From the sequence record OR427838.1: a stretch of DNA of 64,000 bases; one strand, 5' to 3'. The notes under the pieces are model-generated. The model worked only from the letters and a program-made list of their open reading frames with translations. It did not search any database and was not told where the DNA came from. This DNA comes from Escherichia phage fDHCT2. This document shows positions 1 to 64,000 of this stretch, piece by piece (positions within the stretch are counted from its first letter, which is position 1; each line of letters starts with the position of its first letter). The position numbers were made by a program, and so were the translations under genes.

Positions 1-415
1 CATCAAATACCTTAGATGGGTCTGTATAGAGGTTACGCATGATATGGGTATATGAACGAGAGTGAATGGTTTCACTAAATGTCCATGTTGCCACCCAAGT
101 ATCAAGGCTAGGGTCGGAAATCAAGGCTTGAAGAGCAGCAGAAGGAGCACGACCCTGGATACTATCCAGAAGTGATTGATACTTCAGGTTATTGGTAAAA
201 ATATTTTGTTGGAATTGCGGAAGCTTATTAAACTGGGCTGCATCCATCATCAAGTTGACTTCTTCTGGACGCCAGAAAAAACTCAACTGCTTCTCACAAA
301 GCTCTTCGAACACTTTATGACGTTGGATATCATATCGAGCAATACCCAAACCTGAACCAAAGAACATCGGTTCGGCTAAAACATCAACCGGAGTGGTATT
401 AAAAACTGTAGACAT
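1..415 (-). CDS. nrdB: Ribonucleotide reductase beta subunit, N-terminal part (gene runs off window start)
   Basis: Minus-strand translation from ATG at 415-413 reads [33 protein letters not shown]..., matching my memory of T4 NrdB N-terminus; sits downstream of nrdA as in T4. Confidence 0.85.
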
Positions 416-450
416 GTTATTCTCATTTGTTATGGGTTTAAATTATTTTA

Positions 451-1254
451 TCACATATTATGTATAAGCACTTCAGTCTGGAATGACACACCTTTTGATA
501 CTTTTTGATATCTAGTTTCAAAATATTCAATTTTGAAATTGTTAGAAAGGGCCCAATCTTTTAGAATGTTATTATCAATATCATCTGATAGATTATTAGT
601 GATAATAAATTTAGACTTTGATCGTTTAATTTTATCTAATAATTCTAATTCATCCTTTTCTTCCCACCCCGAATATTTAAATTTAGTAGAAAGATATGGT
701 GGATCGATAAATAAGTTCCTGTTTTCAAAATCTAAATCTCTGAATGATTTATTTGAAAAACTTAGCAGATGTTGTCGATTTTTAAAAGCGGCGAATTTAT
801 CCTGTTGCGATTTATTAAAAGAAGTTCTAGAGTATTTAGCCCTATCCGCAAAAGAAGCTATATACTTATCATCTTTAGAAAATTTTAGCATTGAGCTGAA
901 TGCAAATAAATGTAGAACATACAAATACAACCCGTTTTTGGTTTTATCGTATTCCTTTGCCAGAGAGTAAAACGGTTTAGGGTCCACATCATTTAAACCG
1001 AAATCATCAATAATTTGGACAACGTCATTCATTGTTGAAGTTTTCATCGCGTTGTACATATTGATGACATGATAATTAATATCATTACACTCAACTCGCC
1101 GCCCACAATTCATAGAAAATCCAAGCCCACCACAAAAGGCATCTAAAACTATGGAGTCATCAAACCCCGTCACGAATTTATTAATAAAATCCATATATTT
1201 GTATTTTGAACCCGGGTAGGTTATCGCTGAATAATATTTCATCATATTTGCCAT
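451..1254 (-). CDS. dam: Dam-like N6-adenine DNA methyltransferase
   Basis: 267 aa; FCGGLGF SAM-binding motif and DPPY catalytic motif; blocks resemble T4 Dam (LYLYVLH, IDPPYL, WEEKDELELL). Confidence 0.8.
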   Translation of the reverse strand: MANMMKYYSAITYPGSKYKYMDFINKFVTGFDDSIVLDAFCGGLGFSMNCGRRVECNDINYHVINMYNAMKTSTMNDVVQIIDDFGLNDVDPKPFYSLAKEYDKTKNGLYLYVLHLFAFSSMLKFSKDDKYIASFADRAKYSRTSFNKSQQDKFAAFKNRQHLLSFSNKSFRDLDFENRNLFIDPPYLSTKFKYSGWEEKDELELLDKIKRSKSKFIITNNLSDDIDNNILKDWALSNNFKIEYFETRYQKVSKGVSFQTEVLIHNM

Positions 1255-1297
1255 TTTGTTAGTGACTCATCCATGAGTCAATTATAATCAGATTTTA

Positions 1298-3553
1298 TTA
1301 AAGCTTACAAGCTGCACAATCGTCGGCTTTAGGAGTTTCGATTTCATAATCGTCAGTACCAGAGCCATCACGGGTATTATGATAATAAAGGTTCTTACCA
1401 CCAAAGTACCAGAAATATAACAGGTCATCAAGCATTACCGACATAGGAACTTTTCCTTTCTCATAATTCTGAGGGTCGTAATACGTATTCGCTGATGCTG
1501 ATTGGCAAACCCATTTCAACATAATTGCTACTTGGGTAAGATAAGGTTTATTACCTTTCTTAGCGAGGCTCCAAGCATAATCATAGAGGCCTTGGTTATG
1601 TTCTACATTAGGAACTACCTGACGGAAGTTACCTTCTTTAGATTCTTTAATACTTACCGGACCACGCGGAGGTTCGATACCGTTGGTAGAGTTGGAAACC
1701 TGGCTGCTTGACTCGCATGGCATAAGTGCTGATAATGTGCTATTACGGATGCCATGTTTAACCAAGTCTTCCCGCAACGACGACCAGTCACAAACATAGT
1801 TTGGGGCTGCGATTTGGTCAATCTTTTTACTGTACCAGTCGATAGGAAGCTCGCCTCGAGACCATTTAGTGTCTGAATAATACTCGCAAGGTCCTTTTTC
1901 TTCGGCCAGCTTGATTGATGCTCGGATAAGTCCATACTGTAATCTCTCAAACAGTTCATGAGTTAAATCGTTTGCGTCTTCATAAGAAGCAAAGTTGCTT
2001 GCCAGCCATGCTGCGTAGTTAGTAACACCGACACCCAGGTTACGACGTTTCTTAGCCTTCAAAGCTTCAGGAACAGGATAGCTTTGATAATCTAATAGGT
2101 TATCAAGTGCACGTACCTGTACTTCAGCGAGTTCGTTGATTTTGTCTTGGTCTTGCCAATCAAAGTTATCCAACACGAATGCAGACAGCGTACACAACCC
2201 GATTTCAGCGTCCGGACTATTCACATCGGTAGTTGGGATAGCAATTTCACAGCATAGGTTACTTTGGCGAATAGGAGCCTTTTCACGAATAAATGGTGTG
2301 AAGTTATTAGTGTTATCAACGAACTGAGGATAAATTCGTGCAGTGCCTGAACGTTCAGTCATGAACAATTCAAAGAGGTCACGTGCTTTAATACGTTTCT
2401 TACGAATACTAGAGTCTTTTTCAGCCGCTTCATACAATTCACGGAAACGTTCTTGGTCTTCAAAATAAGAATAATAAAGCTCACCACCCATTTCATGAGG
2501 ACTGAACAGCGTGATGTAATCATTTTTACCGAAACGTTCCATCATAAGGTCGTTCAACTGGATTCCGTAGTCCATATGGCGAATACGGTTCTCATCGACC
2601 CCTTTGTTGTTTTTCAGAACGAGCAGATTTTCAACTTCCAAATGCCAAATAGGATAATAAGCAGTAGCAGCGCCGCCACGGATTCCACCTTGTGAACATG
2701 ATTTAACAGCAGTCTGGAAATGTTTCCAGAATGGAATAACGCCTGTATGTTTGACTTCACCCATGCCAATACGAGAACCTTCAGCACGAATCATACCAAC
2801 GTTGATACCAATACCTGCACGTTTAGAAATGTATTCAATTATTGAGTTAGCAGTTTTGTTAATAGATTTCAGTGAGTCGCCTGCTTCAATAACCACACAA
2901 GAACTAAATTGACGGGTTGGTGTACGTGCCCCAGCCATAATAGGAGTTGGTAATGAAACCTGACGGGTACTTACAGCATCATAAAAACGAATAATATGGG
3001 CTAAACGGTTCCCTGGCTCGTCTTGGTGTAAGGCCATGCCAATACACATGATAGCGAACTGAGGGGTTTCGTAGATTTTACCGGTTGTTTTATCTTTAAC
3101 CAGATATTTCTCTTTAAGCTGCATCGCCCCAGCATAAGTCAATTCGAAATCGCGTTCATGCTTAATATGAGATTCTAAGAAAGTAATTTCTTCTGCAGAG
3201 TAACGAGATAACAACTCAGGGTCATATTTACCTTCGTTAACACAATAGGAAATATGGTCAATAAAACTACGCGGTTCAAACTGGCCATAAACTTCTTTAC
3301 GCAGGGCAAACATCAATTGCTTTGCAGCAACATACTGATAATCAGGTTCTTCAACCGAAATAAGGTTAGCTGCTACCTTAACAGTCAGATTCTGGATATC
3401 TTTGGTAGTCATACCATCACGAAGGTGGGTTTTGATTTCTTCGTATAATTCATATGGGTCGATTTGGGTTCCTTCACAGCCCCAAGTCAGAACTTTAATA
3501 ATTTTTTGTGCGTCAAAATCTTGGGATACACCACTACTCTTTTGTACTTGCAT
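1298..3553 (-). CDS. nrdA: Ribonucleotide reductase alpha subunit
   Basis: 751 aa (T4 NrdA about 754); class I RNR large-subunit blocks incl. C-terminal redox cysteine tail CAACKL. Confidence 0.95.
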   Translation of the reverse strand: MQVQKSSGVSQDFDAQKIIKVLTWGCEGTQIDPYELYEEIKTHLRDGMTTKDIQNLTVKVAANLISVEEPDYQYVAAKQLMFALRKEVYGQFEPRSFIDHISYCVNEGKYDPELLSRYSAEEITFLESHIKHERDFELTYAGAMQLKEKYLVKDKTTGKIYETPQFAIMCIGMALHQDEPGNRLAHIIRFYDAVSTRQVSLPTPIMAGARTPTRQFSSCVVIEAGDSLKSINKTANSIIEYISKRAGIGINVGMIRAEGSRIGMGEVKHTGVIPFWKHFQTAVKSCSQGGIRGGAATAYYPIWHLEVENLLVLKNNKGVDENRIRHMDYGIQLNDLMMERFGKNDYITLFSPHEMGGELYYSYFEDQERFRELYEAAEKDSSIRKKRIKARDLFELFMTERSGTARIYPQFVDNTNNFTPFIREKAPIRQSNLCCEIAIPTTDVNSPDAEIGLCTLSAFVLDNFDWQDQDKINELAEVQVRALDNLLDYQSYPVPEALKAKKRRNLGVGVTNYAAWLASNFASYEDANDLTHELFERLQYGLIRASIKLAEEKGPCEYYSDTKWSRGELPIDWYSKKIDQIAAPNYVCDWSSLREDLVKHGIRNSTLSALMPCESSSQVSNSTNGIEPPRGPVSIKESKEGNFRQVVPNVEHNQGLYDYAWSLAKKGNKPYLTQVAIMLKWVCQSASANTYYDPQNYEKGKVPMSVMLDDLLYFWYFGGKNLYYHNTRDGSGTDDYEIETPKADDCAACKL

Positions 3554-3616
3554 AATTTCCTCAATATGTTAGGTTCTACATCTATAATAACATAGAACCT
3601 GTTAAGCATGGACTGA

Positions 3617-3624
3617 TATTTATA
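3617..3624 (-). promoter_or_regulatory. Late-promoter-like TATAAATA motif upstream of nrdA
   Basis: Exact TATAAATA on minus strand, about 60 nt upstream of nrdA ATG. Confidence 0.3.
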
Positions 3625-3974
3625 GGTCTTCTAATGAGAACGTATCTTTGAAAAGTTTGTTAACAACCAGGGCTATCACATCCCCATGACAGTCCTTAGG
3701 TTTACAGGTACACGCTATTCGCATACCTCTAAGGGTTTCAAGGTGTTCTCTTTTAATTTCACCTGATTTTATTTTAGCAATAAAGTATTCTTTAAAGTTC
3801 TTGATGTTTTCCTCACGAGTCCCATCTTTAAATGGATTACCCCACATAGTTCCACGTTGGATGTTTACATCAAAATCTTCTTTATACTTGTTAACAACTC
3901 TACAGACTCTCATTATAGCACCAAATTCAGTCCGACCATAATAACCAAAAACAGAGTACAGATTATTTGAATTT

Positions 3975-5658
<1,684 letters not shown>

Positions 5659-5668
5659 TATATTTTCC

Positions 5669-5908
5669 TCACGCTTTCTTAGCGATTTTCCAGTCAGCTT
5701 TAAATTGGTCAACATCAGAATGGTGAATCCAGAAACCGGATGAGCTACCATCTTCATAAAGAGGACATCCATCACACTCATCTTTCCACCCCATCGCGCA
5801 TAAAGCTTGTTCAGCTTTTTCCAGAGCTTCCGGGTTATTACCTTGGATTGTGAAGTACCATTTGCCTTTAACTTCAGAATCGTTGATTGATTCACGTTGT
5901 AATTTCAT
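5669..5908 (-). CDS. Hypothetical small protein (start refined to ATG 5908, AGGAGA SD 5 nt upstream)
   Basis: Track ORF 5669..5929 begins at TTG; in-frame ATG with strong SD; downstream of early promoter element. Confidence 0.45.
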   Translation of the reverse strand: MKLQRESINDSEVKGKWYFTIQGNNPEALEKAEQALCAMGWKDECDGCPLYEDGSSSGFWIHHSDVDQFKADWKIAKKA

Positions 5909-5920
5909 TTTATTCTCCTT

Positions 5921-5963
5921 AGTTGACAAGGCTATAGTATCACTACCATAGCCTGATGTAAAC
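5921..5963 (-). promoter_or_regulatory. Early-type promoter element (GTTTAC -35, extended -10, conserved downstream box)
   Basis: Member of repeated element family. Confidence 0.5.
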
Positions 5964-6191
5964 TTATTTTTGAATTAAGCCCATATAAAATTTAGCGTCT
6001 TCCGGGTGCATACCGTCACAATACTCATCAGCCATAAAGCGGGTAAGGTCTTCAAGAGGACCTTGGACTTCAATTTGCATACTACAGAATTGAGTATCTT
6101 TAATATGGGTCATAACTAAAGAAGGATAACGATTACGGATAACTTCGTAAGTGTATTCAAAATCAACGATATCAATATTAACCTTAGCCAT
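5964..6191 (-). CDS. Hypothetical small protein (start refined to ATG 6191, GAGGA SD)
   Basis: Track ORF 5964..6209; SD position supports internal Met. Confidence 0.45.
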
Positions 6192-6210
6192 TTTATTTTC
6201 CTCACTCATT

Positions 6211-6253
6211 AGTTGATAGATCTATAGTATCACGTTTAAAGGCGTTATAAACA
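6211..6253 (-). promoter_or_regulatory. Early-type promoter element (GTTTAT -35 variant)
   Basis: GTTTAT-N17-TACTAT plus conserved downstream box. Confidence 0.5.
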
Positions 6254-6514
6254 TTTATTTTGAATTTTATCAAGCCACTTACCAAGTTTAATCATTTCTT
6301 TAGTAGCTTTTTCCATACTTCTGAATTTAACCAGTAAAGGTTGTGCATCAACACCCATAACTAAAGTGGTTACAAGACTATGTTCACCTACAAGCCATAA
6401 TGAATAAGTTTGGATATCGAGCCCGTAATTTCGGTCTTTATGAACTCGTACGCCCATAACTTCAAACTGTTCGCTGGCTTTTTCTACGGCATCCAGGAAA
6501 TCATCTTTAGTCAT
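6245..6514 (-). CDS. Hypothetical small protein (ATG 6514 immediately follows stop of upstream gene)
   Basis: Track ORF 6245..6526 starts at TTG; ATG 4 codons in. Confidence 0.45.
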   Translation of the reverse strand: MTKDDFLDAVEKASEQFEVMGVRVHKDRNYGLDIQTYSLWLVGEHSLVTTLVMGVDAQPLLVKFRSMEKATKEMIKLGKWLDKIQNKCL

Positions 6515-6515
6515 G

Positions 6516-6878
6516 TTAAATTCCAAAGGTAGCTTTAATCAAGGCAACAACTTCCGCCGCATTTTTATGATTGACTTGTACATGAATGGTTTGGGTATCT
6601 ATTACAGGGGTATCATCTACTTCTATGAAGTGTTTGAATTCCCATTCAGCGAGTTCAAAATATTCATCAGCATTATCTAGGCTATCTAAGATAGTACCGT
6701 CTTTCATTTCAACTTTTTCAACAAAATAATCACCGTCGATATAACACATATCCAGGACTTTAAAGGAACCACCGTGTTGTTCCATCAGTTTGACCATACG
6801 TGAGTTATCGTCAGGACTACCCTCAATGAATTTTCTTTTAGAAGAAGGGTCTAATGCGTAAGTTTTACCAGTTTCCAT
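6516..6878 (-). CDS. Hypothetical protein
   Basis: 120-aa ORF; GAGGAAAT SD before ATG; downstream of early promoter element at 6894-6937. Confidence 0.5.
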   Translation of the reverse strand: METGKTYALDPSSKRKFIEGSPDDNSRMVKLMEQHGGSFKVLDMCYIDGDYFVEKVEMKDGTILDSLDNADEYFELAEWEFKHFIEVDDTPVIDTQTIHVQVNHKNAAEVVALIKATFGI

Positions 6879-6893
6879 TTTTATTTCCTCATG

Positions 6894-6937
6894 TAGTTGA
6901 TAAGTCTATAGTATCATGTTTAAAGGCATTGTAAACC
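6894..6937 (-). promoter_or_regulatory. Early-type promoter element
   Basis: Minus-strand GTTTAC-N17-TGA-TACTAT-AGACTTATCAACTA then SD and ATG. Confidence 0.55.
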
Positions 6938-6947
6938 ATTAAATGCC

Positions 6948-6972
6948 AAAAAGGGAAGACCGAAGTCTTCCC
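6948..6972 (-). terminator. Rho-independent terminator downstream of gene 32
   Basis: GGGAAGAC-UUCG-GUCUUCCC hairpin followed by U run on minus strand. Confidence 0.6.
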
Positions 6973-6988
6973 ATTATAAATCAATAAC

Positions 6989-7894
6989 TTATAGACCAGC
7001 TAACAAATCGTCCAGACCGTCGTCATCAGAAGGACTTACTGACGGCTCAGGAGTAGTGGAACGAGCAGGTGTAGACGGTTTGGAATCATACGCATCAAGG
7101 TCTGCACTGAATGCGTCCAGGTCATCACCAATCTTATCAGCGGCTGCAGAAGCTTTAGCGGCAGCACCACCAAGAGCAGCTGTACCAACAACTTTCTTAA
7201 ACTTGGCTTCGTTAGTTTCGAATGATTTGAAATCGAGCAGTTTAGAAAGGTCGTGCATTTCTTCCATCAATTTAGCTTGGTAAGCTTCGTCATTGATGTT
7301 AGGAATTTCAGACTGACCCATGAATTTGGAATCGTCGTAGTTTTTGAAGTCGCCAACTTTCTTAGATTTCAGTACGAAGTTCGCACCATCAAATGGACAT
7401 GTTACGTCAACCGGCACTTCACCAATATCAGTATCAACTTCAACCATCTGGTTGATTTTATCCATAATTTTCTGACCGAAACGGAATTTAAACACTTTAC
7501 CTTCGTTAGCAGGCACTGCACTATCCTTAATAACAAGGATGTTAGCCCAGAAGGAAGTTTTACGTTTCATCAGTTTGTATTCGGCATTATTAGTATTATA
7601 CGTATCGTTCTGGTTCATGTATTTACATACAGGACATGAATCGAAATCACCGTGTGTAGACGTACAGTTTTCAATGTACCATTGACCATTTTTCTTGAAG
7701 CCGTGGTTAACGAGCTTAATGAATGGAGATGGATTTTCTTCGTTTTTCGAAGGTAGGAAACGAATTACCGCAGTACCAACACCGTTGTCATCTTTCAATT
7801 TCCATTCAGCTTTATCATCGGAAGAGAAAGAAGAACCACCTTTCATTGCAGACAGTTGAGCAGCCAGTTGAGCAGGGTCACGACGTTTAAACAT
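6989..7894 (-). CDS. 32: Single-stranded DNA-binding protein gp32
   Basis: 301 aa as T4 gp32; blocks [20 protein letters not shown], acidic C-terminal tail. Confidence 0.95.
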
Positions 7895-7958
7895 ATTATT
7901 TACCTTAGCAGATTTATCAGTTGTATTTTATTGACAGTTTTTAACAGATTGAGTTAGT

Positions 7959-7983
7959 ATATTAACACAGTTGATTTGAAGCA
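7959..7983 (-). promoter_or_regulatory. Candidate MotA-dependent middle promoter for gene 32
   Basis: AATGCTTCA (MotA-box-like) then 12 nt then TAATAT on minus strand. Confidence 0.4.
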
Positions 7984-8637
7984 TTAAAACTTGCAAGATT
8001 TGATAGTTTCAATGAACAATTTACGAGCTTCTAAATTATCGATTATAAGAATTTTCTTATAAGCATTTAATTTAGTCGAATACTTAGACCACACTAAATC
8101 GTTGGTCTGTTCATCATGTTTATTTATTATATCCATAAATGAATCAAGCAAAATAAACGTTTCGAACGAAATAACATTCGATTGAAGGAGCTTAAAAATA
8201 TAGCTCGAGTTAACTTTTTTATTATACTCAAAAATTTCAGAAAGCGCTTGAACTTCCACTTTCTTACTAAAATAATAAATGTTTTTGATATCATCCTCAA
8301 AAACTTGTTTTATTCTTTTAAGTCTACCGATATATTCTCGGTAAAAGACTAAGGCGTCAGCATCACTGATGTCGCCAATCCATGCGTCTTGGTTAGCCAC
8401 CAAGTTACTCATGAAGATAAGAGCAAGCTCTTTCAAAGTGTATTTATCACTCAATTTCTCGAAGAAATATTTGTCACGACGTTTTTGGTAAGCCGTATCA
8501 GAGATTCGCATGACCCAGTTATATTTTATAACGTCGTATTTGGCGTTGAAGTGATGTTTGAGCATTAAGTATAGTGAATATACGCTCTTACCATTCACCA
8601 TACGATTATTGTTTGGTGGCATGCGAATCTTAATCAT
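7984..8637 (-). CDS. 59: Helicase loader gp59
   Basis: 217 aa; near-colinear with my memory of T4 gp59 (YDVIKYNW, ALIFMSNLVANQDAWIGDISDADALVFYREYIGRL). Confidence 0.9.
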   Translation of the reverse strand: MIKIRMPPNNNRMVNGKSVYSLYLMLKHHFNAKYDVIKYNWVMRISDTAYQKRRDKYFFEKLSDKYTLKELALIFMSNLVANQDAWIGDISDADALVFYREYIGRLKRIKQVFEDDIKNIYYFSKKVEVQALSEIFEYNKKVNSSYIFKLLQSNVISFETFILLDSFMDIINKHDEQTNDLVWSKYSTKLNAYKKILIIDNLEARKLFIETIKSCKF

Positions 8638-8936
8638 AACAAGAAATCCAAGGTATTAGTTTTTTGCGTTCGTGCCATTGAAGGACGAAGCAAGTTATCA
8701 TCAATGGCTTCGTTCATAATTTTATCAATAATTCCTGCAGGCAAATAACGAGCAAAGTTACCTTCAGGGATGCTGTTCTCTTCCAACCATGCGGTAGCCG
8801 CTTCGAGGTAACTACAACCTTCAGCCTCAACAAAGGCCTCAATATCAAGGCCATTCTGTTGTTTATTTACCAATACATGGACAGGTTCAGAAGCGGTATT
8901 AACCGCTCCATCAAAATCATTCAAAGATTGTGTCAT
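8634..8936 (-). CDS. 33: Late transcription co-activator gp33
   Basis: 100 aa; position between 59 and dsbA as in T4. Confidence 0.8.
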   Translation of the reverse strand: MTQSLNDFDGAVNTASEPVHVLVNKQQNGLDIEAFVEAEGCSYLEAATAWLEENSIPEGNFARYLPAGIIDKIMNEAIDDNLLRPSMARTQKTNTLDFLL

Positions 8937-9186
8937 ACAGTTCTACCACTTCAGTTTTTTCGTCTTCGAAACGTTCACGAGTGCCTTTATGATACAGTGA
9001 GAACAGCTGGTTAAACATTTTACCGTCGACACCAAGTTCAGTCTTAGCACGGTCTTTGATATCTTTAATTTCATCGCCATAGGCTTCCATTTTTAATTTA
9101 GTATCGGAAGCAGACTTAATCAGTTGTGCCAATGTGTTACCATGTTCTTCTTGATTGAATTCAACTTTCACTTTTTCTTTAGCCAT
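8917..9186 (-). CDS. dsbA: dsDNA-binding protein DsbA
   Basis: Start refined to ATG 9186 (MAKEKVKV...); synteny with T4 dsbA upstream of rnh. Confidence 0.75.
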   Translation of the reverse strand: MAKEKVKVEFNQEEHGNTLAQLIKSASDTKLKMEAYGDEIKDIKDRAKTELGVDGKMFNQLFSLYHKGTRERFEDEKTEVVELYDTIFE

Positions 9187-9196
9187 TATATTCACC

Positions 9197-10144
9197 TTAA
9201 TAAAAATCAGCTACCGTAGCAGTTAGTTTAGACAAACCAGATTTAACGAAATAAGGATAGACTTTAGATTTCGAAGGTTTGTTATACGTATTATATCTTT
9301 CGGTAATTAAAGCAACAATATCATCTGGAATAAAGTCCATATCAATTAAGATTTGGTTTTCACAGAAACGTTCATATTGTTCCTCAGTAAGAAGTGTTTT
9401 AATTATATCATGGTCATAATAATTCAGAGCAATCGCTTCAAGTTCCTTGGCACGGGTGCTAGGAGTACGTTCGCCTTCAACCATTGTCAACCAGTAGTCA
9501 CCACGAACTTTAATACTTGCAACGTTATCCTTGCGGTCACCTTTAATAACCTTAGTCACACAATCAAGCAGAGCATCACCAGATTTTGTTTTGACGAATT
9601 TTTTCTGCATTGGAGACCATTGTTTTACACCAGGGAATTTATGAAGTTGGGTAAAGTCGCCATCAGAAGAACCAATCATAACAGGATGGCCTAAAGCCGT
9701 AAGGATGCGAGTCAATACAGCAATATGGTCATCGGCCTCTATTGTATCGATATTCATAACAATATAAGGCATGTTTTGTTCCAGTTCATCCACAATAATA
9801 TGCATTGCAGTGAATAAGCCTTCCCAATCAAATGGTGATTCGTCACGAGCCTTAGCACGGTTTTTCTTATAATAAGAAGAATAACGACGACGCCAATAAC
9901 CCGATTTAGAGTTATCAACACAAATGATTAGTTGGTTGTAACCTTGTTTACGGAAGTCTTTAATATTTTTCTTAATTGAATTCAAGACGAGGTGTCGAAG
10001 CATTGCTGTAGTTACTTTAGGAAATCCAGCGTTTTCACCAAATTCTTGGAAGGCCGCCGCCATAATGATTTGGCTGAAATCTAGGAGTAAAAATCCATCT
10101 TTTTGTTGGTCTTCTTCAGGAAGTAAAAAATCTAAATCGTTCAT
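9197..10144 (-). CDS. rnh: RNase H (5-prime to 3-prime exonuclease)
   Basis: Start refined to ATG 10144 by alignment to T4 RNase H; FEN-family acidic-residue blocks (IDNAKSGYWRR-like, YEADD, SSDGDFTQL). Confidence 0.9.
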   Translation of the reverse strand: MNDLDFLLPEEDQQKDGFLLLDFSQIIMAAAFQEFGENAGFPKVTTAMLRHLVLNSIKKNIKDFRKQGYNQLIICVDNSKSGYWRRRYSSYYKKNRAKARDESPFDWEGLFTAMHIIVDELEQNMPYIVMNIDTIEADDHIAVLTRILTALGHPVMIGSSDGDFTQLHKFPGVKQWSPMQKKFVKTKSGDALLDCVTKVIKGDRKDNVASIKVRGDYWLTMVEGERTPSTRAKELEAIALNYYDHDIIKTLLTEEQYERFCENQILIDMDFIPDDIVALITERYNTYNKPSKSKVYPYFVKSGLSKLTATVADFY

Positions 10145-10175
10145 ATGAACCTCTGTCCAAGTAGTTGAGAGGTTC

Positions 10176-10204
10176 ATTATATCATGACCCTAGAAGAAGT
10201 AAAC
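10176..10204 (-). promoter_or_regulatory. Sigma-70-type promoter for rnh
   Basis: GTTTAC-N17-TATAAT on minus strand. Confidence 0.55.
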
Positions 10205-10211
10205 ACTTTGC

Positions 10212-10219
10212 TATAAATA
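10212..10219 (+). promoter_or_regulatory. Late promoter TATAAATA for gene 34
   Basis: Exact TATAAATA about 30 nt upstream of gene 34 ATG. Confidence 0.6.
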
Positions 10220-10251
10220 GTTCTATACCCTGAAAACGAAAAGGAAATAAA

Positions 10252-13200
10252 ATGGCCGATATTTTAAAACCTGCATTCCGTGCTACATCCGGACTCGATG
10301 CTGCGGGCGAGAAAGTTATCAATGTTGCCAAAGCCGATTACAATGTATTAGATGATGGCGTCAACGTTGAATTCTTTATAGATGAGAACACCATCCAGGC
10401 GTACGACGAGACGCGCGGATATAAGAAAGGGTTTGCAGTAATCCATGACCAACGTATCTGGGTTGCTCAACGTGATATCGCTGCACCAGCCGGAACTTTT
10501 GTGCCTGGTTATTGGACCGCTACCCGTACTGACCCTAAATGGATTACCGTAGCGTCTCCTACACGCCAGCTGGCTTCCGGTGAATATATTGCGGTGGATT
10601 CTGCTGCTAGCTTTACTACATTTACCCTGCCTCCGAACCCTACTGACGGTGATACAATCGTAATCAAGGATATTGGTGGTCGTGTAGGTTATAATGAAAT
10701 TAAGCTCCAGTCTAGTTCTGCTCCAGGCGGCGGTAATCAGAAAATTGTTCGTTTTGGTAATCAGTTCACTGAGACCTTAATTACGAAGCCTTTTTCTTAT
10801 AATATGATTATCTTTGCCAACCGTTTATGGCATTTCTGGGAAGCAGCTAATGAAGAACGTGGTATTCGTGTAGAACCGAACACCGCTCAGTTCCAATCAC
10901 AAGCGGGTGATAACGTTTTGCGCCGTTATACTTCAGGTGCAGTAATTAAGTTTACTCTTCCTAAGTATGCGAACCAAGGCGATATGATTAAAACCGTTGA
11001 TATTGATGGTTTAGGAAGTAAGTTCCATTTAATCGTTGAAACGTTTGATGCTTCATCTTCATTAGGTAAGCTCGGCCAACATAGCATGGAATTCCGTACT
11101 TCCGGTGATGGATTCTTTGTTTATAACTCTACTGAAAAATTATGGTATGTTTGGGACGGTGATCGTCAAACTCGTTTACGCGTAATTCGTGACGATGTTG
11201 AACTCTTGGCTAACGAAAGCGTTATTGTTTTTGGCCCTAATAATACAACACCGCAGACGATTAATATCACTTTACCTACAGGCGTAGCCCAGGGTGATGT
11301 AGTTAAGATTGCTCTGAACTATCTCCGTAAAGCTCAGACGGTAAATATTAAGGCCGCTGTAGGAGATAAAATAGCTTCTTCGGTTCAATTGCTCCAGTTC
11401 CCTAAACGTTCTGAATATCCGCCAGATACTGAATGGGTATTGAATGATGTATTGACCTTCAATGGTAACTTAAGTTATACTCCGGTTATTGAACTGAGTT
11501 ATATTGAAGACTCCACTACAGGTGGCAAATATTGGGTTGTTGCTCAGAACGTTCCTACTGTAGAACGTGTAGATTCTAAAGATGATTTAACCCGTGCTCG
11601 TCTTGGTGTTATTGCTCTGGCGTCTCAGACCCAAGCAAACGTCGACCATGAAAATAATCCTGAAAAAGAACTGGCTATCACCCCACAGACTTTAGCCAAT
11701 CGTGTAGCTACCGAATCACGTCGTGGTATTGCTCGTATTGCTACTACTGCTCAGGTAAACCAGAACACAACTTTCGCGTTCCAGGACGATTTGATTATTT
11801 CTCCTAAGAAATTAAACGAACGTACTGCAACCGAAACTCGTCGTGGTGTTGCTGAAATTGCTACGCAAGTTGAAACTGATGCCGGTGTTGATGATACAAC
11901 CATTATCACTCCTAAGAAGCTACAGACGCGCCAGGGAACTGAAAGCCTGTCTGGTATAGTAAAATATGTATCTACCACAGGAACCACTCCTGCGGACTCC
12001 AGAGCAACTGTAGGTACTAACGTTTATAATAAGAATACAACTACTTTAGTTATTTCTCCTAAAGCTTTAGACCAGTATAAAGCCGACCAAAATAACCAAG
12101 GTGCTGTATATCTTGCTACGCAAGCCGAAGTTAATGCGGGTGCTACTAACCCAGGTTTTAGTAACTCGGTTGTCACACCTGAAACATTAGGTGCTCGTCG
12201 TTCTACTGATACTAATCATGGTTTAATTGAAATTGCTACGCAAGCAGAGACTGATACTGGAACTGATTATACTCGTGCGGTAACGCCTAAGACGTTAAAT
12301 GACAGGAATGCTACTCAAACACTTACTGGTATTGCTCGTATTGGTACTCAAGTAGAATTTGATGCAGGTGTATTAGATAATGTTATTTCAACTCCGTTGA
12401 AAGTTAAAACAAGATTTAATGATACTGCTAGAACTTCTGTCTCAGCAGCCAGTGGTTTGATTGAATCAGGAACCTTATGGAACCATTATACACTAGATAT
12501 CCGTGAAGCAAGTAATACTCAACGTGGTACAGCTCGTTTGGCGACCCAAACTGAAGTTAATACTGGTACCGATGATAAAACAATCATCACTCCGCTTAAG
12601 CTTCAAGCTAAAAAGGCTACCGAAAACGCTGAAGGTATTATCCAACTCGCTACTCAGGCCGAAGTTATTGCGGGTACGATAAGTAATAAAGCGTTTAGTC
12701 CCAAGCATTACAAATATGTCGTCCAACAGGAAAAATCCTGGGAAGCTACTTCTGCTCGTAGAGGATATGTTAAATTAACCACAGGTACCGCCACTTGGGA
12801 AGGCGATGATACTAATGGCTCTGTTGCTAACCTGGCTAAATTTGAAGACGATGGTTTTGCTATTTCACCACTTCAGATGAACACCGCATTAACTCACTAT
12901 CTTCCTATTAAAGGTAAGGCTTTTGACTCCGATAAATTGGACAACCTGGATAGCTCTCAGTTCGTCAGGAGAGATATCGACCAAATAGTTGAAGGAACAT
13001 TAACCCTTCGTAAAAACATCAGAGTGGATGGCCAGTTGGCTACAGGCGGTACCGGTGAATTTGGTGGTTCTTTAGCAGCTAATAGTACATTTACCCTCCG
13101 TAATACAGGAACGGCTACTCGTATAATATTTGAAAAAGGTCCTCAAACAGGAACTAACCCTGTTCAATCTATGAGTATTCGCGTATGGGGTAACCAGTAC

Positions 13201-14151
13201 GGCGGTGGTTCTGATACATCCCGTTCTACGGTATTTGAAGTCGGCGATGAAACATCTAATCACTTTTATTCTCAACGCAATAAAGATGGTAATATAGCAT
13301 TTAGCATTAATGGTACTGTAATGCCAATAAATGTTAATGCTTCAGGCTTGATGAATGTGAACGGCGTTGCAACATTTGGTCGTTCAGTGACTGCACAGGG
13401 CGAATTTATAACCTATAGTGCAAACGCATTTAGAGCTATTAGTGGACAGTACGGGTTCTTTATTCGTAATGATAACTCGAACATCTATTTCATGCTTACA
13501 AATGCAAATGACCAGACTGGTGGCTTTAACGGATTAAGACCATTAGCTATTAGTAATACATCTGGCCAAGTAACGATTGGTGAAAGCTTAATCATTGCCA
13601 AAGGTGCTACTATAAATTTGGGTGGTTTAACAGTTAACTCGAGAATTCGTTCGCAAGGTACTAAACCCGCTGACCTTTATTCGAGAAAACCAAATGCTGA
13701 TAACACCGGGTTTTGGTCTGTTGACGTTAATGATTCAGCCACATATAATCAGTTCCCTGGTTATTTTGAAATGGTCGAAAAAGTTAACGAAGTAACAGGA
13801 TTGCCTTACTTAGAACGTGGTGCAGAGATTAAATCCCCTGGCACATTGACCCAGTTTGGTAATACCCTGAATTCGTTATACCAAGATTGGATTACTTATC
13901 CTGCTAATGCCAACGCACGTACTACTCGTTGGACCCGTACATGGCAGCAAAGTAAAAATGCATGGTCGGGTTTTGTTCAGGTGTTTGATGGCGGTAACCC
14001 TCCTCAACCTTCTGATATCGGCGCCCTTCCGGCGGATAACGCTTCGATGAGTAACTTGACCATTCGTGATTGGTTACGTATTGGTAACGTTCGTATAGTT
14101 CCTGACCCGGTAACTCGTTCTGTTAAATTCGAATGGATTGATACACCATAA
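10252..14151 (+). CDS. 34: Long tail fiber proximal subunit gp34
   Basis: 1299 aa; T4 gp34 about 1289; internal fibre repeats; late promoter motif upstream. Confidence 0.92.
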   Translation: MADILKPAFRATSGLDAAGEKVINVAKADYNVLDDGVNVEFFIDENTIQAYDETRGYKKGFAVIHDQRIWVAQRDIAAPAGTFVPGYWTATRTDPKWITVASPTRQLASGEYIAVDSAASFTTFTLPPNPTDGDTIVIKDIGGRVGYNEIKLQSSSAPGGGNQKIVRFGNQFTETLITKPFSYNMIIFANRLWHFWEAANEERGIRVEPNTAQFQSQAGDNVLRRYTSGAVIKFTLPKYANQGDMIKTVDIDGLGSKFHLIVETFDASSSLGKLGQHSMEFRTSGDGFFVYNSTEKLWYVWDGDRQTRLRVIRDDVELLANESVIVFGPNNTTPQTINITLPTGVAQGDVVKIALNYLRKAQTVNIKAAVGDKIASSVQLLQFPKRSEYPPDTEWVLNDVLTFNGNLSYTPVIELSYIEDSTTGGKYWVVAQNVPTVERVDSKDDLTRARLGVIALASQTQANVDHENNPEKELAITPQTLANRVATESRRGIARIATTAQVNQNTTFAFQDDLIISPKKLNERTATETRRGVAEIATQVETDAGVDDTTIITPKKLQTRQGTESLSGIVKYVSTTGTTPADSRATVGTNVYNKNTTTLVISPKALDQYKADQNNQGAVYLATQAEVNAGATNPGFSNSVVTPETLGARRSTDTNHGLIEIATQAETDTGTDYTRAVTPKTLNDRNATQTLTGIARIGTQVEFDAGVLDNVISTPLKVKTRFNDTARTSVSAASGLIESGTLWNHYTLDIREASNTQRGTARLATQTEVNTGTDDKTIITPLKLQAKKATENAEGIIQLATQAEVIAGTISNKAFSPKHYKYVVQQEKSWEATSARRGYVKLTTGTATWEGDDTNGSVANLAKFEDDGFAISPLQMNTALTHYLPIKGKAFDSDKLDNLDSSQFVRRDIDQIVEGTLTLRKNIRVDGQLATGGTGEFGGSLAANSTFTLRNTGTATRIIFEKGPQTGTNPVQSMSIRVWGNQYGGGSDTSRSTVFEVGDETSNHFYSQRNKDGNIAFSINGTVMPINVNASGLMNVNGVATFGRSVTAQGEFITYSANAFRAISGQYGFFIRNDNSNIYFMLTNANDQTGGFNGLRPLAISNTSGQVTIGESLIIAKGATINLGGLTVNSRIRSQGTKPADLYSRKPNADNTGFWSVDVNDSATYNQFPGYFEMVEKVNEVTGLPYLERGAEIKSPGTLTQFGNTLNSLYQDWITYPANANARTTRWTRTWQQSKNAWSGFVQVFDGGNPPQPSDIGALPADNASMSNLTIRDWLRIGNVRIVPDPVTRSVKFEWIDTP
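11650..12740 (+). repeat. Intragenic tandem protein repeats within gp34 (about 40-aa units, pattern RRG.A.IAT....V..G.D....ITP..L)
   Basis: At least 7 repeat units visible in translation and as recurring DNA strings (cgtcgtggt..attgctac). Confidence 0.7.
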
Positions 14152-14159
14152 GAGGTAAT

Positions 14160-15284
14160 ATGGAAAGATTTATGGCTGAATTTGGACAAGATTACGTTCA
14201 AATTCCTGTACTATCTGAAAATAATGCCGTTAGTTATAAACTTAGTATAGCAGGGAGCTGTACTAAGTCTACTAAAAAGGCTTATATCAAATTTCAAGAT
14301 GAGGACTTCGGTCCTCAGAATTTCCAATCTGGCCTAAATTTGGTTGAAATAGACCCAACAAATAACACAATAGTAACTACAAAATCATACGCATTTACCA
14401 AAGACCATGATGTTATTTCCCAAGCGTTTATAACTTATATTTCATCTATACCCGCTGGTAGAATTGTTTGCTTTATTTCTTCTGGTAAATTAAACGCCTC
14501 ACAGATATTAATTGATTGGTTTAGAGCTTCCGGTTCTACAGCATTTCCGGATAAATGGCTTATTGATAAAGTGGATACTTCTTATTCAGCTTTTTACGTT
14601 TCAGGAAGAAATGCTATTGTAATGGAACATGTGCTTTATAACGACGGCGCTTTGGTAGAAGACGTTTCTACTCCATTAGAAGTCGTTTATGACAATTTTA
14701 ATGATGTAGGAGGAACTGGGTTCCCTGTTAGAGTCATTGAAGATGAAAACACTTACTATAGTGGAGCTACTCAAGAAATTAAAAGGTTTCCTACCAATTC
14801 CGCTATAACTCCTTGTGCCGGTTATAATATGGCCCCTGGAGATTTCTTTTATCTTAAATTCCAAATGACCTATGACCAGGCTTTAAAAGATTTAGGGACG
14901 ACCCAGATGTCCATACGATTTTTTAATGGCCAAGAAATGCTTCAATCCACTGATATCAATATTCCTGTAGGAGCAGGCTCTCCACCGGCAGGCGCATGGA
15001 TGACTTTTGAGCGCGTAATAGAAGTTCCGCCAAATGCCAATGGTTTTACATTATATTGTAGAAAAACTGTCTCAGGCGGAGTAGGAGGTGTTAGGAATGT
15101 TATGTTTGGTGAAATAGCTAGACCTGAAGATACCCCTAAATCCGCTGAAATCGGTGTTAATGGTATTCGTATGAGCTATGGTACCGAAACCCGTTCAATG
15201 GGTAATGTTATTGCACAATTGAATGACAAATCATCTGGTAACGCAGGTAAAGTATTTGTTCAAGAATTTAAAGAAAAATATTAA
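14160..15284 (+). CDS. 35: Long tail fiber hinge/connector gp35
   Basis: 374 aa (T4 gp35 about 372); position after 34. Confidence 0.85.
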   Translation: MERFMAEFGQDYVQIPVLSENNAVSYKLSIAGSCTKSTKKAYIKFQDEDFGPQNFQSGLNLVEIDPTNNTIVTTKSYAFTKDHDVISQAFITYISSIPAGRIVCFISSGKLNASQILIDWFRASGSTAFPDKWLIDKVDTSYSAFYVSGRNAIVMEHVLYNDGALVEDVSTPLEVVYDNFNDVGGTGFPVRVIEDENTYYSGATQEIKRFPTNSAITPCAGYNMAPGDFFYLKFQMTYDQALKDLGTTQMSIRFFNGQEMLQSTDINIPVGAGSPPAGAWMTFERVIEVPPNANGFTLYCRKTVSGGVGGVRNVMFGEIARPEDTPKSAEIGVNGIRMSYGTETRSMGNVIAQLNDKSSGNAGKVFVQEFKEKY

Positions 15285-15305
15285 GGGACCGTAAGGTCCC
15301 TTTTT
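15285..15305 (+). terminator. Rho-independent terminator after gene 35
   Basis: GGGACC-GUAA-GGUCCC hairpin followed by UUUUU. Confidence 0.65.
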
Positions 15306-15307
15306 GC

Positions 15308-15315
15308 TATAAATA
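15308..15315 (+). promoter_or_regulatory. Late promoter TATAAATA for gene 36
   Basis: Exact TATAAATA immediately after terminator, 25 nt before gene 36. Confidence 0.6.
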
Positions 15316-15340
15316 CGTTATCTAATAAAGAGGAATAACT

Positions 15341-15988
15341 ATGGCTGATTTAAAATTAGGCTCAACCGCCGGAGGTTCCGTTATATGGCACCAAGGCAAC
15401 TTTCCGCTGACGCCGGTATCAAATGATATTTTATATAAAACCTACAAAATCTATACCGAATTTAATAAGCCCCAAGCTACAGATAACGACTTTGTTTCTA
15501 AGGCAGCCGGAGGTACATATAAAGGTACTGTTAATTTTGAAAAAGGTATAACTTTTAACGACTCTGCCGGGTATGCTATTAAATTGGGTGCCAGAGAAGG
15601 CGGGCAACCTTTTACCGCTTCATTTAAGATTAAAGGGTCTTTTGGCCTTGAAACTGAAACGGGGACCCCATTTGTAATCTTCAACCCGAGCACTACAGTA
15701 GGAGCTAACCGTCTTACAGTAATGGGTGATATCCTTGGTCGTCAAATTAAAGACGAATCAGGTCGAGTGTTTTCTCCAGGGAATGCTCCGACAAAAGCCC
15801 AGGTAGGATTAAGTGATGTGGATAACGCAAAACAGGTCCAAATAAATAATAGTAACATACAATCTATGGCTGGCGTTCTTTCAGCCCCGAATTTCATATC
15901 TAGGAGCCCAGGTACATTGAACGAACACGTTCCTCGTATTGACCAGGTTGTTCTTAGAGGTACATCTGAAGATTTTGGATATTATTAA
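15341..15988 (+). CDS. 36: Long tail fiber distal connector gp36
   Basis: 215 aa (T4 gp36 about 221); late promoter and terminator upstream. Confidence 0.85.
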
Positions 15989-15996
15989 GAGGCATT

Positions 15997-18900
15997 ATGG
16001 CTACTTTAAAATCGATACAATTTAAAAGAAGTAAAACACCAGGAGCCAAGCCTACTGCAGCTCAGTTAGATGAAGGCGAACTGGCTATTAACTTGCGTGA
16101 CCGCACTATTTTTACCAAGTCAGACCAAGGACAGATTATTGATTTAGGTTTTGCTAAAGGTGGTACTGTCGACGGCGATGTGACTATTAATGGAACTTTA
16201 CGCATTAACGGTCCATTAAACAATTTTGGAAACTTTTCTACAAGCGGGTCGATTACAGCGGGCACTAGTATTTCGGGCCAAACTTTTAGAGCGTTGCAAG
16301 GCTCGTTTTATGCAAGGGCACCAAACGACGCATCGAATGCCCATTTATGGCTTGAAAATGCCGATGGTGTTGAACGGGGTGTTATATATGCTCGGCCTCA
16401 AACTACAACCGCTGGTGAAATACGTCTTAGAGTTAGACAAGGAACCGGAAGCACTATTAATAGTGAATTCTATTTCCGTTCTATAAACGGCGGTGAATTT
16501 CAAGCCAACCGTATTTTAGCATCAGATTCGTTAGTAACTAAACGCATTGCAGCTGATACAGTTATCCACGGTGGCAAAGCCTTTGGTGTATATGATACGG
16601 ATTCATTAGTTAATTATGTATATCCAGGCACCGGCGAAACAAATGGTGTAAACTATCTTCGTAAAGTTCGTGCTAAATCCGGCGGCACTATGTGGCATGA
16701 ACTTTGCACTGCCCAACTAGGCCAAGCCGATGAAATGTCTTGGTGGACAGGTAATACCCCACAGTCAAAACAGTATGGTATTCGTAACGATGGCCGAATG
16801 GCTGGCCGTAATAGCCTTGCATTAGGTACATTCACTACAGATTTCCCGTCTAGCGATTATGGTAACGTCGGTGTAATGGGTGATAAGTATCTTGTTCTCG
16901 GTGACACTGTAACTGGTCTGAAATATATTAAACAATATGTTTATGATTTAGTTGGTGGGGGTTATTCAGTTGCTTCTATTACTCCTGATAGTTTCCGTAG
17001 TACTCGTAAAGGTTTATTTGGACGTTCAGAAGACCAAGGCGCTACATGGATTATGCCAGGCACGAATGCTGCATTTTTATCAGCCCAAACTCAGGCTGAC
17101 GGGAATACAGCTGGTGATGGTCAGACACATATTGGTTATAACTCTGGTGGAAAAATGTCACACTATTTCCGCGGTAGAGGTCAAACCAATATTAACACCC
17201 AAGAAGGTATGGAACTTAACCCAGGTATTCTTAAACTAGTAACCGGTGCAAATAATGTAATGTTTTATGCTGATGGTGGTATTACATCCACTAAGCAGCT
17301 TTCAATTTATAATGGTGTTTATCTTGCAGCTAATAACTCAACCGCAGGTTTGACTTTTTCGGCAACTACCACTATTGATGGCACCAAACAAATTCTTTGG
17401 GAAGGTGGTACTCGAGCAGGCCAGAATAAGAGTTATGTAACTGTTAAAGCATGGGGTAATTCATTTAACGCCACTGGCGATAAATATCGTGAAACTGTAT
17501 TTGAAGTTAGTGACGGACAAGGATACCATTTTTATTCTCAACGTGGTGCGCCTACAGGTGACGAAACTATCGGCCCTGTATTAATGCAAGTTTCAGGTTC
17601 TTTAAATGCAAGAGGAACATTAAACGCCGGTGCCAATCTTTATGTGGGAGGATTGAGTACACATGAAGGTGCTGTGACCATGAATAATGGGCTTAATTTA
17701 ACTGGTGGGGCTTCAATTAACGGACAAGTTAAAATGGGTGGTACCGCTGATGCATTAAGAATTTGGAATGCCGAATATGGTATGATTTTCCGACGTTCGG
17801 AATCCGGTTCTTCTTCTTCATTCCATCTTATTCCTACCCTCCAGAATGCTGGCGAAAACGGTGGAATAAGTGACCTTCGCCCGCTTTCCATTAATTTGGC
17901 TAATGGCACGGTTCTAATGGGTAATAAAAGTGCTGGGTATGGTCCACTTTTCACAGTCGACAACGTAAGTAAATTTGTTCGGACCGACTGTAGACTGCGC
18001 GTTAATATGGATTCCGATGCCATTGTAATAAATGCTTCATCCCAGGCGTCATCTAACTTTATCCAGGGACGTAAAGCAGATGTTACAAAATGGTATCTCG
18101 GTATTGGCGACGGCGGCAACGTTGTTCGTTTACATAACTATACCTACTCCCACGGTATTGCATTAAACTCTGACACTGTTGATATAACCAAGGCACTTAA
18201 AATTGGTTCCGATGTTCGTATTGGTCCTGACGGTAATATTACAGGCAGCACTGCATTAGAAAACTTTAAAAACCTGAACACAACGTTAGACCGTAAAGTT
18301 AACACAGGCGGGTGGTCGGGTGGTGCTACTACAGGTTGGTATAAATTTGCTACTGTAGAAATGCCACAATCGACAGGTACAGCATCCTTTAAAATATCAG
18401 GTGGGTCTGGGTTTAATTTTAAAAGTTATGGTCAGGCTTCAATAGCCGAAATAGTCCTTAGAACCGGCAATAATAACCCTAAAGGCCTTAATGCTACGCT
18501 GTGGAATAGAACTTATGAAGCCATTTCCCAGATTGCTTCGGTTAATACAAGCGAAGATATCTATGATATTTACGTTTACATTGGTGGGTATTCTAATTCT
18601 TTGGTGGTAGAATATACCTGCAGCAGCAATAGTAAAGTAACCGTAGTGGGTATTAATAGCGGTGTCCAGCCTTTGGTAGAAACATTACCTGAAGGTCATG
18701 TTGTAGGTAAATCTGTAAGAATGCTGAACAACCTTGACGGAATGTTTGCTGCCGGCGAATCAGATATTGTTACACGTGGTGAATACGTCGCTAATAACAA
18801 AAAAGGTATGCGTATTAAATCTAGTGGTAATGATATAGATTCTAATGCCGCTTTAATTAGAAACGATGGCGGAAGTTTTTATATTTTATTTACGGATAAA

Positions 18901-19899
18901 AATACCGCAGAAAACCCAAATGCAACCGATGGTGATTGGAATGGCTTAAGACCTTTCTCTATCAACATAGCTGATGGCCGCGTTGGTATGAACCATGGGT
19001 TAAATATTACTGGCGGTGGTCTGAACGTGGCAGGTGGCCTTAATGTTACCAGTGGTAATACTAGTTTAGGTAATATCTCATCTCGTGTGGTTGCAGGTTG
19101 GCGCGGTGCCTCTGGTTGGGGTGATAACTCAGACGCAATGAAATCTAAAATCACCTTTATGGCAGACCACGGTGATTTATCTAATTCAGGTAGTTATTAT
19201 CCTATTGTCGGTGCATACAGTAACTATGGTTCGGCGGGTTATCGTCAAACCTTTGAATTTGGTTGGGTCGGTTCCGGTACCACCGCTGGATGGCGTGACG
19301 GTATTATTCGTATACGTGGCGACAATGCCAACGGCCAACAGGCAAGATGGCGCTTTACAATGGACGGTCTTTTAGATTGCCCTGGTAAAGTACAGATGCC
19401 ACAAACAAGTGCCTTTGGCGTCAACACAACTAACTCACTCGGTGGAAGTAGTATAACATTTGGCGATAGTGATACCGGTATTAAGCAAAACGGTGATGGT
19501 TTACTTGATGTTTATGCGAACAGTGTACAAGTATTCCGTTTCCAAAACGGCGATTTGTACTCGTATAAAAATATAAATGCTCCTAACGTTTATATTCGCT
19601 CTGATATTCGTTTGAAATCTAACTTCAAACCAATTGAAAACGCTCTCGAAAAGGTTGAACAGCTTGATGGTTTAATCTATGATAAAGCTGATTATATTGG
19701 TGGTGAGGTTGTTCACACTGAAGCAGGTGTTATTGCACAGAGCCTGGAAAAAGTATTACCTGAAGCTATTCGTGAAGTTGAAGATATCAAAGGTAATAAA
19801 GTTCTGACCGTTTCGACTCAGGCCCAAGTGGCGCTGTTACTTGAAGCGGTTAAAACCCTGTCGGCTAAAGTAAAAGAACTTGAAGCTAAATTAAATTAA
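15997..19899 (+). CDS. 37: Long tail fiber distal subunit gp37 with C-terminal intramolecular chaperone (peptidase S74-like) domain
   Basis: 1300 aa; C-terminal SDIRLKSNF...[13 protein letters not shown]...[15 protein letters not shown]... matches self-cleaving chaperone domains of endosialidase and T5 L-shaped fibre. Confidence 0.88.
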
Positions 19900-19908
19900 A
19901 TTAAGAAA

Positions 19909-19924
19909 AGGGCCTTCGGGCCCT
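19909..19924 (+). terminator. Stem-loop after gene 37 (weak terminator or RNA stability element)
   Basis: AGGGCC-UUCG-GGCCCU hairpin; no strong U run. Confidence 0.35.
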
Positions 19925-19935
19925 AAGGATTTATT

Positions 19936-20724
19936 ATGGCAATCGTAGGATTACCCGGTTGGGTCGGCCAATCTGCAGTTGACGAAACAGGTCAACGTTG
20001 GATGGATGCAGCAATGCGTGATGTTCGTGTAGCTGTTCCAGGTTGGATGGGTTCGATGGCTAACCAATCAAAAGAAATTTACTTATCTATAGGGGCTAAT
20101 CATAACTATGATAGGAATACCCTTATAAACTGGATGAGAGCCCAAGGCAGTGCGCCTGTAGTTATCACAATTACCGGCAACATAGTATCAAATAGCCGCG
20201 GAAACCCGTGTCTGGAATTCCCTAGCAACTTACCTAATGCATATATTCAACTTACTATTAATAGCGGTGTAACTGTTTATGGGCGAGGAGGTAACGGTTC
20301 TACTAATGGTTCTGCAGGCCAAGCAGGCGGTACAGCAATCCATAACGCTGCCGGAACCAAATTGCGTATTCGAAACAATGGTGCTATCGCTGGCGGTGGT
20401 GGTGGCGGTGGTGCTGTATCGTTACAGAACAGCTATCCAACTAACGGTACCTGTGGTGGTGGCGGTGGTAGACCATTCGGCGTCGGTGGGAAAATAGGGT
20501 CTGATGCCATATTGTCCGGTGCAAACGCATCTCTAACTGCCGCCGGTTCAGGTGGTACCACGGTCCAATACGGTGCAGGTAACGGCGGTAATGTTGGTGC
20601 TGGCGGTGGACGAGGATGGGGCAAAAACGTTTATACCTCTGCAGGTGGTTCTGCTGGAGCTGCCGTTACAGGCAATGCTCCTTCTTGGCAGAACGTAGGA
20701 ACCATCTACGGAAGCCGTGTTTAA
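19936..20724 (+). CDS. 38: Tail fiber adhesin gp38 (T2-type, glycine-rich motifs)
   Basis: 262 aa; conserved N-terminal part then multiple poly-Gly segments (GGGGGGGAV, CGGGGG) separating short variable segments. Confidence 0.8.
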   Translation: MAIVGLPGWVGQSAVDETGQRWMDAAMRDVRVAVPGWMGSMANQSKEIYLSIGANHNYDRNTLINWMRAQGSAPVVITITGNIVSNSRGNPCLEFPSNLPNAYIQLTINSGVTVYGRGGNGSTNGSAGQAGGTAIHNAAGTKLRIRNNGAIAGGGGGGGAVSLQNSYPTNGTCGGGGGRPFGVGGKIGSDAILSGANASLTAAGSGGTTVQYGAGNGGNVGAGGGRGWGKNVYTSAGGSAGAAVTGNAPSWQNVGTIYGSRV

Positions 20725-20735
20725 TACTTCTGTAT

Positions 20736-20743
20736 TATAAATA
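20736..20743 (+). promoter_or_regulatory. Late promoter TATAAATA for holin t
   Basis: Exact TATAAATA about 20 nt upstream of t start. Confidence 0.6.
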
Positions 20744-20761
20744 TCTTTAAAGGAGAAAAGT

Positions 20762-21415
20762 ATGGAACCAAAAGTAGGATTTTCATTATCAGACCTACTT
20801 TTTGGACTTCTTGATAGAATTTTTAAAGATACTTCTTCCGGGAAAGTAGTTTTTTCCCGGGTCCTAGTCGTAATATTATTGTTCTTTATGGCACTGGTTT
20901 GGTATAAAGGCGAGTATATTCTAAACTTTTACAAAGAGACAACTTATGCCTCTTATACTGAAATGATTAGACAAGACCAGGACAATAGATTTAAAATTGC
21001 GGCTATCGAGCAGCTCCGAATAGTGCATTCTTCTTCAGGCGCGGACTTCACAGCAATATATTCTTTTAGACCGACCAACATGAATTATTTTGTGGATATG
21101 GTTGCTTACGAGGGTAAATTACCGGAAACGGTAGACGCAAAAAATACGGGAGGGTTTCCGATTGACAAAACGTCAGTAGAGTATATGGCGGGAGTTAACG
21201 GGAATTACTTTGAATCAAGTACCGAAACTGTATTCCTTCCTACAAAGAAGAAAACACAATTCACGTATATGTTTTCATGCCCGTTTTTTAATTTGGATAA
21301 CGTCTACGCCGGCTCGATATCGTTGTACTGGTATGATATCAAACCGGATTTAGGATTTCCTAGACTTTCGTCTATGTGTGGTCAAGCCGGGAGGACATTA
21401 GGTCGAACACGTTAG
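20762..21415 (+). CDS. t: Holin T
   Basis: 217 aa (T4 T is 218); N-terminal TM segment; late promoter motif upstream; position after 38. Confidence 0.88.
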   Translation: MEPKVGFSLSDLLFGLLDRIFKDTSSGKVVFSRVLVVILLFFMALVWYKGEYILNFYKETTYASYTEMIRQDQDNRFKIAAIEQLRIVHSSSGADFTAIYSFRPTNMNYFVDMVAYEGKLPETVDAKNTGGFPIDKTSVEYMAGVNGNYFESSTETVFLPTKKKTQFTYMFSCPFFNLDNVYAGSISLYWYDIKPDLGFPRLSSMCGQAGRTLGRTR

Positions 21416-21687
21416 AAATTGGAGGTATACATCATTAAATAACGGTGTATATCTTCATATCCTTCATTAAATTGCTCTATAAGAGTATCACGTTCATCTT
21501 CAGTTAAAGACTTAAATAATTTGTTATAAGACAAACCATTAAGTTCCTTTCCATGTTCATTACGAATACCTAATTCATTCAAAAAGGCAATAAACTCATC
21601 ACGACGTTGCATGATGTCTTCACAATCCGTTTTAATCAAAATGGAAACAATAGTAGCAATTTCGGAAACGATTTCAATTTTAGTCAT
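21412..21687 (-). CDS. asiA: Anti-sigma-70 factor AsiA
   Basis: 91 aa; strong match to remembered T4 AsiA (VSILIK, FIAFLNE, DTLIEQFNEGYE..YRYL). Confidence 0.85.
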   Translation of the reverse strand: MTKIEIVSEIATIVSILIKTDCEDIMQRRDEFIAFLNELGIRNEHGKELNGLSYNKLFKSLTEDERDTLIEQFNEGYEDIHRYLMMYTSNF

Positions 21688-21727
21688 AATATTCTCTTCA
21701 ATTCAGTACGACATCATCTGATAGGGC

Positions 21728-21767
21728 TATACTAACATATCCTTAGGGATTGTAAACATGTTCTTCG
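21728..21767 (-). promoter_or_regulatory. Early-type promoter element upstream of asiA
   Basis: GTTTAC-N17-TAGTAT-AGCCCTATCAG. Confidence 0.5.
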
Positions 21768-21990
21768 TTCTTTTTAACATATTCCTGATACATCTCTTCT
21801 ATTGGTTCCTGGAACTTAAAATCAGCTCCCAGGAATTCCTCAAAGCACTCCTGCTCACGTGTACGCATGCCTGTTACGGTATTCTCTAAGTTATGACTCA
21901 TAGCCTTTACCCTTATGTTTCTGCTTACGCTTGGACTCTTTAAAATTTTTCTTCTTATCTTTATGGACAGAAGCCTTATTGAAATCGTGC

Positions 21991-22275
21991 TTAGCTACCA
22001 GATTGTTCATCACGTAATTTCCTTAATTGATATTCAAGAGAGCTAATAATTTCTTTATTAGTCGCAATATACATATCACGTAGGAACGGCTTCAACCCTT
22101 CCATATTCCCATGAATTGTCTTGGAACTAATATTCTTTATATATTCATGGTCTAATGCATCCCAAGCCGGTTGGTTGACATAAGTTCCCCAATTGTCTTC
22201 CACCGTGACATTCAGTCGTTTAACATGGTTAATATAGGCTTCGATTGCATCAATCTGGAGTTGTTTAAGATTCAT
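21991..22275 (-). CDS. Hypothetical protein
   Basis: 94-aa ORF in asiA-motA interval. Confidence 0.45.
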   Translation of the reverse strand: MNLKQLQIDAIEAYINHVKRLNVTVEDNWGTYVNQPAWDALDHEYIKNISSKTIHGNMEGLKPFLRDMYIATNKEIISSLEYQLRKLRDEQSGS

Positions 22276-22772
22276 TAGTAAAGGTCCTCAGAGTAAAGTT
22301 CTTTTTCACTACCACCACGTTCAATACGAACCTGATTAGCATACGTTGCAATAATCATTGCTTCTTCGCGAGTCCAATAATTTGAGTATTGGTCGATAAA
22401 TCCTTGGTCATCACCGCAGACGTGCTCGGATACAAGTTTATCACTTACCTGGTCAAGCACTTCTGCCATATCTTTAGAATAATGACGAGCTCCTGGAATA
22501 ACCAATGTCCCACCGTCTTTTAACTTAAAACGGTTGGCCGCGCATACAATTCGACGTTGGTATTTTTCATTGTTGTTCCAATAGGCAATCTGCCAACAGA
22601 TTTCTGGGACTTCATTCAAAACATCCTCTTCTGTATATTCGGTGTAATCGCCATAGGCCTGTAATTTAGCTGCTAGACTTTCAGGCGTCTCGCGAGAAAG
22701 AGCTTTATCTAACAAGGCCATTCGGTCTTTGAAGGATAATTCTTTACCTTTTAATGGATTCATTTGAACCAT
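22275..22772 (-). CDS. Hypothetical protein
   Basis: 165-aa ORF; start/stop overlap with neighbours. Confidence 0.5.
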
Positions 22773-23089
22773 CCTTTAACACGTTGCCAGAGGCTTTTCT
22801 GTTGGGCTTTATTAACACCAATTGAACGAATAACCGGCTGTGATTCCTGGTATTCTTTGTAGTCGGCTTTATAGACTTCATAAGCGGCTGGAACAAAGGT
22901 GCTGATTGCTGCCATAAAGTTCTTACGAATTCCCATAGAAGCTTCAGAACCGCCACGGATGATTAAGTATTTACCCGCTTTAATCTTAACAATAGTGCCG
23001 AGATAAGCGCCATGGTACCAAATATCCCAACCTTCTTGAGTAGGTTCTGCACAACGACGAAGTTCATTAACAATATTCAGCTTGTTCAT
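22760..23089 (-). CDS. Hypothetical protein
   Basis: 109-aa ORF. Confidence 0.5.
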
Positions 23090-23107
23090 AATAATTTCCT
23101 CAGTCAG

Positions 23108-23740
23108 TTAAATTGCGTTGGTTACGGTTTTGATAACTTCAGATGATACGTTTTGGAAGTCGATATAAGTATTCTTACCACCGGTCTTAATCTTAACATC
23201 AAGGTTCAAGGAAGTAAACACTTGTTTTTCTTTATCAGTCATATTATAACCGAAGATACGCATCATTCCATCACGACGGACTTCGATTTGACGAATACCG
23301 TTGGTACGTTTAGCGAATCGAACTTCAAGATTGCTACGGTTTTCAGCGATTTCACGAATCTCTATACGGTCTTCTAACAAAGATTTAACTTCATCCGCCA
23401 ATACCACCATTTCAGGAGTAACACCACGTGAACTACGCGTTTTACGTTTTTCCAACATCTCTGGAGCATTTTCAGAAGCGAACAGGTCAGCAGCTTTTTG
23501 AACTAGGTCCATTGCTTCACCTGTAGCCACCAGACCATCACCAGATTTTTCGATAAATCCTTTCTTAATCAATACACCGATATTAGAGTTAACTACAGCA
23601 GCACTAAATTGCTCACTCAGGGCTTCACGGACTTCGCCTGAAGTGATGAAGTTATGCTTGATGATATGTACTAAGATTGAAGCCGTTTTTTCATTCAGGG
23701 CGTCTTCAGAAGCTTTGATGATATAAGTAATTTTAGACAT
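23108..23740 (-). CDS. motA: Middle transcription activator MotA
   Basis: Start refined to ATG 23740 (MSKITYIIKAS...); colinear with remembered T4 MotA (NSNIGVLIKKG, EKSGDGL, KRTNGIR). Confidence 0.85.
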   Translation of the reverse strand: MSKITYIIKASEDALNEKTASILVHIIKHNFITSGEVREALSEQFSAAVVNSNIGVLIKKGFIEKSGDGLVATGEAMDLVQKAADLFASENAPEMLEKRKTRSSRGVTPEMVVLADEVKSLLEDRIEIREIAENRSNLEVRFAKRTNGIRQIEVRRDGMMRIFGYNMTDKEKQVFTSLNLDVKIKTGGKNTYIDFQNVSSEVIKTVTNAI

Positions 23741-23763
23741 TTTAATCTCCGATAACCATTTAT

Positions 23764-23803
23764 TTGATAGGTCTATAGTATCATGTTTAAAGCAGAAGTA
23801 AAC
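23764..23803 (-). promoter_or_regulatory. Early-type promoter element upstream of motA
   Basis: GTTTAC-N17-TGA-TACTAT-AGACCTATCAAAT; spacer contains TGCTTTA. Confidence 0.55.
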
Positions 23804-23822
23804 ACTTTTTTGCACTAAACCC

Positions 23823-23846
23823 AAAAAAGGAACCCGAAGGTTCCTT
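23823..23846 (-). terminator. Rho-independent terminator downstream of gene 52
   Basis: GGAACC-UUCG-GGUUCC hairpin plus U6 on minus strand. Confidence 0.6.
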
Positions 23847-23949
23847 ACTTTTTAAAGTGGGCTGCTATTAAACCTATAGCTAAGCCTGTTGCCAGGCCTA
23901 GGATAACAGCAAAGATACAGAGTAACAAGAACTCGACTCCAAGGCTCAT
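23845..23949 (-). CDS. Putative 34-aa membrane peptide (not in ORF track)
   Basis: ATG overlaps gene 52 stop (ATGA); fully hydrophobic MSLGVEFLLLCIFAVILGLATGLAIGLIAAHFKK. Confidence 0.3.
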   Translation of the reverse strand: MSLGVEFLLLCIFAVILGLATGLAIGLIAAHFKK

Positions 23950-25325
23950 AGAGCCTCCAAATCTTTAACATACTCAGTTACAACATCAGTGGTTTTCCAG
24001 TATTGATGCTCTTCTTTCTTGGCCTTGGCTTCCAAAGCCAGTTTCTTAGCTTCATCAGACGTGATATGGAAAATGTTCATTGCTACGAGTTTATCAGCAT
24101 ATTCGCCATAGACTTTATTGCCGGCCAATTCTTCGGTTAAAACCTTACGGGTCTTACCTTGGATAACCACTACACCATCAATAACATCTTTAATGAATGT
24201 AGCTTTAGCTAGGGCCAGTTTGAAAGCTTCTTCGGTTTCGATGATTTTACCATCAATACGTTTTTGTACAAAGGTCTTACGGACCTCAACGAAATCACGA
24301 ATCAGTTCAACTGCATCTTCGTAAACCTTAAGTTTACCTTTCTCATTAATGACAGTCAGGTTTTGTGAACGGCGTTCGATTAACCCGAAGTCCTTCATGA
24401 TTTTTTCATGCTTCTTGTTTTCTTCGGTAGGCAATTCATATTCTTTACGAATCTTAACCTTGAAGCCGAAACCGTTCTCGTCACAGTCATCGTCATACGT
24501 GATATACCCTTTGTCTTCCAGAGGGTCCAAGACCTTGGCCACATATGTTTCACGGTCGTATTTGTACGGGATTTCCGTGATATGCATTTGGGTTCGGGAT
24601 GTGAACTTATATGTTCCACGAATCTCATAACTTCCAGGTTCAATCTCAACAACATCACCACGGAATTCAGGATAAGCCACTTTAGGTTTGGTTACGCGTT
24701 TTTCCTGAAGAACTTGCAATACAGCTTTCTTAACAGAATCAAAACTATGAGGAAGAATATTAGTTGCATAACCAGTTGCAATACCGGAAACGCCATTAAG
24801 AAGAACAGTAGGAATAATAGGCAGATAAAAAGCCGGTGGCTTATGTTCGACATCCGCATGAACCGGAGCATATTCTGTGTCCTTATAAACTTTTGCAAAG
24901 TTACTTCCAATACGAGCAAAAATATAACGAGAGGCTGCCGCCTTTTGAACCAAACGAGAACCAAAGTTACCCTGGCCATCCAACAGTGGGAAGTTGTTGT
25001 TCCATGTGTTAGCCATCAAAGCCCCTGCTTCCTGAGCAGAACCTTCACCATGGTGATATCCAAGGTCGGCTACGCCACCAGCGATAGAAGCCAGTTTGTG
25101 GAATTTTTCTTTATTACCACGAGCCATATCAAGACAACGAGCAACTACAAAACGTTGTACAGGTTTAAAGCCGTCAATCATATTTGGAATGGCACGGTTT
25201 TCGACAGTATACATTGCATAAGCCAATGCTTCGTTGTCGATAATACTTTTTAAGTCGCGAGGAGTAAAAGTATCGTCGTAAACATCTAAAGCCTGTTTAA
25301 AAAGGGTATCAATTACATCAGCCAT
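23946..25325 (-). CDS. 52: DNA topoisomerase II medium subunit gp52 (GyrA-like)
   Basis: 459 aa; GyrA N-terminal blocks incl. AAMRYTE-like ASRYIFARI and active-site region. Confidence 0.9.
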   Translation of the reverse strand: MADVIDTLFKQALDVYDDTFTPRDLKSIIDNEALAYAMYTVENRAIPNMIDGFKPVQRFVVARCLDMARGNKEKFHKLASIAGGVADLGYHHGEGSAQEAGALMANTWNNNFPLLDGQGNFGSRLVQKAAASRYIFARIGSNFAKVYKDTEYAPVHADVEHKPPAFYLPIIPTVLLNGVSGIATGYATNILPHSFDSVKKAVLQVLQEKRVTKPKVAYPEFRGDVVEIEPGSYEIRGTYKFTSRTQMHITEIPYKYDRETYVAKVLDPLEDKGYITYDDDCDENGFGFKVKIRKEYELPTEENKKHEKIMKDFGLIERRSQNLTVINEKGKLKVYEDAVELIRDFVEVRKTFVQKRIDGKIIETEEAFKLALAKATFIKDVIDGVVVIQGKTRKVLTEELAGNKVYGEYADKLVAMNIFHITSDEAKKLALEAKAKKEEHQYWKTTDVVTEYVKDLEAL

Positions 25326-25329
25326 AATT

Positions 25330-25470
25330 TTACCATACTAGTGAATGAATAGCCATAATAACATCGGAAATAAAAAGCACAACTTGGATAAGTCCGAACA
25401 TTACTCCATAATACAGCGCTACTAATAAAGCAGCAAGGGCTAACGAGTAGCCCAAGATTTTCTTAATCAT
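25330..25470 (-). CDS. Small membrane protein (start refined to internal ATG)
   Basis: Hydrophobic 46 aa; ATG overlaps stop of upstream peptide gene. Confidence 0.4.
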   Translation of the reverse strand: MIKKILGYSLALAALLVALYYGVMFGLIQVVLFISDVIMAIHSLVW

Positions 25471-25624
25471 TTTTAATCGTCTTAAGTAAACCGACGGAAG
25501 TAGAAAGAATCCAGCCAATAAACAGAAAACTTAAGAATAGCGTACCCGGGGTCCACACGCCTAAAAAGAAGCAAACCGAACAGACTATAGCCATAATAAG
25601 TTCAATAAAAACTAGGATAACCAT
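25463..25624 (-). CDS. Small membrane protein (53 aa, not in ORF track)
   Basis: GAGGA SD 5 nt upstream of ATG; two predicted TM helices. Confidence 0.35.
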   Translation of the reverse strand: MVILVFIELIMAIVCSVCFFLGVWTPGTLFLSFLFIGWILSTSVGLLKTIKND

Positions 25625-25711
25625 ATTTTCCTCATTAGCGTCCGAAGACGCCTTTAGTTTTAAGATTGTTACGATAGAACTGCATCACATGTTCGTTATG
25701 GAAATTACTCA

Positions 25712-26161
25712 TTAGTAAGCCTGCAGAACGAATTTGAAGTTATCAGCCAACATACGGTTCATTTCTTCCAGTGTCTGGAAGTCGGAACTATGATTGCGAG
25801 TGAAAGCCATTGCAATTTGACCCTTACCAAAACCTGTAGTCAGAGGTTTCATTTTAGAAGCTGGTACATAAAGAACTTCATACACAACACCATTCACTGC
25901 CATAGTACGAGCTGATTGGGAACGTTTCTTACGAATGTTAGCCACGATACCATCAAGACCTTGAGCAGAACGTTGATTACCGACATAAAAACGAGCAGCT
26001 ACGACACGAGAATCAGCGCCACCTTTAACAAAGAAGTAGAAGCCTGGCTGAGCAGAGATTTCTTTAGAAGGTTTACCATTTTGGTATTCACCATTCTTAA
26101 CATAAGCAACAGTGGTAGCACCAGCAGACAGAACGTTACGGCGAGTCATATAAGTATTCAT
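25712..26161 (-). CDS. Hypothetical protein (identity not resolved; could correspond to a T4 ndd-region gene)
   Basis: 149-aa ORF. Confidence 0.5.
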
Positions 26162-26238
26162 ATCAATTTCCTCAGTAGATTAATGTTTTGTTATCCAGTC
26201 AACGAGAACCATTATAACACGATTCTCGAGGTTGTAAA

Positions 26239-26583
26239 CTATTTTTGTAGCTGTTCTAAAATAAATCCGCTCGTATAAAAGGAAGCATTATAAACCTTAT
26301 TCAGTGGGTGCAAAGCACGTCCGTATGTATCACGCAATTCTTTGATAACATTTTCATAGCTCACATAGTAAGCACTACGATAGTCCGGGTCCATGCTCAT
26401 ACGGAATTTGATGAACCGATAAAAGCCTGTTTCCGGATCTTGAACGAAAACGAAATCCGCGCTTGCCATAGTTTTTGGATTTACGCCTGGAATCATACTT
26501 TGATTGAATGATACCGTTGCCTCCTGAAGGCTGAGTTGTTTAAAGAACATAACTTTAGAGTTACCAAAAAATACTTTAGACAT
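26239..26583 (-). CDS. Hypothetical protein (start refined to ATG 26583 with AAGGAAA SD)
   Basis: Track ORF 26239..26607. Confidence 0.5.
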   Translation of the reverse strand: MSKVFFGNSKVMFFKQLSLQEATVSFNQSMIPGVNPKTMASADFVFVQDPETGFYRFIKFRMSMDPDYRSAYYVSYENVIKELRDTYGRALHPLNKVYNASFYTSGFILEQLQK

Positions 26584-26593
26584 GATATTTTCC

Positions 26594-26806
26594 TTATTCA
26601 GCGTCAACAGAAATAGCCATCAGTTCATCAACGGTAAGACATTGTACACTTGGCCCTACACAAAAGCGCTTAGTTGAATCATAGAGGTCTGTAGCATTTA
26701 CAGGCTGCAATTCAGTACCAACTTGCAAAGGAGAAATGCGAATCAATTGTTGCCCATTATGTAATACAAAGCTCTCACCAACTGCGACATCTTTAAAAAG
26801 TTTCAT
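26594..26806 (-). CDS. Hypothetical protein (start refined to ATG 26806 with GAGGA SD)
   Basis: Track ORF 26594..26848. Confidence 0.45.
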   Translation of the reverse strand: MKLFKDVAVGESFVLHNGQQLIRISPLQVGTELQPVNATDLYDSTKRFCVGPSVQCLTVDELMAISVDAE

Positions 26807-26816
26807 AATATTTTCC

Positions 26817-26927
26817 TCAGAAGTTAAAGAATACACGTACATGGTCAATCATAAAAACTATTGGGAAAATGCTCAATACTACTAACAACACAAACATGTT
26901 CCAAATTGCTTTAAGTAAGTTTTTCAT
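26817..26927 (-). CDS. Putative 36-aa membrane peptide (not in ORF track)
   Basis: GGAG SD; hydrophobic MKNLLKAIWNMFVLLVVLSIFPIVFMIDH...; directly downstream of early promoter element. Confidence 0.3.
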   Translation of the reverse strand: MKNLLKAIWNMFVLLVVLSIFPIVFMIDHVRVFFNF

Positions 26928-26941
26928 AATCATCTCCATTA

Positions 26942-26982
26942 GTTGATAGGTCTATAATATCATGTCTAATGGAGATGTAAAC
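26942..26982 (-). promoter_or_regulatory. Early-type promoter element
   Basis: GTTTAC-N17-TGA-TATTAT-AGACCTATCAACTA. Confidence 0.5.
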
Positions 26983-27072
26983 TGATTTATGCCAATTTCC
27001 ACAACAATAAACTAAAACATACACAAATCACCGGGATACAGGTCAACCAAATAAGGCACCACATTTTGCTGC

Positions 27073-27333
27073 TCAAAACACCACCTCTTTAATTTCCATA
27101 AACCCATCATTCAGTGCATGGCGGAGTTCATAATGGATATCTATACCATCGACATTATCTAATTTACCGTCGATAAGTTTTTGTAAATCTTTTTTTGACG
27201 CTATCAAAGGACGAAGAAATCTACAATTAGAAAGGGATAATTCCGTAATAACATCTTCACCTGAGGCATCGTACATTGCGGCAACAACTTTACCTGTAAC
27301 TTTGTGTTTAGCGTAATATAATTTGATATTCAC
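27073..27333 (-). CDS. Hypothetical protein, tandem paralog A
   Basis: 86 aa; N-terminus M.IKLYYAKHKVTG shared with adjacent gene. Confidence 0.5.
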   Translation of the reverse strand: MNIKLYYAKHKVTGKVVAAMYDASGEDVITELSLSNCRFLRPLIASKKDLQKLIDGKLDNVDGIDIHYELRHALNDGFMEIKEVVF

Positions 27334-27593
27334 AATTCCACCTCAATGATTTCAAGTTGATTTTCTTTGATAGCTTTCTTGATACAATTATTCACAATAT
27401 TATCCCAAGAATCGTTTAGCTCGCCCTTCGCCATACGTTGAAGATGCTCTTTTGTGGACAAATAAGGCTGGTCTGAATCCCATCTAGATAAGAACAATGA
27501 AGTAAAAGTATCACCTTGGTTATTGGATGAAGTTGTAAATGCAATAAACTCCCCAGTAACTTTATGCTTAATATAATAAAATTTAAATTTCAT
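27330..27593 (-). CDS. Hypothetical protein, tandem paralog B
   Basis: 87 aa; MKFKFYYIKHKVTG; ATGA overlap with paralog A. Confidence 0.5.
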   Translation of the reverse strand: MKFKFYYIKHKVTGEFIAFTTSSNNQGDTFTSLFLSRWDSDQPYLSTKEHLQRMAKGELNDSWDNIVNNCIKKAIKENQLEIIEVEL

Positions 27594-27616
27594 TTTGTTT
27601 CTCCAGTTTGGTAACT

Positions 27617-27660
27617 CAGTATGGAATCATTATACATAGACTCCATACTGATGTACACTA
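27617..27660 (-). promoter_or_regulatory. Candidate promoter with -10 embedded in a 9-bp inverted repeat
   Basis: cagtatgga...tccatactg flanking TGTATAAT on minus strand. Confidence 0.3.
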
Positions 27661-27668
27661 CTTTTTAA

Positions 27669-27928
27669 TTAATTGTGCATTTGTTCTTTAACTTCTTTAT
27701 ATGCACCAACTGCATTCACGACCCCAGTAAAATCTGCTGTTCCGCGATAGAGATAGAAAGCAATTTCAGTCAGGTGATAGACTTCAAATTCTGAAAGATA
27801 AACGATAACGTCATAATATGCAACTTGACCCTGGACTTCGTTGAATGCTACATCAAAAATTTCATGGGTCGGAAAATTGATGCTTGAATAAGAATTTGTT
27901 TGATGTTTTGAGTAGTAACTTGTTCCAT
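27669..27928 (-). pseudogene. Small gene apparently split by a frameshift near a 5-nt homopolymer (27855-27859)
   Basis: ATG 27928 with GAGGA SD opens a 26-codon frame ending 27848; adjacent frame is open for about 90 codons to stop at 27669 but has no start codon. Confidence 0.35.
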
Positions 27929-27975
27929 GATAATGTCCTCATTTGTTGGTGTAAGGACATTATTACATGGTTGGT

Positions 27976-28569
27976 TCAGCTTGTAAACCGGTGATAGGGA
28001 AATTTTTCTTCTGAACAAGAACGGAGGTACCAACCATCCCCTTGTGACTTCTGCACAAAACCAGACTCAGGAACGAAAGCCCCAGGTCCAGCAAGGAATT
28101 TTGGTTTAAATCTATAGCCTTTGAGAGTCTCTTTTACATCGAACATAATCATAAGGTCAGCAAGCTTGTGTTGCATAAAAGGACCAAGATTGACCCCGTA
28201 ACCATGCGGATAATCACCCTGGTGACCAGTATGCACGGATATCCATTTGGAACCAGACTGATGAGTCTTGACTTCAATTCTTACGCCTTCCTTCGAAACT
28301 ACATCAAATGCAAAGGAATAAGGATTATCGTAATCTTCATCGCCACCACATAAAAAACCGGAGGTCCATTTAGCAATAGCTTGTTCAGCCATTGTAGCCA
28401 CCATACATCTTTGCATGACTTGCTCACGGTCCTGACCAGGGTCTTTACGCAATGAATACCTGGCAGTGTCTACAATCTTTTGCAGGGATTCGGGTGTTAA
28501 GTCTTCCTTTGTATAAAGAAAGGAGGGCATCTTTTTCAGATGCTCCCATGTTTTACTCTTCTGAATCAT
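27976..28569 (-). CDS. Hypothetical protein
   Basis: 197-aa ORF downstream of rIIB region. Confidence 0.5.
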   Translation of the reverse strand: MIQKSKTWEHLKKMPSFLYTKEDLTPESLQKIVDTARYSLRKDPGQDREQVMQRCMVATMAEQAIAKWTSGFLCGGDEDYDNPYSFAFDVVSKEGVRIEVKTHQSGSKWISVHTGHQGDYPHGYGVNLGPFMQHKLADLMIMFDVKETLKGYRFKPKFLAGPGAFVPESGFVQKSQGDGWYLRSCSEEKFPYHRFTS

Positions 28570-28822
28570 CTTTTACCTCATCGATACCGACGATTCCCCG
28601 GATATGAAGCTCGCCATAGTACAAACGGTCATTATCATCAAATGTATCAGAATCCGGGTCAGGGAATTCCCCAACAACTACTTCATCACATTCCAACCAG
28701 CCATAGTGAACATCACCTTCATGCTTGATGAGCTTACCGCAGTAAACTATTCCTGCATAATGGTGACCCCGGAGATTTGAAACTTTGATGCCACGGTCTG
28801 ACACATTGAAATGCTTAATCAT
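28553..28822 (-). CDS. Hypothetical protein
   Basis: 89-aa ORF. Confidence 0.45.
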   Translation of the reverse strand: MIKHFNVSDRGIKVSNLRGHHYAGIVYCGKLIKHEGDVHYGWLECDEVVVGEFPDPDSDTFDDNDRLYYGELHIRGIVGIDEVKDDSEE

Positions 28823-28825
28823 AAT

Positions 28826-29023
28826 TTATTCACCAAAATAAGAGATACGAGTTGCCAGTACATGAGCATAAGCGCCCATCGCATCCAACTGGGCAATCAG
28901 TAACCCTTGTTGACGGATATCAAGAGTTTCAAAAACACCACCTTTAATAAACTCTTCAAGAGCATTAATTTTCAGGACCAGTTGGTCGTATTCTTCAATT
29001 ACACGTGCTTGGAAACCTAACAT
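28826..29023 (-). CDS. Hypothetical protein
   Basis: 65-aa ORF; GAGGAA SD; hairpin just upstream. Confidence 0.45.
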   Translation of the reverse strand: MLGFQARVIEEYDQLVLKINALEEFIKGGVFETLDIRQQGLLIAQLDAMGAYAHVLATRISYFGE

Positions 29024-29061
29024 AATTCCTCATTAGGAGGCCGAAGCCTCCGTTTATTGAT

Positions 29062-30030
29062 TTAGTATTTGTATTCGTTTGCGAACTGTTCAGTGACGTC
29101 TTCTAGAACTTCATAATAACATACACGCATTTTAGCATCACCGTAATCGACCGGAATACTAACAACATCACGTGGGTTAACTTTACACGAAACTACTTTA
29201 CAGCTTGAGTTACCAAAATGCCTGATATAGCTACGAGAGCAAACATGCAGACCTGTTGAACAAGTTACTTCGTCGTCATCATTTACACGCGAACGAGGCA
29301 TTTTAACTGGCTTACCTGGCGAGTTATCAAACGTGCCGGTACGGCAGTCGGTGTAATCGGAGTTAACTACCTTCCACGTAATAAAGTGGCCATCTTCAGT
29401 GATTTTGATATCGTTTGCAACCAGGAAGTCGAACAGACGCTGTACAGCTTTTTCGCTTGGGTTTTCTAACAGATTCTCAAGGAACGGCAGGTAGAATTCG
29501 AAGTCTTCACCATTTTCCATTGAGGTGATAATACGGTCAATCAACCCTGAACGCAATTCGATACCTTGATAAACCAGACGTCCACCTTCAATACGAACGT
29601 TACCTTTAACGAAAGCCTTAACAGCTTCTTTAATGGAAATCAGTTTAATCGCATCATCGAAACGAGATTCTTTAAGAGCCTGTACGATGGCATCAAAATG
29701 TTTGTTCTTATTAGTGGTATTCCATACTGTACGACCTTCAGTGATGGATACGAATTTAGAACTCGCATTCCAAATAATTTCAGGACGAGAACCACCAATA
29801 GTAGCTTCAACAGGAACTACACGAGGCTCGTTAGGAACTGTTACTTTGATATTTCCGGTAATAACCACTTGCGAACGTTTAGCTTCTTCAGCATTTTTCA
29901 GGACTTTACGAATGGTATCAACCGAAACACCATACCAGTCAGCTAGTTCTTGCTGGGTATAATTACCAGATTTATAGAGGGAAACTACTTTCTCTTGTTC
30001 AGATTTAGCCAGGCACTTAATATTGTACAT
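29062..30030 (-). CDS. rIIB: rIIB membrane-associated protein
   Basis: 322 aa; near-colinear with remembered T4 rIIB (MYNIKCL, GNYTQQELADW, FEFY.PFLENLLENPS). Confidence 0.88.
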   Translation of the reverse strand: MYNIKCLAKSEQEKVVSLYKSGNYTQQELADWYGVSVDTIRKVLKNAEEAKRSQVVITGNIKVTVPNEPRVVPVEATIGGSRPEIIWNASSKFVSITEGRTVWNTTNKNKHFDAIVQALKESRFDDAIKLISIKEAVKAFVKGNVRIEGGRLVYQGIELRSGLIDRIITSMENGEDFEFYLPFLENLLENPSEKAVQRLFDFLVANDIKITEDGHFITWKVVNSDYTDCRTGTFDNSPGKPVKMPRSRVNDDDEVTCSTGLHVCSRSYIRHFGNSSCKVVSCKVNPRDVVSIPVDYGDAKMRVCYYEVLEDVTEQFANEYKY

Positions 30031-30044
30031 AATATTTCCTTAGA

Positions 30045-32255
30045 TTAAGCCGCTTCCACGGCTTTCATGAATTTAACGATTTGAGCTACAGAAGCCTCGG
30101 TAATGGATGTTCCACGACGATACATGTAGTCCGAAACTAAATGGTAATCAGATTCAAACTGTACAGTCATTTTATCATTGTTACTTGAAGCATTATTGGT
30201 TAGCGTATTGAACGTCGTGTTACAGATTTTCTTGATAACGGAAAGCTTATCATCAGTGATATAACCATGGAAATTCATATAACGGAATATATCATAGAAA
30301 TTACTCAGACGAGTATATGCTTCAGACACCGGCTTGTCACTGAAATACTTAGTCATGAAACCAAGCTCAGGGAACTTAGCAATGATTTCAAGGTAATACC
30401 TTGCACGGGTATTACTACCAATGTAGTCATCAATATCTACCGCATCCAATGCTTCGGCATAAGCTTCTAATGTAGCTTCCATCAGGCATTCACATTGGCC
30501 TAACTTTTTAATCTTTTTGGCAATCTGAGGGCGAATGATATGGAATTCGGTAGCACCAATCAAATTAGCCATACGACACATGGTAGTGGTGTTGATGTCA
30601 AAGATACCATAAGCTTCATCCATTCCCATGATATCAGAACGACTACCAAACAATACGTACCCTGTAATTTCTTCTGCTTCGGCCGCAGTTAAGTACAGGG
30701 TTTCATTAGCCCAACGCCCGTCTTTAATGAACCAACGATAAGCACTTGGTGTTTTAGGACGAGGTTCGGATGAACGAACAGTAACCGGAATCCACGGCTT
30801 AACAATTTTATTCAGTTCAGAGACTTTATAAAAATGAATTGTGTCACCTTTAAAAAGTTCTTTAACCTTTTCGAGTTGTTGCATTTGCAGCATTGAATTC
30901 GGGTCGACAAAAATAAGGTCAGTTCCGTATTTAGGAACATTGTTCTCTTTAACAATTTTCTTAGCCGAAGCACTGCTGTCCATTGCCAGAGCCCAAAGTC
31001 CTCGAACTAGCGGTACGCGACCCTTTTCATCATCATAAACAACATGGATTTCTTTCTTATTAATGCCTAATAAACCACTAAGTCCTGCCACCGAAGAAGT
31101 ATTACCACTCGGCTTAATTCGTTTCAAACGTGGGTCTGAAACGATTTCATAAACAACGCCCAAATTAAGAAGGTCGTTTTGAAGTGTATATTTTTGATAC
31201 AGTTTTTCAAAGGTTAATTTTTCTGTAGTAAACAGGCTAGTTCCACCTTTTTTGGTAAGATAGTCACGAGCACTGTAACCAAGGTTAGAAAGGTCACGAT
31301 AAACATGGCGTGGATTATCAGATTCAACCCATTCCTTCGTATCATTTTTAAAGACCACCGCATCCAGTGCTTCGATACGGGTTGCGATATTTTCCATCGT
31401 ACGTTTATCAAGAGACAGCACTTCACGAGACGGAGCAATATCCAGTGAACCCATAGGGAACTTAATATAAACTACATCATGGCGAGTACGCATCCATGTG
31501 CCTTTATTATAAGCAGAATCCAATGGATAGACAATACCACCATAAACTGCATAAAGTCCTGAACGTTCGAAGTTGCCATAATTTGTAGTGGTTACAGGAT
31601 AGTAATCGTCAAATTCAGGGAAATAATCAACTTCAACACCGTCTACATCGCCAAGACCAATGAAAGGCCTCATGATATAACGAACTTCAGTTTCAAACTT
31701 ACGGAAATCCTCTTCGTCAACAGGAACTGTGATTTCGATACCCGTTTTATCACCAGGCTGCATAGGTTCTACGAAAGTAGGTTTAATCTGCGGTCCATCA
31801 CCGTCCATATACGCTACATATCCACGAACTTCGCCATTGTGCCATGAGGTGATATTAAACGTTTCGGTATAACTGAACGGAGATTTTGAACCAAGGCCAA
31901 AACCACCGATGAAATCGTTAGAAGCGGTTTTGGACGACGCGAAATAAGAGTTATACAAACCTGTTTCGTTTTCATCACCACGAATTTGGAAATCACTCAT
32001 GCCTGGCCCGAAGTCACGGCATACAAAACGAGGGTCCAGTTTACCAGGAACCTGTACTTTCCAACGTTCTTTATTACCATTCAGAATATGAGCATCAATC
32101 ATGTTGGTAATTAGTTCACGAACTACAGCACGCACCTTATTACTATAAAGGTCTGATGAAAGAATTTTAAAGACCTTAGGCGAGGCCTGGATAGTAAAGC
32201 CTGTGGACTTAGCGCCGTTACCAATGATTTGTTCTTTTTCGGTTTCAATAATCAT
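30045..32255 (-). CDS. rIIA: rIIA protein
   Basis: 736 aa (T4 rIIA about 725); GHKL-type ATPase-like N-terminal blocks; adjacent to rIIB. Confidence 0.9.
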   Translation of the reverse strand: MIIETEKEQIIGNGAKSTGFTIQASPKVFKILSSDLYSNKVRAVVRELITNMIDAHILNGNKERWKVQVPGKLDPRFVCRDFGPGMSDFQIRGDENETGLYNSYFASSKTASNDFIGGFGLGSKSPFSYTETFNITSWHNGEVRGYVAYMDGDGPQIKPTFVEPMQPGDKTGIEITVPVDEEDFRKFETEVRYIMRPFIGLGDVDGVEVDYFPEFDDYYPVTTTNYGNFERSGLYAVYGGIVYPLDSAYNKGTWMRTRHDVVYIKFPMGSLDIAPSREVLSLDKRTMENIATRIEALDAVVFKNDTKEWVESDNPRHVYRDLSNLGYSARDYLTKKGGTSLFTTEKLTFEKLYQKYTLQNDLLNLGVVYEIVSDPRLKRIKPSGNTSSVAGLSGLLGINKKEIHVVYDDEKGRVPLVRGLWALAMDSSASAKKIVKENNVPKYGTDLIFVDPNSMLQMQQLEKVKELFKGDTIHFYKVSELNKIVKPWIPVTVRSSEPRPKTPSAYRWFIKDGRWANETLYLTAAEAEEITGYVLFGSRSDIMGMDEAYGIFDINTTTMCRMANLIGATEFHIIRPQIAKKIKKLGQCECLMEATLEAYAEALDAVDIDDYIGSNTRARYYLEIIAKFPELGFMTKYFSDKPVSEAYTRLSNFYDIFRYMNFHGYITDDKLSVIKKICNTTFNTLTNNASSNNDKMTVQFESDYHLVSDYMYRRGTSITEASVAQIVKFMKAVEAA

Positions 32256-32262
32256 ATTTTTC

Positions 32263-32466
32263 TCAATTCAGGTTACGTTTAAAAAGGTCTGCTACTTCAA
32301 GGAGCTCGTCCTTAGTAGCGATGTCGTTGAGTATTTTATATCTGATTTCTTTAAAGCGTTCTTTAAAATCCTCAGCTGCATTGATATCAAAAAATCGTTG
32401 GATTAACCGGAATTCTTTATGGACGGCTTTATCGAACAAATCAATATTCACTTTAAAGTTTGTCAT
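32263..32466 (-). CDS. Hypothetical small protein
   Basis: 67-aa ORF upstream of rIIA. Confidence 0.45.
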   Translation of the reverse strand: MTNFKVNIDLFDKAVHKEFRLIQRFFDINAAEDFKERFKEIRYKILNDIATKDELLEVADLFKRNLN

Positions 32467-32803
32467 TTTTAACTACCTCATGTTGAACATATTCTCTGGT
32501 AGAACCGAGTTCAGCCAGAATTCTTCTCATAGAACCCATTGTACTTTTGTGCTCTCTGTGGCGATACAATATCTCCAGAACCTTTTCCTGGACAACAGGA
32601 GAGAGCGCCTGGTTATCTTTAATCTTTAAGGCAATAGATTTTACAGCCTTAAGATATTCTAGCCCCTTACCGCTTGTAATCACTACTCCTTCATCTTTAC
32701 AGTTACGAATAGCGGTTTCCATAAAGGATAAAGCCAGGTTGTCAGTGTTCACTATACTGTTATCTTGCATAATCATATTCTCACCTCTAGATAATCCTAT
32801 CAC
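32453..32803 (-). CDS. Hypothetical protein
   Basis: 116-aa ORF. Confidence 0.45.
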   Translation of the reverse strand: MIGLSRGENMIMQDNSIVNTDNLALSFMETAIRNCKDEGVVITSGKGLEYLKAVKSIALKIKDNQALSPVVQEKVLEILYRHREHKSTMGSMRRILAELGSTREYVQHEVVKNDKL

Positions 32804-32829
32804 AGTTTTGTTATGTTGTAAACCCCGAA

Positions 32830-32847
32830 AAGGGCCTTGCGGCCCTT
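32830..32847 (-). terminator. Stem-loop/terminator downstream of gene 39 region
   Basis: AAGGGCC-GCAA-GGCCCUU hairpin. Confidence 0.45.
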
Positions 32848-32852
32848 AATTA

Positions 32853-33002
32853 TTCAATTTTGTAGACTTGTCCTCGAACTTGATAAAATTCGCCTTCCCA
32901 GGTTTCTACCATAATGGTCACATACTCTGCGAACAAAGGTCTCTTCTCGGCCCAGAGATATCCAAATTCACCGGTGGCTAGCGTTATCCAGTACTTTCTC
33001 AT
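32853..33002 (-). CDS. Putative 49-aa protein (not in ORF track)
   Basis: Perfect AGGAGA SD 5 nt before ATG at 33002; between gene 39 and a hairpin terminator. Confidence 0.3.
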
Positions 33003-33045
33003 AAAGTCTCCTAATTGTATGGCACTCATGTACCATACATATTTA

Positions 33046-34863
33046 TTACGACATCCAGGCCTTACGGAGTTGAGGGTCGTTCCCGAGGAGCATTTCGAAC
33101 TGTTCTTTCCAATCTTCAGGCAATTGAACTACATCAAATTTAGGGTCTTGAATCATTCGACGGTATTCAGCCTTCTCAAGAGAACCTAGTCCTTTGATAT
33201 AACGAATAGAATGTTTTGGTAGAGAGTCCTTAGCTTTGGTATAACTAGGGACATCATAGAACCATTCTTGTTCTTTACCAATCTGAGCAATAATTACAGG
33301 AGTTTTACAGAATCGTACTCGGCCTTGTTCGAATAATTCAGGCCATTGACTAAAGAAGGCTAACAATGACGGATAAATCGAGCCTGTACCATCCACATCG
33401 GCATCAGTCATAATAGCGATATTACGATAGTTAGTTTTATCTGCAGGTTCGCCAATAACCAGTCCAGTGATTGCACAGATATCAAACAATTCTTTGTTCT
33501 TCATGATATCAACTGCAGGCATACCCCAGGTATTCATAACCTTACCACGTAATGGATAACCGCCTTGAAGGTCTTTATTACGTACTTCAATGAAAGGACC
33601 CATTGCTGAATCACCTTCAGTCAAGAACAGAGTTGTATCGGCATCTTTACCATACATATTGGCTTTAATATGCTTATGGACTTTAGCTTTCAAAGCTTTC
33701 TTAGCGGCTTTTGTTTCTGCTGCTTTTTCGGCTGCTAATTTACGTGCTAAAGCAGCTTCGACGATAGGCATAATCAACCCATCGACCTTAAGAATCATCG
33801 ATGCAATTTTCTTAGCATCAATTTGGATATGGCTACGAATCTCGCCAAACGGGGAGGTCAAACGCTCTTTAGTCTGGGAATCAAAACGCATATTACTCAT
33901 ATCACGAATGAACATTACCATCGTAAGGCATTCTTTAACACGAGCCTTAGTTACTTCAATTCCACGATATTTCTTTTTAATACCAGGCAGAAGGTGCTCA
34001 CAAATGTCATCGAATACACATTCAACGTGGTGTCCACCATTCTTGGTATGGATATTATTTACATACGTCAGTTGACGGAACCCATCCGGAGAAGGAGTAA
34101 ATGCCATCGAAACATTATCAGTTTCTTGGATTACAAAGTCATCACCAAATTGCTTAGCATACTTTTTAAAGTTGCCATCTACTTTTTTACCATTAAAAGT
34201 AAATTGGATATCAGGATAAATTACAGCTAGGGTTTTAAGACGATCTAAAGTAATATCCAGATAAATTTGGGTCAAACTATTTTCTTCGAAATGGTTAAAG
34301 TCTGGAGTGAATATAACCGAAGTGCCTTTATCTTTGGATTTCTTAGTAGTCCAACCTTTGTTTTCCATTCCGTTAGAACAGTTAACAGTAATCTCATTCT
34401 CGCCATCAGAGGTGATGCCTGTGAACAAAACAGAGAAGATATTAGTTAAACTACTACCGACACCATTCATGCCGCCTGTCTTACGCTCAGCGTCATCTCC
34501 AAAGTTACCACCAGCCTTTGGAATAGTCCATGCAGCTACAGGACCCGGAATTTGTTCCCTGTTTTGGTCAGTAACCATTGCTTGTGGAATACCACGGCCA
34601 TTATCGGAAACTGAAACCTGATTATTCTTAATTCGGACATCAATTTTGTTTGCGAATTTAAAATTAGTACGAATAGCTTCATCGACAGAGTTATCAATGA
34701 TTTCGTCAATTAATTTAACTAGCCCTGGAACATAGTTCACCTGGGTAAAATTACCAAACAGGAATCGACCGTGAGCTTCATTAGCACTTGAGCCAATATA
34801 CATCCCACTACGTTTTTTGATATGTTCAATGTCGGACAGTACTTTAATTTCATTCTTAATCAT
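33046..34863 (-). CDS. 39: DNA topoisomerase II large subunit (GyrB-like), continuous 605-aa form
   Basis: ATPase N-terminus; TOPRIM block DADVDG; the C-terminal region that T4 encodes as separate gene 60 is fused here. Confidence 0.9.
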   Translation of the reverse strand: MIKNEIKVLSDIEHIKKRSGMYIGSSANEAHGRFLFGNFTQVNYVPGLVKLIDEIIDNSVDEAIRTNFKFANKIDVRIKNNQVSVSDNGRGIPQAMVTDQNREQIPGPVAAWTIPKAGGNFGDDAERKTGGMNGVGSSLTNIFSVLFTGITSDGENEITVNCSNGMENKGWTTKKSKDKGTSVIFTPDFNHFEENSLTQIYLDITLDRLKTLAVIYPDIQFTFNGKKVDGNFKKYAKQFGDDFVIQETDNVSMAFTPSPDGFRQLTYVNNIHTKNGGHHVECVFDDICEHLLPGIKKKYRGIEVTKARVKECLTMVMFIRDMSNMRFDSQTKERLTSPFGEIRSHIQIDAKKIASMILKVDGLIMPIVEAALARKLAAEKAAETKAAKKALKAKVHKHIKANMYGKDADTTLFLTEGDSAMGPFIEVRNKDLQGGYPLRGKVMNTWGMPAVDIMKNKELFDICAITGLVIGEPADKTNYRNIAIMTDADVDGTGSIYPSLLAFFSQWPELFEQGRVRFCKTPVIIAQIGKEQEWFYDVPSYTKAKDSLPKHSIRYIKGLGSLEKAEYRRMIQDPKFDVVQLPEDWKEQFEMLLGNDPQLRKAWMS

Positions 34864-34915
34864 GTTATTTCCTCATGTAGTAGGAGAATATTATCCCATT
34901 TCACTTAAAGCATAA

Positions 34916-34931
34916 AAGGGCCGAGGCCCTT
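34916..34931 (-). terminator. Rho-independent terminator
   Basis: GGGCC-UCG-GCCC hairpin followed by UUUUAUG on minus strand. Confidence 0.5.
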
Positions 34932-35190
34932 AATCAAATCGAATGGTCGACTTTTTAAAGAATAACCCAGAACAAACTGTTCCTTCAACCCTTTTACCTG
35001 TCGGCCCTACAGCAATAAAGCCTGTACGCTGGAAATCATCTTCAGAACAGCCGAATAAGTTGTATCCTGTGATTTGGATTTGTTCGTAGCCATTTGCATC
35101 CAATACACGGGTAGCATTATCGGCATCAGTACAACCAACCAACGAAACTGCTAGTACAAGAGCCGCAATAGAACGATTAACATATTTCAT
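34930..35190 (-). CDS. Putative lipoprotein
   Basis: Signal peptide with lipobox LVGC. Confidence 0.55.
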   Translation of the reverse strand: MKYVNRSIAALVLAVSLVGCTDADNATRVLDANGYEQIQITGYNLFGCSEDDFQRTGFIAVGPTGKRVEGTVCSGLFFKKSTIRFD

Positions 35191-35196
35191 AATTTC

Positions 35197-35373
35197 TCAC
35201 TTAGTTAGCAGGTCATAGAACCCGCCGTTAACATGTTTAGGAGCTGAAACTAACCGAACAGCCAGCCGATGGCAATCAGGGCAAACATCATTATCTCTTT
35301 CAGAGATTTTCTTGATTTTTTCGTATTCTTTTGCACAGTCTTCGGATTGGCATTTGTAATCATAAAGTGGCAT
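35197..35373 (-). CDS. Zinc-ribbon protein, FmdB-like (58 aa, not in ORF track)
   Basis: MPLYDYKCQSEDCAKEYE...CPDCH; ATG one nt after upstream stop. Confidence 0.45.
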   Translation of the reverse strand: MPLYDYKCQSEDCAKEYEKIKKISERDNDVCPDCHRLAVRLVSAPKHVNGGFYDLLTK

Positions 35374-35374
35374 A

Positions 35375-35761
35375 TTATTCCTTAAAGTGGGCTTTCAACA
35401 TCTGGTAAACGGTCCAGGCTTCAGAATTATTGGAGATAGTGATTTTGGTCAAAGGGAATTCGCTTGGCTCAGATGGAGCTGCGTCTTCAGACTGGTCTTC
35501 GTCTTCACTGTCAACTTCAACCATTTCTGTAAAGAATTTACGCTCACTAGCGTATATAACCATATCTTTATTATCGCCGTAAACCAGGTCGAAGTTGATT
35601 ACGCATCCGTTTGAAATTTTAACCGGGGAAAAACCTTCACCTTCAATAATAACATCGGCTACAATATTATTGATATCTCTACGACGGAATTCAGCTTCTG
35701 CCGCATCATCTTTAAAATAGTACCATTTACCTTTTTCAAATTCGAGTTCTTGATTAAGCAT
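35375..35761 (-). CDS. Hypothetical acidic protein (start refined to ATG 35761)
   Basis: Track ORF 35375..35854; 8-nt ATGCTTAA overlap with upstream gene. Confidence 0.45.
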   Translation of the reverse strand: MLNQELEFEKGKWYYFKDDAAEAEFRRRDINNIVADVIIEGEGFSPVKISNGCVINFDLVYGDNKDMVIYASERKFFTEMVEVDSEDEDQSEDAAPSEPSEFPLTKITISNNSEAWTVYQMLKAHFKE

Positions 35762-35972
35762 TGTAAGTTTCCTTCCAGAAGTCAGTACCTTCAGCAGTGA
35801 TTTCACGGAACACTGCATAGATAGGGTTTTTATCACCTTGATTTTCGTATACATAAACCGACGTTAAATGAGAAAACGTATCAGAATGTTCCTTTTGAAC
35901 CACGATTAAATCAGGGTTGAACAGAACATCTTCAAATTCTTCACGAGTAGAGTTCACAGTAACTTTAGCCAT
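35754..35972 (-). CDS. Hypothetical small protein
   Basis: 72 aa; GAGGA SD; early promoter element upstream. Confidence 0.45.
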   Translation of the reverse strand: MAKVTVNSTREEFEDVLFNPDLIVVQKEHSDTFSHLTSVYVYENQGDKNPIYAVFREITAEGTDFWKETYNA

Positions 35973-35990
35973 TTTATTTTCCTCTCGTTT

Positions 35991-36032
35991 GTTGATAGGG
36001 CAATAATATCACTACCCTACCATAGTGTATAC
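35991..36032 (-). promoter_or_regulatory. Early-type promoter element (variant -35 GTATAC)
   Basis: Conserved downstream box TGATATTATTGCCCTATCAAC. Confidence 0.45.
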
Positions 36033-36046
36033 TGTTTTTTTAAACT

Positions 36047-36613
36047 TTATGCAAAATGAATATCAGCGTACTCAACGATAAAGCTCTCAGGAACAACCTT
36101 AAAAGTTCCAAGGAACACGATATTATACAATTTGACACCTTCTTCAACCCACTGGTCGGTGATGTAACCGGACATACTAGTGGTTTCATAAGTCGGACCG
36201 TACTTGCATTTGTATTCAAACGGTTTAGGTGAAACGAAAAAGACACCTTTACCTAATTTCCATTTGAAATCAACGCCGACATGAGATTGGTCAATAGTTT
36301 CAACGTCTTGAGCTACTACGCCACGGATATCATTGCTTTCACATACATACCCATCATGGGATTCAACTTCTTCAACTACAGGAGCGATGTATCCGGTAAA
36401 TTCAGTCGATTCCAAGAATTTAGCACGCACATAACCGAATTGAGTTTCAGTCTGGGGATTTTTAGGAATGATACGAACTTTTACTTCATAATTTTCTTCA
36501 CTGACACCTTCTTTAAGTTGGATGCTAACAACTTCAACTAAACTGCCCGCAGCTTTTGAACGAGACTTTTTGGATACACGAACGATACTGCCGATATCGG
36601 AAATAGTAATCAT
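36047..36613 (-). CDS. Hypothetical protein, paralog pair member 1
   Basis: 188 aa; C-terminal block GYITDQWVEEGVKLYNIVFLGTFKVVPESF shared with next gene. Confidence 0.5.
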   Translation of the reverse strand: MITISDIGSIVRVSKKSRSKAAGSLVEVVSIQLKEGVSEENYEVKVRIIPKNPQTETQFGYVRAKFLESTEFTGYIAPVVEEVESHDGYVCESNDIRGVVAQDVETIDQSHVGVDFKWKLGKGVFFVSPKPFEYKCKYGPTYETTSMSGYITDQWVEEGVKLYNIVFLGTFKVVPESFIVEYADIHFA

Positions 36614-36655
36614 AATTTTTCTCTCTTGGTTAAAGGTTTATAATCCATGAGAGCC

Positions 36656-36684
36656 ATTATAACATGGCTCTCGATAAAGTAAAC
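36656..36684 (-). promoter_or_regulatory. Sigma-70 promoter GTTTAC-N17-TGT-TATAAT with palindrome around -10
   Basis: Inverted repeat gagagccat / atggctctc flanks the -10. Confidence 0.5.
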
Positions 36685-36686
36685 TA

Positions 36687-37238
36687 TTAATTCAATACAT
36701 TAACCACTGCACTACGAGGTACTACGCTAAAATCACCAGCATGTACAACGTTCAGGAGTTCAACACCATCTTCAATCCACTGGTCTGTTACCCAACCACA
36801 GATAGGATTATCAAAAGGACGACGGATAGCCACTGCAGCACACAGAAGGTCGGTAGGGTCTTGTTCGACTTCGACTTCACGGAAAAGCCCAAATTCAGCT
36901 TCATAGACTAGGATTTTCTCTACTTTGTTATTATCTAACCGGCGGCCATGTATTACGTAAGATTTAGTAAACCAGTCACTTTTGGCGAATTCTTCAACAA
37001 TAAATTCGCCTTCGCCAAAAACATCAGTCAGAGTTTTATAACCGGAAATCAAGGCCTTAGTTTTAATTTCAGGTTCAACCAGTTTGTAGGTTTTGCCGAT
37101 TTCGATAGTCTGAGTAGTCATAGCGGTTTCCTTAATTTCCAGTGGTTTAACAGGGCATACATAAGTGCTTAAAACATCAAAATCAATCAGTTTAGCTGCC
37201 GGATTCGGGGTGTATTTAGGGTTGTAATTAAATTTCAT
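36687..37238 (-). CDS. Hypothetical protein, paralog pair member 2
   Basis: 183 aa; C-terminal block GWVTDQWIEDGVELLNVVHAGDFSVVPRSA. Confidence 0.5.
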   Translation of the reverse strand: MKFNYNPKYTPNPAAKLIDFDVLSTYVCPVKPLEIKETAMTTQTIEIGKTYKLVEPEIKTKALISGYKTLTDVFGEGEFIVEEFAKSDWFTKSYVIHGRRLDNNKVEKILVYEAEFGLFREVEVEQDPTDLLCAAVAIRRPFDNPICGWVTDQWIEDGVELLNVVHAGDFSVVPRSAVVNVLN

Positions 37239-37744
37239 ATTGTTCTCAATTCAATAAAATCTACGAGTTCGGCATAGGATTTGCGGAACATTACTTGGCG
37301 GTCACCAATGACAACCTCATCTTCAGGTATTTCGTAAACAGCAAGATAGAATCCTTTAGAAGATAATTCTTCACGCTCTTCACGAGTGAACCAGCGCATC
37401 ATATCATACTCGCTGGCAAAAGCAAAATGGTAGAGATTAACAAACCAACCTGGAATATAATCATCACAGCCTTCATAATCAGGCTGGTTCCACTTAGTTC
37501 TAATGCTTTTATTAGAATTTTCCACCAACAAATTGTCTTGACCGGGTAGCGGAATATTTTTATTATTGGTATGGTGGTGCCTAAAATTGGGTCTGTCGAA
37601 ACCTACTTCCAATAACCAGCCTTCACTCCATTCGTCAAATGAGCCTCTATACGGTGTTAATTGGCGGCACTGTAGGTGGGTGATTGCTATGACATCGCTG
37701 TTATCTAAGATACTAAACGATGACTCAACTCGATAAATTTTCAT
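37235..37744 (-). CDS. Hypothetical protein
   Basis: 169-aa ORF; ATGA overlap; early promoter element upstream. Confidence 0.5.
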   Translation of the reverse strand: MKIYRVESSFSILDNSDVIAITHLQCRQLTPYRGSFDEWSEGWLLEVGFDRPNFRHHHTNNKNIPLPGQDNLLVENSNKSIRTKWNQPDYEGCDDYIPGWFVNLYHFAFASEYDMMRWFTREEREELSSKGFYLAVYEIPEDEVVIGDRQVMFRKSYAELVDFIELRTI

Positions 37745-37759
37745 TTTGTTCTCCTCATG

Positions 37760-37800
37760 TTGATAGGGTAGATAATATCATGTCATGAGGAGAAGTAAAC
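37760..37800 (-). promoter_or_regulatory. Early-type promoter element
   Basis: GTTTAC-N17-TGA-TATTAT-CTACCCTATCAAC. Confidence 0.5.
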
Positions 37801-37804
37801 ACTT

Positions 37805-38479
37805 TTATCGATTTTTTACACTTAACGGGTCAGGATTCTCAGGGACATCTTCCAGGCCCAAGGCATAACGTTGAGCATATTTCAGCATCAAGATGTCCTT
37901 GGCACAGTCATGGATAGAGTCATGAGCAACAAAGCCATTCAATGTTCCGTTAGGCAGAGGACACATGCTCAATCCGCGAGTCAGTGAATAGGCTTCGATA
38001 GCCGTACGGATATCACGTTGGTTCCAGAATTTAACCGGTTCTAATTTACTGGTATCAATTTCATTCTCAGGAACACCTTCAGAACGATAAGCATCGCGAA
38101 TAAGGTCGACTAAGATAGGAAAGTCAAATGACATTCCACGACACCACATCTGTGATTTCCACTGGTCTACATCATTTTTACGGCAATATTCTAAGAAGTT
38201 GCCGATGCCGATAGAAGTGCTCACATCCATTTCGGACGGCGCCAGGTTTTTACGTGCTTCGGGCCCTTGTTCTTTCCACCACTGTAAAGTGCTTTTAGAA
38301 AACAGTCGTTTATCACGTTGAGAAGCTAGGTCAAATTTAATACGAAGGCCTCGTTGAGTAAGCTCTTCAAACGTTTCTACTACCTCTGGATTTGGGTCGT
38401 AAGCAATTACGGCTAGGTCAATAACCGCCGCATTTTGGGTAGTGGCAAAGGTTTCGAAGTCAATAATTACATCTTTCAT
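37805..38479 (-). CDS. dexA: Exonuclease A (DnaQ-like 3-prime to 5-prime exonuclease)
   Basis: 224 aa; colinear with remembered T4 DexA (IIDFET, CRGMSFDFPILVDLIRD, GFVAHDSIHDCAKDILM). Confidence 0.8.
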   Translation of the reverse strand: MKDVIIDFETFATTQNAAVIDLAVIAYDPNPEVVETFEELTQRGLRIKFDLASQRDKRLFSKSTLQWWKEQGPEARKNLAPSEMDVSTSIGIGNFLEYCRKNDVDQWKSQMWCRGMSFDFPILVDLIRDAYRSEGVPENEIDTSKLEPVKFWNQRDIRTAIEAYSLTRGLSMCPLPNGTLNGFVAHDSIHDCAKDILMLKYAQRYALGLEDVPENPDPLSVKNR

Positions 38480-38715
38480 TTAACGTACCTCATAAGGTCA
38501 CGGATTTGACCAACGGTGTAGTCTTCAATATAAACTGAAGAGATATTGTCGTCCATTAGACGCTGTATTGCGATAAAATCACTTTCAATCTCTTTAAGAG
38601 AATGCAAGACCTTATGAGCCTTGCCACGGATATTTGTATCGTCTTGGTTGACCTTAATAATATATTCTGTTTCAAATTTCAACTTATAAAATTGGTCTTT
38701 AGTTACTTTAATCAT
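38476..38715 (-). CDS. Hypothetical small protein (start refined to ATG 38715 with GAGGA SD)
   Basis: Track ORF 38476..38766. Confidence 0.45.
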   Translation of the reverse strand: MIKVTKDQFYKLKFETEYIIKVNQDDTNIRGKAHKVLHSLKEIESDFIAIQRLMDDNISSVYIEDYTVGQIRDLMRYVK

Positions 38716-38722
38716 ATTTTCC

Positions 38723-40054
38723 TCAAACATAGTAGGCATCAGTACGAGCACGAGTAATACTAACATAAGCTAGCTGTGAAGCTAAATTCGCATCAGCCAT
38801 GTGCATACATGGGGTATAGATGAAACTGTTCTGGACAGTAAGACCCTGTGATTTATGGACGGTACTCACCGGAAGAGCCCGAACCTTAGTGAACATTCGC
38901 TTGGCTTTCCAGAAATCAGCCCACTTAGGTTTCTTACCTGTTCCACGCATAGCTTTGTACTCTGTAGCAACCTTAGCCAAGAAATAATGGAACTTCTCAA
39001 CTGAAGCCTCATCGATAACCTTTAAATGCTCTACATAGTACTCGTCGTCTTCATCAACAGATTCTACTTGTAGGTCCCAGTAATTAATCATTTGACGAGT
39101 GCCTACGTCCTTAGCAGACAAGAACAATGAGGTATGATTCACATCCAGAATACGAACCATTTGCCCGTTATTAAAAATGGTTTCAGAGAATTTCTTACCG
39201 TCGTATTCGAGCTCCTTCATAAAAGGCTCTTGCATCACGAGGATTTCACCCTTGATATAAGGTGCATCAGTTTCATAAAGCTTTTTACGAATAATGCTAT
39301 TCAGCTTTTCAACCGATTTATTTGTATAAGCAAACATCCTATTTTCAAATAAGGCATCCGCGTCTTTTACGATGGAAAAATAATTCATCATAAAATCTTT
39401 TAAAGCCGTTTGAGATTTAAAACCATGGACCCCGTGACCTTCGAATATACAATCTCGGAACCATCCACCATTACGGATTTCAGTAGCAACCTCAATGATA
39501 GGGGCATTACTACGCATTACTTCAGTAAGGTGCAGCTGTTTAATTTTAGGATGGGTAAAGAATGGAGACAACTGAGGACTACCATCACTTCCTGGTTCTA
39601 CAGGTTGTAACTGTGCTCGGTCGCCAATCCCTAGTACAGTGCACCATGGTGGAACCGACGCTTCGATAATCTTAAACAACTTGCCGTCAATCATCGAGCC
39701 TTCGTCGACCACAAGAACATTACATTTGCTCAAATCAGGAGCTTCACGCTGTTCAAAAATATCCTGGTCTTCGTATGTAGTCGGGTTAATCTTTAAGATT
39801 CGGTGGATTGTTGATGCTTCTTGGCCTGCGAGTTTCGACAATACCTTCTTGGCCGCGTGTGTAGGTGCGGTCAAAATAACTCCGAGTTCGCCATTCTTGA
39901 CTAAGTGGTCAAGAATAAATTTAGTAAGGGTCGTTTTACCTGTACCCGCAGGACCATTCAATGTAATCCATTCACCCTTACGTCGTTTAATAGCTTCAAT
40001 GATTTCTTTAAAGGCCGTCCGTTGCCCAATATTCAAGTCTTCAAATGTAATCAT
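38723..40054 (-). CDS. dda: Dda DNA helicase (SF1B)
   Basis: 443 aa; Walker A GPAGTGKTT; near-colinear with remembered T4 Dda. Confidence 0.9.
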   Translation of the reverse strand: MITFEDLNIGQRTAFKEIIEAIKRRKGEWITLNGPAGTGKTTLTKFILDHLVKNGELGVILTAPTHAAKKVLSKLAGQEASTIHRILKINPTTYEDQDIFEQREAPDLSKCNVLVVDEGSMIDGKLFKIIEASVPPWCTVLGIGDRAQLQPVEPGSDGSPQLSPFFTHPKIKQLHLTEVMRSNAPIIEVATEIRNGGWFRDCIFEGHGVHGFKSQTALKDFMMNYFSIVKDADALFENRMFAYTNKSVEKLNSIIRKKLYETDAPYIKGEILVMQEPFMKELEYDGKKFSETIFNNGQMVRILDVNHTSLFLSAKDVGTRQMINYWDLQVESVDEDDEYYVEHLKVIDEASVEKFHYFLAKVATEYKAMRGTGKKPKWADFWKAKRMFTKVRALPVSTVHKSQGLTVQNSFIYTPCMHMADANLASQLAYVSITRARTDAYYV

Positions 40055-40350
40055 GCCAATTTTACTCGCTTAACATATAAAGTGTCTAAAACTAATTTCA
40101 ATTCTCGAGCTCGTTCTTCGGTAGGATATACTGTTTTAGTTTCCCACTTATCAAACCACCATTTTCTAGGTGTGCACACCGTTTCAAGGCGTCCAAGCCG
40201 AAGATACCTTTTTGTTGCCATTTCATAAACGGATAGAGCGGTGTCGGCTCCAATCTTTGTCGAATACAAAGTCACTTCACCGGCCTCTTCCAATGGAATT
40301 TCGTACCCGTCTTTGTCCTTGTGAACTAATACGTATGCATAGTACATCAC
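40051..40350 (-). CDS. Hypothetical protein (dda.1 position)
   Basis: 99-aa ORF. Confidence 0.45.
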   Translation of the reverse strand: MMYYAYVLVHKDKDGYEIPLEEAGEVTLYSTKIGADTALSVYEMATKRYLRLGRLETVCTPRKWWFDKWETKTVYPTEERARELKLVLDTLYVKRVKLA

Positions 40351-40351
40351 G

Positions 40352-41086
40352 TTAACCTCTAATCAGTGAAAAAATTGAAGCATTCAGCGGAAGACCTTTT
40401 TTCAACTTCATTTTGTCAATAAAAGAAAGGTGTTCTAAACGCTCCAGACCTTGGATAATTTTATCATACATATCGTAACGCGTTTCTGCTTCAGACAATT
40501 TAAACTTGACGCGCCAATCGGGCCCACCAATTAAAGATTTAAGGCCTTTTTCCATAGTACCGATTGAAGCGTTAGAACCGTGGATACGAGCCTTAACCGC
40601 GATGACAGAAGGGGTCTTATCAGTAGCTCCTGATTTAATAAGGTCCTTAAGACGTTTTTCACGCTTTTTAAGGCCTCTTTGAGTATCTTTAATATTTTTA
40701 ACTATTTTACGAATTTTATAATAGTTATCGGGGGTGACTTTAAAACTATTAGGCATTTTAGAACTACCTGAAATACGGACCGCTAAACGGGTTTGTGCAC
40801 GTTTCAATTCGTCTAGAGACAAATCAGCACGTAAGCTGTTGTACTTAACTTTAACCGGGATTACATTACCTTCAATATAACCGATATCATTATTAAAACG
40901 TTCAAATGAAATCTTATCACTAACTGAATTCTCATCAAAGCGCTCGCCTGAATAAGCACACACCTTTTGTTCGAGAAGTCTACGAACATACTTACTAGAC
41001 AGGTTGAAGTCCTTACCACGTTTTTTGGCGGAAGCTTTAGTGTGTTCGCGACGTTTATAAACCTTTAATTCAAATTCAGGGGTCAT
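40352..41086 (-). CDS. Hypothetical protein at the T4 srd position; contains an HNH-like segment
   Basis: 244 aa; segment CAYSGERFDE...SFERFNNDIGYIEGNV resembles HNH/His-Me finger cores; identity unresolved. Confidence 0.45.
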   Translation of the reverse strand: MTPEFELKVYKRREHTKASAKKRGKDFNLSSKYVRRLLEQKVCAYSGERFDENSVSDKISFERFNNDIGYIEGNVIPVKVKYNSLRADLSLDELKRAQTRLAVRISGSSKMPNSFKVTPDNYYKIRKIVKNIKDTQRGLKKREKRLKDLIKSGATDKTPSVIAVKARIHGSNASIGTMEKGLKSLIGGPDWRVKFKLSEAETRYDMYDKIIQGLERLEHLSFIDKMKLKKGLPLNASIFSLIRG

Positions 41087-41113
41087 GATATTTTTCTCAT
41101 CTTACGGACGATT

Positions 41114-41155
41114 AGTTGATATGTCTATAGTATCACGGTACTCGATAAAGTAAAC
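41114..41155 (-). promoter_or_regulatory. Early-type promoter element
   Basis: GTTTAC-N17-TGA-TACTAT-AGACATATCAACTA. Confidence 0.5.
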
Positions 41156-41224
41156 ACTTTTTTGCTTTAAATTTTCGACGGTATAATGAATCAAGGACTT
41201 TGCCTTTCAATTAAACCGGGTGGT

Positions 41225-41839
41225 TCAGTAAGAAAGAACGGAAAGATTCCAAATGGTGTAATTATTCCATTTAGGATTTCTCTCAATAGAGTCTACGCGC
41301 AGCGTAGTTCCCGCAGGGAACATCATCTCATCTTCATCATTGATTAATTGTAAGTTTGCTACACGGGTAGATTCAGGAAATGCGCCTGGGAACTCTTCAG
41401 GGGGCGCAGCACATAACATTTTAAAGATTTCTTCCTGATAATTGTATACAAATGGTGCATCATTAATACAAAAGATATTAAATGTTCCATAGAAGTTATA
41501 AGATGCAAAATTCCTTGCCACGTTGAAGTCTTTAGAGAAGCTCATTACTCGGTCGAATTCAATTACGGCACCTACACACATTGTGGACTCTAGATACTTC
41601 ATAGTCTTTTTAGATATGCCGCGATAGAGCTTATCAGGCACTACAGAAGTCAGGTTCTTACGGATAATTTTGTTCAGGGTTTCTTGGATGCAATCCGGTT
41701 TATTTTCCATACACTGCCAGAGGGTACTCTGTTCTAAATCAGAATACACCTCATCAATTTCTATCTGAGTATTCTCACGGAAATCATCGCATTTAGCGTT
41801 GTTGATAAATTCTGCTAATTTATGGCTTGGATATAACAT
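41225..41839 (-). CDS. modA: ADP-ribosyltransferase (ModA-like)
   Basis: 204 aa; R-S-E triad context (LYRGI, SFSKDF, EDE); paralog of next gene. Confidence 0.65.
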   Translation of the reverse strand: MLYPSHKLAEFINNAKCDDFRENTQIEIDEVYSDLEQSTLWQCMENKPDCIQETLNKIIRKNLTSVVPDKLYRGISKKTMKYLESTMCVGAVIEFDRVMSFSKDFNVARNFASYNFYGTFNIFCINDAPFVYNYQEEIFKMLCAAPPEEFPGAFPESTRVANLQLINDEDEMMFPAGTTLRVDSIERNPKWNNYTIWNLSVLSY

Positions 41840-41893
41840 ATTATTCTCCTCAGTCGATAGAAAGATAGTACCACAAGCTTCCTTGCCTGTAAA

Positions 41894-42463
41894 CTAAAAA
41901 TCCAACATTTTTAAATGAATTGTTTTATACTCGATTTCATACGGGTCTCTTTTGACGGTTTCGATTGCAACAATCTCAAATCGCGATTGGCTGGAGACCA
42001 TGAACTCACATTCAGTTTCAACCATATCATAGAGGTCAATACGAGTTTCATCAATTTCAAGTTCATCTACATTCCCTGCAAGAACAAGGTCGATAGCATG
42101 ATTGTAGTAGTCGAAAATGAACGGTGCATTCCTGAGACTTAAAATGGTTTTGGTTCCATATTCCCATGCCCCTGCGAACTGACGAGCCTGAGAGTATTGT
42201 GTACTAAAAGAAGTAACGCGACCAGGAGACCATTGACAACCTACTGAAAGGAGCTCTAATTGCTCAAGTTCTCTGGTGGTAATCCCGCGATAAAGCTCTA
42301 CAGGAACGGCCGAAGTAACATGCTTACGAACCAGTTTATCGAGGTCGTAATGAAAGTTAGGGTCCTTTTTAGCATCCAGACATTTCTCTAACAAGGCTTG
42401 TTCAGATTTTGAAAATTTGGAATTGATTCGGTCTTGATAAAGACATTTTCGTTCGATATTCAT
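41894..42463 (-). CDS. modB: ADP-ribosyltransferase (ModB-like)
   Basis: 189 aa; LYRGI, SFSTQY, ECE motifs. Confidence 0.65.
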   Translation of the reverse strand: MNIERKCLYQDRINSKFSKSEQALLEKCLDAKKDPNFHYDLDKLVRKHVTSAVPVELYRGITTRELEQLELLSVGCQWSPGRVTSFSTQYSQARQFAGAWEYGTKTILSLRNAPFIFDYYNHAIDLVLAGNVDELEIDETRIDLYDMVETECEFMVSSQSRFEIVAIETVKRDPYEIEYKTIHLKMLDF

Positions 42464-42487
42464 ATGACCTCCAGTGATTTAGAGGTC

Positions 42488-42516
42488 ATTATAACATGAA
42501 GGGAGGAGGTGTAAAA
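42488..42516 (-). promoter_or_regulatory. Sigma-70 promoter TTTTAC-N17-TGT-TATAAT upstream of modB-like gene
   Basis: Followed by GACCTC...GAGGTC inverted repeat spanning the SD. Confidence 0.5.
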
Positions 42517-42518
42517 CT

Positions 42519-42707
42519 TTATTTTACCCAAGGAGCCCAAGGTGGAGGGTCTAAGTAATAAGAAGCTAGGTCACTAAGGACCTCTTTAGGCAACTTAAAA
42601 CCATGCTTCTGTATAATCATATCAAGCTCATTGACGAGGTCAACAGGCGGCTCCTGAGTTGTTTCAGGCTCAGGATCCGGAATGACGAACATATCAAATA
42701 AGTCCAT
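42519..42707 (-). CDS. Hypothetical small protein
   Basis: 62-aa ORF. Confidence 0.4.
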   Translation of the reverse strand: MDLFDMFVIPDPEPETTQEPPVDLVNELDMIIQKHGFKLPKEVLSDLASYYLDPPPWAPWVK

Positions 42708-43198
42708 TAGTAACCACCGATAGGGCCGTACTCGTACATACGAGCTCGCACCTTAGCATCACGAATAGCGTCTTCAGTCATGGTAAAGCGCAATCCAATA
42801 TCAAAGTGCTTCCAAATCTGACGTTCAACTTCAGTAAGGTCTTCGATAGTAGAAATCAAATACGTACGGCCTTTAAGACGTTCATTGGACATTCTATCAG
42901 TATCTTTATAGAAAATATCCATGGTTCCTTCGGCATACGGGTCTGCCGGATAACGATAACCCTTGATATGCAATGCTTCAGCCAGGCTAAAAGGACAATC
43001 TTCAGCAACATCAACATTTTTGTTATGGTAAGCCTTCATCATAATATTTTCAGGCAGCTTAATATCTTTTAATCGTGTTTCTAACTGGGTTATAGAATTC
43101 ATACCATTGTCAACAAAGATAAGACACACTGTAGCATCATAAGGACGCGTTTGTCCGGCAGAATCACGAACAAAGAATTCTAGTTCATAAACTTTCAT
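42707..43198 (-). CDS. Hypothetical protein
   Basis: 163-aa ORF. Confidence 0.5.
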
Positions 43199-43352
43199 TA
43201 TGTTTTCCTCTTCTTAGTTTACCTACTAAAGGACCATCCGGAATATTATTTTCTCGGATGTATTTCTCGTTTTCTTCCATCATTTTACTACCAATTTTAA
43301 GAAGCAAATCCAATGCCTCTTTAGCTTGTTTTTCGGCCTCTTCAGTAGTCAT
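43185..43352 (-). CDS. Putative 55-aa protein (not in ORF track)
   Basis: ATGA start/stop overlap with upstream gene; GGGGA SD. Confidence 0.3.
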
Positions 43353-43549
43353 GATTTATCCCCATAGATGTCACGCATAATTCTAAGAGCTTCGCGTTCT
43401 AATTTCTTTTCGCGTTCTTCACGGATACCTTTAAGAATCCATTCTTCGGAGTCGCGTTTCATTTCTGCATTGGCTTGGTCTAACCACCCGTCATCAAGAT
43501 AATCGCCAGGACGGTCTAGCCAATCTTTAAGCCATGATAAAGGTTTCAT
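43349..43549 (-). CDS. Hypothetical small protein
   Basis: 66-aa ORF. Confidence 0.4.
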
Positions 43550-43884
43550 TAATCACACGAGCCGGACGATGAGTCACAGCTTCCTGAGTCATAAGACGAA
43601 TAAGAAGAATCACCAGTCCAAGAACTGACAGCCGCCGCAACCATAATAGGAGTGGTATCAATATGGCTTGTGCGACGAGCTTCTAGATGTTCTTTTAACT
43701 TTTTAGAATTCAATGGAAGAGCGCCAGGCCCCACATTACCTGCTTTTTCAGGTTGACGGATAACTTCTTCCATCATACCATCGCCCACATAAACATATTC
43801 CCTTAACTTAACGTCTGATGGACTAATAGGAACCGGACCTTCGCCTGGGGTAATTTTGAATAAATTCTTAAGCCACTGAATCAT
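43549..43884 (-). CDS. Hypothetical protein with Ser/Cys-rich C-terminal tail
   Basis: 111 aa ending DSSYSSYDSGSCDSSSGSCD. Confidence 0.45.
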   Translation of the reverse strand: MIQWLKNLFKITPGEGPVPISPSDVKLREYVYVGDGMMEEVIRQPEKAGNVGPGALPLNSKKLKEHLEARRTSHIDTTPIMVAAAVSSWTGDSSYSSYDSGSCDSSSGSCD

Positions 43885-44147
43885 AGGAAACCTCTCACAA
43901 ATTTTACATCGCCATTGTCTAAGCGGATTTCTGCATTAAATTCTACAGAATTATCTTCATACATCATAAAAGAATGCGTAATAACATCGTCATGATACCC
44001 TAACCCGTATTTAAGCGAAACTTCTTGAGCAATCAAAGCACCTACTGCATTATTAGGTTTAATCCAACGATTTAACATAGTGTTCTCCTCTATAAGATAA
44101 GACCATCTTAACACGGCCTTCCTAGAAAGTAAACCCTTAAAAACCAA
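43881..44147 (-). CDS. Hypothetical protein
   Basis: 88-aa ORF. Confidence 0.45.
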   Translation of the reverse strand: MVFKGLLSRKAVLRWSYLIEENTMLNRWIKPNNAVGALIAQEVSLKYGLGYHDDVITHSFMMYEDNSVEFNAEIRLDNGDVKFVRGFL

Positions 44148-44168
44148 AAAAGGAACCCGAAGGTTCCT
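44145..44168 (-). terminator. Rho-independent terminator downstream of soc
   Basis: GGAACC-UUCG-GGUUCC hairpin plus U6 (same hairpin sequence as at 23823-23846). Confidence 0.6.
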
Positions 44169-44173
44169 TATAA

Positions 44174-44407
44174 TTAAACTACTGGGGTCGGTGTGAACAT
44201 TGCTGCGTTCTTGGTCTTCCAGTCAGCAGCATCAGTCACTACAGTAGTATAGGCTGCAACGGCCGAAGGGAAAGTCTGATAATGAGAATCTGCAATACGG
44301 TGCTCGTTTGAATAAATCTCAAACGGGACAGACACTTCAACACCTTTAACTTCTTTACCTTCACCAGCTGGATGCGTAAAGGTTTTGATATTAACGAAAC
44401 CACCCAT
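44174..44407 (-). CDS. soc: Small outer capsid protein Soc
   Basis: 77 aa; VNIKTF...AHYQTFPS..AAY-type blocks as in T4 Soc; late promoter motif upstream; terminator downstream. Confidence 0.75.
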   Translation of the reverse strand: MGGFVNIKTFTHPAGEGKEVKGVEVSVPFEIYSNEHRIADSHYQTFPSAVAAYTTVVTDAADWKTKNAAMFTPTPVV

Positions 44408-44438
44408 AATAAACTCCTTTGTTGTTTAATTACAGGTG

Positions 44439-44446
44439 TATTTATA
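44439..44446 (-). promoter_or_regulatory. Late promoter TATAAATA for soc
   Basis: Exact TATAAATA on minus strand about 35 nt upstream of soc ATG. Confidence 0.55.
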
Positions 44447-44448
44447 AC

Positions 44449-44970
44449 TTAATAACCTCGGTCTTGACGAGCAAAGTTCTCGGCATTTTTCAGATAATAC
44501 AGTTTAAAGATTTCTTCAGCAGTCAGACCAAGACCTTGGAACATATTCAGAACAAAGTGCAGAATATCAATCATTTCGAATTTAATTTCGAGCTGGTCTT
44601 CAGGAGAGAGTTCGTCAATACGACGATTACGGAATTCGGCATGTTGTGCCTTCCACGGCTTCCACACACTGGATGCGGCTTTCTCACCATTACTCATACC
44701 GCCAAGAGAAGTCAGAAGTTCACGGAATTCATCATCAATATAATCTTTCTGGTTGCGAAGCCAATCAACAACTTGACCTGCTGTAGCTAGTTCATCAGGA
44801 TTGGTGTTGAATTCTGATTTTTCAGTAGCCAAACGAACCTGTAATGATTTCTGCATATCAAGCATAACCTGCAGAGGGTCTTTATCTTCGTGAATCAGAG
44901 CATTAAAATAAGCTTCTTCAGCTTTATCAACACCTGCAATAAGTTGTGAGCATTCGTTAAAGTGTGCCAT
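44449..44970 (-). CDS. 56: dCTP pyrophosphatase gp56 (MazG-like)
   Basis: Start refined to ATG 44970; size and position as T4 gene 56. Confidence 0.7.
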   Translation of the reverse strand: MAHFNECSQLIAGVDKAEEAYFNALIHEDKDPLQVMLDMQKSLQVRLATEKSEFNTNPDELATAGQVVDWLRNQKDYIDDEFRELLTSLGGMSNGEKAASSVWKPWKAQHAEFRNRRIDELSPEDQLEIKFEMIDILHFVLNMFQGLGLTAEEIFKLYYLKNAENFARQDRGY

Positions 44971-45060
44971 TATATTTTTCCTTTTCAATTCATTAGTAAG
45001 TTAGATAATTATAAACTGTTAGATTAAAGCGAATAAATATTAATTTAACAGGAGGATAAC

Positions 45061-45261
45061 ATGGGTAGTATTTTTTACCAAATCTGGAAATTGTCCGAAA
45101 AGAAAGACAAGAAAATGATGTTAGGTTTTCTTGCGCTAGACGTGTTCCTTTGGAATCTTCTAGTAGTCCCTGTAGCCGCTAGCCAAGGGATAATTTTACC
45201 AGCGGTTACAATGGAACACGTATTAAGCATAATTGGATTCTTTAGCGGAGTTCCTGCCTAA
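45061..45261 (+). CDS. Small hydrophobic protein on opposite strand
   Basis: 66 aa; strong AGGAGG SD 7 nt upstream; lies in the 56-61 intergenic gap. Confidence 0.4.
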   Translation: MGSIFYQIWKLSEKKDKKMMLGFLALDVFLWNLLVVPVAASQGIILPAVTMEHVLSIIGFFSGVPA

Positions 45262-46286
45262 ATTTTGGAATATTTAGAAAGTCTCATTTTGGCCATTAGA
45301 CCTTGGGCTATATTAGCTTTCATATATGTCAGTACATCATTTATATCAGCTTTATCTTTCATAATCATATCATTTATATCTTTAGAAGGCCATGGAGCCT
45401 TGTCCCAGAATAGAACCCTTTCGCCAGCATCAACTAATCGTTGCATACGCTTAATTGTGTCAGGATGGCGGGGTTCATTGTCCATTACCCAGGCACGAGT
45501 TTCTTTACATGGAACTATAGCCAAATCTAACGACCCACCAGTAATTGCTATTGCATTCGGTACGAATAATGAATCGATAGGACCTTCCATTACCCAGACC
45601 AATTGACGTTCGTCGACTGTATCCATTCCATATATTTTTGTAGCTTGGTCATGAGCTTTTATTGTAATATATTTTTGTGGAGCATCTTTACGCAAGGCTC
45701 GACCCTGAAAACTTTCTATTTGTTTATCCTTATTGAAAATAGGAATAACCAAACGAGGCTCAGGCATTTCTTTAGAATAGGTCCCTGGATTCACAGAGTT
45801 CACCAATGCCGGCCATTCTTTAGTAAACCACAGCCGGTTCCATTTGTTTTCAGGAATGCAACGTAGTGTTACATATTTGATAATAGGATGGTCCTTCGGC
45901 ATTCTATCTAATCGTTCACAGAAATTAAGCTTTTCGATGACAGGCATCTTAGCTTTAATTTTTTCAGATATCTCCACCTTAGGTGCAGCTTGTCTCCCGA
46001 ACGATTGCTCTTTATGTTTCTCAAGAATATATTCTCGATATAAATCCGGCTCATATTCGTATAGATACTTCTTAATTCCTGCTGAATAGTCGCAGTTAAA
46101 ACAGTGCAGCATTACGGAGCCATCATTAGCCGGATAGGCCCAAAAACGAGCTTTGTTCTCATCTTTTTGGGAGTCGCCACATACACGACAACGACAGTTT
46201 AATTTAAAATCACTACCAGTTACTTGTCTGAATTTAGGTTGGTAATTCAAGGCACGTACAGCAAATTCTCTATCGACATATGACAT
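45258..46286 (-). CDS. 61: DNA primase gp61
   Basis: 342 aa as T4 gp61; N-terminal zinc finger CRCRVC...CFNC; TOPRIM-like core. Confidence 0.9.
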   Translation of the reverse strand: MSYVDREFAVRALNYQPKFRQVTGSDFKLNCRCRVCGDSQKDENKARFWAYPANDGSVMLHCFNCDYSAGIKKYLYEYEPDLYREYILEKHKEQSFGRQAAPKVEISEKIKAKMPVIEKLNFCERLDRMPKDHPIIKYVTLRCIPENKWNRLWFTKEWPALVNSVNPGTYSKEMPEPRLVIPIFNKDKQIESFQGRALRKDAPQKYITIKAHDQATKIYGMDTVDERQLVWVMEGPIDSLFVPNAIAITGGSLDLAIVPCKETRAWVMDNEPRHPDTIKRMQRLVDAGERVLFWDKAPWPSKDINDMIMKDKADINDVLTYMKANIAQGLMAKMRLSKYSKI

Positions 46287-46324
46287 TATTTTTCCTTGGG
46301 CTCTAAATTAATAGAGCCATTATA

Positions 46325-46486
46325 TCATTCGTTTTCGGATTTTTCTTTACGCTTTTTAGATGGGATTTGTTCAGGCCCTTTATTGACGACTGCGCCTGAG
46401 GTAGTTCCGGAGGCAATAGCAGTAGGATTACCACCTGCATCGCCTGCGACCATATCTTCGTTCATAACTTCTTTAAAAGATTTCAT
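46325..46486 (-). CDS. Putative 53-aa protein (not in ORF track)
   Basis: AGGAG SD; hydrophilic. Confidence 0.3.
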   Translation of the reverse strand: MKSFKEVMNEDMVAGDAGGNPTAIASGTTSGAVVNKGPEQIPSKKRKEKSENE

Positions 46487-46502
46487 AGGCTCCTGGCCTT
46501 AT

Positions 46503-46694
46503 TTATATTACGAAAATAGCTTTATCACCATTTGCATCAGTGACTTCATAGGTATCTTCGTGGTAAAGTGGAATAATCCAAGTCACACCATCATCAGCAA
46601 TAATATGGATAGCTTCTTGGTCTTTTGATATGATTTCATATTCTTCGAATAACTCGAATACAGAAATCTTAGAGCCCGTACACATTGCACTCAT
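46503..46694 (-). CDS. Hypothetical small protein (start refined to ATG 46694)
   Basis: Track ORF 46503..46712 starts at TTG. Confidence 0.4.
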   Translation of the reverse strand: MSAMCTGSKISVFELFEEYEIISKDQEAIHIIADDGVTWIIPLYHEDTYEVTDANGDKAIFVI

Positions 46695-46890
46695 ATTGTT
46701 CCCTTCTTTCAATCAGTTGGCGATGGGCCTTTTTAAGTTTACGAAGCTGGCGCTTAGTCGGCCGTGCAACATAAGCTTGAGTAGTTACTCGCCCAAAAAC
46801 ACCGTACTTAGGTGAAGGAGAATCGATAAAGACTTCCCACTGGCAGGAGTAACCATATACCGCTTTAGAGAATTGAGTTAAAACAAACAT
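46669..46890 (-). CDS. Hypothetical small basic protein, dispersed paralog 1
   Basis: 73 aa; C-terminal block ARPTKRQLRKLKK. Confidence 0.45.
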   Translation of the reverse strand: MFVLTQFSKAVYGYSCQWEVFIDSPSPKYGVFGRVTTQAYVARPTKRQLRKLKKAHRQLIERREQYECNVYGL

Positions 46891-46891
46891 A

Positions 46892-47326
46892 TTAACCTCG
46901 ATTCATAAAGGCATTAAAAATCTGGTCGTCAATTGAATAAACCGGAGCTTCCAGAATTTTCAACAGACTGTTTTTGATATACTTGCTAGGGATATCCATA
47001 TTAACGCGGCCGTTCAATTCGTTGTCCGGGTGGATATCTTTAAATTCAAACCCATCAAACTCAACCTTGTCCGGAAACCCGTCAGCGAAAAAATAAACCA
47101 ATTGGTGCATTGCATTGAGCGAAAATAATTTAGACTTAACAGCAATAAGTTCTTGCCAATGGTTTAATTCTCTGTTAAGAAGTTTATGAGCCATTGTAAT
47201 TCGATCATCGCTATCAACAAGAAAATAACCTAGGTATTGGTGGTCGTCGCTCCAAAACATCCTGTATGCTTGTGCATTCGGATTTTTACAACGAAGCTTT
47301 TTAATAACCAAAGTTCTGTTAATCAT
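46892..47326 (-). CDS. Hypothetical protein (start refined to ATG 47326)
   Basis: Track ORF 46892..47410. Confidence 0.5.
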   Translation of the reverse strand: MINRTLVIKKLRCKNPNAQAYRMFWSDDHQYLGYFLVDSDDRITMAHKLLNRELNHWQELIAVKSKLFSLNAMHQLVYFFADGFPDKVEFDGFEFKDIHPDNELNGRVNMDIPSKYIKNSLLKILEAPVYSIDDQIFNAFMNRG

Positions 47327-47327
47327 T

Positions 47328-47621
47328 TTACTCACCTGTAACCTCTTTAACGATGTTTTTGTTATCGAAATTAGCGTCACAATACAAAACATAGTTGTAC
47401 TGCATAACACCTGTTGAAGCTAATTGGTCGGACACTTCTTTAACCATGTCAGGACGGTCACGTTTAGTGATGTTCATGATATCGGCATAAATCTGATGTT
47501 CAACATCAGTTTGGTCGGCAGTCATAGACCACTCACAAAGGTCTTTATCCAATCCGGCCGTTACTGGAGCTGTACCACATGATGCTACGGTAAGAATTGC
47601 TGCGATTAATAACTTTTTCAT
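47328..47621 (-). CDS. Exported protein/lipoprotein, 97 aa (size and position like T4 spackle)
   Basis: Signal peptide MKKLLIAAILTVASC; AGGAG SD; early promoter element upstream. Confidence 0.5.
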   Translation of the reverse strand: MKKLLIAAILTVASCGTAPVTAGLDKDLCEWSMTADQTDVEHQIYADIMNITKRDRPDMVKEVSDQLASTGVMQYNYVLYCDANFDNKNIVKEVTGE

Positions 47622-47636
47622 TTCAATCTCCTCGTT

Positions 47637-47679
47637 AGTTGATAGGTCTATAGTATCACCACCATAGACCGTTGTAAAC
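47637..47679 (-). promoter_or_regulatory. Early-type promoter element
   Basis: GTTTAC-N18-TGA-TACTAT-AGACCTATCAACTAACGAGGAG. Confidence 0.5.
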
Positions 47680-47680
47680 T

Positions 47681-47920
47681 TTATTTTAACGAATCTTCCA
47701 AATAAATTTTACGGAATTTACGTTTTGTCTGACGAATCTGACGTTTAGTAGGCTTCACAGGAAATTCGAAGAACTCCACGTATTCCTGTTCATAATCATT
47801 ATGACCTACTGAAAGAACTAGTTCCCAGCTGCTTACGGTGCGTTGGATAAACATATTATGCTTACCAAAAGATTTATTCCAAAAAGAACTAGGAGTTGGC
47901 TTCATTAGTACAATATTCAT
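47681..47920 (-). CDS. Hypothetical small basic protein, dispersed paralog 2
   Basis: 79 aa; C-terminal block VKPTKRQIRQTKRK. Confidence 0.45.
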   Translation of the reverse strand: MNIVLMKPTPSSFWNKSFGKHNMFIQRTVSSWELVLSVGHNDYEQEYVEFFEFPVKPTKRQIRQTKRKFRKIYLEDSLK

Positions 47921-48061
47921 TTATTCCTCGCCTTCATGTTTATGAGCAATTTCTTCGAATTCGTTGTCACAGTCTATACAGGTTGCATTGTCCCAAGCAT
48001 CAAATACTGCTTGGTCTTCGCGGACCGAACAACCACATACTACACATTCTACTTCTTCCAT
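47921..48061 (-). CDS. Zinc-ribbon protein (46 aa, not in ORF track)
   Basis: CVVCGC...CIDCDN; ATG directly follows upstream stop, stop directly precedes downstream ATG. Confidence 0.45.
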   Translation of the reverse strand: MEEVECVVCGCSVREDQAVFDAWDNATCIDCDNEFEEIAHKHEGEE

Positions 48062-48265
48062 TTAGATTTCCTCAATGCGGGCATCATATTCAAAAACTTT
48101 ATTGTCATTAACAAAGGCTTTCACCAGTGCATTATTCACTTCTGCATACTGCACTGTAACCCATTCAATCATTTTTTGGTCACTAACATCCAGCGCAGTT
48201 TCTTTGGTAAACATATTACCGTTTTCAAACCAACCAATAAATACTACGATCTCTAATTTAAACAT
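48062..48265 (-). CDS. Hypothetical small protein, tandem paralog A
   Basis: 67 aa; ends YDARIEEI. Confidence 0.5.
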   Translation of the reverse strand: MFKLEIVVFIGWFENGNMFTKETALDVSDQKMIEWVTVQYAEVNNALVKAFVNDNKVFEYDARIEEI

Positions 48266-48460
48266 TTAGATTTCCTCAATACGTGCATCATGTTCATAAA
48301 CTTCTACGTCATCAACATAGGCCTTAACCAAAATACTATTGACTTCGGCGAATTGGGTAGTCACCCACACAATATCATTTTCACGTACTGAAGCTTCTTT
48401 GGTAGTGGTATCACCGTTATTAAAACAGCATACAAATTTTACCTTAACCAATTTAGACAT
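48266..48460 (-). CDS. Hypothetical small protein, tandem paralog B
   Basis: 64 aa; ends HDARIEEI. Confidence 0.5.
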   Translation of the reverse strand: MSKLVKVKFVCCFNNGDTTTKEASVRENDIVWVTTQFAEVNSILVKAYVDDVEVYEHDARIEEI

Positions 48461-48778
48461 TTAGATTTCCTCGCAGAAGGCCCATTCAGCATGATAAACC
48501 GTAGCGCCTTTAGTATCATTTAAACAAACCACATCCACCGGAGCAATTACACGATAAAGACGAGGTTCTCCTCCCACCGAACGAGCAGCTCGTCCAGCAT
48601 AAATCTTAGCCAAACCAATGTCCTCAGTAAAGAACACACGATTCAAGTTTTTCTTACGACCCGTTTCAGACAGAACTCCTGTTTCCTCAGGAGGACAAAG
48701 CATATTACCAATATTAGCAACACTACAACTTCCATGGTAATACACTTTATATTCCGCTTTACAGTCGATGGTTTTCAT
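48461..48778 (-). CDS. Hypothetical protein (start refined to ATG 48778)
   Basis: Track ORF 48461..48790. Confidence 0.5.
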   Translation of the reverse strand: MKTIDCKAEYKVYYHGSCSVANIGNMLCPPEETGVLSETGRKKNLNRVFFTEDIGLAKIYAGRAARSVGGEPRLYRVIAPVDVVCLNDTKGATVYHAEWAFCEEI

Positions 48779-48790
48779 TTTGTTCTCCAA

Positions 48791-48831
48791 GTTGATAGGT
48801 CCATAGTATCATGCCTACAGGAGAAGTAAAC
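48791..48831 (-). promoter_or_regulatory. Early-type promoter element
   Basis: GTTTAC-N17-TGA-TACTAT-GGACCTATCAAC. Confidence 0.5.
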
Positions 48832-48840
48832 CATTAAAAC

Positions 48841-48863
48841 AAAAAAGGAGCCGAAGCTCCTTA
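48841..48863 (-). terminator. Rho-independent terminator at 3-prime end of gene 41
   Basis: AAGGAGC-UUCG-GCUCCUU hairpin plus U6. Confidence 0.6.
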
Positions 48864-50300
48864 AAATTTGATAGATGCTGCTAAATCATCTAAATCGCTT
48901 CTATTAACACGCGACTGGCGATTGACCTCTGCTTGGCGGTTCATTTCACCTGTGGCCTCACGAACGGTGTTCACTGGGCCTGGGTTGGAATCGTCTTCAA
49001 CTTCGTACCAACGTTGATTTCCTTTCTTAACACCAATCTTAAATTTGTTGTAGTAGCTCTTATCACCATAACGAGATTTAAGCTGCTTAACCATCTGCAT
49101 ACCCATCTGAGCAAATTCTTCTGTCTCGACCACACCCAACATGAAGTCTGCGGTATGTGCAATACCAAAGGATTCAGCAATATCAGCCATATCGATTTCG
49201 GCTGCAACGTTCGCGCCACGAGTAGTCTGGGCTGCAGTCCACAGCAATAATTTCTTCTCTACTGCAAGTCCACGTAGTTCTTCAGCAACCATCTTAATCA
49301 ATCCGTAACTGTTTTCAGAGAAAACTTTCGTACGAGACGATGCACAGATGGCCAAGTAGTCAACGATAACGACCTGTGGGACAAAGTTTTGTTTGAGCTT
49401 GTATTCGTTTAATAATGCACGGAATGTATCGGCATTCGCACCGCCGGTAGGATACTGTTTAATCTTTAAACGACCTAAGGTAGCAGTTGAACGCCATTTA
49501 TCCATCTTAGCTTTATATTCAGGCCACGAGACATGACCATCATCGATATCATCCAGTGATACATCCAGAAGGTTGGCATCGATACGCTTAGCACATACTT
49601 CCTCTGCCATCTCCATGGAGATATAAAGAACATCGTAACCCGATTGAAGGTAATCAGCAGCCAATGAACAAAGACCAAGAGACTTACCTACGTTTGTTCC
49701 TGCTAACAATACGTTTTCAGTACCAAACTCGGCGCCGCCCTTGGTAATCTTATTCAGAATATTAAGACGGAATGGAACCTTACGTGCTTTATCGGAATAA
49801 CTTTTGAATCGTTCTTCATAGTCATCCATCCAGTCATGACCTAATTCAGAATCGAAACAAATCGATAATGCATCACGCATGATATCTGGAATAGCACCAA
49901 TACCTGGAAGTTTTCTATTTTGTTGCTCAACCGGAAGGTCGGCATTAGTTTGGATTTCAATGATTTTTGAAGTTGCATTATACATCGCTGCTTTCTGAAC
50001 GTATTTCTCCGTCTCTTTAACCAACCATTCTTGGTCTTCAGGTCCGGCATTCAGCGAACTTAAAAGCTCTTTAGCGCCTTGGTGTTCAACTTCTGAAAGC
50101 GTACTGTTATCTAATGCAATGCTCAGCGCGTTCTTAGAAGGCACTGCATTATATTCATTGACATGTTTTTTAATTTCTTTGAAAAGGGTCTTTGCAGGAC
50201 CCTGGTCAAAATAAGAATCATTCATATAAGGCCAGACCTTAGTGAAATAATCACTATTGCCTAACAGTTGAGCCAAAATAGTTTCTACCACTTCCACCAC
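48861..50300 (-). CDS. 41: Replicative DNA helicase gp41 (DnaB-like)
   Basis: 479 aa (T4 gp41 475); Walker A GTNVGKS; N-terminus SDYFTKVWPYM. Confidence 0.92.
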   Translation of the reverse strand: MVEVVETILAQLLGNSDYFTKVWPYMNDSYFDQGPAKTLFKEIKKHVNEYNAVPSKNALSIALDNSTLSEVEHQGAKELLSSLNAGPEDQEWLVKETEKYVQKAAMYNATSKIIEIQTNADLPVEQQNRKLPGIGAIPDIMRDALSICFDSELGHDWMDDYEERFKSYSDKARKVPFRLNILNKITKGGAEFGTENVLLAGTNVGKSLGLCSLAADYLQSGYDVLYISMEMAEEVCAKRIDANLLDVSLDDIDDGHVSWPEYKAKMDKWRSTATLGRLKIKQYPTGGANADTFRALLNEYKLKQNFVPQVVIVDYLAICASSRTKVFSENSYGLIKMVAEELRGLAVEKKLLLWTAAQTTRGANVAAEIDMADIAESFGIAHTADFMLGVVETEEFAQMGMQMVKQLKSRYGDKSYYNKFKIGVKKGNQRWYEVEDDSNPGPVNTVREATGEMNRQAEVNRQSRVNRSDLDDLAASIKF

Positions 50301-50614
50301 CTCTTAGATTTAATTTTATCCAGTTCTTCTTGTATTTGCATTGTAACACATTTTTCTACATGAAGCGCTAGCTCTTCTTTTCGGTCTTCGGAAGGTGTTC
50401 CGAAATCAACCGACACTTTTCCATCTTTCTCAATAACAATATTCATCACATAAACGATGTGAGCAGTGCCATCGGGTAAAGTAAGCATAATTTCCTGCTT
50501 AACCGAACCCATTGACTTACGGATTATATCTAATGATTTCTCATAATAACGAGGGTCACTAGGACCCTCTTCGGTATCTTTAACAAAATTATCTAAATCA
50601 GATAAATCAGTCAT
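50285..50614 (-). CDS. 40: Hypothetical protein at gene 40 position (head vertex assembly chaperone in T4)
   Basis: 109 aa between 41 and uvsX. Confidence 0.5.
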   Translation of the reverse strand: MTDLSDLDNFVKDTEEGPSDPRYYEKSLDIIRKSMGSVKQEIMLTLPDGTAHIVYVMNIVIEKDGKVSVDFGTPSEDRKEELALHVEKCVTMQIQEELDKIKSKRWWKW

Positions 50615-51788
50615 GATCGCTCACAAAATTCATATTTTCTAAATCGTTTTCTATATCAGCGGCGCTTTGGGTATTTCCACCTAATTTAACAGCAACGTTC
50701 TTAGAGACACGAGAGTTAATAAGGTCGTTCACCGCATCGTCAACTTCTTTAATAGAATTAATTGCACCGAGCTTATACTTATTCTCGATTGCTTCACGGA
50801 ACGGAGCATGTTTAAACAGCGGTCCCCAGAACTCGACACAATCGGTAGCTTTAGCACGCCATGATTTTTCTTCTTGAACCATTTCACCTGTGGTTTCGTC
50901 AAGGAATGCACGATTATACCAACCAGCTTTAGGTTTCACAACAAAGCCAATATCAGTAGCCATTTCAAGCAATCCACTGAATGGGTCGATACCACCTTCA
51001 AAGTTCACAGTAATTGGGAACGTTGATTTCTCTTTAACAGTACGAGATTTTTCGGCCTTCAGGGTGAAGTCATAACCAGTGAGCTCGGTGCCATCTTTAA
51101 CCTGACGTTTAGAGATAAAGAATACGGTAGAAGCAGAGTACAGAATACCGGTACCGCCACCCATAATCTCTTTAGGATACATTCCACCAATTTCCATAGC
51201 CGTATGGTTAATTGCTACACAAGGGATATCCTTGATGGTCAGATAAGGTGTTACGATACGGAACAGAGATTTCAGTGACTTAGCACGGGTCATATCACCT
51301 ACAACTTTCTCGTTCAAAGCATCTTCGGTTTCTTTCTTAGAAGCGGTGTTACCGATGGAGTCGATAAAGATAATAACCTTTTCACCACGAGTAATTTCTT
51401 CTAATTGGTTGGTCATGTCAACCTTCAGTTGTTCAACTGACTGGATTGGCGTATGAACCACACGTTCCAGGTCAACACCCATTGAACGGAAATAAGATTC
51501 TGAAGCACCGAACTCAGAGTCATAGAACAAGCAAATTGCGTCTGGATATTTCTTCATATATGCTGCAACCATGGTAAGTCCAAACAATGTTTTAAAGTGT
51601 TTAGATGGAGCAGCAAAGATTGTCAAACCTGATTGTAAGCCTGCATTCAACGCACCACCCAATGCAATATTCAGCATAGGGATACGAGTAGGAACTTCGT
51701 CACGACCATTAAACAATTTGGATTTGGTCAGGTCGGCAGTCATTTTAGAAGTAGAAGCTTTAATCAAACGGGATTTTAAATCAGACAT
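50607..51788 (-). CDS. uvsX: UvsX recombinase (RecA-like)
   Basis: 393 aa (T4 UvsX 391); RecA-fold blocks. Confidence 0.92.
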   Translation of the reverse strand: MSDLKSRLIKASTSKMTADLTKSKLFNGRDEVPTRIPMLNIALGGALNAGLQSGLTIFAAPSKHFKTLFGLTMVAAYMKKYPDAICLFYDSEFGASESYFRSMGVDLERVVHTPIQSVEQLKVDMTNQLEEITRGEKVIIFIDSIGNTASKKETEDALNEKVVGDMTRAKSLKSLFRIVTPYLTIKDIPCVAINHTAMEIGGMYPKEIMGGGTGILYSASTVFFISKRQVKDGTELTGYDFTLKAEKSRTVKEKSTFPITVNFEGGIDPFSGLLEMATDIGFVVKPKAGWYNRAFLDETTGEMVQEEKSWRAKATDCVEFWGPLFKHAPFREAIENKYKLGAINSIKEVDDAVNDLINSRVSKNVAVKLGGNTQSAADIENDLENMNFVSDHD

Positions 51789-51840
51789 TATATTTTTCCA
51801 TAGGCATCATTATATTTTACTCACGTTTTAAGATAGGGTA

Positions 51841-51869
51841 ATTATATCACTTCACATTTACAGCGTTAA
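51841..51869 (-). promoter_or_regulatory. Candidate promoter for uvsX (extended -10 TGATATAAT)
   Basis: TTAACG-N17-TATAAT; downstream box resembles the early-element box (TTACCCTATC). Confidence 0.35.
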
Positions 51870-52759
51870 AGGACCACGTCCTCATAACTTGGCATTTCGT
51901 GCTCAGAATGGATATGGGCGCCGAAATAAATGAATTCAGCTAGACCAGGATGGAATACTAAACCTGGGTTCTCATGATAAATGATATGAGGTCTTGATTT
52001 CAGAATCTGATAATATTCAACCTTACTTGGTTTGAATTTAATAATCTCTACATCAGGACGATAGTCTTCACGCTTAAATGAATCATTCGGGTCGGTGATA
52101 TAAAGACGAGCACCTTCAGCCGCAGCTTGGTCTACAACTCTTTCGAATTGATAACACTTATCCGAAATACGGAATGGGTGGAAAATACCATCAATTTTAA
52201 TAGGCGCTAGACCTTCAGAGTAACGCTCAATTACTGCCGGATTAATTACCTTTTGGTCTACAAAAATCTTATCAGAGGACGCACCTCGTGACACCAGGAC
52301 GTCTTTCTGACATTGGTTCAAGACTGTAGTATAAATCGAACGTTCAACTGAAGACACGTCGGTATCAATAAACTCATCGATGTAATAACGAGGAACTTCA
52401 GGGTCCATTGTAATGTTAAAGTTGAATTGTACAGTCTGAGCACCATCATAACCAGTGATATCGGTTACTAATCCCGAGCAGTCATAGTATTCGATTAACG
52501 AATCAACGACAAACTCATTTTCGGACCAAAAATGTTTACGGGTCTCATAAGCATTTTCTTTATACCAAAGCGGCACGAAATTCAGTTCAGGAAATAATTC
52601 AATACATTCTTTGATATCGCTCGAATTTCTAGGATAAGCCAGATAATCACCTGGGCAAGCACGGTTTAAATGGAGTTGGAAATTACCGTCCTTAAGGACG
52701 GCATATTCACCTGTTTCGTAACTACGCATACTGAAAATAGGAACGATAAACAAACTCAT
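51866..52759 (-). CDS. Uncharacterised protein at the locus where T4 encodes beta-glucosyltransferase
   Basis: 297 aa; no motif I can assign; ATGA overlap with gene 42 homolog. Confidence 0.5.
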   Translation of the reverse strand: MSLFIVPIFSMRSYETGEYAVLKDGNFQLHLNRACPGDYLAYPRNSSDIKECIELFPELNFVPLWYKENAYETRKHFWSENEFVVDSLIEYYDCSGLVTDITGYDGAQTVQFNFNITMDPEVPRYYIDEFIDTDVSSVERSIYTTVLNQCQKDVLVSRGASSDKIFVDQKVINPAVIERYSEGLAPIKIDGIFHPFRISDKCYQFERVVDQAAAEGARLYITDPNDSFKREDYRPDVEIIKFKPSKVEYYQILKSRPHIIYHENPGLVFHPGLAEFIYFGAHIHSEHEMPSYEDVVL

Positions 52760-53454
52760 TTCAGGAATCCTCGAACGTAGTCAAAATCACGTTCAAATAC
52801 GTGTGCACTAACCATAGTATGGGAATACGTACCCAGACCAACACCACACTGTTCAGCAATAAAGGCCATCAGTTTACCCTGCAGATAGAAATCCAGCTGC
52901 ATAACGATAGCACAGTTCTGTGAACGCATATGAGTATGTGCATACAGACGTCCATCACGAATATAATATGTTACCGAATCGGTACATGGATATTCTAGGG
53001 ATTCGTCAGAATCAAGGAGGGCTTGGTCTTGTTCTTGGAGAATTTGGAACACAACTCGTCTCGAGTTAGGCTTTTCTTTAAGCTCTTTAAGTAGGGCTGG
53101 GAGTTGGGCCACAATTCGAGGTCCATAGAAAGTGTTGAAGTTTGCAGGCAATACGTCACTTTTCGGCTTATCAATGAACTTAGCAACATTAGGGTATTCC
53201 TTAAATGCTTCGGCAGCGTCAGTACCACCAGAAATCATAAATTTCCAAAAGGATTCGGCATATTCATAACTGATACGATTGATACGTGGGTCGGTGAATT
53301 TATAGGTGCTGGCATCCAGTACTTCTATAGAAGCAGAACCAATTTCATAACAACGTCCGATACGAGAATCAACTGCAAACTGTGGAGCTTCCAGGATTTC
53401 TTCGTTCATTTGTTTAAATGCATTTTCAAAACTAACAGCGGTAATGTGTTTCAT
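52756..53454 (-). CDS. 42: Thymidylate-synthase-fold pyrimidine hydroxymethylase/methylase, divergent gene 42 homolog
   Basis: 232 aa; blocks align to T4 dCMP hydroxymethylase: PNSRR, PCTDSVTYYIRDGRLY...MRSQN (catalytic Cys), SAHVFERDF. Confidence 0.7.
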   Translation of the reverse strand: MKHITAVSFENAFKQMNEEILEAPQFAVDSRIGRCYEIGSASIEVLDASTYKFTDPRINRISYEYAESFWKFMISGGTDAAEAFKEYPNVAKFIDKPKSDVLPANFNTFYGPRIVAQLPALLKELKEKPNSRRVVFQILQEQDQALLDSDESLEYPCTDSVTYYIRDGRLYAHTHMRSQNCAIVMQLDFYLQGKLMAFIAEQCGVGLGTYSHTMVSAHVFERDFDYVRGFLK

Positions 53455-53987
53455 TTATTCACCTTATTTTCAATATATTCGTTCAGACGTTTTAATTCTA
53501 CCATATCAACATTAAGCAAATTATTATGGCCGTCATGATTTAAGATTTTAAACACGTTTTCAAAACATGTTTCGTATTGCTGGATAGTTAGGTTGAACTC
53601 ATCTTTGGTTAATTTAATAAGGTCATCTTCGAAGTCTTCATCTAATGGATTACGGGTTAAAATAACCTCGATAACGTTAAATTCGGATTTAAACCCTTTC
53701 CAATCTTCCAGTTCTACATAAGGGTCCATTTCACCACGAAGGAATCCTGAGTAAACAATATTACTTGGATAACCACGGTCAAGGATGTAAACGAAATTAG
53801 GGTCTAAAAACTTATACAACGTCTCGACTAAAGCCTTATCATTATCAGTTCCTAATGAAATACACTTGCCATTAATCTTTTTAGGAAAATCAATAAGGCG
53901 GTATTTCTTATTGGATAACAGATTTTTAATTAAAGTGGACTTCCCGGAATTATCTGGGCCGTCTATAACAATGATTTTTGGATTCAT
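53451..53987 (-). CDS. P-loop nucleotide/nucleoside kinase (thymidylate-kinase-like)
   Basis: 178 aa; N-terminal IVIDGPDNSGKSTL Walker A. Confidence 0.55.
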   Translation of the reverse strand: MNPKIIVIDGPDNSGKSTLIKNLLSNKKYRLIDFPKKINGKCISLGTDNDKALVETLYKFLDPNFVYILDRGYPSNIVYSGFLRGEMDPYVELEDWKGFKSEFNVIEVILTRNPLDEDFEDDLIKLTKDEFNLTIQQYETCFENVFKILNHDGHNNLLNVDMVELKRLNEYIENKVNK

Positions 53988-54367
53988 GGATGATAGGCCT
54001 TATAACTATCAAGAGTTCCTTCACGAACCAATTCTTTAAAGTGGTCTGGACGGATTGCTCGGTCATCGATGATAAAAGTATAACTCGGCTTGTGTGTAAG
54101 CAAATTGTGATATTTCAATCCAATTTTTTCAAGGTTCTTAACCAATGCAGGAACTACTTCAACCAAGATTCGACCTGGGCCACATGAAGTCATGCCACGG
54201 GCAGTGAATAATGTAATCTCGTACCCTTCATCATAAAGCTTATTAATCATGGACACCATTTCGGTGTCCGGTTTAAAGTTCTCATAATCACGGTCATGGT
54301 TCCAAATCGTGATTGTGTTATCGATATCAAAACATAAATGTGGTTTATTTTCTACTCGATGCGACAT
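53984..54367 (-). CDS. HAD-superfamily phosphatase
   Basis: HAD motif I FDIDNT near N-terminus; start refined to ATG 54367 (TAATG overlap); alternative start 54382. Confidence 0.55.
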   Translation of the reverse strand: MSHRVENKPHLCFDIDNTITIWNHDRDYENFKPDTEMVSMINKLYDEGYEITLFTARGMTSCGPGRILVEVVPALVKNLEKIGLKYHNLLTHKPSYTFIIDDRAIRPDHFKELVREGTLDSYKAYHP

Positions 54368-56040
54368 TAAATTTTCTTCCATTGTTTGTGGAGTTCAGTA
54401 GAACCTGTAGGTTTATATTTTACACCAGTTTCCTGGTCAAGCAAAACCCACTTATCAGGACAACGAGTAATAATTTGAGCCGTGATAGGGTCACGAACTT
54501 CATCGACAAATTCACCAGTAATAAGCTTACGCTTACGAGGATGCCGCTTCAGCAGCACACTCAGTTGGTACAAACCGTTATAATAAGCACCCAGAGCTTT
54601 CAGAGGGTTATTCTTAAAGTAACCTGCCAGCGCCATCCAAATAACAGCAATCCAGAGCTTGTGCTTAAATGTGCACATAGGAATATCGTCTAAAGGCATA
54701 ACCTTTTCAATATCAACGAATACACGAGTTCCATTACGAGTTAATCCACCCCATAGAGGGTCTGAGTTAAATTTGTCATAGCCATCGATAGAATAAAGCA
54801 CCTTAGCTTCATCATAAATCGCAGGGCCTTTAGAACTATTACCGAAATAACCACGTGGGTCGATGATTTTAATATCACCTTCGTCCGACAGCATAATATT
54901 ACTGTAGTGCGGGTCACCATGAATAAGTTGGTACGGTTCTTTATGTTCAGACAGAATTTCTAATGCATGGCGGAGAAGTTTTTCAGGGTCGCCTACTTTG
55001 AAATCGTTGACATGGGTAATGCCCTGTGGAGCAAAGCCTTCAATCAATCCGGCAATAGAAGCATTACGAATAAGGACCTTGTCCAATACTTCTTTCTTAA
55101 CATCGGAATACCATTGTTCATCGGACGGATTATCAATAGTTCCACCAAATGAACGTAATGCACTAATGACCTTATAAACCATGAGGACTTTAGTTTCTTT
55201 GGACATAAACCGGTAGGCATCTGCCATGGTCCGACCAAAGATACGTTCCATTTTAATGAATTCGCCTGGAGAAAAGTCTACAATGCTAGGAACGAATTCA
55301 GAATCAATAGAATTATACCAATTGATTTCTTTAGATTGAATTTCTTTACCTAAATCGTTAGTTGGTACTTTAATAGCCAGATTCTCAGTGAACTCTAATT
55401 TATTAAATTCACGGTTAATTTCAGAATCTTCATGGGCCTTAGCCAGTTTCAATTTGTCACCGACATCAACCACAAAGTCCAGCTTACGTTCAGTCAAATG
55501 GACCATCGAATCCAGGTTGTCTGCAAGGTCTTCGCCATAATTAGAACGGTCGAAACCTGTCCAATTAGCCACCTGATACAAACCAACCACACCACCGCCA
55601 GTACCAATTTCACGCAAGTACGGTTCTTCAAATGTAAAACGACAGTCGGTCCCATAGGTATAACAGTAGTCGTTATCCCACTCAACTTTATGACCTTCAG
55701 GAATAATATCACACCAGTTAAACAAGACATTATGCCCAATGATATCTTCAGCAATGCAATCGATAGCATGAGCTGAACCATTAGCAACATCAACGTTACG
55801 AATAGTGAATTTAGGCTTATCACCAGTAATCATGTTAATGGATTTGATATAGCCTTTAACGAGGTCGTTAAATTTGCTGTGAATAACCAGAATAATTTCA
55901 TCTGATTGGTTACTATACAAATCATACAAATGCTTTAATACCGTATGTTGTTTGTAGTTAACCAATACCTTCGGGATTTCGTTAGTAATTGGATACAACC
56001 GTGAGCCAAGACCCGCGCCTAAAATAACAACCTTTTTCAT
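54367..56040 (-). CDS. Bifunctional sugar-1-phosphate nucleotidyltransferase (N-terminal) / sugar kinase (C-terminal)
   Basis: Start refined to ATG 56040 (GAGGAA SD); N-terminus ILGAGLGSRLYPITNEIPKVLV; C-terminal HGDPHYSNIML...IKIIDPRG Brenner-type kinase motif. Confidence 0.6.
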   Translation of the reverse strand: MKKVVILGAGLGSRLYPITNEIPKVLVNYKQHTVLKHLYDLYSNQSDEIILVIHSKFNDLVKGYIKSINMITGDKPKFTIRNVDVANGSAHAIDCIAEDIIGHNVLFNWCDIIPEGHKVEWDNDYCYTYGTDCRFTFEEPYLREIGTGGGVVGLYQVANWTGFDRSNYGEDLADNLDSMVHLTERKLDFVVDVGDKLKLAKAHEDSEINREFNKLEFTENLAIKVPTNDLGKEIQSKEINWYNSIDSEFVPSIVDFSPGEFIKMERIFGRTMADAYRFMSKETKVLMVYKVISALRSFGGTIDNPSDEQWYSDVKKEVLDKVLIRNASIAGLIEGFAPQGITHVNDFKVGDPEKLLRHALEILSEHKEPYQLIHGDPHYSNIMLSDEGDIKIIDPRGYFGNSSKGPAIYDEAKVLYSIDGYDKFNSDPLWGGLTRNGTRVFVDIEKVMPLDDIPMCTFKHKLWIAVIWMALAGYFKNNPLKALGAYYNGLYQLSVLLKRHPRKRKLITGEFVDEVRDPITAQIITRCPDKWVLLDQETGVKYKPTGSTELHKQWKKI

Positions 56041-56068
56041 TATCTGTTCCTCAAGTGAATGTAGGTAC

Positions 56069-56100
56069 ATTATACACTATTTTTAATAAATTGGTATTGC
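56069..56100 (-). promoter_or_regulatory. Candidate extended -10 promoter upstream of nucleotidyltransferase-kinase gene
   Basis: TGTATAAT on minus strand; weak -35. Confidence 0.3.
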
Positions 56101-56601
56101 TTAAATCTTATCTTTACCGATTTCAATACACTGTTCTATTGCCGCCGGTACTTTGGTCTTGAGCTTATCGATTTGTTTCTTATAATCACGAGCTTTACCG
56201 AAGCTCTCGGTTTCGAGCATTTCGTAATAACGAGCCTCGTGGATGGAAATCTGTAGATTGATATGGTTTACGCACATCGCATACAGTTTCTGCTTTTTGT
56301 ACAAATCATCTTGACGCTTCATTTCTGCCTGGTGTTTGGCTAGTACCGCTTCACGCTTAGACTCTTGTTCACGTTGGAATTCGATTTCCCTTTGAGCATA
56401 TTTTGCACAGTTATTACCGCATTGATTATTAGCTCGGGTATACACAAGTCCGGAACCAGCACGGAATTTCATTTCGCCATCGAATTGTTTCTGTTCAGCT
56501 GCGATACGAGCTTTACCAACTTCATCAGCCGAAACTGCATCGCCATATTGGACCGCGCAACCTGATAGGAGCATACTCATTGCGATAATTAACTTTTTCA
56601 T
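56101..56601 (-). CDS. Putative lipoprotein
   Basis: 166 aa; signal peptide with lipobox LLSGC; GAGGA SD. Confidence 0.55.
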   Translation of the reverse strand: MKKLIIAMSMLLSGCAVQYGDAVSADEVGKARIAAEQKQFDGEMKFRAGSGLVYTRANNQCGNNCAKYAQREIEFQREQESKREAVLAKHQAEMKRQDDLYKKQKLYAMCVNHINLQISIHEARYYEMLETESFGKARDYKKQIDKLKTKVPAAIEQCIEIGKDKI

Positions 56602-56608
56602 AATATCC

Positions 56609-56746
56609 TCAATTAAAACAGTTATACTTAATTTGTGCTATAAGAATAATCCATCCAATGATGAGTGTCGGAATCATTGGTGGAATTGCCACTGCCCAAT
56701 AAACGGTAAAGGCAGCCATTATAAGAAATAAAATAATTATCTTCAT
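56609..56746 (-). CDS. Putative 45-aa membrane peptide (not in ORF track)
   Basis: ATGA overlap with imm-like gene stop; two hydrophobic segments. Confidence 0.3.
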   Translation of the reverse strand: MKIIILFLIMAAFTVYWAVAIPPMIPTLIIGWIILIAQIKYNCFN

Positions 56747-56979
56747 TGTTTAACGATAATGATTTGTGCGTTTGATTTACGTTCAGCGACGATAGCCCAG
56801 ATTAAAGCCACTACCCAACCAATCATCGTCCACCCTAACAGGAGATTAAGGAAGAAAATTCCTACATTACTACGAGTGCCTCGCAGAAGGGCTAAAATCC
56901 ATGGTAAAAAGTAACCGATGAACATAATAACCAGAGAACCAAATCCTAAAACACCAGCACTAACGATTAAAGCTTCCAT
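56743..56979 (-). CDS. imm: Superinfection immunity protein, Imm-like
   Basis: 78 aa, two TM; LRGTRSN...LLGWTMIGWVVALIWA; T4 imm position upstream of 43. Confidence 0.55.
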   Translation of the reverse strand: MEALIVSAGVLGFGSLVIMFIGYFLPWILALLRGTRSNVGIFFLNLLLGWTMIGWVVALIWAIVAERKSNAQIIIVKQ

Positions 56980-56995
56980 TGTAATTTCCTCATGT

Positions 56996-57039
56996 AGTTG
57001 ATAGGAAGGATACTACCACGTTCCTTGTGGTATGTAAAC
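56996..57039 (-). promoter_or_regulatory. Early-type promoter element upstream of imm-like gene
   Basis: GTTTAC-N18-TAGTAT-CCTTCCTATCAACTACATGAGGAA. Confidence 0.5.
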
Positions 57040-57041
57040 AC

Positions 57042-59753
57042 TTAAAAGTCGAACATATCAAATAATGTTGCTTTTTTCTCGTAGTCGATTTTAGCAGACT
57101 CAGTAAAACCAGTCAGAGGCTTGATAAAGGTCTTTTGGAACAGTACGTTGTAGTCCATCCAACGGAGGACTTGGTCACGAATCTGAATCGGAAGTTCAAT
57201 ACCTGACGGCCACGCCATACAAGCTTCACCAAAAGGGTTGCCTTCTTTAAGCGGCAGCACATATACCTTTTCACCATCAACGATACGAGGCATGGTCAAA
57301 TCACCTGCAGAAGCACGCATGTAAGCTAAGCAACCTTTGATGTGATACGGACATTTAGAACCAGGGAAACCGCCTTCATTATATTTCTCGATGTTGTTAG
57401 CACTGGATACTGCAGCAATGCTTACATAGTTTAGTTCGTTAAATTCCTTATTAAACTGTTTGAAATACTCTTGCAAAGAGGCCTCGCCTTCTTGAAGCAT
57501 ACGACGGATACATTCTTTCAGTGCTTTCTGAACTGCTTTAGGTGTACTTGATTTCTGGGTTTCGAGGCCCATGATTTTCAAGTGTGGTTCGGCATAACGA
57601 GTACCTTCCATGTCCCAAACGTTCAGTGCATAACGTTTCTTGCCTGTCCAGAATCCACCAAGACCTTTAGAACCAAGTGGAGGACCAGCGATAGCTTCTC
57701 GGTCCATGAACATCAAGTGCTGTTTATTGTTCATGTATTCGCACATCTCACGGAAGCCTGCATCAATAGCCGGTTCCATACGTTCACGTGCAAATTTATC
57801 TAAGAAATCAACCCAGTGGTTAGTATCACGGAATTTATCTTCGCCTACTTTATTGATGATTGCGTCAGCCTTAACATAAATGGAGTCAGTATCACCATAG
57901 AGCACGAACTTCTGGTTTTCAGTCTTGCACACACCATTCAGATATTCGTTAACCTTACGTTCAATCCATTGGAGGGCCATTTGACCAAACAATGTGATTG
58001 CAGTCGCGTTCCTGAGGTCATAGTAACGGAACCATACGTTACCAAGTGCACCATAAAGGGAGTTGATAAGCAACTTACGGTTAATCTGAGCAGTCATACC
58101 TGCGACTTCAGTACGTTCGGCTTTGAACAACATTTCTTTTAAAGAAGATGCTGACAATTTTTTAATCTGAGCTTTGATTTCGTCAGAGAAGTCGAAACGA
58201 TAATCGATATCCAGTGGGCTATCAACAGACGGATTAGGATTTTCTAATGCTTCCTTAATTAACTCACCATTACGTTGAGCTGCAAGCATATAACCTTTAT
58301 GTTCTTTACGCTGTAAGAACACCTTCGTGATTTCTGTAGGAATCACGCCATCACGGTCTTTATAGTACATCATGCCGTTAGGAGAGCAACTGTAGGTGTC
58401 GCTAGGACGCGGAGCAGTTCCGGCAATATATTCATGTATCGGTGCGTTAGCGAATGTCCCTGCGATGGTCTCTGGGCTTATATTCACTTGTCGAATGATA
58501 CTCGGGTACAGAGATGTAAGGTCGAAACTCATTACATATTTGTACGCGTTAGGAATAGGTTCCTTAACGAAAGCACCTGGATAAGGTTGAACCGCATGCG
58601 ATTTGGCCTGAGGAATAACTTTACCCTGTTCTTTAAGGCTATTAAAGATAATAGCGTCCCAAGTCTTAATTGGACTGAACACCGACTGAATCTGCATCTT
58701 GGCATAGTAACCCATGTCCAGACTAAGAAGAATGAACTGGCGTTTCATATCAATCTGCACAACACGATATACGTCGATAATGTTATAGGAAATATATCGT
58801 TGGTGGTTCGTCTCACGTAACTTGGAGATAGGACCATCATATTTCAACTTACCTACTTTCAATTCATATTCAGAAACATAATCCAGAGAATAAGAAGGCT
58901 GGTTGGTAAAGCTGAATTTTTTATAAAGGTCGATATAATCCAGAACAGAGATACCGAACAGTGTAATAATTTCACGAACACCGTACATATTCTCGATAAC
59001 TTTAACACGAGTCTTACGATGCGGGCTTAATCGCTTAGCAGTGTTCTCACCAAACAGATTTTTCAGACGGTTATAAACGTATGGCACGTCAAATGATTCA
59101 ACGTTCCATCCAGTCAAAATCACAGGAGTTTTCTGTTGCCAGAAATTCAGATACTCAAGCATCATTTCTTCTTCAGAATTAAACGGAAGATAAACGATTT
59201 TGTCAATGATTTCTTGTGGAACTTCGTCACCACCTTCGTCTTGGAGTTTCTCAGCGATTTTAATCGACCACTCTTCGACCGTACCATAAGGTGAAACTAA
59301 AAGGTCAAATACATAGAATTTATCATCAATCGAGTCGTAGTGAGTAATGGCATCGATAGGATGTTTAGCCTGAGCAGGTTCAGGGAATCCATCAGGGGAT
59401 GTTACCTCGATGTCGAAGTTAGCAATACGAATCTTGGAAGAATCATACTTGATTTCTTTACGATAGGTATCAGACAAATAGGCTAATTTATAGTCGTCCA
59501 TACCAAGGGCTTCGAGACCCATATCGTCCATGCGCTTCATCCACTGAGAAGCATCGCGCATTGAATTGAATTCTTTCTTAACACAGCCCTTACCGTAGAT
59601 GTCAATATATTTTACGGCTTGCTCTGGGTTAGCATGCATAAACATTGTAGGCTTGTATGGAACTTCACGACTACGTTCGTTACCATTTTTATCGATGTAA
59701 CGTTCGAGAATATTATCACCGATTTGTTCGACTGTCAAATAGAATTCTTGCAT
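57042..59753 (-). CDS. 43: DNA polymerase gp43 (family B)
   Basis: Start refined to ATG 59753 (MQEFYLTVEQIG); 903 aa; exo motifs FDIEV, polymerase motif YGDTDS; very similar to remembered RB69 gp43. Confidence 0.95.
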   Translation of the reverse strand: MQEFYLTVEQIGDNILERYIDKNGNERSREVPYKPTMFMHANPEQAVKYIDIYGKGCVKKEFNSMRDASQWMKRMDDMGLEALGMDDYKLAYLSDTYRKEIKYDSSKIRIANFDIEVTSPDGFPEPAQAKHPIDAITHYDSIDDKFYVFDLLVSPYGTVEEWSIKIAEKLQDEGGDEVPQEIIDKIVYLPFNSEEEMMLEYLNFWQQKTPVILTGWNVESFDVPYVYNRLKNLFGENTAKRLSPHRKTRVKVIENMYGVREIITLFGISVLDYIDLYKKFSFTNQPSYSLDYVSEYELKVGKLKYDGPISKLRETNHQRYISYNIIDVYRVVQIDMKRQFILLSLDMGYYAKMQIQSVFSPIKTWDAIIFNSLKEQGKVIPQAKSHAVQPYPGAFVKEPIPNAYKYVMSFDLTSLYPSIIRQVNISPETIAGTFANAPIHEYIAGTAPRPSDTYSCSPNGMMYYKDRDGVIPTEITKVFLQRKEHKGYMLAAQRNGELIKEALENPNPSVDSPLDIDYRFDFSDEIKAQIKKLSASSLKEMLFKAERTEVAGMTAQINRKLLINSLYGALGNVWFRYYDLRNATAITLFGQMALQWIERKVNEYLNGVCKTENQKFVLYGDTDSIYVKADAIINKVGEDKFRDTNHWVDFLDKFARERMEPAIDAGFREMCEYMNNKQHLMFMDREAIAGPPLGSKGLGGFWTGKKRYALNVWDMEGTRYAEPHLKIMGLETQKSSTPKAVQKALKECIRRMLQEGEASLQEYFKQFNKEFNELNYVSIAAVSSANNIEKYNEGGFPGSKCPYHIKGCLAYMRASAGDLTMPRIVDGEKVYVLPLKEGNPFGEACMAWPSGIELPIQIRDQVLRWMDYNVLFQKTFIKPLTGFTESAKIDYEKKATLFDMFDF

Positions 59754-59821
59754 TTCATTTCCTTTATAGACGAGTGATTGTCTTTTGTTTGTTGATGAAT
59801 CATTATACTCCAAAAAGGGAC

Positions 59822-59843
59822 CGAAGTCCCTTTGCTTAAATTT
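59822..59843 (-). terminator. Rho-independent terminator between regA region and gene 43
   Basis: GGGAC-UUCG-GUCCC hairpin followed by U5 on minus strand. Confidence 0.55.
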
Positions 59844-60117
59844 CTATTGTTTGACGTTTAATGGTTGAATTACCATCTTCGTCTTTAGTTTTAATCATAG
59901 CCTGGAAGACTTTCTGACCTGGATGTAGCAACTTATGGAGTTCTTTTTGAAATTCTATTTGGAGCTCTTCGGAAAGGTCAAAAACAGTTTGAGTTGGTGA
60001 AAGTCCGTATACCTCTTTAAGACGTTCACACATTTCAATTTCAAGAATCATATTAATTACCGATGGTATACTTAGACAGTAGTTCCCAGTCATTTTTCTG
60101 CTTAAAGGAAATGACAC
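59836..60117 (-). CDS. Hypothetical small protein between regA and 43; 5-prime end overlaps regA, true start may be ATG near 60051
   Basis: 93-aa track ORF in another frame from regA. Confidence 0.3.
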   Translation of the reverse strand: MSFPLSRKMTGNYCLSIPSVINMILEIEMCERLKEVYGLSPTQTVFDLSEELQIEFQKELHKLLHPGQKVFQAMIKTKDEDGNSTIKRQTIEI

Positions 60118-60415
60118 GGAAATTATTAGTGATTTCGAACAGCTCAGAGTCGTCTACGATATCAATCAGTCCCCAGTCCTTAAGAAGCTGGGCGATAGAA
60201 TCACGGCGTTGGTAGTCTTCACCATCGATATCTACCTGGCGACCGTCCATACGCAACATCTCTTTAAAGTGGACAATATAATACCGTCCTTGCTTTTGCA
60301 AAATGTGGCAGGATTGATATAGTTTCTTTTCTTTATTATTAGCGATACCCATACGAGTCAGGGTCTCTTTCACTTTTAGGAAGTCTTCAGGTTGCTTCAG
60401 AGTAATTTCAATCAT
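60053..60415 (-). CDS. regA: Translational repressor RegA
   Basis: 120 aa; almost colinear with remembered T4 RegA (MIEITLK.PEDFLKVKETLTRMGIANNK, SCHILQK, HFKEMLRMDGRQV). Confidence 0.9.
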   Translation of the reverse strand: MIEITLKQPEDFLKVKETLTRMGIANNKEKKLYQSCHILQKQGRYYIVHFKEMLRMDGRQVDIDGEDYQRRDSIAQLLKDWGLIDIVDDSELFEITNNFRVISFKQKNDWELLSKYTIGN

Positions 60416-60421
60416 TTTAAT

Positions 60422-60994
60422 TTACCATTCCAATGCTTTCTTTTTCAAGTCTTTTTGTTCTTTCACATTTTTAGTTACGGATTTCAGGAACTCGTCCGTA
60501 ACCAACCCTTTCATCTTCTTAAGCATCGCCGGAAGATGGCCTTTAATTTTATAAGTCTCGAGATAACGATAAGCGTCATCATTATTAATTGAATGGTATT
60601 TCATCAATAAACGAGTAATAAAAACTACACTAACTTCATCATCATGGGCCTTAGCCCATTTACCAAATCTCTTACCCTTAGGAACAGCATGTAAAAGATA
60701 GTTGAAGTGACTTTGGTCGTCAAGTTTAAGACAGTTAACCATCGCGGCTTGCATAATGCAATCTACGTGTTGGCTCAAACTATTATCTAGCCAAAATTGA
60801 TTATAGTTTTCTGATTGAGCCAAGTTACGTTGGTTCTTACCATACGTGATGTCGTTCATAATGGCAAACAGTTCGTTTTCAGCCTTTTCTTTAAATGAAT
60901 CGGCTAAGGCTTGAATAGCAGCGTCGTTACGTTGTTTCCAAGCAACTTCATGTTCATTCAGTTCAACGTCATCATCAAAAAGACTTATAGCCAT
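60422..60994 (-). CDS. 62: Clamp loader small subunit gp62
   Basis: 190 aa (T4 gp62 187); position between regA and 44. Confidence 0.85.
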   Translation of the reverse strand: MAISLFDDDVELNEHEVAWKQRNDAAIQALADSFKEKAENELFAIMNDITYGKNQRNLAQSENYNQFWLDNSLSQHVDCIMQAAMVNCLKLDDQSHFNYLLHAVPKGKRFGKWAKAHDDEVSVVFITRLLMKYHSINNDDAYRYLETYKIKGHLPAMLKKMKGLVTDEFLKSVTKNVKEQKDLKKKALEW

Positions 60995-61944
60995 TGGAGC
61001 TCCAGAGCAAGTTGGATAAACAGATAAGTCAGGTGAATTTCTGGGTTAGCAGCAATACCGTGGTATTGGTTATTTTCACCGACAATTTCGTACATTCTAA
61101 CAATGCTTGGCCCAGGCAATTTACCATAGAGTTCGTTAGCCAGCGACATAATAAAGTTGGAATAATCATTGACATGACGTGGAGCTAATGCACGGAGTTC
61201 TTTAAAGTTTTTATCTTTCAGTGCGGCCACTACTTCATCAATAGGCGAATTGGTATTCATTACAATACTCAAAATGCCTGTATCGATTTTACCACTTGAG
61301 GAATAACGGTCTAGTTGGTTAATTGTTTTACGGAAGTCAGGGAAGTTTTGTTTAACTAAAGCAGCAATAACTTTAAGGTCTTCGACTTCGATATTTTCGT
61401 TTTTACAAATTGCTACTGCACGATGAATCATTTCTTTCATCATGGCAGTTTGGTCAGCTGGAGTGGCTTCACCAAATTTAATTACACGGCAACGAGATTG
61501 AAGTGGACCGATAATACCATCAATATTGTTTGCTGTAATAATTACAGAACAGTTTGAGGAATAGGCCTCTAAGAATGAACGAAGGTGGCGTTGAGCTTCA
61601 GCAACACCAGCACGGTCGAATTCGTCAATAACAATTACCTTACGTTTACCTTCGATAGATTTAGAAGATGCAAAACGAGTAAGTTCGTTACGAACGAAAT
61701 CAATACGGCAGTCAGAACCGTTAACAAACAACATGTCTGAATTTGTATCAGCACACAATGCTTTAGCTACGGTAGTTTTACCTGTGCCTGGTGAAGCAGA
61801 GACTAGGATAATGTTAGGGATTAGGCCCTTATTAACAATTGCTTGGAGAGTTTCTTTATCATGAGCAGGCAGAATACATTCAGATAAAGTACCTGGACGA
61901 TATTTCTGTTCGAACATGAATTCATTATTATTTACTGTAAGCAT
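60985..61944 (-). CDS. 44: Clamp loader large subunit gp44 (AAA+)
   Basis: 319 aa as T4 gp44; Walker A SPGTGKTT; Walker B VIVIDEFD. Confidence 0.9.
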   Translation of the reverse strand: MLTVNNNEFMFEQKYRPGTLSECILPAHDKETLQAIVNKGLIPNIILVSASPGTGKTTVAKALCADTNSDMLFVNGSDCRIDFVRNELTRFASSKSIEGKRKVIVIDEFDRAGVAEAQRHLRSFLEAYSSNCSVIITANNIDGIIGPLQSRCRVIKFGEATPADQTAMMKEMIHRAVAICKNENIEVEDLKVIAALVKQNFPDFRKTINQLDRYSSSGKIDTGILSIVMNTNSPIDEVVAALKDKNFKELRALAPRHVNDYSNFIMSLANELYGKLPGPSIVRMYEIVGENNQYHGIAANPEIHLTYLFIQLALELQWL

Positions 61945-62005
61945 ATTAATTTCCTCAGGTTTGTTTTTACATTATACTCCAAGGGAGGAATATCCTCCCT
62001 ATGCT

Positions 62006-62704
62006 TTAGAACGAGTGGCTTGAGCCTGCTTCCATGGCCAATACATAAGAAGCTTGTGAACCTTCAAACTTAGCTGCAAAACGAGCATCCTGACCTTCAC
62101 CGCGGGCCCATAACAACACATGATAATCGGCTGGCATCATTTTCATATTGGTTTTGTTAATGATGAACTTAAAGTCAGGACCATCATGGTCAGCTACTAC
62201 CAAAGAATACAGTGGACGAGTTAATTCTTTATCGTCGACTTGTTTATAACCGTTGATAACAATTTTACCATCGTCTACAGTGATTGCAAATGTATCAATA
62301 CTCAGACCAGAGGACACTCGCATCAGCTGCTGGTAATCTTCGGCTTTAAGGTCGAAAATAACTTCAGCCACAGGGAACGGGATAGCTTTGCTTGGGAATG
62401 CGATTGTGCTTGGGTCAGCAATAGGCCACTTAATTGTTGAACGTTGGTCTTTAATAATTAATGTGGTTTGGTCTTCACTTACCGAAACTTCAGCACTTTC
62501 CGATACCAAAGACAGAATACTTAAGAAGCCATTCAAATCATAGATTGCTGCTTCGATATCGAAGGTGTCGCTTACAGTGGCTTCACCATAACTTGCACCG
62601 GTAACAGATCGGGTCAGAATGGTGTTACCTGGTTTAAGCATAATGCCTGGGTTAATACCGGAGAAGTTTTTAAGAATGTTCAGGGTTTCTTTAGAGAATT
62701 TCAT
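62006..62704 (-). CDS. 45: Sliding clamp gp45
   Basis: 232 aa (T4 gp45 228); synteny. Confidence 0.88.
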   Translation of the reverse strand: MKFSKETLNILKNFSGINPGIMLKPGNTILTRSVTGASYGEATVSDTFDIEAAIYDLNGFLSILSLVSESAEVSVSEDQTTLIIKDQRSTIKWPIADPSTIAFPSKAIPFPVAEVIFDLKAEDYQQLMRVSSGLSIDTFAITVDDGKIVINGYKQVDDKELTRPLYSLVVADHDGPDFKFIINKTNMKMMPADYHVLLWARGEGQDARFAAKFEGSQASYVLAMEAGSSHSF

Positions 62705-62728
62705 AATGTTTCCTTATCAAGTCAAAAA

Positions 62729-63142
62729 TTAAGCAATAACGATCATTTGTTTACGGATTGATTCAGGCAGAGATTCAATATACTCTGGAATCTGGGAAGC
62801 AACAATAGCGCCGGCTTCAAGCAACTGCTCATCAGGGTCGACGCAATAATCATCTTCTAAACGTTCAGAACCGTCGCGGTCGATAACAAGTTTAGCACCT
62901 GCAGCCAGTGAATCATTATAATGGCGACGCATAATTTCTACCCACTTATCAGATACGTCGTTATCAATAATACCGTAGAGCATGAACTTAGTTTCTTGTG
63001 GAAGAGACTGCAATCGACGTGCGGAGTTGGTATCAATATTCAGTACCCATGATTTACGGATACGGTTCTGATTATGTGGGTTGGAATCAGTACGGATTGT
63101 TTTAACTTGGATATCTTTAACGGTAATAGCGTTAGCAAACAT
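62729..63142 (-). CDS. Hypothetical protein at rpbA position (start refined to ATG 63142)
   Basis: Track ORF 62729..63184 starts at TTG; lies between 45 and 46. Confidence 0.45.
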   Translation of the reverse strand: MFANAITVKDIQVKTIRTDSNPHNQNRIRKSWVLNIDTNSARRLQSLPQETKFMLYGIIDNDVSDKWVEIMRRHYNDSLAAGAKLVIDRDGSERLEDDYCVDPDEQLLEAGAIVASQIPEYIESLPESIRKQMIVIA

Positions 63143-63202
63143 AATATTTTCTCTCATTTGGTTGGTAGATGTATTATAAATCAATATTTTAAAGCACTTA
63201 AT

Positions 63203-63394
63203 TTAATCAAAGTATTCATAAACGAACCAGGCAGGGTTCCTGTTCGACATGATTCTATCATACTCTGACTTGAAAGCATTTCGGAGATAATCTTCAGTAA
63301 CAAGATGTTCGTCACCAGAGAAGTTATTAACTAAAACATACCGCTTTAGTTCAGGAACGGCCAACAAATGCTGGCCTGTTATAAAATCACTCAT
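63203..63394 (-). CDS. Hypothetical small protein (gene 45.2 position)
   Basis: 63 aa. Confidence 0.4.
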   Translation of the reverse strand: MSDFITGQHLLAVPELKRYVLVNNFSGDEHLVTEDYLRNAFKSEYDRIMSNRNPAWFVYEYFD

Positions 63395-64000
63395 TCCATC
63401 ACCGTGAATCGTCCAACTTTCTTCATTTGAAGATGCTGGCCATAAGCTTGTGGGTCATGGTCTCGGTGAGAGATAATGAACACGTTCGTATCCTCAAGGC
63501 TATTCAAGATGGTTGCAATGGTCTTAACGCCTTCAGCGTCAGTAGCGCTGTCAAAAACTTCATCAAGAATTAACGTGCTGATATTAACACCTGATACCTT
63601 AGAAGCAATATCACGCCATGTAAAAAGTAGTGCGATATCAATACGTGCTTTCTCACCCTGTGAAAATGAAGCATAACTAAAGTCTTCACGTCCACGTGAT
63701 TTAATCGTCTCATTGAACTCTTCGTCTAGGGTAAAGACGTAGTCGGCTTCCATAATCTTCAAATAAGAATTTATTTGCTTATTAAAGATAGGAATGTATT
63801 TCTTAATAATGGAACCTTTAATACCTGTATCCTTCAACATTTCTGTCAGAATTCCACGATGATATTTTTCCATTACCAATGACGATTTAGTAGAGACGAT
63901 TTTATCAAGCTCTGCTTGAAGCGCGGCAATCTCTTCGGCATTACTTACGAACTCAGCAGCGGCTTGGTCGATTAATACTTTAACCTTTTTAGCTTTCTCT
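63391..64000 (-). CDS. 46: Recombination endonuclease subunit gp46 (SbcC/Rad50-like), C-terminal part; gene continues past window end
   Basis: ABC signature FSQGEKARIDIAL and Walker B/D-loop LILDEVFDSATD; frame stays open upstream of the TTG track start through 64000. Confidence 0.85.
   Translation of the reverse strand, partial: EKAKKVKVLIDQAAAEFVSNAEEIAALQAELDKIVSTKSSLVMEKYHRGILTEMLKDTGIKGSIIKKYIPIFNKQINSYLKIMEADYVFTLDEEFNETIKSRGREDFSYASFSQGEKARIDIALLFTWRDIASKVSGVNISTLILDEVFDSATDAEGVKTIATILNSLEDTNVFIISHRDHDPQAYGQHLQMKKVGRFTVME

Follow-up and report, generated by a model that had tools for sequence, protein, structure and literature searches.

Why a Dam-like adenine methyltransferase gene lies between nrdA and nrdB in Escherichia phage fDHCT2 (OR427838.1), and how it came to be there, is the question raised by this locus. 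It was addressed in a stretch of 64,000 nucleotides of this T4-like phage of Dhakavirus type, called here the window, and in related phages. The original prediction took the gene for a relocated or independently acquired cargo gene; our searches of the literature on the gene, on phages fDHCT2 and CF-SP2 and on Dhakavirus methyltransferases found nothing specific. Considered as a whole, the best explanation, in which we have fairly good confidence, is that of a functional orphan Dam-class methyltransferase forming a cassette, an old resident of the junction, most likely with a GATC-like target and a protective role.

Identity of the Open Reading Frame

The open reading frame at 451..1254 (minus strand, stop codon at 451-453) encodes 267 amino acids from the first ATG and was assigned to the orphan D12/Dam-class N6-adenine DNA methyltransferases by its reading frame, Pfam family PF02086 and the T4 Dam structures. 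The protein covers positions 1-251 of the 253 of the PF02086 profile (D12-class N6-adenine DNA methyltransferase) with an E-value of 9.8e-20 and 71.8 bits, exceeding the curated threshold of 22 bits, and it also matched phrog_56 "DNA methyltransferase" (E 1.7e-28) and NCBIfam Dam-family models. Among solved structures the nearest was T4 Dam (M.EcoT4Dam; PDB 1Q0S, 1YFJ, and 1YFL), likewise of the D12 alpha-type, with 259 residues, which is alignable from end to end (E 5e-29, 31% identity, aa 9-245). E. coli Dam (PDB 2G1P and 4RTJ) has in common with it the Pfam family, the DPPY motif, and the aromatic and basic residues of the hairpin, but it is very distant, with an E-value of 0.009 against the PDB sequence and 22.8 bits in the EcoDam equivalog NF008152, below the cut-off of 441. 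The score in the TIGR00571 "dam" subfamily was also below its cut-off (67.6 versus 114.85 bits). The prediction of a Dam-like adenine methyltransferase related to T4 Dam, in the intergenic position between nrdA and nrdB, was thus borne out: the FCGGLGF and DPPY motifs were both found, the upstream frame is nrdA, and the downstream frame, with its start at 415, is nrdB.

The gene is intact and ordinary in kind, and its annotation as a methyltransferase is pre-existing; the identical UniRef entry is an adenine-specific DNA methyltransferase of Escherichia phage fDHCT2. The dN/dS ratio was 0.07-0.19 in all informative pairs, which indicates functional constraint, and the antisense frame at 533..970 (plus strand) was considered spurious because it overlaps this constrained coding frame. 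An AlphaFold2 model built from a 5-sequence alignment (the window protein and four close relatives) had a mean pLDDT of 41.6, too poor for use, and the methyltransferase fold is inferred by homology to T4 Dam only. No cognate restriction endonuclease gene is an immediate neighbour, since nrdA and nrdB occupy those places in the window and likewise in the 11 related loci; the enzyme is therefore an orphan methyltransferase of a T4-like phage, as is T4 Dam, and a Type II restriction-modification system was ruled out. A homing endonuclease cassette of the mobE/hef type was also discarded, the sole Pfam match being PF02086, with no HNH or GIY-YIG nuclease. From these similarities the frame would encode a functional, stand-alone, AdoMet-dependent N6-adenine DNA methyltransferase of the Dam/D12 alpha-type.

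Organization of the nrdA-nrdB Junction

The upstream neighbour is nrdA, the large subunit of ribonucleotide reductase (1298..3553), with 96% nucleotide identity to the annotated nrdA of phage JS98. The downstream neighbour is the 5′ part of nrdB, the small subunit (1..415, Pfam PF00268), which exits the window and is 94% identical to JS98 nrdB. All three, the methyltransferase gene included, are encoded on the minus strand. By blastn break points and alignment, a segment of 822 bp (433..1254, minus strand), composed of the open reading frame and an 18-nt 3′ trailer, is missing from JS98 and other Dhakaviruses. Homology to JS98, whose nrdA-nrdB gap is only 52 bp, stops at 1255 and restarts at 432, and a common flanking repeat of about 7 bp leaves the boundary uncertain by about 7 nt. 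The ribosome-binding and start region of nrdB, CATAACAAATGAGAATAACATG (413..434, minus strand), defined by alignment with JS98 and relatives, provides the downstream one of the two direct-repeat copies (TAAC-AAATGAG) between which the insertion lies. The JS98 junction reads ...CACTAAC followed by AAATGAGAATAACATG, and in the relatives CACTAAC-AAATGAG(G/A)A.TAA.ATG stands ahead of the methyltransferase gene.

Between nrdA and the methyltransferase there is a spacer of 43 bp (1255..1297, minus strand), in which 41/41 aligned bases match the JS98 nrdA-nrdB spacer; at the other junction 18/18 bases match. The spacer holds the palindrome TGACTCATGGATGAGTCA (1263..1280) and a TATAAT (1281..1286). 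The promoter-like arrangement TTGTAA-18-TATAAT (1310..1281) is a consensus match only (10/12 positions), of a quality also expected in shuffled sequence of this region. Alignment with the relatives places the consensus start of the family at the ATG at 1242 (Met5). The Shine-Dalgarno-like GAGGAG/GAGA found upstream in relatives is replaced in fDHCT2, where the frame gains an in-frame extension of 4 codons, and because of this replacement the expression of the methyltransferase may be weak in this phage.

In this reading the gene is a promoter-less, single-gene cassette of 822 bp, placed exactly between the conserved promoter-like and palindromic element that follows nrdA and the ribosome-binding site of nrdB. 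The cassette is co-oriented with nrdA and nrdB and comes with a ribosome-binding sequence of nrdB type. Taking into account this orientation, the position between the nrdA-side element and the nrdB ribosome-binding site, and the additional copy of that site, co-transcription with nrdB as a pre-replicative gene seems most likely. The mobE and hef cassettes (PMC2988022) resemble the methyltransferase in their intergenic slot, in being promoter-less single-gene inserts co-oriented with the nrd genes, and in their presence/absence polymorphism among related phages. In contrast to them, the product here is a methyltransferase that lacks HNH and GIY-YIG domains and has no known means of self-spread; moreover, the overlap of mobE with the nrdA stop codon has no counterpart in the methyltransferase gene, which is downstream of the conserved 43-bp spacer.

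Recognition Region and Target Specificity

Motif I (AdoMet binding, FCGGLGF, aa 40-46) was located at 1117..1137 and motif IV (catalytic, DPPY, aa 184-187) at 694..705, both on the minus strand, by translation and alignment of the family. The FCGGLG core of the former (F40-G45, FxGxG type) is invariant across the family alignment, its T4 Dam counterpart being FCGGLS. Motif IV is also intact and invariant, and D184-Y187 pairs with D171-Y174 of T4 Dam and D181-Y184 of E. coli Dam. The predicted DNA-recognition beta-hairpin region (aa 119-143; 826..900, minus strand), placed by alignment to these two enzymes, lies between both motifs, and this order (motif I, recognition region, DPPY) is that of the alpha-type. 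By analogy with these enzymes, the target adenine would be flipped into the DPPY pocket while the site would be read by the hairpin.

In E. coli Dam the GATC-reading residues are Y119, N120, L122, R124, and P134, with R124 as the key guanine-reading arginine (PMC4417163); by alignment their T4 equivalents are F111, S112, M114, R116, and P126. Several of these DNA-contact positions are common to T4 Dam and the methyltransferase, in which F119, S120, and M122 align with T4 F111, S112, and M114, while K124 aligns with T4 R116 and E. coli R124, and S134 with P126 and P134. Within the family residue 122 is M or L and residue 124 is K or R, with a nearby Arg also present; Lys is found at position 124 in the fDHCT2 allele and Arg in most members, and position 134 is Ser or Ala versus Pro in T4 Dam and E. 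coli Dam. After the hairpin, still within the aa 119-143 region, there is an insertion of about 6 residues (KYSRTS), family-specific and invariant.

As the residues aligned with the GATC contacts are either retained or replaced conservatively, the most likely target would be GATC or a close variant of it, and this is the reading towards which we lean. That the enzyme is an active DNA adenine methyltransferase with a non-GATC target, leaving a different protective mark, is a real possibility that we nevertheless do not favour. The features that speak for it are the Lys of the fDHCT2 allele at the guanine-reading position, the Ser or Ala in place of Pro, and the invariant insertion beside the hairpin, in a long-branch family that scores under the "dam" subfamily threshold. 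To these is added the co-occurrence with a canonical Dam in phage vB_Eco_BGP. However, most family members keep Arg at position 124, and the contacts made by the intercalating aromatic, the Ser, and the Met/Leu are conserved. The majority of the characterised D12/Dam-class members target GATC, which also counts against another target.

The window contains 12 GATC sites in 64 kb, an observed/expected ratio of 0.05, one of them formed by the GAT-CCA codons of DPPY. With a genome nearly devoid of GATC, a GATC enzyme would have very few substrates, and this too agrees with a different target. We also considered whether avoidance of GATC was relaxed in the carrier of the methyltransferase. Against JS98 alone there were 10 versus 3 sites, but per homologous 50 kb the window had 7 (plus 2 in the gene) versus 1, 4, 7, and 7 in Dhakaviruses that lack the methyltransferase; the idea was rejected, the window being no outlier beside AnYang (7), PSD9 (7), and dhabil (4). 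On the basis of the Arg to Lys and Pro to Ser changes, the conserved post-hairpin insertion, and the purging of GATC to 5% of expectation, it may be proposed tentatively that the whole nrdA-nrdB family recognises a sequence other than GATC, which we consider rather doubtful.

Distribution and Origin of the Family

The Dam-like family to which the gene belongs is small and isolated; members were found in T4-like phages only, and all those whose context was checked lie at nrdA-nrdB. Members were present in 8 of about 764 T4-like phage records (about 1%), from the genera Dhakavirus, Tequatrovirus, Gelderlandvirus, and Marfavirus; in these 8 records and 3 metagenome or assembly contigs the order nrdA-methyltransferase-nrdB was found in 11/11 examined. 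The insert is missing from about 48 close Dhakavirus-like records with flank identity of at least 90%, and the gene is thus accessory and of low frequency in the T4-like phage group. Among 1.84 billion representatives the family forms a single isolated 50%-identity cluster, with the next relatives about 30-35% identical, and it comprises only 4 clusters at 90% identity in a 5.8-billion-sequence database. In IMG/VR no relatives were found, whether the query was the single protein or the family alignment. In the phage collection the nearest protein outside the family was the "Dam" of Alcaligenes phage Afa-NA1 (XUE01680.1), 36-41% identical over its full length, which has FCGGLGF and the extended post-hairpin segment in common with the family; it differs in that its host genome is a non-T4-like phage of 78 kb and its gene adjoins topoisomerase genes rather than nrd.

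Considering this patchy occurrence, the gene could be a recently captured mobile cargo, brought by homing-endonuclease traffic at nrdA-nrdB and not native there. The junction is a documented endonuclease landing site, occupied by mobE in T4 (PMC2988022) and, according to the same source, by hef in other T-even phages. Endonuclease genes also split or flank nrdA and nrdB in other records (nrdA of 236Ecol005PP, nrdB of BGP, and between td and nrdA in L012). A capture would also agree with the short direct repeat on both sides of the insertion and with the transfer of the cassette alone in BGP. In addition, 2 of the 12 GATC sites of the window are inside the gene (Poisson P about 0.006-0.007); however, one of the two is a synonymous change unique to fDHCT2, so that the excess is no clean foreign signature.

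Other observations make a recent capture unlikely. The window and most carriers have no endonuclease gene accompanying the methyltransferase, the flanks in the window are of Dhakavirus type up to both junctions, with the 41/41 and 18/18 spacer bases equal to those of JS98, and no donor outside the T4-like phages was found among the 1.84 billion representatives. Furthermore, synonymous divergence among the three deep alleles is in line with that of nrdA: dS of the methyltransferase versus nrdA was 1.28 versus 1.18 between the window and T4_ev240, 2.1 versus 1.5-1.9 between the window and a Klebsiella-type contig, and 1.87 versus 2.2 between T4_ev240 and the Klebsiella type, figures that are rough as a measure of age, dS values above 1 being near saturation. 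As the dS of the methyltransferase tracks that of nrdA in three lineages, a long-standing residence is indicated.

Exchange of the cassette, or of a longer tract, is visible in BGP and CF-SP2. BGP and an ENA contig have flanks of T4 type (97-100% to T4) around a methyltransferase 83-97% like that of the window, with a dS of 0.50 for the methyltransferase versus 1.13 for nrdA. The identity of CF-SP2 to the window jumps from 59-79% to 89-99% about 590 nt into nrdA and remains high through nrdB. The gene would accordingly be seen as an old resident of the nrdA-nrdB junction, kept at low frequency and often lost; the JS98 sequence would be restored if the segment were deleted precisely between the two repeats of the ribosome-binding site, and occasional movement from phage to phage could proceed through homologous recombination in the conserved flanks. 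From the original prediction of an independently acquired cargo, the accessory character stands, given the 52-bp gap of JS98 and the records lacking the insert, but a one-off capture fits less well with the dS of nrdA. The opposite situation, a dam native to nrdA-nrdB in this phage group, applies in part, as the same junction is occupied in the 8 records of four genera and the 3 contigs.

Relation to T4 dam

In T4 (NC_000866) the nrdA-nrdB gap contains the HNH homing endonuclease gene mobE and nrdB.1, while dam is between genes 56 and 61, in agreement with the prediction, which placed a homing-endonuclease gene at the junction and dam elsewhere. With T4 gp56, Dam, and gp61 as tblastn queries on the window, the canonical dam slot was found at 44971..45260 (minus strand), a gap of 290 bp between the homologues of gene 56 (44452..44970) and gene 61 (45261..46286), about 44 kb from the methyltransferase. 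The search with T4 Dam detected no Dam-like coding sequence in this gap, and because the slot is empty the nrdA-nrdB gene is the only Dam-like gene in the window.

It could be thought that the gene is a T4 dam orthologue which left its place between genes 56 and 61 for the nrdA-nrdB gap and diverged afterwards, given that T4 Dam is the top-scoring characterised relative, that the slot is empty in T4_ev240 as well as in the window, and that carriers other than BGP have no second Dam-like gene by single-match count. We consider such a relocation, which had been part of the prediction, very unlikely. The identity to T4 Dam is 31%, versus 45-58% for T4-type Dams of other T4-like genera (46-58% for those of Aeromonas, Cronobacter, Klebsiella, and Krischvirus), and BGP holds both the canonical dam and the nrdA-nrdB methyltransferase. 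In a neighbour-joining tree the family was monophyletic in 40/40 bootstraps and had T4 Dam as sister in only 11/40. The canonical dam is commonly missing anyway: T4-type Dam at 90% identity or more occurs in 182 records only, and the slot is also empty in JS98, which has no methyltransferase. A substitution of the canonical dam by the methyltransferase was likewise rejected, since the absence of dam from JS98 and most T4-like records leaves the apparent mutual exclusion not significant. Neither by position nor by similarity range (about 45-100%) is this gene the canonical T-even dam orthologue, from which it differs also in the Lys for Arg116 of the fDHCT2 allele, the Ser for Pro126, and the post-hairpin insertion.

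Also very unlikely is a decaying or silent gene in fDHCT2, suggested by the replaced ribosome-binding patch before the consensus start and the 4-codon extension, as the reading frame is intact with every motif present, dN/dS is 0.07 versus the closest relatives, and the differences from the CF-SP2 methyltransferase are mostly synonymous (dN 0.021, dS 0.283).

Biological Significance

Phages commonly carry orphan Dam-like methyltransferases, and as the fDHCT2 gene was already annotated as one, its presence is no surprise to specialists. Its most likely role would be to methylate phage DNA and so shield it from host nucleases whose targets are unmethylated sites. At a junction known for homing endonucleases, a DNA methyltransferase is a third kind of occupant besides mobE and hef, and the family offers a clear case of an accessory gene that is tied to one position and persists, at low frequency, in several T4-like genera. 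If the family does recognise a sequence other than GATC, it would represent a second, previously undescribed adenine-methylation mark in a minority of T4-like phages and would explain the coexistence with the canonical Dam in vB_Eco_BGP. For phage-therapy genomics, the gene distinguishes a minority of the isolates of Dhakavirus, Tequatrovirus, Gelderlandvirus, and Marfavirus; their DNA may bear extra methylation, a mark that could alter host range against restriction systems.

Results and Discussion

The methyltransferase ORF and its neighbours

The phage is a T4-like phage of the Dhakavirus type (JS98-like); its nrdA and nrdB are approximately 94-96% identical to those of JS98 and relatives, and an internal 24-kb stretch has about 92% identity to phage AnYang. 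The ORF at 451..1254 (minus strand, 267 uninterrupted codons) is located between nrdA (1298..3553, minus) and nrdB (minus, Pfam PF00268; it starts at 415 and is cut by the window edge). It covered the whole profile of Pfam PF02086, the D12-class N6-adenine DNA methyltransferases (E 9.8e-20, 71.8 bits, cut-off 22), and also matched phrog_56 "DNA methyltransferase"; with the NCBIfam Dam subfamily model it reached 67.6, under the model cut-off of 114.85. The motifs FCGGLGF and DPPY are found at amino acids 40-46 and 184-187. The ORF, the Pfam match, both motifs and the neighbours confirm the original prediction of a Dam-like methyltransferase between nrdA and nrdB. Among solved structures T4 Dam came nearest (E 5e-29, with 31% identity across amino acids 9-245), and E. 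coli Dam (EcoDam) was scarcely detectable (E 0.009). Judging from the pairwise dN/dS of 0.07-0.19 in all informative pairs, and from motifs that are invariant across the family, this is a constrained protein-coding gene. The product is predicted to be an orphan DNA adenine methyltransferase of the Dam family and of an ordinary kind. The gene is already annotated publicly: in UniRef the exact protein, assigned to Escherichia phage fDHCT2, bears the name "site-specific DNA-methyltransferase (adenine-specific)"; no paper on it was found in the literature.

T4 had been described as carrying a homing-endonuclease gene at this junction and dam elsewhere, and its reference record agrees: mobE (HNH homing endonuclease) and nrdB.1 occupy the nrdA-nrdB gap, and dam lies between genes 56 and 61. 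In the window the homologues of these two genes are separated by a 290 bp gap, and tblastn of T4 Dam against the 64 kb gave the nrdA-nrdB ORF as the sole match. No other Dam-like gene is present in the 64 kb, and the canonical dam slot is empty, as it also is in JS98. The same slot in Shigella phage PSD9, another Dhakavirus, contains three unannotated ORFs of 123, 161 and 500 aa (locus L021, 43269-45612), and in AnYang a SegF-type homing endonuclease adjoins gene 56; the 56-61 interval is thus a further site in the genus at which cargo varies.

Anatomy of the insertion

In JS98, which lacks the insert, the nrdA-nrdB gap is 52 bp. Homology to JS98 stops at 1255 and restarts at 432, with about 7 bp common to both ends, so the extra DNA amounts to 822 bp, that is, the ORF plus 18 nt. 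In the alignment the JS98 junction reads GAGTCACTAAC joined to AAATGAGAATAACATG, the final ATG being the nrdB start. The carriers have CACTAAC-AAATGAG(G/A)A.TAA.ATG 5' of the methyltransferase gene and CATAA(C/T)AAATGAGAATAA(C/T)ATG 5' of nrdB, which indicates that a duplicated nrdB ribosome-binding region brackets the cassette. A deletion between the repeats would restore the exact JS98 sequence, and therefore the junction alone cannot separate gain from loss.

The spacer between nrdA and the methyltransferase gene (1255..1297, 43 bp) was identical to JS98 at all 41 aligned bases. Within it an 18-bp palindrome, TGACTCATGGATGAGTCA (1263..1280; consensus TGACTCA(Y)GGA(Y)GAGTCA), follows the nrdA stop codon and occurs once in the window. 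Outside the window (L001 3976-3993, L002 1934-1951, L003 4971-4988, L006 3976-3993, L007 3971-3988, L014 3136-3153) the palindrome is kept behind nrdA in JS98 and six carrier loci, with carriers from Tequatrovirus and Gelderlandvirus, and is absent from T4 and the Klebsiella-type loci. It directly follows TATAAT, with TTGTAA 18 bp upstream (a 10/12 match); promoter-like matches in the region were not more numerous than in shuffles, and the pair is a consensus match only. We infer that this promoter-like element would be the nrdB promoter of these phages, now also serving the methyltransferase gene. Since the palindrome folded only modestly as RNA (-9 kcal/mol, z -1.4), a protein-binding site at the nrdB promoter may be a better reading of it than a hairpin.

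At the start of the methyltransferase gene the initiation patch (1242..1262) is AAAATGGCAAATATGATG, unlike all relatives, which have AAATGAGGAGTAATATG or AAATGAGAAATAATATG. The Shine-Dalgarno-like, purine-rich GAGGAG/GAGA of the relatives is replaced, and the patch adds in-frame upstream ATGs, of which one, four codons ahead of the family-consensus start (the ATG at 1242), opens the ORF. The gene may be expressed at a lower level in this phage, or from another start codon.

Mobile endonuclease genes have a hot spot in the nrd neighbourhood of the relatives. A "putative mobile endonuclease" splits nrdA in 236Ecol005PP (L003 3274-3984), a homing endonuclease ORF interrupts nrdB in vB_Eco_BGP (BGP; L006 5660-6469), a Logan contig has a GIY-YIG gene in opposite orientation in its td-nrdA gap (L012 1929-2657), and td of CF-SP2 contains an intron-associated endonuclease (L001 127-864). 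None of these four is present in the window.

Predicted specificity and GATC avoidance

[quoted passage not shown] In our alignment Y119, N120, L122, R124 and P134 correspond to F111, S112, M114, R116 and P126 of T4 Dam and to F119, S120, M122, K124 and S134 of the window protein. Position 124 is Arg in the Tequatrovirus-type and Klebsiella-type alleles and Lys in the window, CF-SP2 and BGP, and an invariant insertion of about 6 residues, KYSRTS, follows the hairpin. The balance tips slightly towards a target that is GATC or closely resembles it, and a different motif is the less likely alternative.

The window has 12 GATC sites (620, 702, 6219, 11161, 26436, 34242, 42674, 47203, 48248, 50615, 62607 and 62741) against approximately 205-228 expected (O/E 0.05-0.06). 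GATC is by far the most depleted tetranucleotide, followed by CTAG at 0.70 (Markov expectation). Per homologous 50 kb there were 7 sites in the window, plus 2 within the methyltransferase gene, and 1, 4, 7 and 7 in JS98, dhabil, AnYang and PSD9, respectively, all without the gene. O/E was 0.006-0.013 in JS98, 0.02-0.04 in dhabil, AnYang and PSD9, 0.07 in the CF-SP2 locus and near 0.3 in Tequatrovirus loci. As depletion in the Dhakaviruses without the methyltransferase is equal or stronger, its carriage brings no visible relaxation of GATC avoidance, a result that favours no target over another. Two of the 12 sites lie inside the 804-bp gene (Poisson P about 0.006-0.007), numbers that are too low to support a conclusion; one of the two comes from a synonymous GAC-to-GAT change, unique to this phage, in the codons for DPPY. 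GATC counter-selection is known in enterobacteriophages and has been partly ascribed to MutH acting on under-methylated phage DNA (McClelland 1984; Deschavanne and Radman 1991; both cited from PMC5014478). It is speculation that a phage Dam-type enzyme serves as insurance for the few remaining sites. We found no account in the literature of avoidance this strong in hmC-type T4-like phages.

GATATC is 2.4-fold over-represented in the window. The region 51866..56601, especially 54367..56070, is about 96% identical to JS98 genes that carry annotations of similarity to RB69 orf047c, orf048c, orf045c, orf051c and orf052c. The ORF at 52756..53454 is a gene 42-type hydroxymethylase homologue (Thymidylat_synt match), and nearby is a 567-aa protein whose NTP-transferase and APH-like kinase domains suggest a sugar-nucleotide pathway for unusual hydroxymethylcytosine glycosylation. 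According to a preprint, mosigviruses encode hmC arabinosylation (10.1101/2020.01.19.911818).

Distribution and origin of the family

Among 764 records of the phage collection matching the nrdA-nrdB region, only 8 encode the protein with at least 60% identity: Salmonella phage CF-SP2 (Gelderlandvirus, 94.8%), BGP (Tequatrovirus, 92.9%), EP02SG, T4_ev240, 236Ecol005PP, ECO07P2 and vB_Eco_NR1 (77-78%; T4_ev240 and 236Ecol005PP are Tequatrovirus) and Klebsiella phage PhiKpNIH-6 (Marfavirus, 70.6%). In all five records whose neighbourhood was retrieved the gene comes straight after nrdA, and in four nrdB follows it, the PhiKpNIH-6 record stopping within the gene. In the other three carriers the same order is indicated by features under a contiguous nrdA-to-nrdB match, and it recurs in three metagenome or assembly contigs with family members. 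Only CF-SP2 has the insert among 49 records with flanks at least 90% identical. When 1.84 billion representatives were searched exhaustively without a profile, the family formed a single 50%-identity cluster, with next relatives at about 30-35%; a word-indexed search of 5.8 billion sequences gave four 90%-identity clusters, and two IMG/VR scans no members.

Rough as these comparisons are, with dS above 1 near saturation, dS for the methyltransferase and nrdA was 1.28 and 1.18 between the window and T4_ev240, 2.1 and 1.5-1.9 between the window and a Klebsiella-type contig, 1.87 and 2.2 between T4_ev240 and that contig, 0.50 and 1.13 between the window and BGP, and 0.80 and 0.19 between BGP and T4_ev240. 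Divergence of the three deep alleles is about equal to that of their flanks, which are genus-typical right to the junctions; long co-residence with repeated loss, or a lasting presence/absence polymorphism, would fit both observations. Two exceptions to this co-divergence show exchange. BGP and an ENA contig have flanks 97-100% T4-like and a methyltransferase 83-97% like that of the window, and in CF-SP2 identity to the window is 59-79% before a point about 590 nt into nrdA and 89-99% after it, remaining high across the methyltransferase gene and nrdB, which marks a recombination tract from a Dhakavirus-like donor.

In neighbour-joining trees the family was monophyletic in 40 of 40 bootstraps, and T4 Dam fell within its sister clade in only 11. 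The gene had been proposed as relocated or independently acquired cargo. Relocation of T4 dam is rejected by the 31% identity to T4 Dam, against 46-58% for the Dams of other T4-like genera, and by BGP, which carries both the canonical dam and the nrdA-nrdB methyltransferase; a one-off capture does not agree with a family found only at this junction. What stands is an accessory gene that is not the canonical dam, belonging, as far as the data show, to a small family present only at the nrdA-nrdB junction in a minority of T4-like phages.

Follow-up and report, generated by a model that had tools for sequence, protein, structure and literature searches.

Putative early promoters with a start-site box in Escherichia phage fDHCT2 and their likeness to those of phage T4

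Promoter-like elements on the minus strand

The window analyzed here, the 64,000 nucleotides of sequence record OR427838.1 from Escherichia phage fDHCT2, is ~92-93% identical to the Dhakavirus phages IME08, E33, dhabil, and CLB_P2. A recurrent element is found on its minus strand (Table 1), made up of an A/T-rich upstream region, a GTTTAC -35, a 17-18 nt spacer ending in TGn, a TAnTAT -10 and, in many copies, a conserved stretch past the -10, referred to below as the box. The region from -58 to -37 is A/T-rich at most promoter sites. Downstream lie homologues of T4 early genes; in T4 itself, at least 12 of these genes have a promoter of this type at the equivalent position.

Reading of all 14 coordinates given in the initial annotation confirmed that the family is real, as the architecture of sigma-70-type promoters is seen at 12 strong sites (5921, 6211, 6894, 21728, 23764, 26942, 35991, 37760, 41114, 47637, 48791, and 56996) and, in weaker form, at 10176, all of which are followed directly by an SD and an ATG as had been described. 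The spacing of the consensus proposed there does not hold, as the TGA has to be counted inside the 17/18 nt and the real layout is GTTTAC-N14/15-TGA-TACTAT. Thirteen of the 14 sites retain their membership. The site at 51841, listed as a weak variant, is probably not a member of the family, as it is without GTTTAC and its motifs have the spacing of a MotA-dependent middle promoter; in T4, uvsX has a middle promoter.

With up to 3 mismatches allowed, the 18-mer TACTATAGACCTATCAAC was matched 9 times, exclusively on the minus strand, where shuffled sequence would give 0.12 matches; GTTTAC-N15-20-TACTATAGACC gave 2 against 0 expected. A scan blind to the box (GTTTAC with at most 1 mismatch, N17-18, TAnnnT) returned 21 promoter-like sites on the minus strand, which is that of the early genes, and a single one on the plus strand. 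Absent from the initial list were one boxed member, with a -10 ending at 41865 (minus), and five box-less early promoters of this type (26211, 32794, 36656, 42488, and 44105).

Table 1. Predicted promoters and associated hairpins in the window.
Feature	Coordinates	Strand	Sequence and remarks
frd.1 homologue early promoter, -35 to +8	5920..5963	-	GTTTAC N18 (TGA) TACTAT AGCCTTGTCAACTA; spacer AGGCTAT pairs with ATAGCCT
frd.3 homologue early promoter	6210..6252	-	GTTTAT N17 TACTAT AGATCTATCAACTA; orthologous to T4 Pe at 146846
frd.2-like ORF early promoter	6894..6936	-	TACTAT AGACTTATCAACTA
Intrinsic-terminator hairpin	6953..6972	-	GGGAAGAC-TTCG-GTCTTCCC and T run; 16 nt upstream of -35 of 6908 promoter
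rnh early promoter, weak-box variant	10162..10204	-	TGA TATAAT GAACCTCTCAACTA; orthologous to T4 site 150734
asiA early promoter	21715..21757	-	TGT TAGTAT AGCCCTATCAGATG
motA early promoter	23761..23803	-	TGA TACTAT AGACCTATCAAATA; orthologous to T4 site 163644
Terminator hairpin	23827..23846	-	AAGGAACC-TTCG-GGTTCCTT and T run; upstream of motA promoter
ndd early promoter, box-less	26197..26239	-	TATAAT GGTTCTCGTTGAC; inverted repeat CGAGAA/TTCTCG on both sides of -10; different repeat, GGGGTCA/TGACCCC, at this place in phage CJ20
ndd.4 homologue early promoter	26940..26982	-	TGA TATTAT AGACCTATCAACTA; spacer ATCTCCATTAG complementary to SD-containing CTAATGGAGAT
Early promoter without box, before small ORF upstream of rIIA.1	32780..32823	-	TGA TAGGAT TATCTAGAGG; preceded by hairpin GGGCC-GCAA-GGCCC
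cef early promoter	35989..36032	-	GTATAC N18 TATTAT TGCCCTATCAACAA; spacer-box pairing, -15 kcal/mol
motB early promoter, box-less	36642..36684	-	TATAAT GGCTCTCATGG; 9-bp inverted repeat GAGAGCCAT/ATGGCTCTC on both sides of -10; GGGACC/GGTCCC at orthologous site in T4 and CJ20
motB.2 early promoter	37757..37800	-	TGA TATTAT CTACCCTATCAAC; box shifted 1 nt; spacer TTCTCCTCATG complementary to CATGAGGAGAA (SD)
srd early promoter	41113..41155	-	TGA TACTAT AGACATATCAACTA
Boxed early promoter before ModA/ModB-like gene	41851..41894	-	TGG TACTAT CTTTCTATCGACTG
Early promoter without box, before second ModB-like gene	42474..42516	-	TTTTAC N17 TATAAT GACCTCTAAATC; spacer ACCTCC pairs with SD GGAGGT
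mrh.2 early promoter, half box only	44091..44134	-	TAAGAT GGTCTTATCTTATA; leader same as T4 site 15259
Terminator hairpin	44150..44169	-	AAGGAACC-TTCG-GGTTCCTT and T run; upstream of mrh.2 promoter
sp (spackle) early promoter, perfect consensus box	47636..47679	-	TGA TACTAT AGACCTATCAACTA; spacer GGTCTAT pairs with ATAGACC
Early promoter before ORF upstream of dmd homologues	48789..48831	-	TGA TACTAT GGACCTATCAACTT
Terminator hairpin	48845..48862	-	AAGGAGC-TTCG-GCTCCTT and T run; upstream of 48803 promoter
Promoter before uvsX, weak variant of initial annotation	51827..51870	-	no GTTTAC; GCTGTA-N12-TATAAT, then TACCCTATCTTAAAAC
imm early promoter	56996..57039	-	TGG TAGTAT CCTTCCTATCAACTA

The start-site box and its counterpart in T4

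The reported extension of conservation past the -10 into the transcribed region is real, as measured by information content over positions -6 to +8. If transcription starts at the A located 7 nt after the -10 (the A of CCT-A-TCAAC), the box AGACCTATCAACTA would consist of the discriminator (-6 to -1) together with the first 8 transcribed bases (AUCAACUA). This placement of +1 is taken from a single data point in T4, where a note in the sequence record names an early promoter 'Pe133295', and position 133295 lies exactly 7 nt past the -10 found by scanning (last base 133302). Exact copies of the octamer CTATCAAC number 7 on the minus strand of the window, each 4-5 nt past a -10, and 3 on the plus strand, against a chance expectation of ~1.25. 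The octamer is linked to a promoter in 7 of 7 minus-strand copies in the window and in 9 of 12 copies in T4, and apart from promoters the box is not above chance level by exact-octamer count in the window. Furthermore, the box is associated with TAnTAT -10s in both the window and T4 (Fisher p=0.0095 and 0.020) and is absent from 15 T4 middle promoters and 6 MotA-box sites of the window. Comparison of orthologues gave 0.22 differences per site in the box, 0.06 in the -35, 0.35 in the spacer, and 0.32 in the leader; the box is thus conserved only moderately above the neutral-looking spacer and leader. Substitutions are tolerated, and the position of the box shifts by 1 nt at 37772 and, in E33, at 41127.

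The assignment of these elements as early promoters is upheld by their -35/TGn/-10 geometry, their A/T-rich upstream regions, their location on the early-gene strand, and their positions, which are orthologous to those of T4 early promoters at frd.1, frd.3, rnh, asiA, motA, ndd.4, motB.2, srd, sp, and imm. In Yersinia phage fPS-90, the corresponding sites, including the one orthologous to 5920..5963, bear the annotation 'predicted early promoter'. The elements share with T4 early promoters (Pe) the GTTTAC -35, the spacer length, the TGn, the TAnTAT/TATAAT -10, the A/T-rich upstream region, the strand, the downstream genes, and the start-site box CTATCAAC(TA) in the same register. In T4, TGG TACTAT ACAACTATCAACTA occurs at 167057, 163644, 70667, 53914, and 27051, and at 55355 with the end ...CTG; TACCCTATCAAC occurs at 166778 and 73543, and an exact AGACCTATCAACTA at 65385. 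Information over -6 to +8 amounts to 8.1 bits in the window (n=19) and 6.2 bits in T4 (n=38), with the common consensus A.A.CTATCAACTA. Because the T4 box is comparable by this measure, the downstream box is in essence no more conserved than that of T4 early promoters, the outcome that the initial annotation had named as speaking against its proposal of something beyond an ordinary promoter. The early-promoter repeats are a real feature and not a new one, since T4 itself carries the promoter consensus whose start-site part this downstream stretch represents.

Differences from T4 are also apparent. The dominant subtype in Dhakavirus genomes, including the window, is TGA...AGAC-CTATCAAC, whereas that of T4 is TGG...ACAA-CTATCAAC; the boxed share at a threshold of at least 6 of 8 matches is larger in the window (12/19, or ~2/3, vs 14/38, or ~1/3); and the core promoter has been exchanged at some loci, e.g. 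srd, sp, and motA. T4 early promoters have been described as having 'additional regions of consensus' beyond the UP, -35, TGn, and -10 elements (PMC2988021), and a preference for C at -3 to -1 has been described for RB69, RB49, and 44RR (PMC1524935).

Stem-loops and cassette behavior of the promoter-leader units

The promoter-leader units of the window resemble the promoter-early stem-loop (PeSL) cassettes that mediate shuffling and that are known from RB49/phi1, T4/PST, and KVP40/nt-1 (Arbiol et al. 2010, PMC2839356; Comeau et al. 2014, PMC4122927). Both are composites of a stop codon with an A/T-rich stretch, an early promoter, a stem-loop, an SD, and an ATG, both have stem-loops upstream of or overlapping the -10, and both mark places at which gene content or gene order varies among relatives. 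In contrast to PeSL cassettes, which have a TTGACA -35 and polyG/polyC stems, the units of the window have the T4-type GTTTAC and stems that are short and varied in sequence. A terminator-like hairpin lies upstream of only 5 of the 19 promoters, and a strong hairpin extends across the -10 or onto the SD at 8 of the 19. The stem-loops at 23827..23846 and 44150..44169 are identical.

Homology between relatives often breaks at promoters, as in the described PeSL cassettes; at motA, sp, ndd.4, and the modB-like gene, it begins within the promoter. At srd, the window and T4 have the leader in common and differ in the core promoter, and the order of frd.2 and frd.3 is reversed relative to T4. Subfamilies with a shared spacer are present, with GCCTTTAAACATGA at 6224, 6908, and 23775 and GGTCTATGGTGGTGA-like spacers at 5934 and 47650. 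Similarity also extends to non-orthologous loci: the 48803 cassette and the T4 denV promoter are near-identical, and the imm promoter (57010) has a spacer, ATACCACAAGGAACG, that is almost that of T4 Pe 167057. Matches to the cassette occur in 933 T4-like phage records, a Dhakavirus genome having them at as many as 15-18 places, and outside Dhakavirus the box is found in T4, in Gaprivervirus, and in one Acinetobacter T4-like phage belonging to another subfamily.

The spacers of ~40% of the promoters are complementary to the start site or the SD of the same promoter (p<=1e-4), and some compensatory changes are seen. A strong hairpin with the promoter spacer as its 5' arm and a 3' arm over the SD is predicted at 5 promoters of the window and 7 of T4; transcripts started at such a promoter would therefore lack the 5' arm. 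In the T4 genes e, soc, 49, and I-TevI, the RBS is sequestered in read-through transcripts and is freed when a promoter inside the hairpin starts the transcript. Early transcripts of the window that start inside the hairpin would similarly lack the 5' arm of the SD-covering hairpin; however, the internal promoter would be an early one here, and it is a late or middle one in these T4 genes. The related case of mobE is listed in PMC3014915.

Possible roles of the box

Strong early phage promoters used by the host sigma-70 polymerase include T5 PN25, T7 A1, and lambda PL, in which sequence past the -10 adds strength; T7 A1 and lambda PL transcripts also begin with AUC. The T4-type box differs in being a fixed octamer common to many promoters of one genome. 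T4 Pe have themselves been likened to T7 PA1 and lambda PL (PMC2988021). The elements of the window very probably serve a T4-like phage of the genus Dhakavirus as ordinary early promoters, with the box as their start-site module. No function is stated for the start-site consensus in the literature examined on T4-type early promoters.

A possible, though rather unlikely, account is that the box itself serves no function and that the cassettes are young copies homogenized by recombination (PeSL-type shuffling, gene conversion), with the start-site bases traveling with the -10. Copying would fit the spacers shared within the subfamilies at 6224/6908/23775 and 5934/47650, which are not expected under selection, as well as the dominant discriminator particular to each lineage, the homology breakpoints at promoters, and the tie of the box to one -10 variant. 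However, T4, Dhakavirus, Gaprivervirus, and the Acinetobacter phage share one and the same core, CTATCAAC, even though spacers, discriminators, and leaders differ, and the box diverges less between orthologues than spacer or leader do. Pure hitch-hiking would not keep the octamer fixed over such distances unless cassettes were exchanged very frequently between genera.

The initial annotation had suggested a conserved mRNA leader or a regulator or nuclease site; a separate element of either kind is not borne out by a box that is never above chance off promoters, occurs in ~2/3 of the promoters, and is moderately conserved between orthologues. It is improbable that the box acts in RNA, with AUCAACUA as a 5' end that protects early mRNAs (e.g. 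from 5'-end-dependent decay) or aids ribosome loading on very short leaders. The 8 conserved transcribed bases do lie at the extreme 5' end of leaders of ~20-30 nt and are confined to the early class, for which special decay rules involving RegB have been described (PMC3014915), yet the untranscribed half (-6 to -1) is as conserved as the transcribed half, the octamer is never above chance in other leaders or away from the -10, no RNA structure or rRNA complementarity was found for the box, and many early genes are without it. Least credible, and very unlikely indeed, is a binding or cutting site for a phage-encoded factor, e.g. a nuclease or the factor that would switch early promoters off a few minutes into infection. 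Such a site would suit the overlap of the box with +1, where operators act, and its restriction to early promoters as opposed to middle ones; how early promoters are shut off is described as incompletely understood (PMC3014915). Early promoters are nevertheless described as shut off as a whole class (PMC3014915), whereas only ~2/3 of them here and ~1/3 in T4 carry the box; the box sequence is not palindromic and tolerates substitutions and 1-nt shifts, it recurs in an Acinetobacter phage whose set of early genes is very different, and no candidate protein was found.

The preferred reading is that host sigma-70 RNA polymerase would read the A/T-rich upstream region, the GTTTAC -35, the spacer ending in TGn, and the TAnTAT -10, and would start transcription within the box, which would be the start-site module of a widespread T4-type early-promoter subtype, TGn-TACTAT-NNNN-CTATCAAC-TA. 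The most likely role of the box is to tune the formation of the open complex, the choice of start site, and promoter escape, and it may also supply a short unstructured 5' end. To our knowledge, the box is unlike the discriminator and core-recognition sequences known to be optimal for E. coli RNA polymerase, and its biochemical role is for this reason putative. The conservation above that of ordinary promoters would be due to the copying and exchange of the promoter-leader unit as a cassette, which is partly shown; such recombination would act between loci and between phages, as with PeSL cassettes, and each lineage may have amplified a cassette subtype of its own.

Architecture and setting of the early promoters

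The reading best supported by the sequence is that the repeated elements of the fDHCT2 window are early promoters (Pe) read by the host sigma-70 polymerase. The 18-mer TACTATAGACCTATCAAC has nine matches at three or fewer mismatches, all on the minus strand, compared with 0.12 expected from dinucleotide-preserving shuffles, and a gapped pattern including GTTTAC has two matches versus zero expected. The repeat family described in the initial annotation is real, as inspection of its 14 coordinates found the claimed layout at each of the 12 strong sites and, with a weaker box, at 10176. The remaining coordinate, 51841, is probably not a family member; it does not contain GTTTAC and instead carries GCTGTA-N12-TATAAT before uvsX. 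The spacing originally proposed is slightly off, as the TGA counted outside the 17-18 nt spacer lies within it.

The promoter set was defined using a scan blind to the start-site box (GTTTAC with at most one mismatch, N17-18 and TAnnnT, requiring in addition either an exact -35 or TG ahead of the -10), which returned 21 sites on the minus strand and one on the plus strand. Nineteen sites combine GTTTAC (≤1 mismatch), N17-18 and TAnnnT with a downstream SD-ATG. All 19 lie on the minus strand, and the strand of every promoter site is that of the early genes. The scan added five promoters of the same build that lack the box, and one boxed member had been overlooked (see table). An extended -10 is universal, with TG at -15/-14 in 19/19 sites (frequency 1.00), and the UP-like region from -58 to -37 has an A+T content of 0.64-0.86 in 17 of the 19. 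In many cases the -35 directly abuts the stop codon of the gene upstream (e.g., window 5963-5966); at such sites the whole intergenic space is promoter plus leader, and the A-rich UP-like region falls in the coding end of the preceding gene. A generic TTGACA/TATAAT scan of the window found 43 sites with 43 expected, and this lack of enrichment makes it uninformative, since only the sites with TG and a T4-type -35 stand out.

The window is approximately 92-93% identical to the Dhakavirus phages IME08, E33, dhabil and CLB_P2. Based on tblastn, it is colinear with T4 from nrdA through gene 32, rnh, the tail-fibre genes 34-38, asiA, motA and 52, and on through rIIB/rIIA, 39, motB, dexA, dda, srd, modA/B, 56, 61, 41 and uvsX to gene 43 and the clamp genes. 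T4 promoters recovered by the same scan occupy places orthologous to those at window frd.1, frd.3, rnh, asiA, motA, ndd.4, motB, motB.2, srd, mrh.2 and sp, as well as modB (modB-like in the window) and imm.1 (imm in the window). The T4-type -35, the spacer, the TGn, the early-gene orientation and these shared places bear out the original reading of the elements as early promoters.

MotA boxes, (a/t)(a/t)TGCTT(t/c)A with the centre at -30, are absent from all boxed sites. Separate good MotA boxes (TGCTT) lie 12-13 nt before a -10 at six minus-strand sites and a further one at about 3572; these are probably middle promoters, and the start-site box is missing from all of them. The uvsX promoter has MotA-like spacing and a degenerate box, the sole site of the initial list so spaced, and in this it is similar to the MotA-dependent middle promoter PuvsX of T4. 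Downstream of it lies TACCCTATC, which is half of the early start-site box.

The two adjacent ModA/ModB-like ADP-ribosyltransferase genes are both closest to T4 modB, and each has one early promoter. The large subunit of topoisomerase II is encoded by one ORF of 605 aa, unlike in T4, where genes 39 and 60 share it, so the window lacks a split or bypass of the gene-60 type. Two tandem small ORFs both resemble T4 dmd, with 58% and 51% identity, suggestive of a duplication at this locus.

Features of the fDHCT2 window and of T4 (Pe positions are the last base of the -10; SD, 3' hairpin arm over the SD)
Feature	Position	Spacer pairing	Details
Pe, ndd	26211	26197-26239	box-less
Pe, ndd.4	26954	26940-26982	SD; ATCTCCATTAG/CTAATGGAGAT
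Pe, upstream of rIIA.1	32794		box-less; A+T of -58 to -37, 0.27
Pe		35989-36032	
Pe, motB	36656	36642-36684	box-less; pairing stops at start site; GAGAGCCAT/ATGGCTCTC
Pe, motB.2	37772	37757-37800	SD; TTCTCCTCATG/CATGAGGAGAA
Pe, first ModA/ModB-like gene	41865		boxed; overlooked initially
Pe, second ModB-like gene	42488	42474-42516	box-less; SD; A+T of -58 to -37, 0.55
Pe, mrh.2	44105	44091-44134	box-less; SD
Pe, upstream of dmd homologues	48803	48789-48831	SD
uvsX promoter	51827-51870		GCTGTA-N12-TATAAT
MotA-box sites, minus strand (ends)	53495, 34888, 30169, 8126, 7959, 4872		
Further MotA-box site, minus strand	about 3572		
Terminator upstream of motA Pe	23827-23846		AAGGAACC-TTCG-GGTTCCTT + T run
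Terminator upstream of mrh.2 Pe	44150-44169		identical stem-loop + T run
UUCG-loop terminators	6953-6972, 48845-48862		similar to the two preceding
ModA/ModB-like genes	41225-41839, 41894-42463		
Topoisomerase II large subunit	33046-34863		
dmd-like ORFs	48062-48265, 48266-48460		
T4 Pe	167057, 163644, 70667, 53914, 27051		TGG TACTAT ACAACTATCAACTA
T4 Pe	55355		as preceding, ending ...CTG
T4 Pe	166778, 73543		TACTAT TACCCTATCAAC
T4 Pe before denV	65385		exact AGACCTATCAACTA
T4 pairing examples		62768, 65385, 57961, 20583, 7186	

The start-site box in fDHCT2 and T4

The T4 record is without promoter features, and the T4 sites were therefore taken from the scan of the whole T4 genome rather than from annotation. 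A note in that record names 'Pe133295', a coordinate exactly 7 nt after the -10 found by the scan there. This offset, a single data point, places +1 at the A of CCT-A-TCAAC, so that the box consists of the discriminator (-6 to -1) and the first eight transcribed bases. The claim that conservation continues past the -10 holds, as the window sites carry 8.1 bits over -6 to +8 (n=19). The further claim of an element beyond T4 early promoters does not, since T4 has the same box in the same register with 6.2 bits (n=38), and the start-site consensus A.A.CTATCAACTA is common to both. With comparable information and the same consensus, the box is essentially no more conserved than in T4, the outcome that the initial annotation had itself named as counting against its proposal; the excess over T4 is slight and comes from a small number of sites. 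Presence of the box is associated with TAnTAT rather than TATAAT -10 elements in each phage (Fisher p=0.0095 in the window and 0.020 in T4).

The box is widely distributed. A 63-nt query over the cassette at 47650 (sp) found matches in 933 records of T4-like phages, and a single Dhakavirus genome can contain as many as 15-18 matching places. In the Tequatrovirus Yersinia phage fPS-90, the orthologous frd.3 and frd.1 sites are annotated 'predicted early promoter', and that annotation ends at the -10. The sequence ...CCCTATCAACTAC recurs at several of the orthologous positions in CJ20 (Gaprivervirus), and Acinetobacter phage Stupor, of another subfamily, has ATTTAC-N-TGATACTATAGTCCTATCAACTAA before a small gene. 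The review by Hinton describes T4 early promoters with 'additional regions of consensus' beyond the UP, -35, TGn and -10 elements (PMC2988021), Nolan et al. report that RB69, RB49 and 44RR prefer C at -3 to -1 (PMC1524935), and a DksA study found no informative discriminator motif among T4 early promoters. In the part of the T4 early-promoter literature covered, no function is assigned to the start-site consensus. The leader CAACTTGGAGAAC at about window 48780 contains TTGGAG, the preferred site of the IME08 terminase (TTGGA|G), for which no further consensus is reported within 100 nt (PMC3105952); no link between this site and the promoter box was found.

Several other explanations for the box were weighed. 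The exact octamer CTATCAAC is promoter-linked in 7/7 of its minus-strand occurrences in the window and 9/12 in T4, while its plus-strand counts are at chance level. Away from promoters it occurs only at chance level, ruling out an independent RNA or DNA motif. The box is also absent from 15 middle promoters of T4 (start sites as given in Hinton 2010, PMC2988021) and from the six MotA-box sites of the window, ruling out a general need of -10-dependent transcription in the phage. These results identify the box as a property of the early cassette, neither shared by all -10 promoters nor free-standing. A sigma-70 promoter-proximal pause element is likewise excluded by sequence reading, as TATCAA (-1 to +5) fails as such an element. 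A -10-like hexamer has A as its second base and T as its sixth, and every hexamer within CTATCAACTA is missing at least one of the two.

Two readings raised in the initial annotation are unlikely. Against an operator or nuclease site, many early promoters are box-less, and the box is non-palindromic and tolerates both substitutions and 1-nt shifts. Against a purely RNA-level role, such as that of a conserved mRNA leader, the untranscribed half of the box is conserved as much as the transcribed half. In the best supported interpretation, the box is the start-site module of a widespread T4-type promoter subtype.

Probable cassette exchange and spacer complementarity

The dominant subtype in Dhakavirus genomes is TGA...AGAC-CTATCAAC, and that in T4 is TGG...ACAA-CTATCAAC, where TACC and a single AGAC make up the minor types. 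Near-identical cassettes occur at non-orthologous loci; the spacer at 48803 (TTCTCCTGTAGGCATGA) resembles that of the T4 denV promoter (ATCTCCTGTAGGTATGA), and the spacer at 57010 (imm) resembles that of T4 167057. At srd, window and T4 have the leader GTCCGTAAGATG in common, whereas the core promoters differ. Homology to relatives starts within the promoter at motA (IME08 q52, CLB_P2 q24), sp (E33 and CJ20 q65), ndd.4 (q28) and the modB-like gene (q34). At these four loci the cassettes appear to sit where sequence has been inserted, lost or replaced between close relatives, as do the promoter-early stem-loop (PeSL) cassettes of RB49, phi1 and relatives. The order of frd.2 and frd.3 is reversed relative to T4 (5920-6936: frd.1, frd.3, extra ORF, frd.2-like, gene 32) and a promoter cassette flanks each small gene, an arrangement that looks like cassette-mediated shuffling. 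The lineage subtypes, moved cassettes and breakpoints observed here match the behaviour described for PeSLs (PMC2839356; PMC4122927). Comparison of orthologous haplotypes gives 0.06 differences per site for the -35, 0.16 for TGn plus -10 and 0.22 for the box, compared with 0.32 for the leader and 0.35 for the spacer; constraint on the box is moderate and weaker than that on the core elements.

Complementarity between spacer (-30 to -16) and downstream region (-6 to the ATG) is much greater within a promoter than between promoters. Mean duplex energies are -8.65 (own) versus -6.2 kcal/mol (cross) in the window (permutation p≤1e-4) and -9.35 versus -5.7 kcal/mol in T4 (p≤5e-5), making own-spacer complementarity statistically solid in both phages. 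Strong pairings (≤-10 kcal/mol) occur at 8/19 window and 14/38 T4 promoters. Approximately half of these extend to the SD, and the remainder go no further than the start site, so that the -10 falls in the loop. A geometry that would sequester the ribosome-binding site, with the 3' arm over the SD and the 5' arm upstream of the start, is found in five of the 19 (-10 to -17.9 kcal/mol). At ndd, motB and motB.2 the pairing persists among orthologues although its sequence differs, and at ndd.4 they show a compensatory A:T to G:C change. When spacers were paired with the orthologue's downstream region, the effect was weak overall (Wilcoxon p=0.04), the signal coming from ndd, motB and motB.2.

RB49 and phi1 PeSLs contain stem-loops between the -35 and -10 or over the -10, read as terminators or attenuators (PMC2839356). 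In the window, only 8/19 promoters have a strong hairpin (≤-10 kcal/mol) that spans the -10 or reaches the SD, and a terminator-like hairpin lies upstream of 5/19. Hairpins with an upstream terminator tend to be weaker (-6.5 kcal/mol versus -9.8 kcal/mol for those without), a difference in the predicted direction that is not significant (p=0.14).

It is conceivable, though rather doubtful, that the spacer of many T4-like early promoters doubles as the 5' arm of a hairpin whose 3' arm is the promoter's own box or SD. Read-through RNA from upstream would then fold the hairpin, leaving the gene untranslatable or differently processed, and RNA begun at the local promoter would be without the 5' arm and stay open. 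Each early gene would thereby be expressed mainly from its own promoter, and its place in one hairpin arm might partly explain why the box is kept. The geometry resembles that of the T4 genes e, soc, 49 and I-TevI, in which a hairpin is likewise combined with an internal promoter.

Significance for T4-type phages

The feature is an ordinary element of an already known kind. Conservation of the box probably reflects both the copying and exchange of whole cassettes and a modest contribution to initiation, escape or the 5' end. Two questions are raised, namely why one start-site octamer is kept from coliphages to an Acinetobacter phage in the early class only, and whether complementarity between the spacer and the start site or SD may gate translation of read-through transcripts; both are modest and leave the assignment to a known element type unaffected. 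The analysis yields what should be a precise promoter map, covering 19 early promoters with probable start sites along with several terminators, and the start-site box belongs in the T4-type early-promoter model when relatives are annotated.

Follow-up and report, generated by a model that had tools for sequence, protein, structure and literature searches.

The long-tail-fibre tip of Escherichia phage fDHCT2 very probably follows the known T2-type design: a chaperone domain at the end of gp37 and a separate gp38 adhesin

The window, a stretch of 64,000 nucleotides from Escherichia phage fDHCT2 (sequence record OR427838.1), contained the long-tail-fibre cluster of a T4-like phage, of which every gene lies on the + strand. 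The genes for gp34 (10252-14151), gp35 (14160-15284), gp36 (15341-15988), gp37 (15997-19899), and gp38 (19936-20724) are followed, also on the + strand, by the holin gene t (20762-21415), and the assignments of the fibre genes agree with their PHROG matches. The open reading frame of gp37 encodes a 1300-aa precursor of the distal subunit of the long tail fibre (PHROG 1699, 'long tail fiber protein distal subunit', E = 0), and that of gp38 a T2-type tail-fibre tip adhesin of 262 aa. The gp38 gene is located directly 3' of gp37, which ends in an intramolecular chaperone (IMC), and 5' of the holin gene t, an order that was the same in 11 relatives. The backbone of the genome was 92-93% identical at the nucleotide level to JS98-like phages of the genus Dhakavirus, and the fibre genes were closest to those of IME341 and IME08 (~89% nucleotide identity over 81% of the query). 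In the region 30000-50000, which contains replication genes (rIIA, gp39, dda, gp41, gp61, and others), the nearest genomes were those of the Dhakavirus phages C6, QL01, WG01, and JS98, at just 92-93% nucleotide identity. Given this backbone identity, fDHCT2 may fall under the usual 95% species threshold.

Three Pfam domains were retrieved in gp37, namely gp37_trimer, Gp34_trimer, and Peptidase_S74. The first two, together with the solved structure of the S16 fibre tip (PDB 6F45), point to a trimeric state of gp37. Two segments of the protein, aa 426-552 (17272-17652) and aa 927-1029 (18775-19083), match the C-terminal region of gp34 of T4 (E ~5e-12; PDB 4UXE/5NXF; Pfam Gp34_trimer), which indicates that shaft modules are shared or duplicated between the proximal and distal half-fibres. 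A scan of gp37 and gp38 against NCBIfam, a library that does not cover these phage proteins, returned no matches.

The Peptidase_S74 domain (PF13884), which Pfam describes as 'chaperone of endosialidase', occupies the extreme C-terminus of gp37. The preliminary description had proposed that the end of this protein, from the Ser codon at 19600-19602 onwards, is a self-cleaving chaperone domain, and the profile search confirmed this to the exact position: the match begins at Ser1202 and covers aa 1202-1258 (profile positions 1-57 of 58), with an E-value of 2.3e-14 and a score of 53.8 bits versus a gathering score of 22, which is far above chance. The IMC as a whole comprises aa 1202-1300 (19600-19896), that is, the final 99 of the 1300 residues. 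Its conserved core consists of aa 1202-1258, beyond which a helix or coiled coil is predicted at the C-terminus. For gp37 aa 1152-1300, AlphaFold2 run on the single sequence placed three helices past the Ser residue, in a model of too low confidence (pLDDT 54, pTM 0.38) to bear on the fold. When the IMC was used as a tblastn query against the phage collection, 1465 records matched.

The catalytic residues expected of an S74 domain were present. Ser1202 (codon TCT, 19600-19602) is the predicted catalytic and scissile serine and the predicted first residue of the released chaperone, and Lys1207 (19615-19617), at position +5, is the predicted general base that activates it. In an alignment of T-even gp37 C-termini, Ser1202, Asp1203, and Lys1207 were invariant in all 11. 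Furthermore, the spacing between Ser and Lys equals that of Ser1264 and Lys1269 in pb1 of phage T5, in which Lys1269 activates the scissile Ser1264 and the substitution S1264A stops autoproteolysis (PMC4690869). A profile built from the 11 T-even C-termini matched the gp37 chain of the S16 structure (6F45_A), a phage fibre (8JOV), the autoprocessing domain of MYRF (7DC3), and the IMC of the GA-1 neck appendage (3GUD), whose released chain starts with SDERHK. The last 149 aa of gp37 themselves aligned with 6F45_A with an E-value of 2e-9, and the gp37 C-terminus including the IMC was 32% identical to that of the S16-like phage STML-198 over 188 aa.

The position of the cut can be predicted from these alignments. 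In S16, the last 113 residues of gp37 are an autocleaved IMC, the removal of which bares a docking surface, and the cleavage site DLNVS^SDRRIKK (^, scissile bond) has been aligned to DVYIR^SDGRLKI of the fPS phages (PMC7917993). The present alignment set IR^SDIRLKS of fDHCT2 on VS^SDRRIKK of S16, so that the predicted site in fDHCT2, exact to the residue as far as the alignment is, reads NVYIR^SDIRLKS. Based on the alignment with S16 and the fPS phages, the scissile bond would thus lie between Arg1201 and Ser1202 (codons CGC TCT, 19597-19602). The residue preceding the bond (P1) is Arg in fDHCT2, T2, and the fPS phages and Ser in S16. Upstream of it, the last ~56 residues of the mature protein (aa 1146-1201; 19432-19599) align to the gp37 construct crystallized for S16 (6F45_A).

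By analogy with the homologues, gp37 would be made as a precursor of 1300 residues, of which Ser1202-Asn1300, the Peptidase_S74 domain, would act as an intramolecular chaperone, nucleating the trimerization of gp37 and the folding of its C-terminal beta-helix. In a properly folded trimer, Ser1202 would come to lie beside Lys1207 and be activated, whereupon the Arg1201-Ser1202 bond would be cut. The 99-residue chaperone would then leave and bare the base of the gp37 trimer. The part of the mature protein next to the cut (aa 1146-1201) would form an interdigitated beta-helix whose base receives gp38, as judged from its homology with S16 (PMC6851490). That fDHCT2 bears such a canonical T2/S16-type tip on the long tail fibre of a JS98-like (Dhakavirus) T-even phage, with IMC cleavage and gp38 docking as in the homologues, is considered very probable. 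Alternatively, the S74-like domain could be a degenerate remnant that escapes cleavage and remains part of the virion, with gp38 attaching elsewhere or serving as an assembly factor only, like gp38 of T4. The cleavage of gp37 in fDHCT2 is indeed a prediction from sequence, and several database records call homologous gp38 proteins a 'distal long tail fiber assembly catalyst'. However, the S74 core, its catalytic Ser and Lys included, is intact and invariant; in T2, which has a tip and an IMC of nearly the same sequence, gp37 is reportedly processed (PMC3157838); and gp38 of fDHCT2 displayed no similarity to gp38 of T4 in a tblastn search while being 88% identical to the adhesin of T2. A degenerate domain is therefore regarded as highly improbable.

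The gene following gp37 was described beforehand as a T2-type gp38 with polyglycine motifs and short variable loops, and this was confirmed. Pfam returned GP38 (PF05268; E 1.5e-81) and Gp38_N (PF21721; E 5.7e-16), and the PHROG match was 2056 ('tail fiber protein; host specificity'). The protein aligned with the solved adhesin chain of S16 (6F45_D; E 9.5e-45) and with gp38 of phage PP01 (9V85; E 2e-44). It is 99.2% identical to gp38 of IME341 and 88.2% identical to gp38 of T2, from which it differs by 31 substitutions, and 761 records of the phage collection matched it as a query. The possibility of a T4-like chaperone acting in trans was considered and rejected, as tblastn of the fDHCT2 gp38 against the T4 locus gave no match and gp37 of T4 does not contain an S74 domain. 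Many database records, for instance those of T6 (MH550421), ime09, and Shf125875, label adhesin-type gp38 proteins 'distal long tail fiber assembly catalyst/chaperone'. This label, the T4 name carried over to an unrelated protein, is erroneous and potentially misleading.

Two regions can be distinguished in gp38. The first is the N-terminal attachment domain (aa 1-42; 19936-20061; Pfam Gp38_N) with Trp9, Trp22, and Trp37, which were invariant in all eight aligned adhesins, an S16-like one included. In the S16 structure, three conserved tryptophans of gp38 enter three equivalent pockets at the base of gp37 (PMC6851490; PMC7917993). As judged from the S16 structure and the genetics of T2, a single gp38 of fDHCT2 would likewise dock on the gp37 trimer (3:1) and determine the receptor; its N-terminal three-helix domain would place Trp9, Trp22, and Trp37 in the three equivalent pockets, one in each. 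The second region (aa 116-262; 20281-20721), delimited by its glycine content and the alignment, consists of glycine-rich motifs and hypervariable loops. Glycine accounts for 32% of its residues, against 22% for the whole protein, and runs of seven (aa 153-159), five (aa 174-178), and three (aa 223-225) glycines set apart short variable stretches. The glycine runs at aa 118-119, 131-132, 153-159, 174-178, 184-185, 217-218, and 237-238 were invariant across the eight adhesins, whereas the stretches between them vary. Homology with 6F45 suggests that aa 116-262 fold as a polyglycine-II sandwich that constitutes the specificity domain, and the hypervariable loops on this scaffold would bind the outer-membrane receptor of the host.

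The loops also provide a clue to the receptor, which is the least certain step of the proposed mechanism. In line with the comparison suggested by the preliminary description, the loops of fDHCT2 turned out to be close to those of T2 in sequence and length and far from those of T6, the S16-like phage, and RB51. Indeed, two of them are almost alike in fDHCT2 and T2, namely AVSLQNSYPTNGTC versus AASLKNSYPTNGSC and KIGSDAILSGANASLTAAGSGGTTVQ versus KIGSDSILSGSNASLTDAGTGGTTFQ. T2 uses FadL and OmpF as receptors (PMC3157838); with gp38 loops so similar, fDHCT2 probably binds FadL and/or OmpF. Some of the 31 substitutions relative to T2 gp38 are situated in or beside the loops (A191S, A196S, A202D, S205T, V210F, and A236E), and these 31 substitutions could shift the receptor preference. 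The fibre may hence be built as described and yet recognize a receptor other than those of T2 (e.g., OmpC, OmpA, or Tsx) through its loop substitutions, some of which fall inside hypervariable segments; moreover, small loop changes are reported to alter the specificity of Ox2-type adhesins (PMC12892980). Such a switch seems rather unlikely in view of the T2-like loops, and the nearest gp38 proteins belong to phages that infect E. coli K-12 and B. For annotation, the locus can confidently be described as encoding a gp37 precursor whose chaperone is predicted to be self-cleaving (cut at R1201/S1202), followed by a T2-type gp38 adhesin, for which FadL/OmpF is the likely receptor. An annotation of gp37 and gp38 along these lines serves host-range prediction and fibre engineering, whereby swaps of gp38 or of its loops require a matching T2-type N-terminal attachment domain (PMC12892980).

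The combination of a chaperone domain in cis with a separate tip adhesin had initially been put forward as an unusual fibre-tip architecture. This view did not hold. The gp37-gp38 junctions were compared for 11 phages with an adhesin-type gp38 beside gp37, representing five genera, namely Tequatrovirus (T2, CrRp10, fPS-90, RB51, slur13, and T6), Dhakavirus (IME341), Karamvirus (PG7 and PS49), Gelderlandvirus (the S16-like STML-198), and Nanhuvirus (LPCS28). With the fDHCT2 IMC as tblastn query, the domain was found directly 5' of gp38 in nine of the 11 panel phages. Its apparent absence in the Karamvirus phages PG7 and PS49 (tblastn, E<1e-3) reflected a limit of sensitivity, as Pfam found the S74 domain in both. 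Pfam detected Peptidase_S74 at the gp37 C-terminus of all nine phages submitted (E 1e-10 to 3e-16), the calls for IME341 and slur13 being based on tblastn. Both methods combined, an IMC directly 5' of gp38 was universal among the sampled relatives (11/11). Neither an S74 domain in gp37 nor an adhesin-type gp38 was found in T4 by tblastn and Pfam. The RB49-like phages form an exception, in that gene 38 is located elsewhere in the genome; gp37 of the RB49-like GEC-3S still possesses an S74 domain.

The literature agrees with these counts. The adhesin form of gp38 has been described as predominant in the T4 superfamily (Trojet 2011; PMC3157838), a source that also states that gp37 of T2 undergoes proteolytic processing before gp38 caps it, citing Drexler, Riede and Henning 1986. 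According to the authors of the S16 structure, most T-even phages bear a fibre of the S16 kind (PMC6851490). A novel or unusual combination with special consequences for host range is thus practically untenable: both elements are missing from the textbook phage T4, so that the tip looks odd when set against T4 alone, but the pairing occurs throughout the adhesin-type phages sampled from the five genera and has been described since 1986 as prevailing among T-even phages (PMC3157838, PMC7917993, PMC6851490). The tip of fDHCT2 is of the canonical T2-type design, whose biochemistry has been known since 1986 and whose structure since 2018. It represents no new fibre-tip design and has little import beyond its correct annotation.

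Among the named systems, T2 shares with fDHCT2 the gene order 37-38-t and the place of the S74 domain, with identities of 92% for the gp37 tip, 77% for the IMC, and 88% for gp38. In its N-terminal and middle parts, gp37 is divergent (28-86% identity in blocks of 100 aa), and the two phages differ in their backbones, that of T2 being Tequatrovirus and that of fDHCT2 Dhakavirus. The T2 gp37/gp38 system is reportedly also linked with the name of Riede (1987). The fibre tip of S16 (PDB 6F45; Dunne et al. 2018) resembles that of fDHCT2 in its conserved Trp prongs and glycine-rich motifs and over ~190 residues of the gp37 C-terminus and IMC (32%), whereas its IMC is longer (113 versus 99 residues), its P1 residue is Ser instead of Arg, and its gp38 loops differ; the target of S16 is OmpC. 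The nearest sequences to the fDHCT2 fibre are those of IME341, IME08, and VR20 (Dhakavirus/Gaprivervirus). More distantly, the IMCs of the K1F endosialidase, T5 pb1 (PDB 4UW8), and GA-1 gp12 (3GUD) belong to PF13884 too and, as in fDHCT2, have an N-terminal Ser and a Lys at +5 and are C-terminal on a trimeric fibre or spike. In these three proteins, the mature C-terminus is itself receptor-binding or enzymatic, whereas in the T2-type fibre the freed end is a socket for a separate adhesin. Finally, T4 has a homologous gp34-gp37 shaft and the same locus layout, but the C-terminus of its gp37 (Collar/Phage_fiber, without S74) is itself the receptor-binding tip, and its gp38 is an unrelated trans chaperone of 183 aa, unlike gp38 of fDHCT2.

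Within gp37, the mature tip and the IMC appear to have different affiliations. The mature tip (aa 1100-1201) was 96% identical to that of IME341, 92% to that of T2, and 47% to that of VR20, whereas the IMC (aa 1202-1300) was 97% identical to that of VR20, 84% to that of IME341, and 77% to that of T2. Hence, no single known phage matches the fibre throughout; an IME341/T2-like tip is joined to a VR20-like IMC. In addition, ~60 nt about the cleavage site (~19585-19650) were nearly invariant at the DNA level in all four phages. These patterns would fit a recombination of the IMC module independently of the mature tip that it folds, with an apparent crossover in the ~60-nt stretch at the cleavage site, a scenario for which the chances are judged about even. 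If true, T-even fibres would possess in the IMC a folding cassette that is portable and largely independent of its client, and the conserved DNA of the cleavage site would serve as a linker for recombination.

A stem-loop, A-GGGCC-UUCG-GGCCC-U (19909-19924, + strand), is located in the 36 nt that separate genes 37 and 38, directly 5' of the Shine-Dalgarno sequence AAGGA of gp38 (19925-19929). T2 and CrRp10 (GAGGGC TTCG GCCCTC), T6 and fPS-90 (AGGGGC TTTG CCCCTT), and RB51 (GAGGGGC TTCG GCCCCT) have a hairpin at the corresponding position; in these five phages, the bases of the stem are altered while the pairing is preserved. The hairpin in its 81-nt context folded no better than shuffled sequences (z = -0.56). 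A role as terminator was rejected: the scan for terminators flagged the - strand only, and because the + strand lacks a run of T, the stem-loop is probably not a terminator. It is probably an element of RNA stability or processing instead. Hairpins with the CUUCGG motif are known from the intercistronic regions of T4. At the other side of the gap, fDHCT2 carries an extra ATTAA past the gp37 stop (19900-19904) in comparison with IME341, which lengthens an AAATT/AAATT repeat at the end of the gene and is probably a trivial case of slippage. Further downstream, the holin gene t (+ strand, 20762-21415) and an AsiA-like open reading frame (- strand, 21412-21687) are convergent and overlap by 4 nt (21412-21415), and this convergent layout is found in IME341 and VR20 as well.

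Follow-up and report, generated by a model that had tools for sequence, protein, structure and literature searches.

The ndd–denB locus

The window analysed in this study is a 64,000-nucleotide stretch of Escherichia phage fDHCT2 (OR427838.1). It comes from a Dhakavirus-like T-even phage, and its flanks are 92–93% identical to the Dhakavirus phages JS98, WG01, QL01, and IME08. Two small overlapping genes, designated here as copy A and copy B, are located between ndd (25712..26161, PF06591) and denB (27976..28569). This stretch is hyperplastic in T-even phages and is part of the classical non-essential rIIB-52 region. Copy A, the upstream gene, lies at 27330..27593 on the minus strand, begins with ATG, and encodes 87 aa; copy B, the downstream gene, lies at 27073..27333 on the same strand, begins with GTG, and encodes 86 aa. 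They belong to the phrog_2390 family as its A type and B type, respectively. No ORF of at least 30 aa is present on the plus strand within the A/B region. An earlier sequence-only reading of this DNA had described a pair of 86- and 87-aa proteins at 27073–27593; these values agree exactly with the ORF listing, which places both genes on the minus strand, a point that the reading did not include. The N-terminal motif M-x-x-K-x-YY-x-KHKVTG, which it had described as shared, is found in both proteins (MKFKFYYIKHKVTG in A and M(GTG)NIKLYYAKHKVTG in B).

The two ORFs overlap by 4 nt (27330..27333, minus strand), where the TGA stop codon of A overlaps the GTG start codon of B. The coding strand reads GTGA at this junction, corresponding to TCAC on the plus strand at 27330–27333. 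The overlap had been reported as ATGA; its length was right and one of its bases was misread. An ATGA junction is present in a metagenomic relative (contig L018), which reads ...GAATTATGAATATC.

Upstream of denB in transcription order are a gene for a DUF7418 protein and then, at 28826..29023, one for a member of the Sequestin family (PF21825). This Sequestin homolog is three genes from the A/B pair in the same early gene cluster. The PF21825 member of T4, Y16O (denB.1), is an anti-Thoeris sponge that binds 3'cADPR (bioRxiv 10.1101/2025.07.12.664507). The pair has rIIB, the Sequestin homolog, denB, and ndd in its neighborhood, which are host-takeover and counter-defence genes. Immediately downstream of B is an ndd.6-like hydrophobic mini-ORF of 25 aa (26987..27064, minus strand). 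The tail of B and the sequence that follows it (GAGGTGGTGTTTTGAGCAGCAAAATGTGG..., including the ndd.6-like mini-ORF) are homologous to the tail and downstream sequence of A genes that occur singly; A and B therefore occupy one genomic slot.

Homology and predicted fold of the two proteins

A and B align by BLASTP with 30 identities in 86 positions (35%, E 2e-14). In Smith-Waterman alignment, the full-length comparison gave z = 22.5 and a comparison limited to residue 15 and beyond gave z = 10.3; none of 2000 shuffles reached the score in either case. The likeness therefore continues beyond the first 14 residues, the segment to which a chance similarity might have been confined. The phrog_2390 profile matches both proteins from end to end (profile positions 1–87 of 87), with E-values of 8.4e-38 for A and 1.5e-34 for B. 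AlphaFold2 models built from family alignments show the same b1-b2-b3-a1-b4-a2-b5 topology for A and B with a pTM of 0.80 and mean pLDDT values of 92.1 and 92.0, respectively, and matches to family members in BFVD have TM-scores of 0.83–0.97. A and B are true paralogs that are homologous over their whole length. The relationship proposed from the motif alone is thus borne out by the alignment, the family profile, and the common predicted fold.

Eighteen residues are kept in both clades, including K4, Y6, Y7, K9, H10, K11, T13, P43, G57, and E84. At a further 12 positions, each clade has its own conserved residue, different in A and B; four of these positions are located in the b3-a1 loop. Both proteins are about 10 kDa with a pI of about 6, and each has a basic N-terminal hairpin and an otherwise acidic remainder. 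A long hydrophobic stretch is absent in both, the maximum 19-residue hydropathy values being 0.14 and 0.78.

Distribution of the family

Of 50,697 phage records searched with tblastn, about 670 contain the phrog_2390 family, and nearly all of these are T-even phages of Escherichia, Shigella, Yersinia, Salmonella, or Citrobacter. The family gene follows denB in every T-even genus opened (Tequatrovirus, Mosigvirus, Dhakavirus, Gaprivervirus, and Moonvirus) and also in metagenomic T4-like phages; in Gaprivervirus and Moonvirus, an ORF of 91 aa and 63 aa, respectively, intervenes between the two. Outside the T-even phages, one member was found in Klebsiella phage KP13-26 (Stephanstirmvirinae) and another in an 81-kb contig (L020) bearing a DNA_pol_A polymerase gene. 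A functional tie of the family to denB was considered and rejected, as the members in KP13-26 and the 81-kb contig have no DenB-like neighbor and T4 has denB without the family gene.

When 1.84 billion representative proteins were searched exhaustively with an HMM, only 18 matches were returned, and none of the 18 is in a cellular context. Three of these matches are long repetitive proteins and are probably false. A word-indexed protein search returned few relatives of A and B. The suggestion of an accessory gene family in the sequence-only reading is consistent with these results: homology searches and the presence/absence pattern depict a phage-only family that is polymorphic among T-even phages, being carried by about 670 T-even records and absent from reference T4 and from cellular protein families.

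Reference T4 contains at the position of the family gene an 8-codon mini-ORF, MKIAEIEL, in which a start codon and a single Lys codon are followed by the final six codons of the gene. Its sequence identifies this mini-ORF as a deletion remnant of the family gene. The family has apparently never been examined because laboratory T4 keeps only this remnant; a literature search on the family, its accession numbers, and anti-defence genes of the denB region found no paper mentioning it in the library covered. The A/B tandem itself is already deposited in GenBank as unnamed hypothetical proteins (e.g., CJ20_052/CJ20_053), and VR7ORF287c and APCEc01_032 are further hypothetical proteins of the family.

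Single genes, tandem pairs, and states of the slot

About 99% of the family-bearing phages have only one copy, either A or B. B-type genes at 60% identity or higher occur in about 80 records and are the sole copy in about 74 phages. The A-then-B tandem was found in six GenBank records (of about 670 family-bearing and about 80 B-bearing records) and in metagenome contig L018. In DCP80, CJ20, and 212, the tandem contains a Gapriver-type A that is 97–99% identical to the A of the window, while in LHE83, FB, and E33, all Dhakavirus, it contains another A subtype, 51% identical to that of the window. The allele combination of the window (a DCP80-like A and an MN01-like B) has no match among the seven other tandem pairs, i.e., the six in GenBank and that of L018.

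Four states of the slot were observed in the Gaprivervirus-type context: B alone (VR7), a 51-aa ORF and B (MN01 and EAWsc9), A and B, and A alone (metagenome contig L025). The slot upstream of B is accordingly empty or filled by the 51-aa ORF or by A, behind one conserved promoter-like intergenic sequence. That the 51-aa ORF of MN01 and EAWsc9 might be a decayed A was rejected, the two sequences being unrelated.

The start of B depends on what precedes it. Without an upstream A, it reads ATGGAT (MDIKL), uniformly in every B-only gene examined. Behind A, it reads GTGAAT or ATGAAT (MNIKL), as the TGA stop codon of the upstream gene is completed only if the fourth base is A. The joint, ...GAAATCATTGAGGTGGAATT|GTGAATATC, and the last 22 nt of A are identical in all six GenBank pairs even though the bodies of the pair-borne A genes differ by half. 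The single sequence type in all pair-bearing phages indicates that the A|B joint arose once or very few times and then travelled by homologous recombination, for which the intergenic region upstream and the 5' end of B, which is conserved, served as homology arms.

Phylogeny, divergence, and selection

A neighbor-joining tree was constructed from 33 distinct family sequences with 60 bootstrap replicates; the bootstrap values of its deep nodes are only 35–40%. The A of the window clusters with P0002 and the Tequatrovirus genes of R5505 and T4_ev151 (bootstrap 100; 68% aa identity), and the A of LHE83 and FB clusters with P0006 and P0007 (bootstrap 100). The B of the window clusters with the B of MN01 (bootstrap 100; 93% aa identity). 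According to this tree, A and B of the window are not each other's closest relatives. The B clade is confined to Dhakavirus/Gaprivervirus-like phages, and the A type is present in Tequatrovirus, Mosigvirus, and other phages. Pair-bearing and single forms are interleaved across three B subclades, a pattern most readily accounted for by homologous exchange of a cassette comprising A, the joint, and the first codons of B.

The identity between A and B is 31–35% at the amino acid level and 51% at the nucleotide level, and dS is about 1.6. Among the A subtypes themselves, dS is saturated (>2). B shares 33–40% identity with the A genes of E. coli T-even phages and 21–31% with the Moonvirus and Stephanstirmvirinae members; being nearer to the former, it would therefore have derived within that group rather than represent an old separate lineage. 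The dN/dS values are 0.07–0.24 for A, from comparisons with close and distant A genes, and 0.10–0.26 for B. Since this indicates purifying selection on both (0.07–0.26 overall), A and B are both working genes.

Recombinant mosaic in the window

Sliding nucleotide identity against relatives revealed that the locus is a mosaic. Downstream of B, the segment at 26700–27070 is 95–100% identical to Dhakavirus LHE83. The body of B (27096–27300) is 97–98% identical in nucleotide sequence to MN01, which has no A, and its identity to B in the pair-bearing phages is only 72–85%. The segment of A (27330–27593) is 98–100% identical to DCP80, CJ20, and 212, whose own B is only about 77% identical to that of the window. 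From upstream of A to about 29023, the sequence is of the Gaprivervirus type (93–95%). The region at 27096..29023, comprising the body of B, A, a broken 91-aa ORF, denB, the DUF7418 gene, and the Sequestin homolog, is a Gaprivervirus-type recombinant patch in a Dhakavirus-like backbone. Likewise, Ndd matches a Dhakavirus protein at 98.7% identity and DenB a Gaprivervirus protein at 98.5%. Breakpoints of the mosaic are located at both ends of B, i.e., at gene boundaries. On the evidence of these identities, separate donor lineages supplied A, the body of B, and the DNA downstream.

Expression signals

An early-promoter-like site, TGTACA-17-TATAAT (27629..27657, minus strand), was found upstream of A with 10 of 12 matches. 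It fits the T4-type early promoter consensus TTTACW-N17-TAYWAT (PMC4122927), is followed by GGAG and the ATG of A, and marks the 5' edge of the module. No other promoter-like site lies between A and the ORF upstream of it, and the region scan found none between A and B. The argument for this site lies in its position, because shuffled sequences contain at least as many promoter-like sites as the region does. In VR7, the intergenic sequence that holds the promoter-like site of the window's A directly precedes B. An inverted repeat with 18-nt arms and 83% complementarity (27611..27656) brackets the -10 box of the site, and inverted repeats bracket the -10 box in this manner at three promoter-like sites in the region.

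Shine-Dalgarno-like sequences were read for both genes on the minus strand: GGAG at 27601..27604, 7 nt before the ATG of A, and GAGGTG at 27339..27344, inside the last codons of A and 5 nt before the GTG of B. From this arrangement, A and B are probably co-transcribed early from the site at 27657..27629, and B is probably translated from its own GAGGTG site with coupling to the termination of A.

Origin of the pair

The sequence-only reading had attributed the pair to a local duplication with divergence. This does not agree with the tree, the 31–35% identity, the dS of about 1.6, and the different donors of A and B. As a fuller explanation, we propose that the anciently diverged A and B were joined and reshuffled by phage recombination, and that they are expressed early in a coupled manner and have a binding role; taken as a whole, this account is in our estimate evenly balanced between right and wrong. 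For the birth of the pair itself, we give a probability at or just short of one half to an unequal crossover at the stop/start overlap, with one A-only and one B-only genome as parents. The A-only locus of L025 ends ...GAATTGTGA|GCAGC, and B-only genomes read ...ATGG|ATATC. Fusing the former end to the latter start would by itself produce the observed ...GAATTGTGA|ATATC. The uniform ATGGAT start of B-only genes, the non-monophyly of the pair-borne A genes, and the rarity of pairs also favor such a crossover.

An ancient in-situ tandem duplication is a substantial competitor, to which we give somewhat over one chance in three. Here, an ancestor of the Dhakavirus and Gaprivervirus phages would have doubled its one A-type gene from start ATGA to end ATGA, the latter being where the stop codon meets the start of the next gene, through slippage or unequal exchange; the downstream copy would then have diverged fast to become B, most lineages would have lost A and some B, and A alleles would have been exchanged. 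The ends of the gene suit this explanation, as A starts with ATGAAA and ends with ...TTATGA in contigs L018 and L017 and in Tequatrovirus, so that a start-to-stop doubling gives the observed overlap. One genomic context harbors A-only, B-only, and A+B states, B is nearest to the A genes of E. coli T-even phages, and its branch is long, as is typical of a diverging duplicate rather than an ortholog. Accelerated divergence after duplication is typical. Against it, the A genes of the Gapriver-type and Dhakavirus pairs are non-monophyletic (51% identity; affiliated with Tequatrovirus and P0006, respectively, at bootstrap 100), which requires extra allele replacements. A simple deletion of A predicts ATGAAT at the start of the remaining B, yet the B-only genes examined all have ATGGAT, and pairs are rare (6 of about 80 B-bearing records). 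A local duplication that occurred recently in this phage lineage, with rapid divergence thereafter, would explain the tandem position, the 4-nt overlap, and the common N-terminal motif, but it is contradicted by the data and very improbable. The copies are far apart (31–35% aa and 51% nt identity, dS about 1.6), closer relatives of each are found elsewhere (for A, 97–99% in CJ20/DCP80 and 68% in Tequatrovirus; for B, 93% in MN01), A and B come from different donors, and selection on both copies is purifying, not relaxed or diversifying.

Two other explanations concern how the copies work. The non-ATG start of B and the lack of a separate promoter between A and B might mean that B is an unexpressed, decaying remnant behind a functional A. 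We regard this as hardly credible: the ORF of B is intact in all pair-bearing phages, its dN/dS is 0.10–0.26, GAGGTG lies 5 nt upstream of its start, its fold is predicted confidently, and the same gene is the sole copy in about 74 phages. Alternatively, A and B could form an obligate two-part system, either a heterodimer or a toxin-antitoxin-like pair. Partner proteins are commonly coupled in translation by a stop codon that overlaps the next start codon, and every pair-bearing phage shows the conserved junction. Such a system is nevertheless highly unlikely, as about 99% of the family carriers have one copy, A or B, the two are homologs with one predicted fold and not two different parts, PADLOC gave no match, and A alleles are found together with differing B alleles, which speaks against co-adaptation. 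The pair is a typical product of recombination in the much-shuffled hyperplastic region of T-even phages. It is also a clean small example of recombination-driven gene gain, in which two old alleles stand in tandem with a joint on the stop/start overlap and the slot has four states.

Possible role of the family

Pfam, NCBIfam, and PADLOC scans of A and B and a Pfam scan of nine diverse family members gave no meaningful match. The best family-scan match, Cloacin_immun (E 0.11), fails its cutoff and was discarded. The GenBank labels "DUF5376" (phage Shinka) and "COesterase domain" (EAWsc9) on homologs were not reproduced with Pfam and are taken to be outdated or spurious. Searching PDB sequences with a profile produced nothing beyond weak, partial-profile matches to unrelated proteins, the best with an E-value of 0.0039 over 19 residues. 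In Foldseek searches of the A and B models against the PDB, the best E-values were 0.34 and 0.38 with TM-scores below 0.3, none reaching E <= 0.001, and searches against BFVD returned uncharacterised T4-like phage proteins only. Pairwise dN/dS contained no arms-race signature.

The models and conservation hint that A and B are soluble a/b domains of about 10 kDa without a catalytic signature and with a conserved basic N-terminal hairpin (K4, K9, H10, and K11). By genomic context, our best but tentative guess is that they bind a host factor or a small ligand and block or sequester it during takeover or counter-defence. This binder reading is drawn from the early-promoter-like site, the restriction to phages, the presence/absence polymorphism, and the takeover and counter-defence neighbors. 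Two versions with different b3-a1 and a1-b4 loops could provide a wider target range. A bolder and rather doubtful extension is that phrog_2390 is a new early counter-defence family with a fold not represented in the PDB, of which A and B are specificity variants, the tandem escaping two variants of a host system. Under this extension, the proteins would act as a binder or sponge via the conserved basic hairpin.

DenB triggers retron Ec67, as described in the retron paper. If the family is indeed a counter-defence family, its near-universal place behind denB, the trigger of this retron, would not be accidental, and its absence from T4 would explain the lack of study. The natural A-only, B-only, and A+B phages would then be ready material for specificity mapping. 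Whatever its role, the family marks a gap in T4 biology, being carried by about 670 T-even phages under purifying selection with a confident predicted fold that has no PDB relative.

Comparison with known systems

Small phage-restricted sponges such as Sequestin/T4 Y16O, Tad1, Tad2, and Acb2 (bioRxiv 10.1101/2025.07.12.664507) resemble A and B, which are shorter than 100 aa and probably early, in being short proteins (<100–200 aa) of phage origin. Of the positively charged pockets between the protomers of a homo-oligomer that characterise these sponges and Lockin, A and B give a single hint, their conserved basic N-terminal hairpin. Unlike the sponges, A and B have no Pfam match, including to PF21825, and no fold match in the PDB although the structures of Tad1, Tad2, and Acb2 are included there. 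The sponge comparison is thus used as a working analogy only.

Shuffling of modules in hyperplastic regions via promoter/stem-loop (PeSL) elements has been described in T4-like phages (Comeau, Arbiol and Krisch, 2014, PMC4122927; Arbiol et al., 2010, also credited for it as cited in PMC4122927). As in PeSL shuffling, close relatives appear to differ at the present locus by exchange, insertion, or deletion of small early ORFs at promoter elements in intergenic DNA. Indels and replacements between close relatives, with four contents of one slot and breakpoints at gene boundaries, are likewise shared with PeSL modules. Two features differ. The A|B joint lies on the stop/start overlap without an intergenic element, which suggests microhomology or unequal exchange, and the inverted repeats in the window, although reminiscent of PeSL elements, bracket the -10 box, whereas the published stem-loop is located just upstream of the promoter (PMC4122927).

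The internal-protein (IP) locus of T4, where alleles are shuffled (Repoila et al., 1994, as cited in PMC4122927), offers a further parallel. Both loci hold strongly diverged versions of small accessory genes that are exchanged between T-even relatives. The IP proteins are packaged virion proteins, IPI* having an anti-restriction function, whereas A and B are predicted to be early cytoplasmic proteins. Moreover, in contrast to the IP locus, the A and B alleles can stand in tandem.

Mosaic composition of the window

The backbone of the window is Dhakavirus-like, with 92-93% identity to JS98, WG01 and QL01. A patch of ~1.9 kb (about 27096-29023) is unlike its flanks and of the Gaprivervirus type (93-98%); it spans the body of copy B (the 86-aa paralog), copy A (the 87-aa paralog), denB and the DUF7418 gene, up to the Sequestin gene. 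At the protein level, Ndd is 98.7% identical to its Dhaka-type equivalent and DenB is 98.5% identical to the Gapriver-type protein. The window is a mosaic in which a Gaprivervirus-type patch lies within a Dhakavirus-like backbone.

The 65-aa protein encoded at 28826-29023 (minus strand) matched PF21825, the Sequestin family, with an E-value of 3.4e-19. The T4 member of this family, Y16O/denB.1, has been reported as an anti-Thoeris 3'cADPR sponge (bioRxiv 10.1101/2025.07.12.664507). Between copy A and denB lies a broken 91-aa ORF (27669-27928, minus strand), whose counterpart occupies the same position in Gaprivervirus phages and, in EAWsc9, carries the annotation "MafI family immunity protein". 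Comparison with MN01 and DCP80 shows that the ORF is disrupted in the window by a 16-nt deletion at ~27882/27883, which leaves an N-terminal fragment of 26 codons (27848-27928) and an out-of-frame remainder (27669-27881). The disrupted ORF is either a pseudogene or the product of a sequencing error.

Variation at the position of the paralog pair

Reference T4 retains an 8-codon remnant of the phrog_2390 gene, MKIAEIEL, between denB and ndd.6 (NC_000866 166993-167019; 3994-4020 of locus L004), and the T4_ev151 record has a complete 87-aa gene at that point. Some Gaprivervirus phages carry an unrelated 51-aa ORF (beginning MKPAQYAMTLYLEVNG) in the place of copy A, as in MN01 (L007 2342-2497) and EAWsc9 (L002 3168-3323). 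The annotation of copy B in DCP80 begins at an internal Met (L005 2071-2295), and the complete GTG-started ORF is intact (L005 2071-2337).

Directly after copy B, the window encodes a hydrophobic 25-aa mini-ORF (MWCLIWLTCIPVICVCFSLLLWKLA; 26987-27064, minus strand) homologous to T4 ndd.6. In genomes with a single copy A, the start codon of this mini-ORF overlaps the stop codon of A (ATGA or GTGA). Behind copy B the overlapping start is gone (TTTTGA), and the sole remaining start is an internal ATG.

Members of phrog_2390 were also found farther afield. Klebsiella phage KP13-26 (Stephanstirmvirinae, outside Straboviridae) carries one at 2007-2258 of locus L014, where it has no DenB-like neighbor. 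An 81-kb metagenomic contig (L020) with a DNA_pol_A polymerase gene contains three tandem FRD2-domain paralogs (158-1291) and, farther along, a distant member (P0015, 2501-2758) that resembles A and B to much the same extent (37-39%).

Inverted repeats at promoter-like sites

In the window, inverted repeats at 26931-26977, 27611-27656, and 27930-27963, whose arms are 10-18 nt long, flank the -10 boxes of three minus-strand sites that resemble early promoters. This architecture is similar to that of the PeSL promoter/stem-loop element of T4-like phages, but the repeats are arranged differently from the published description (PMC4122927).
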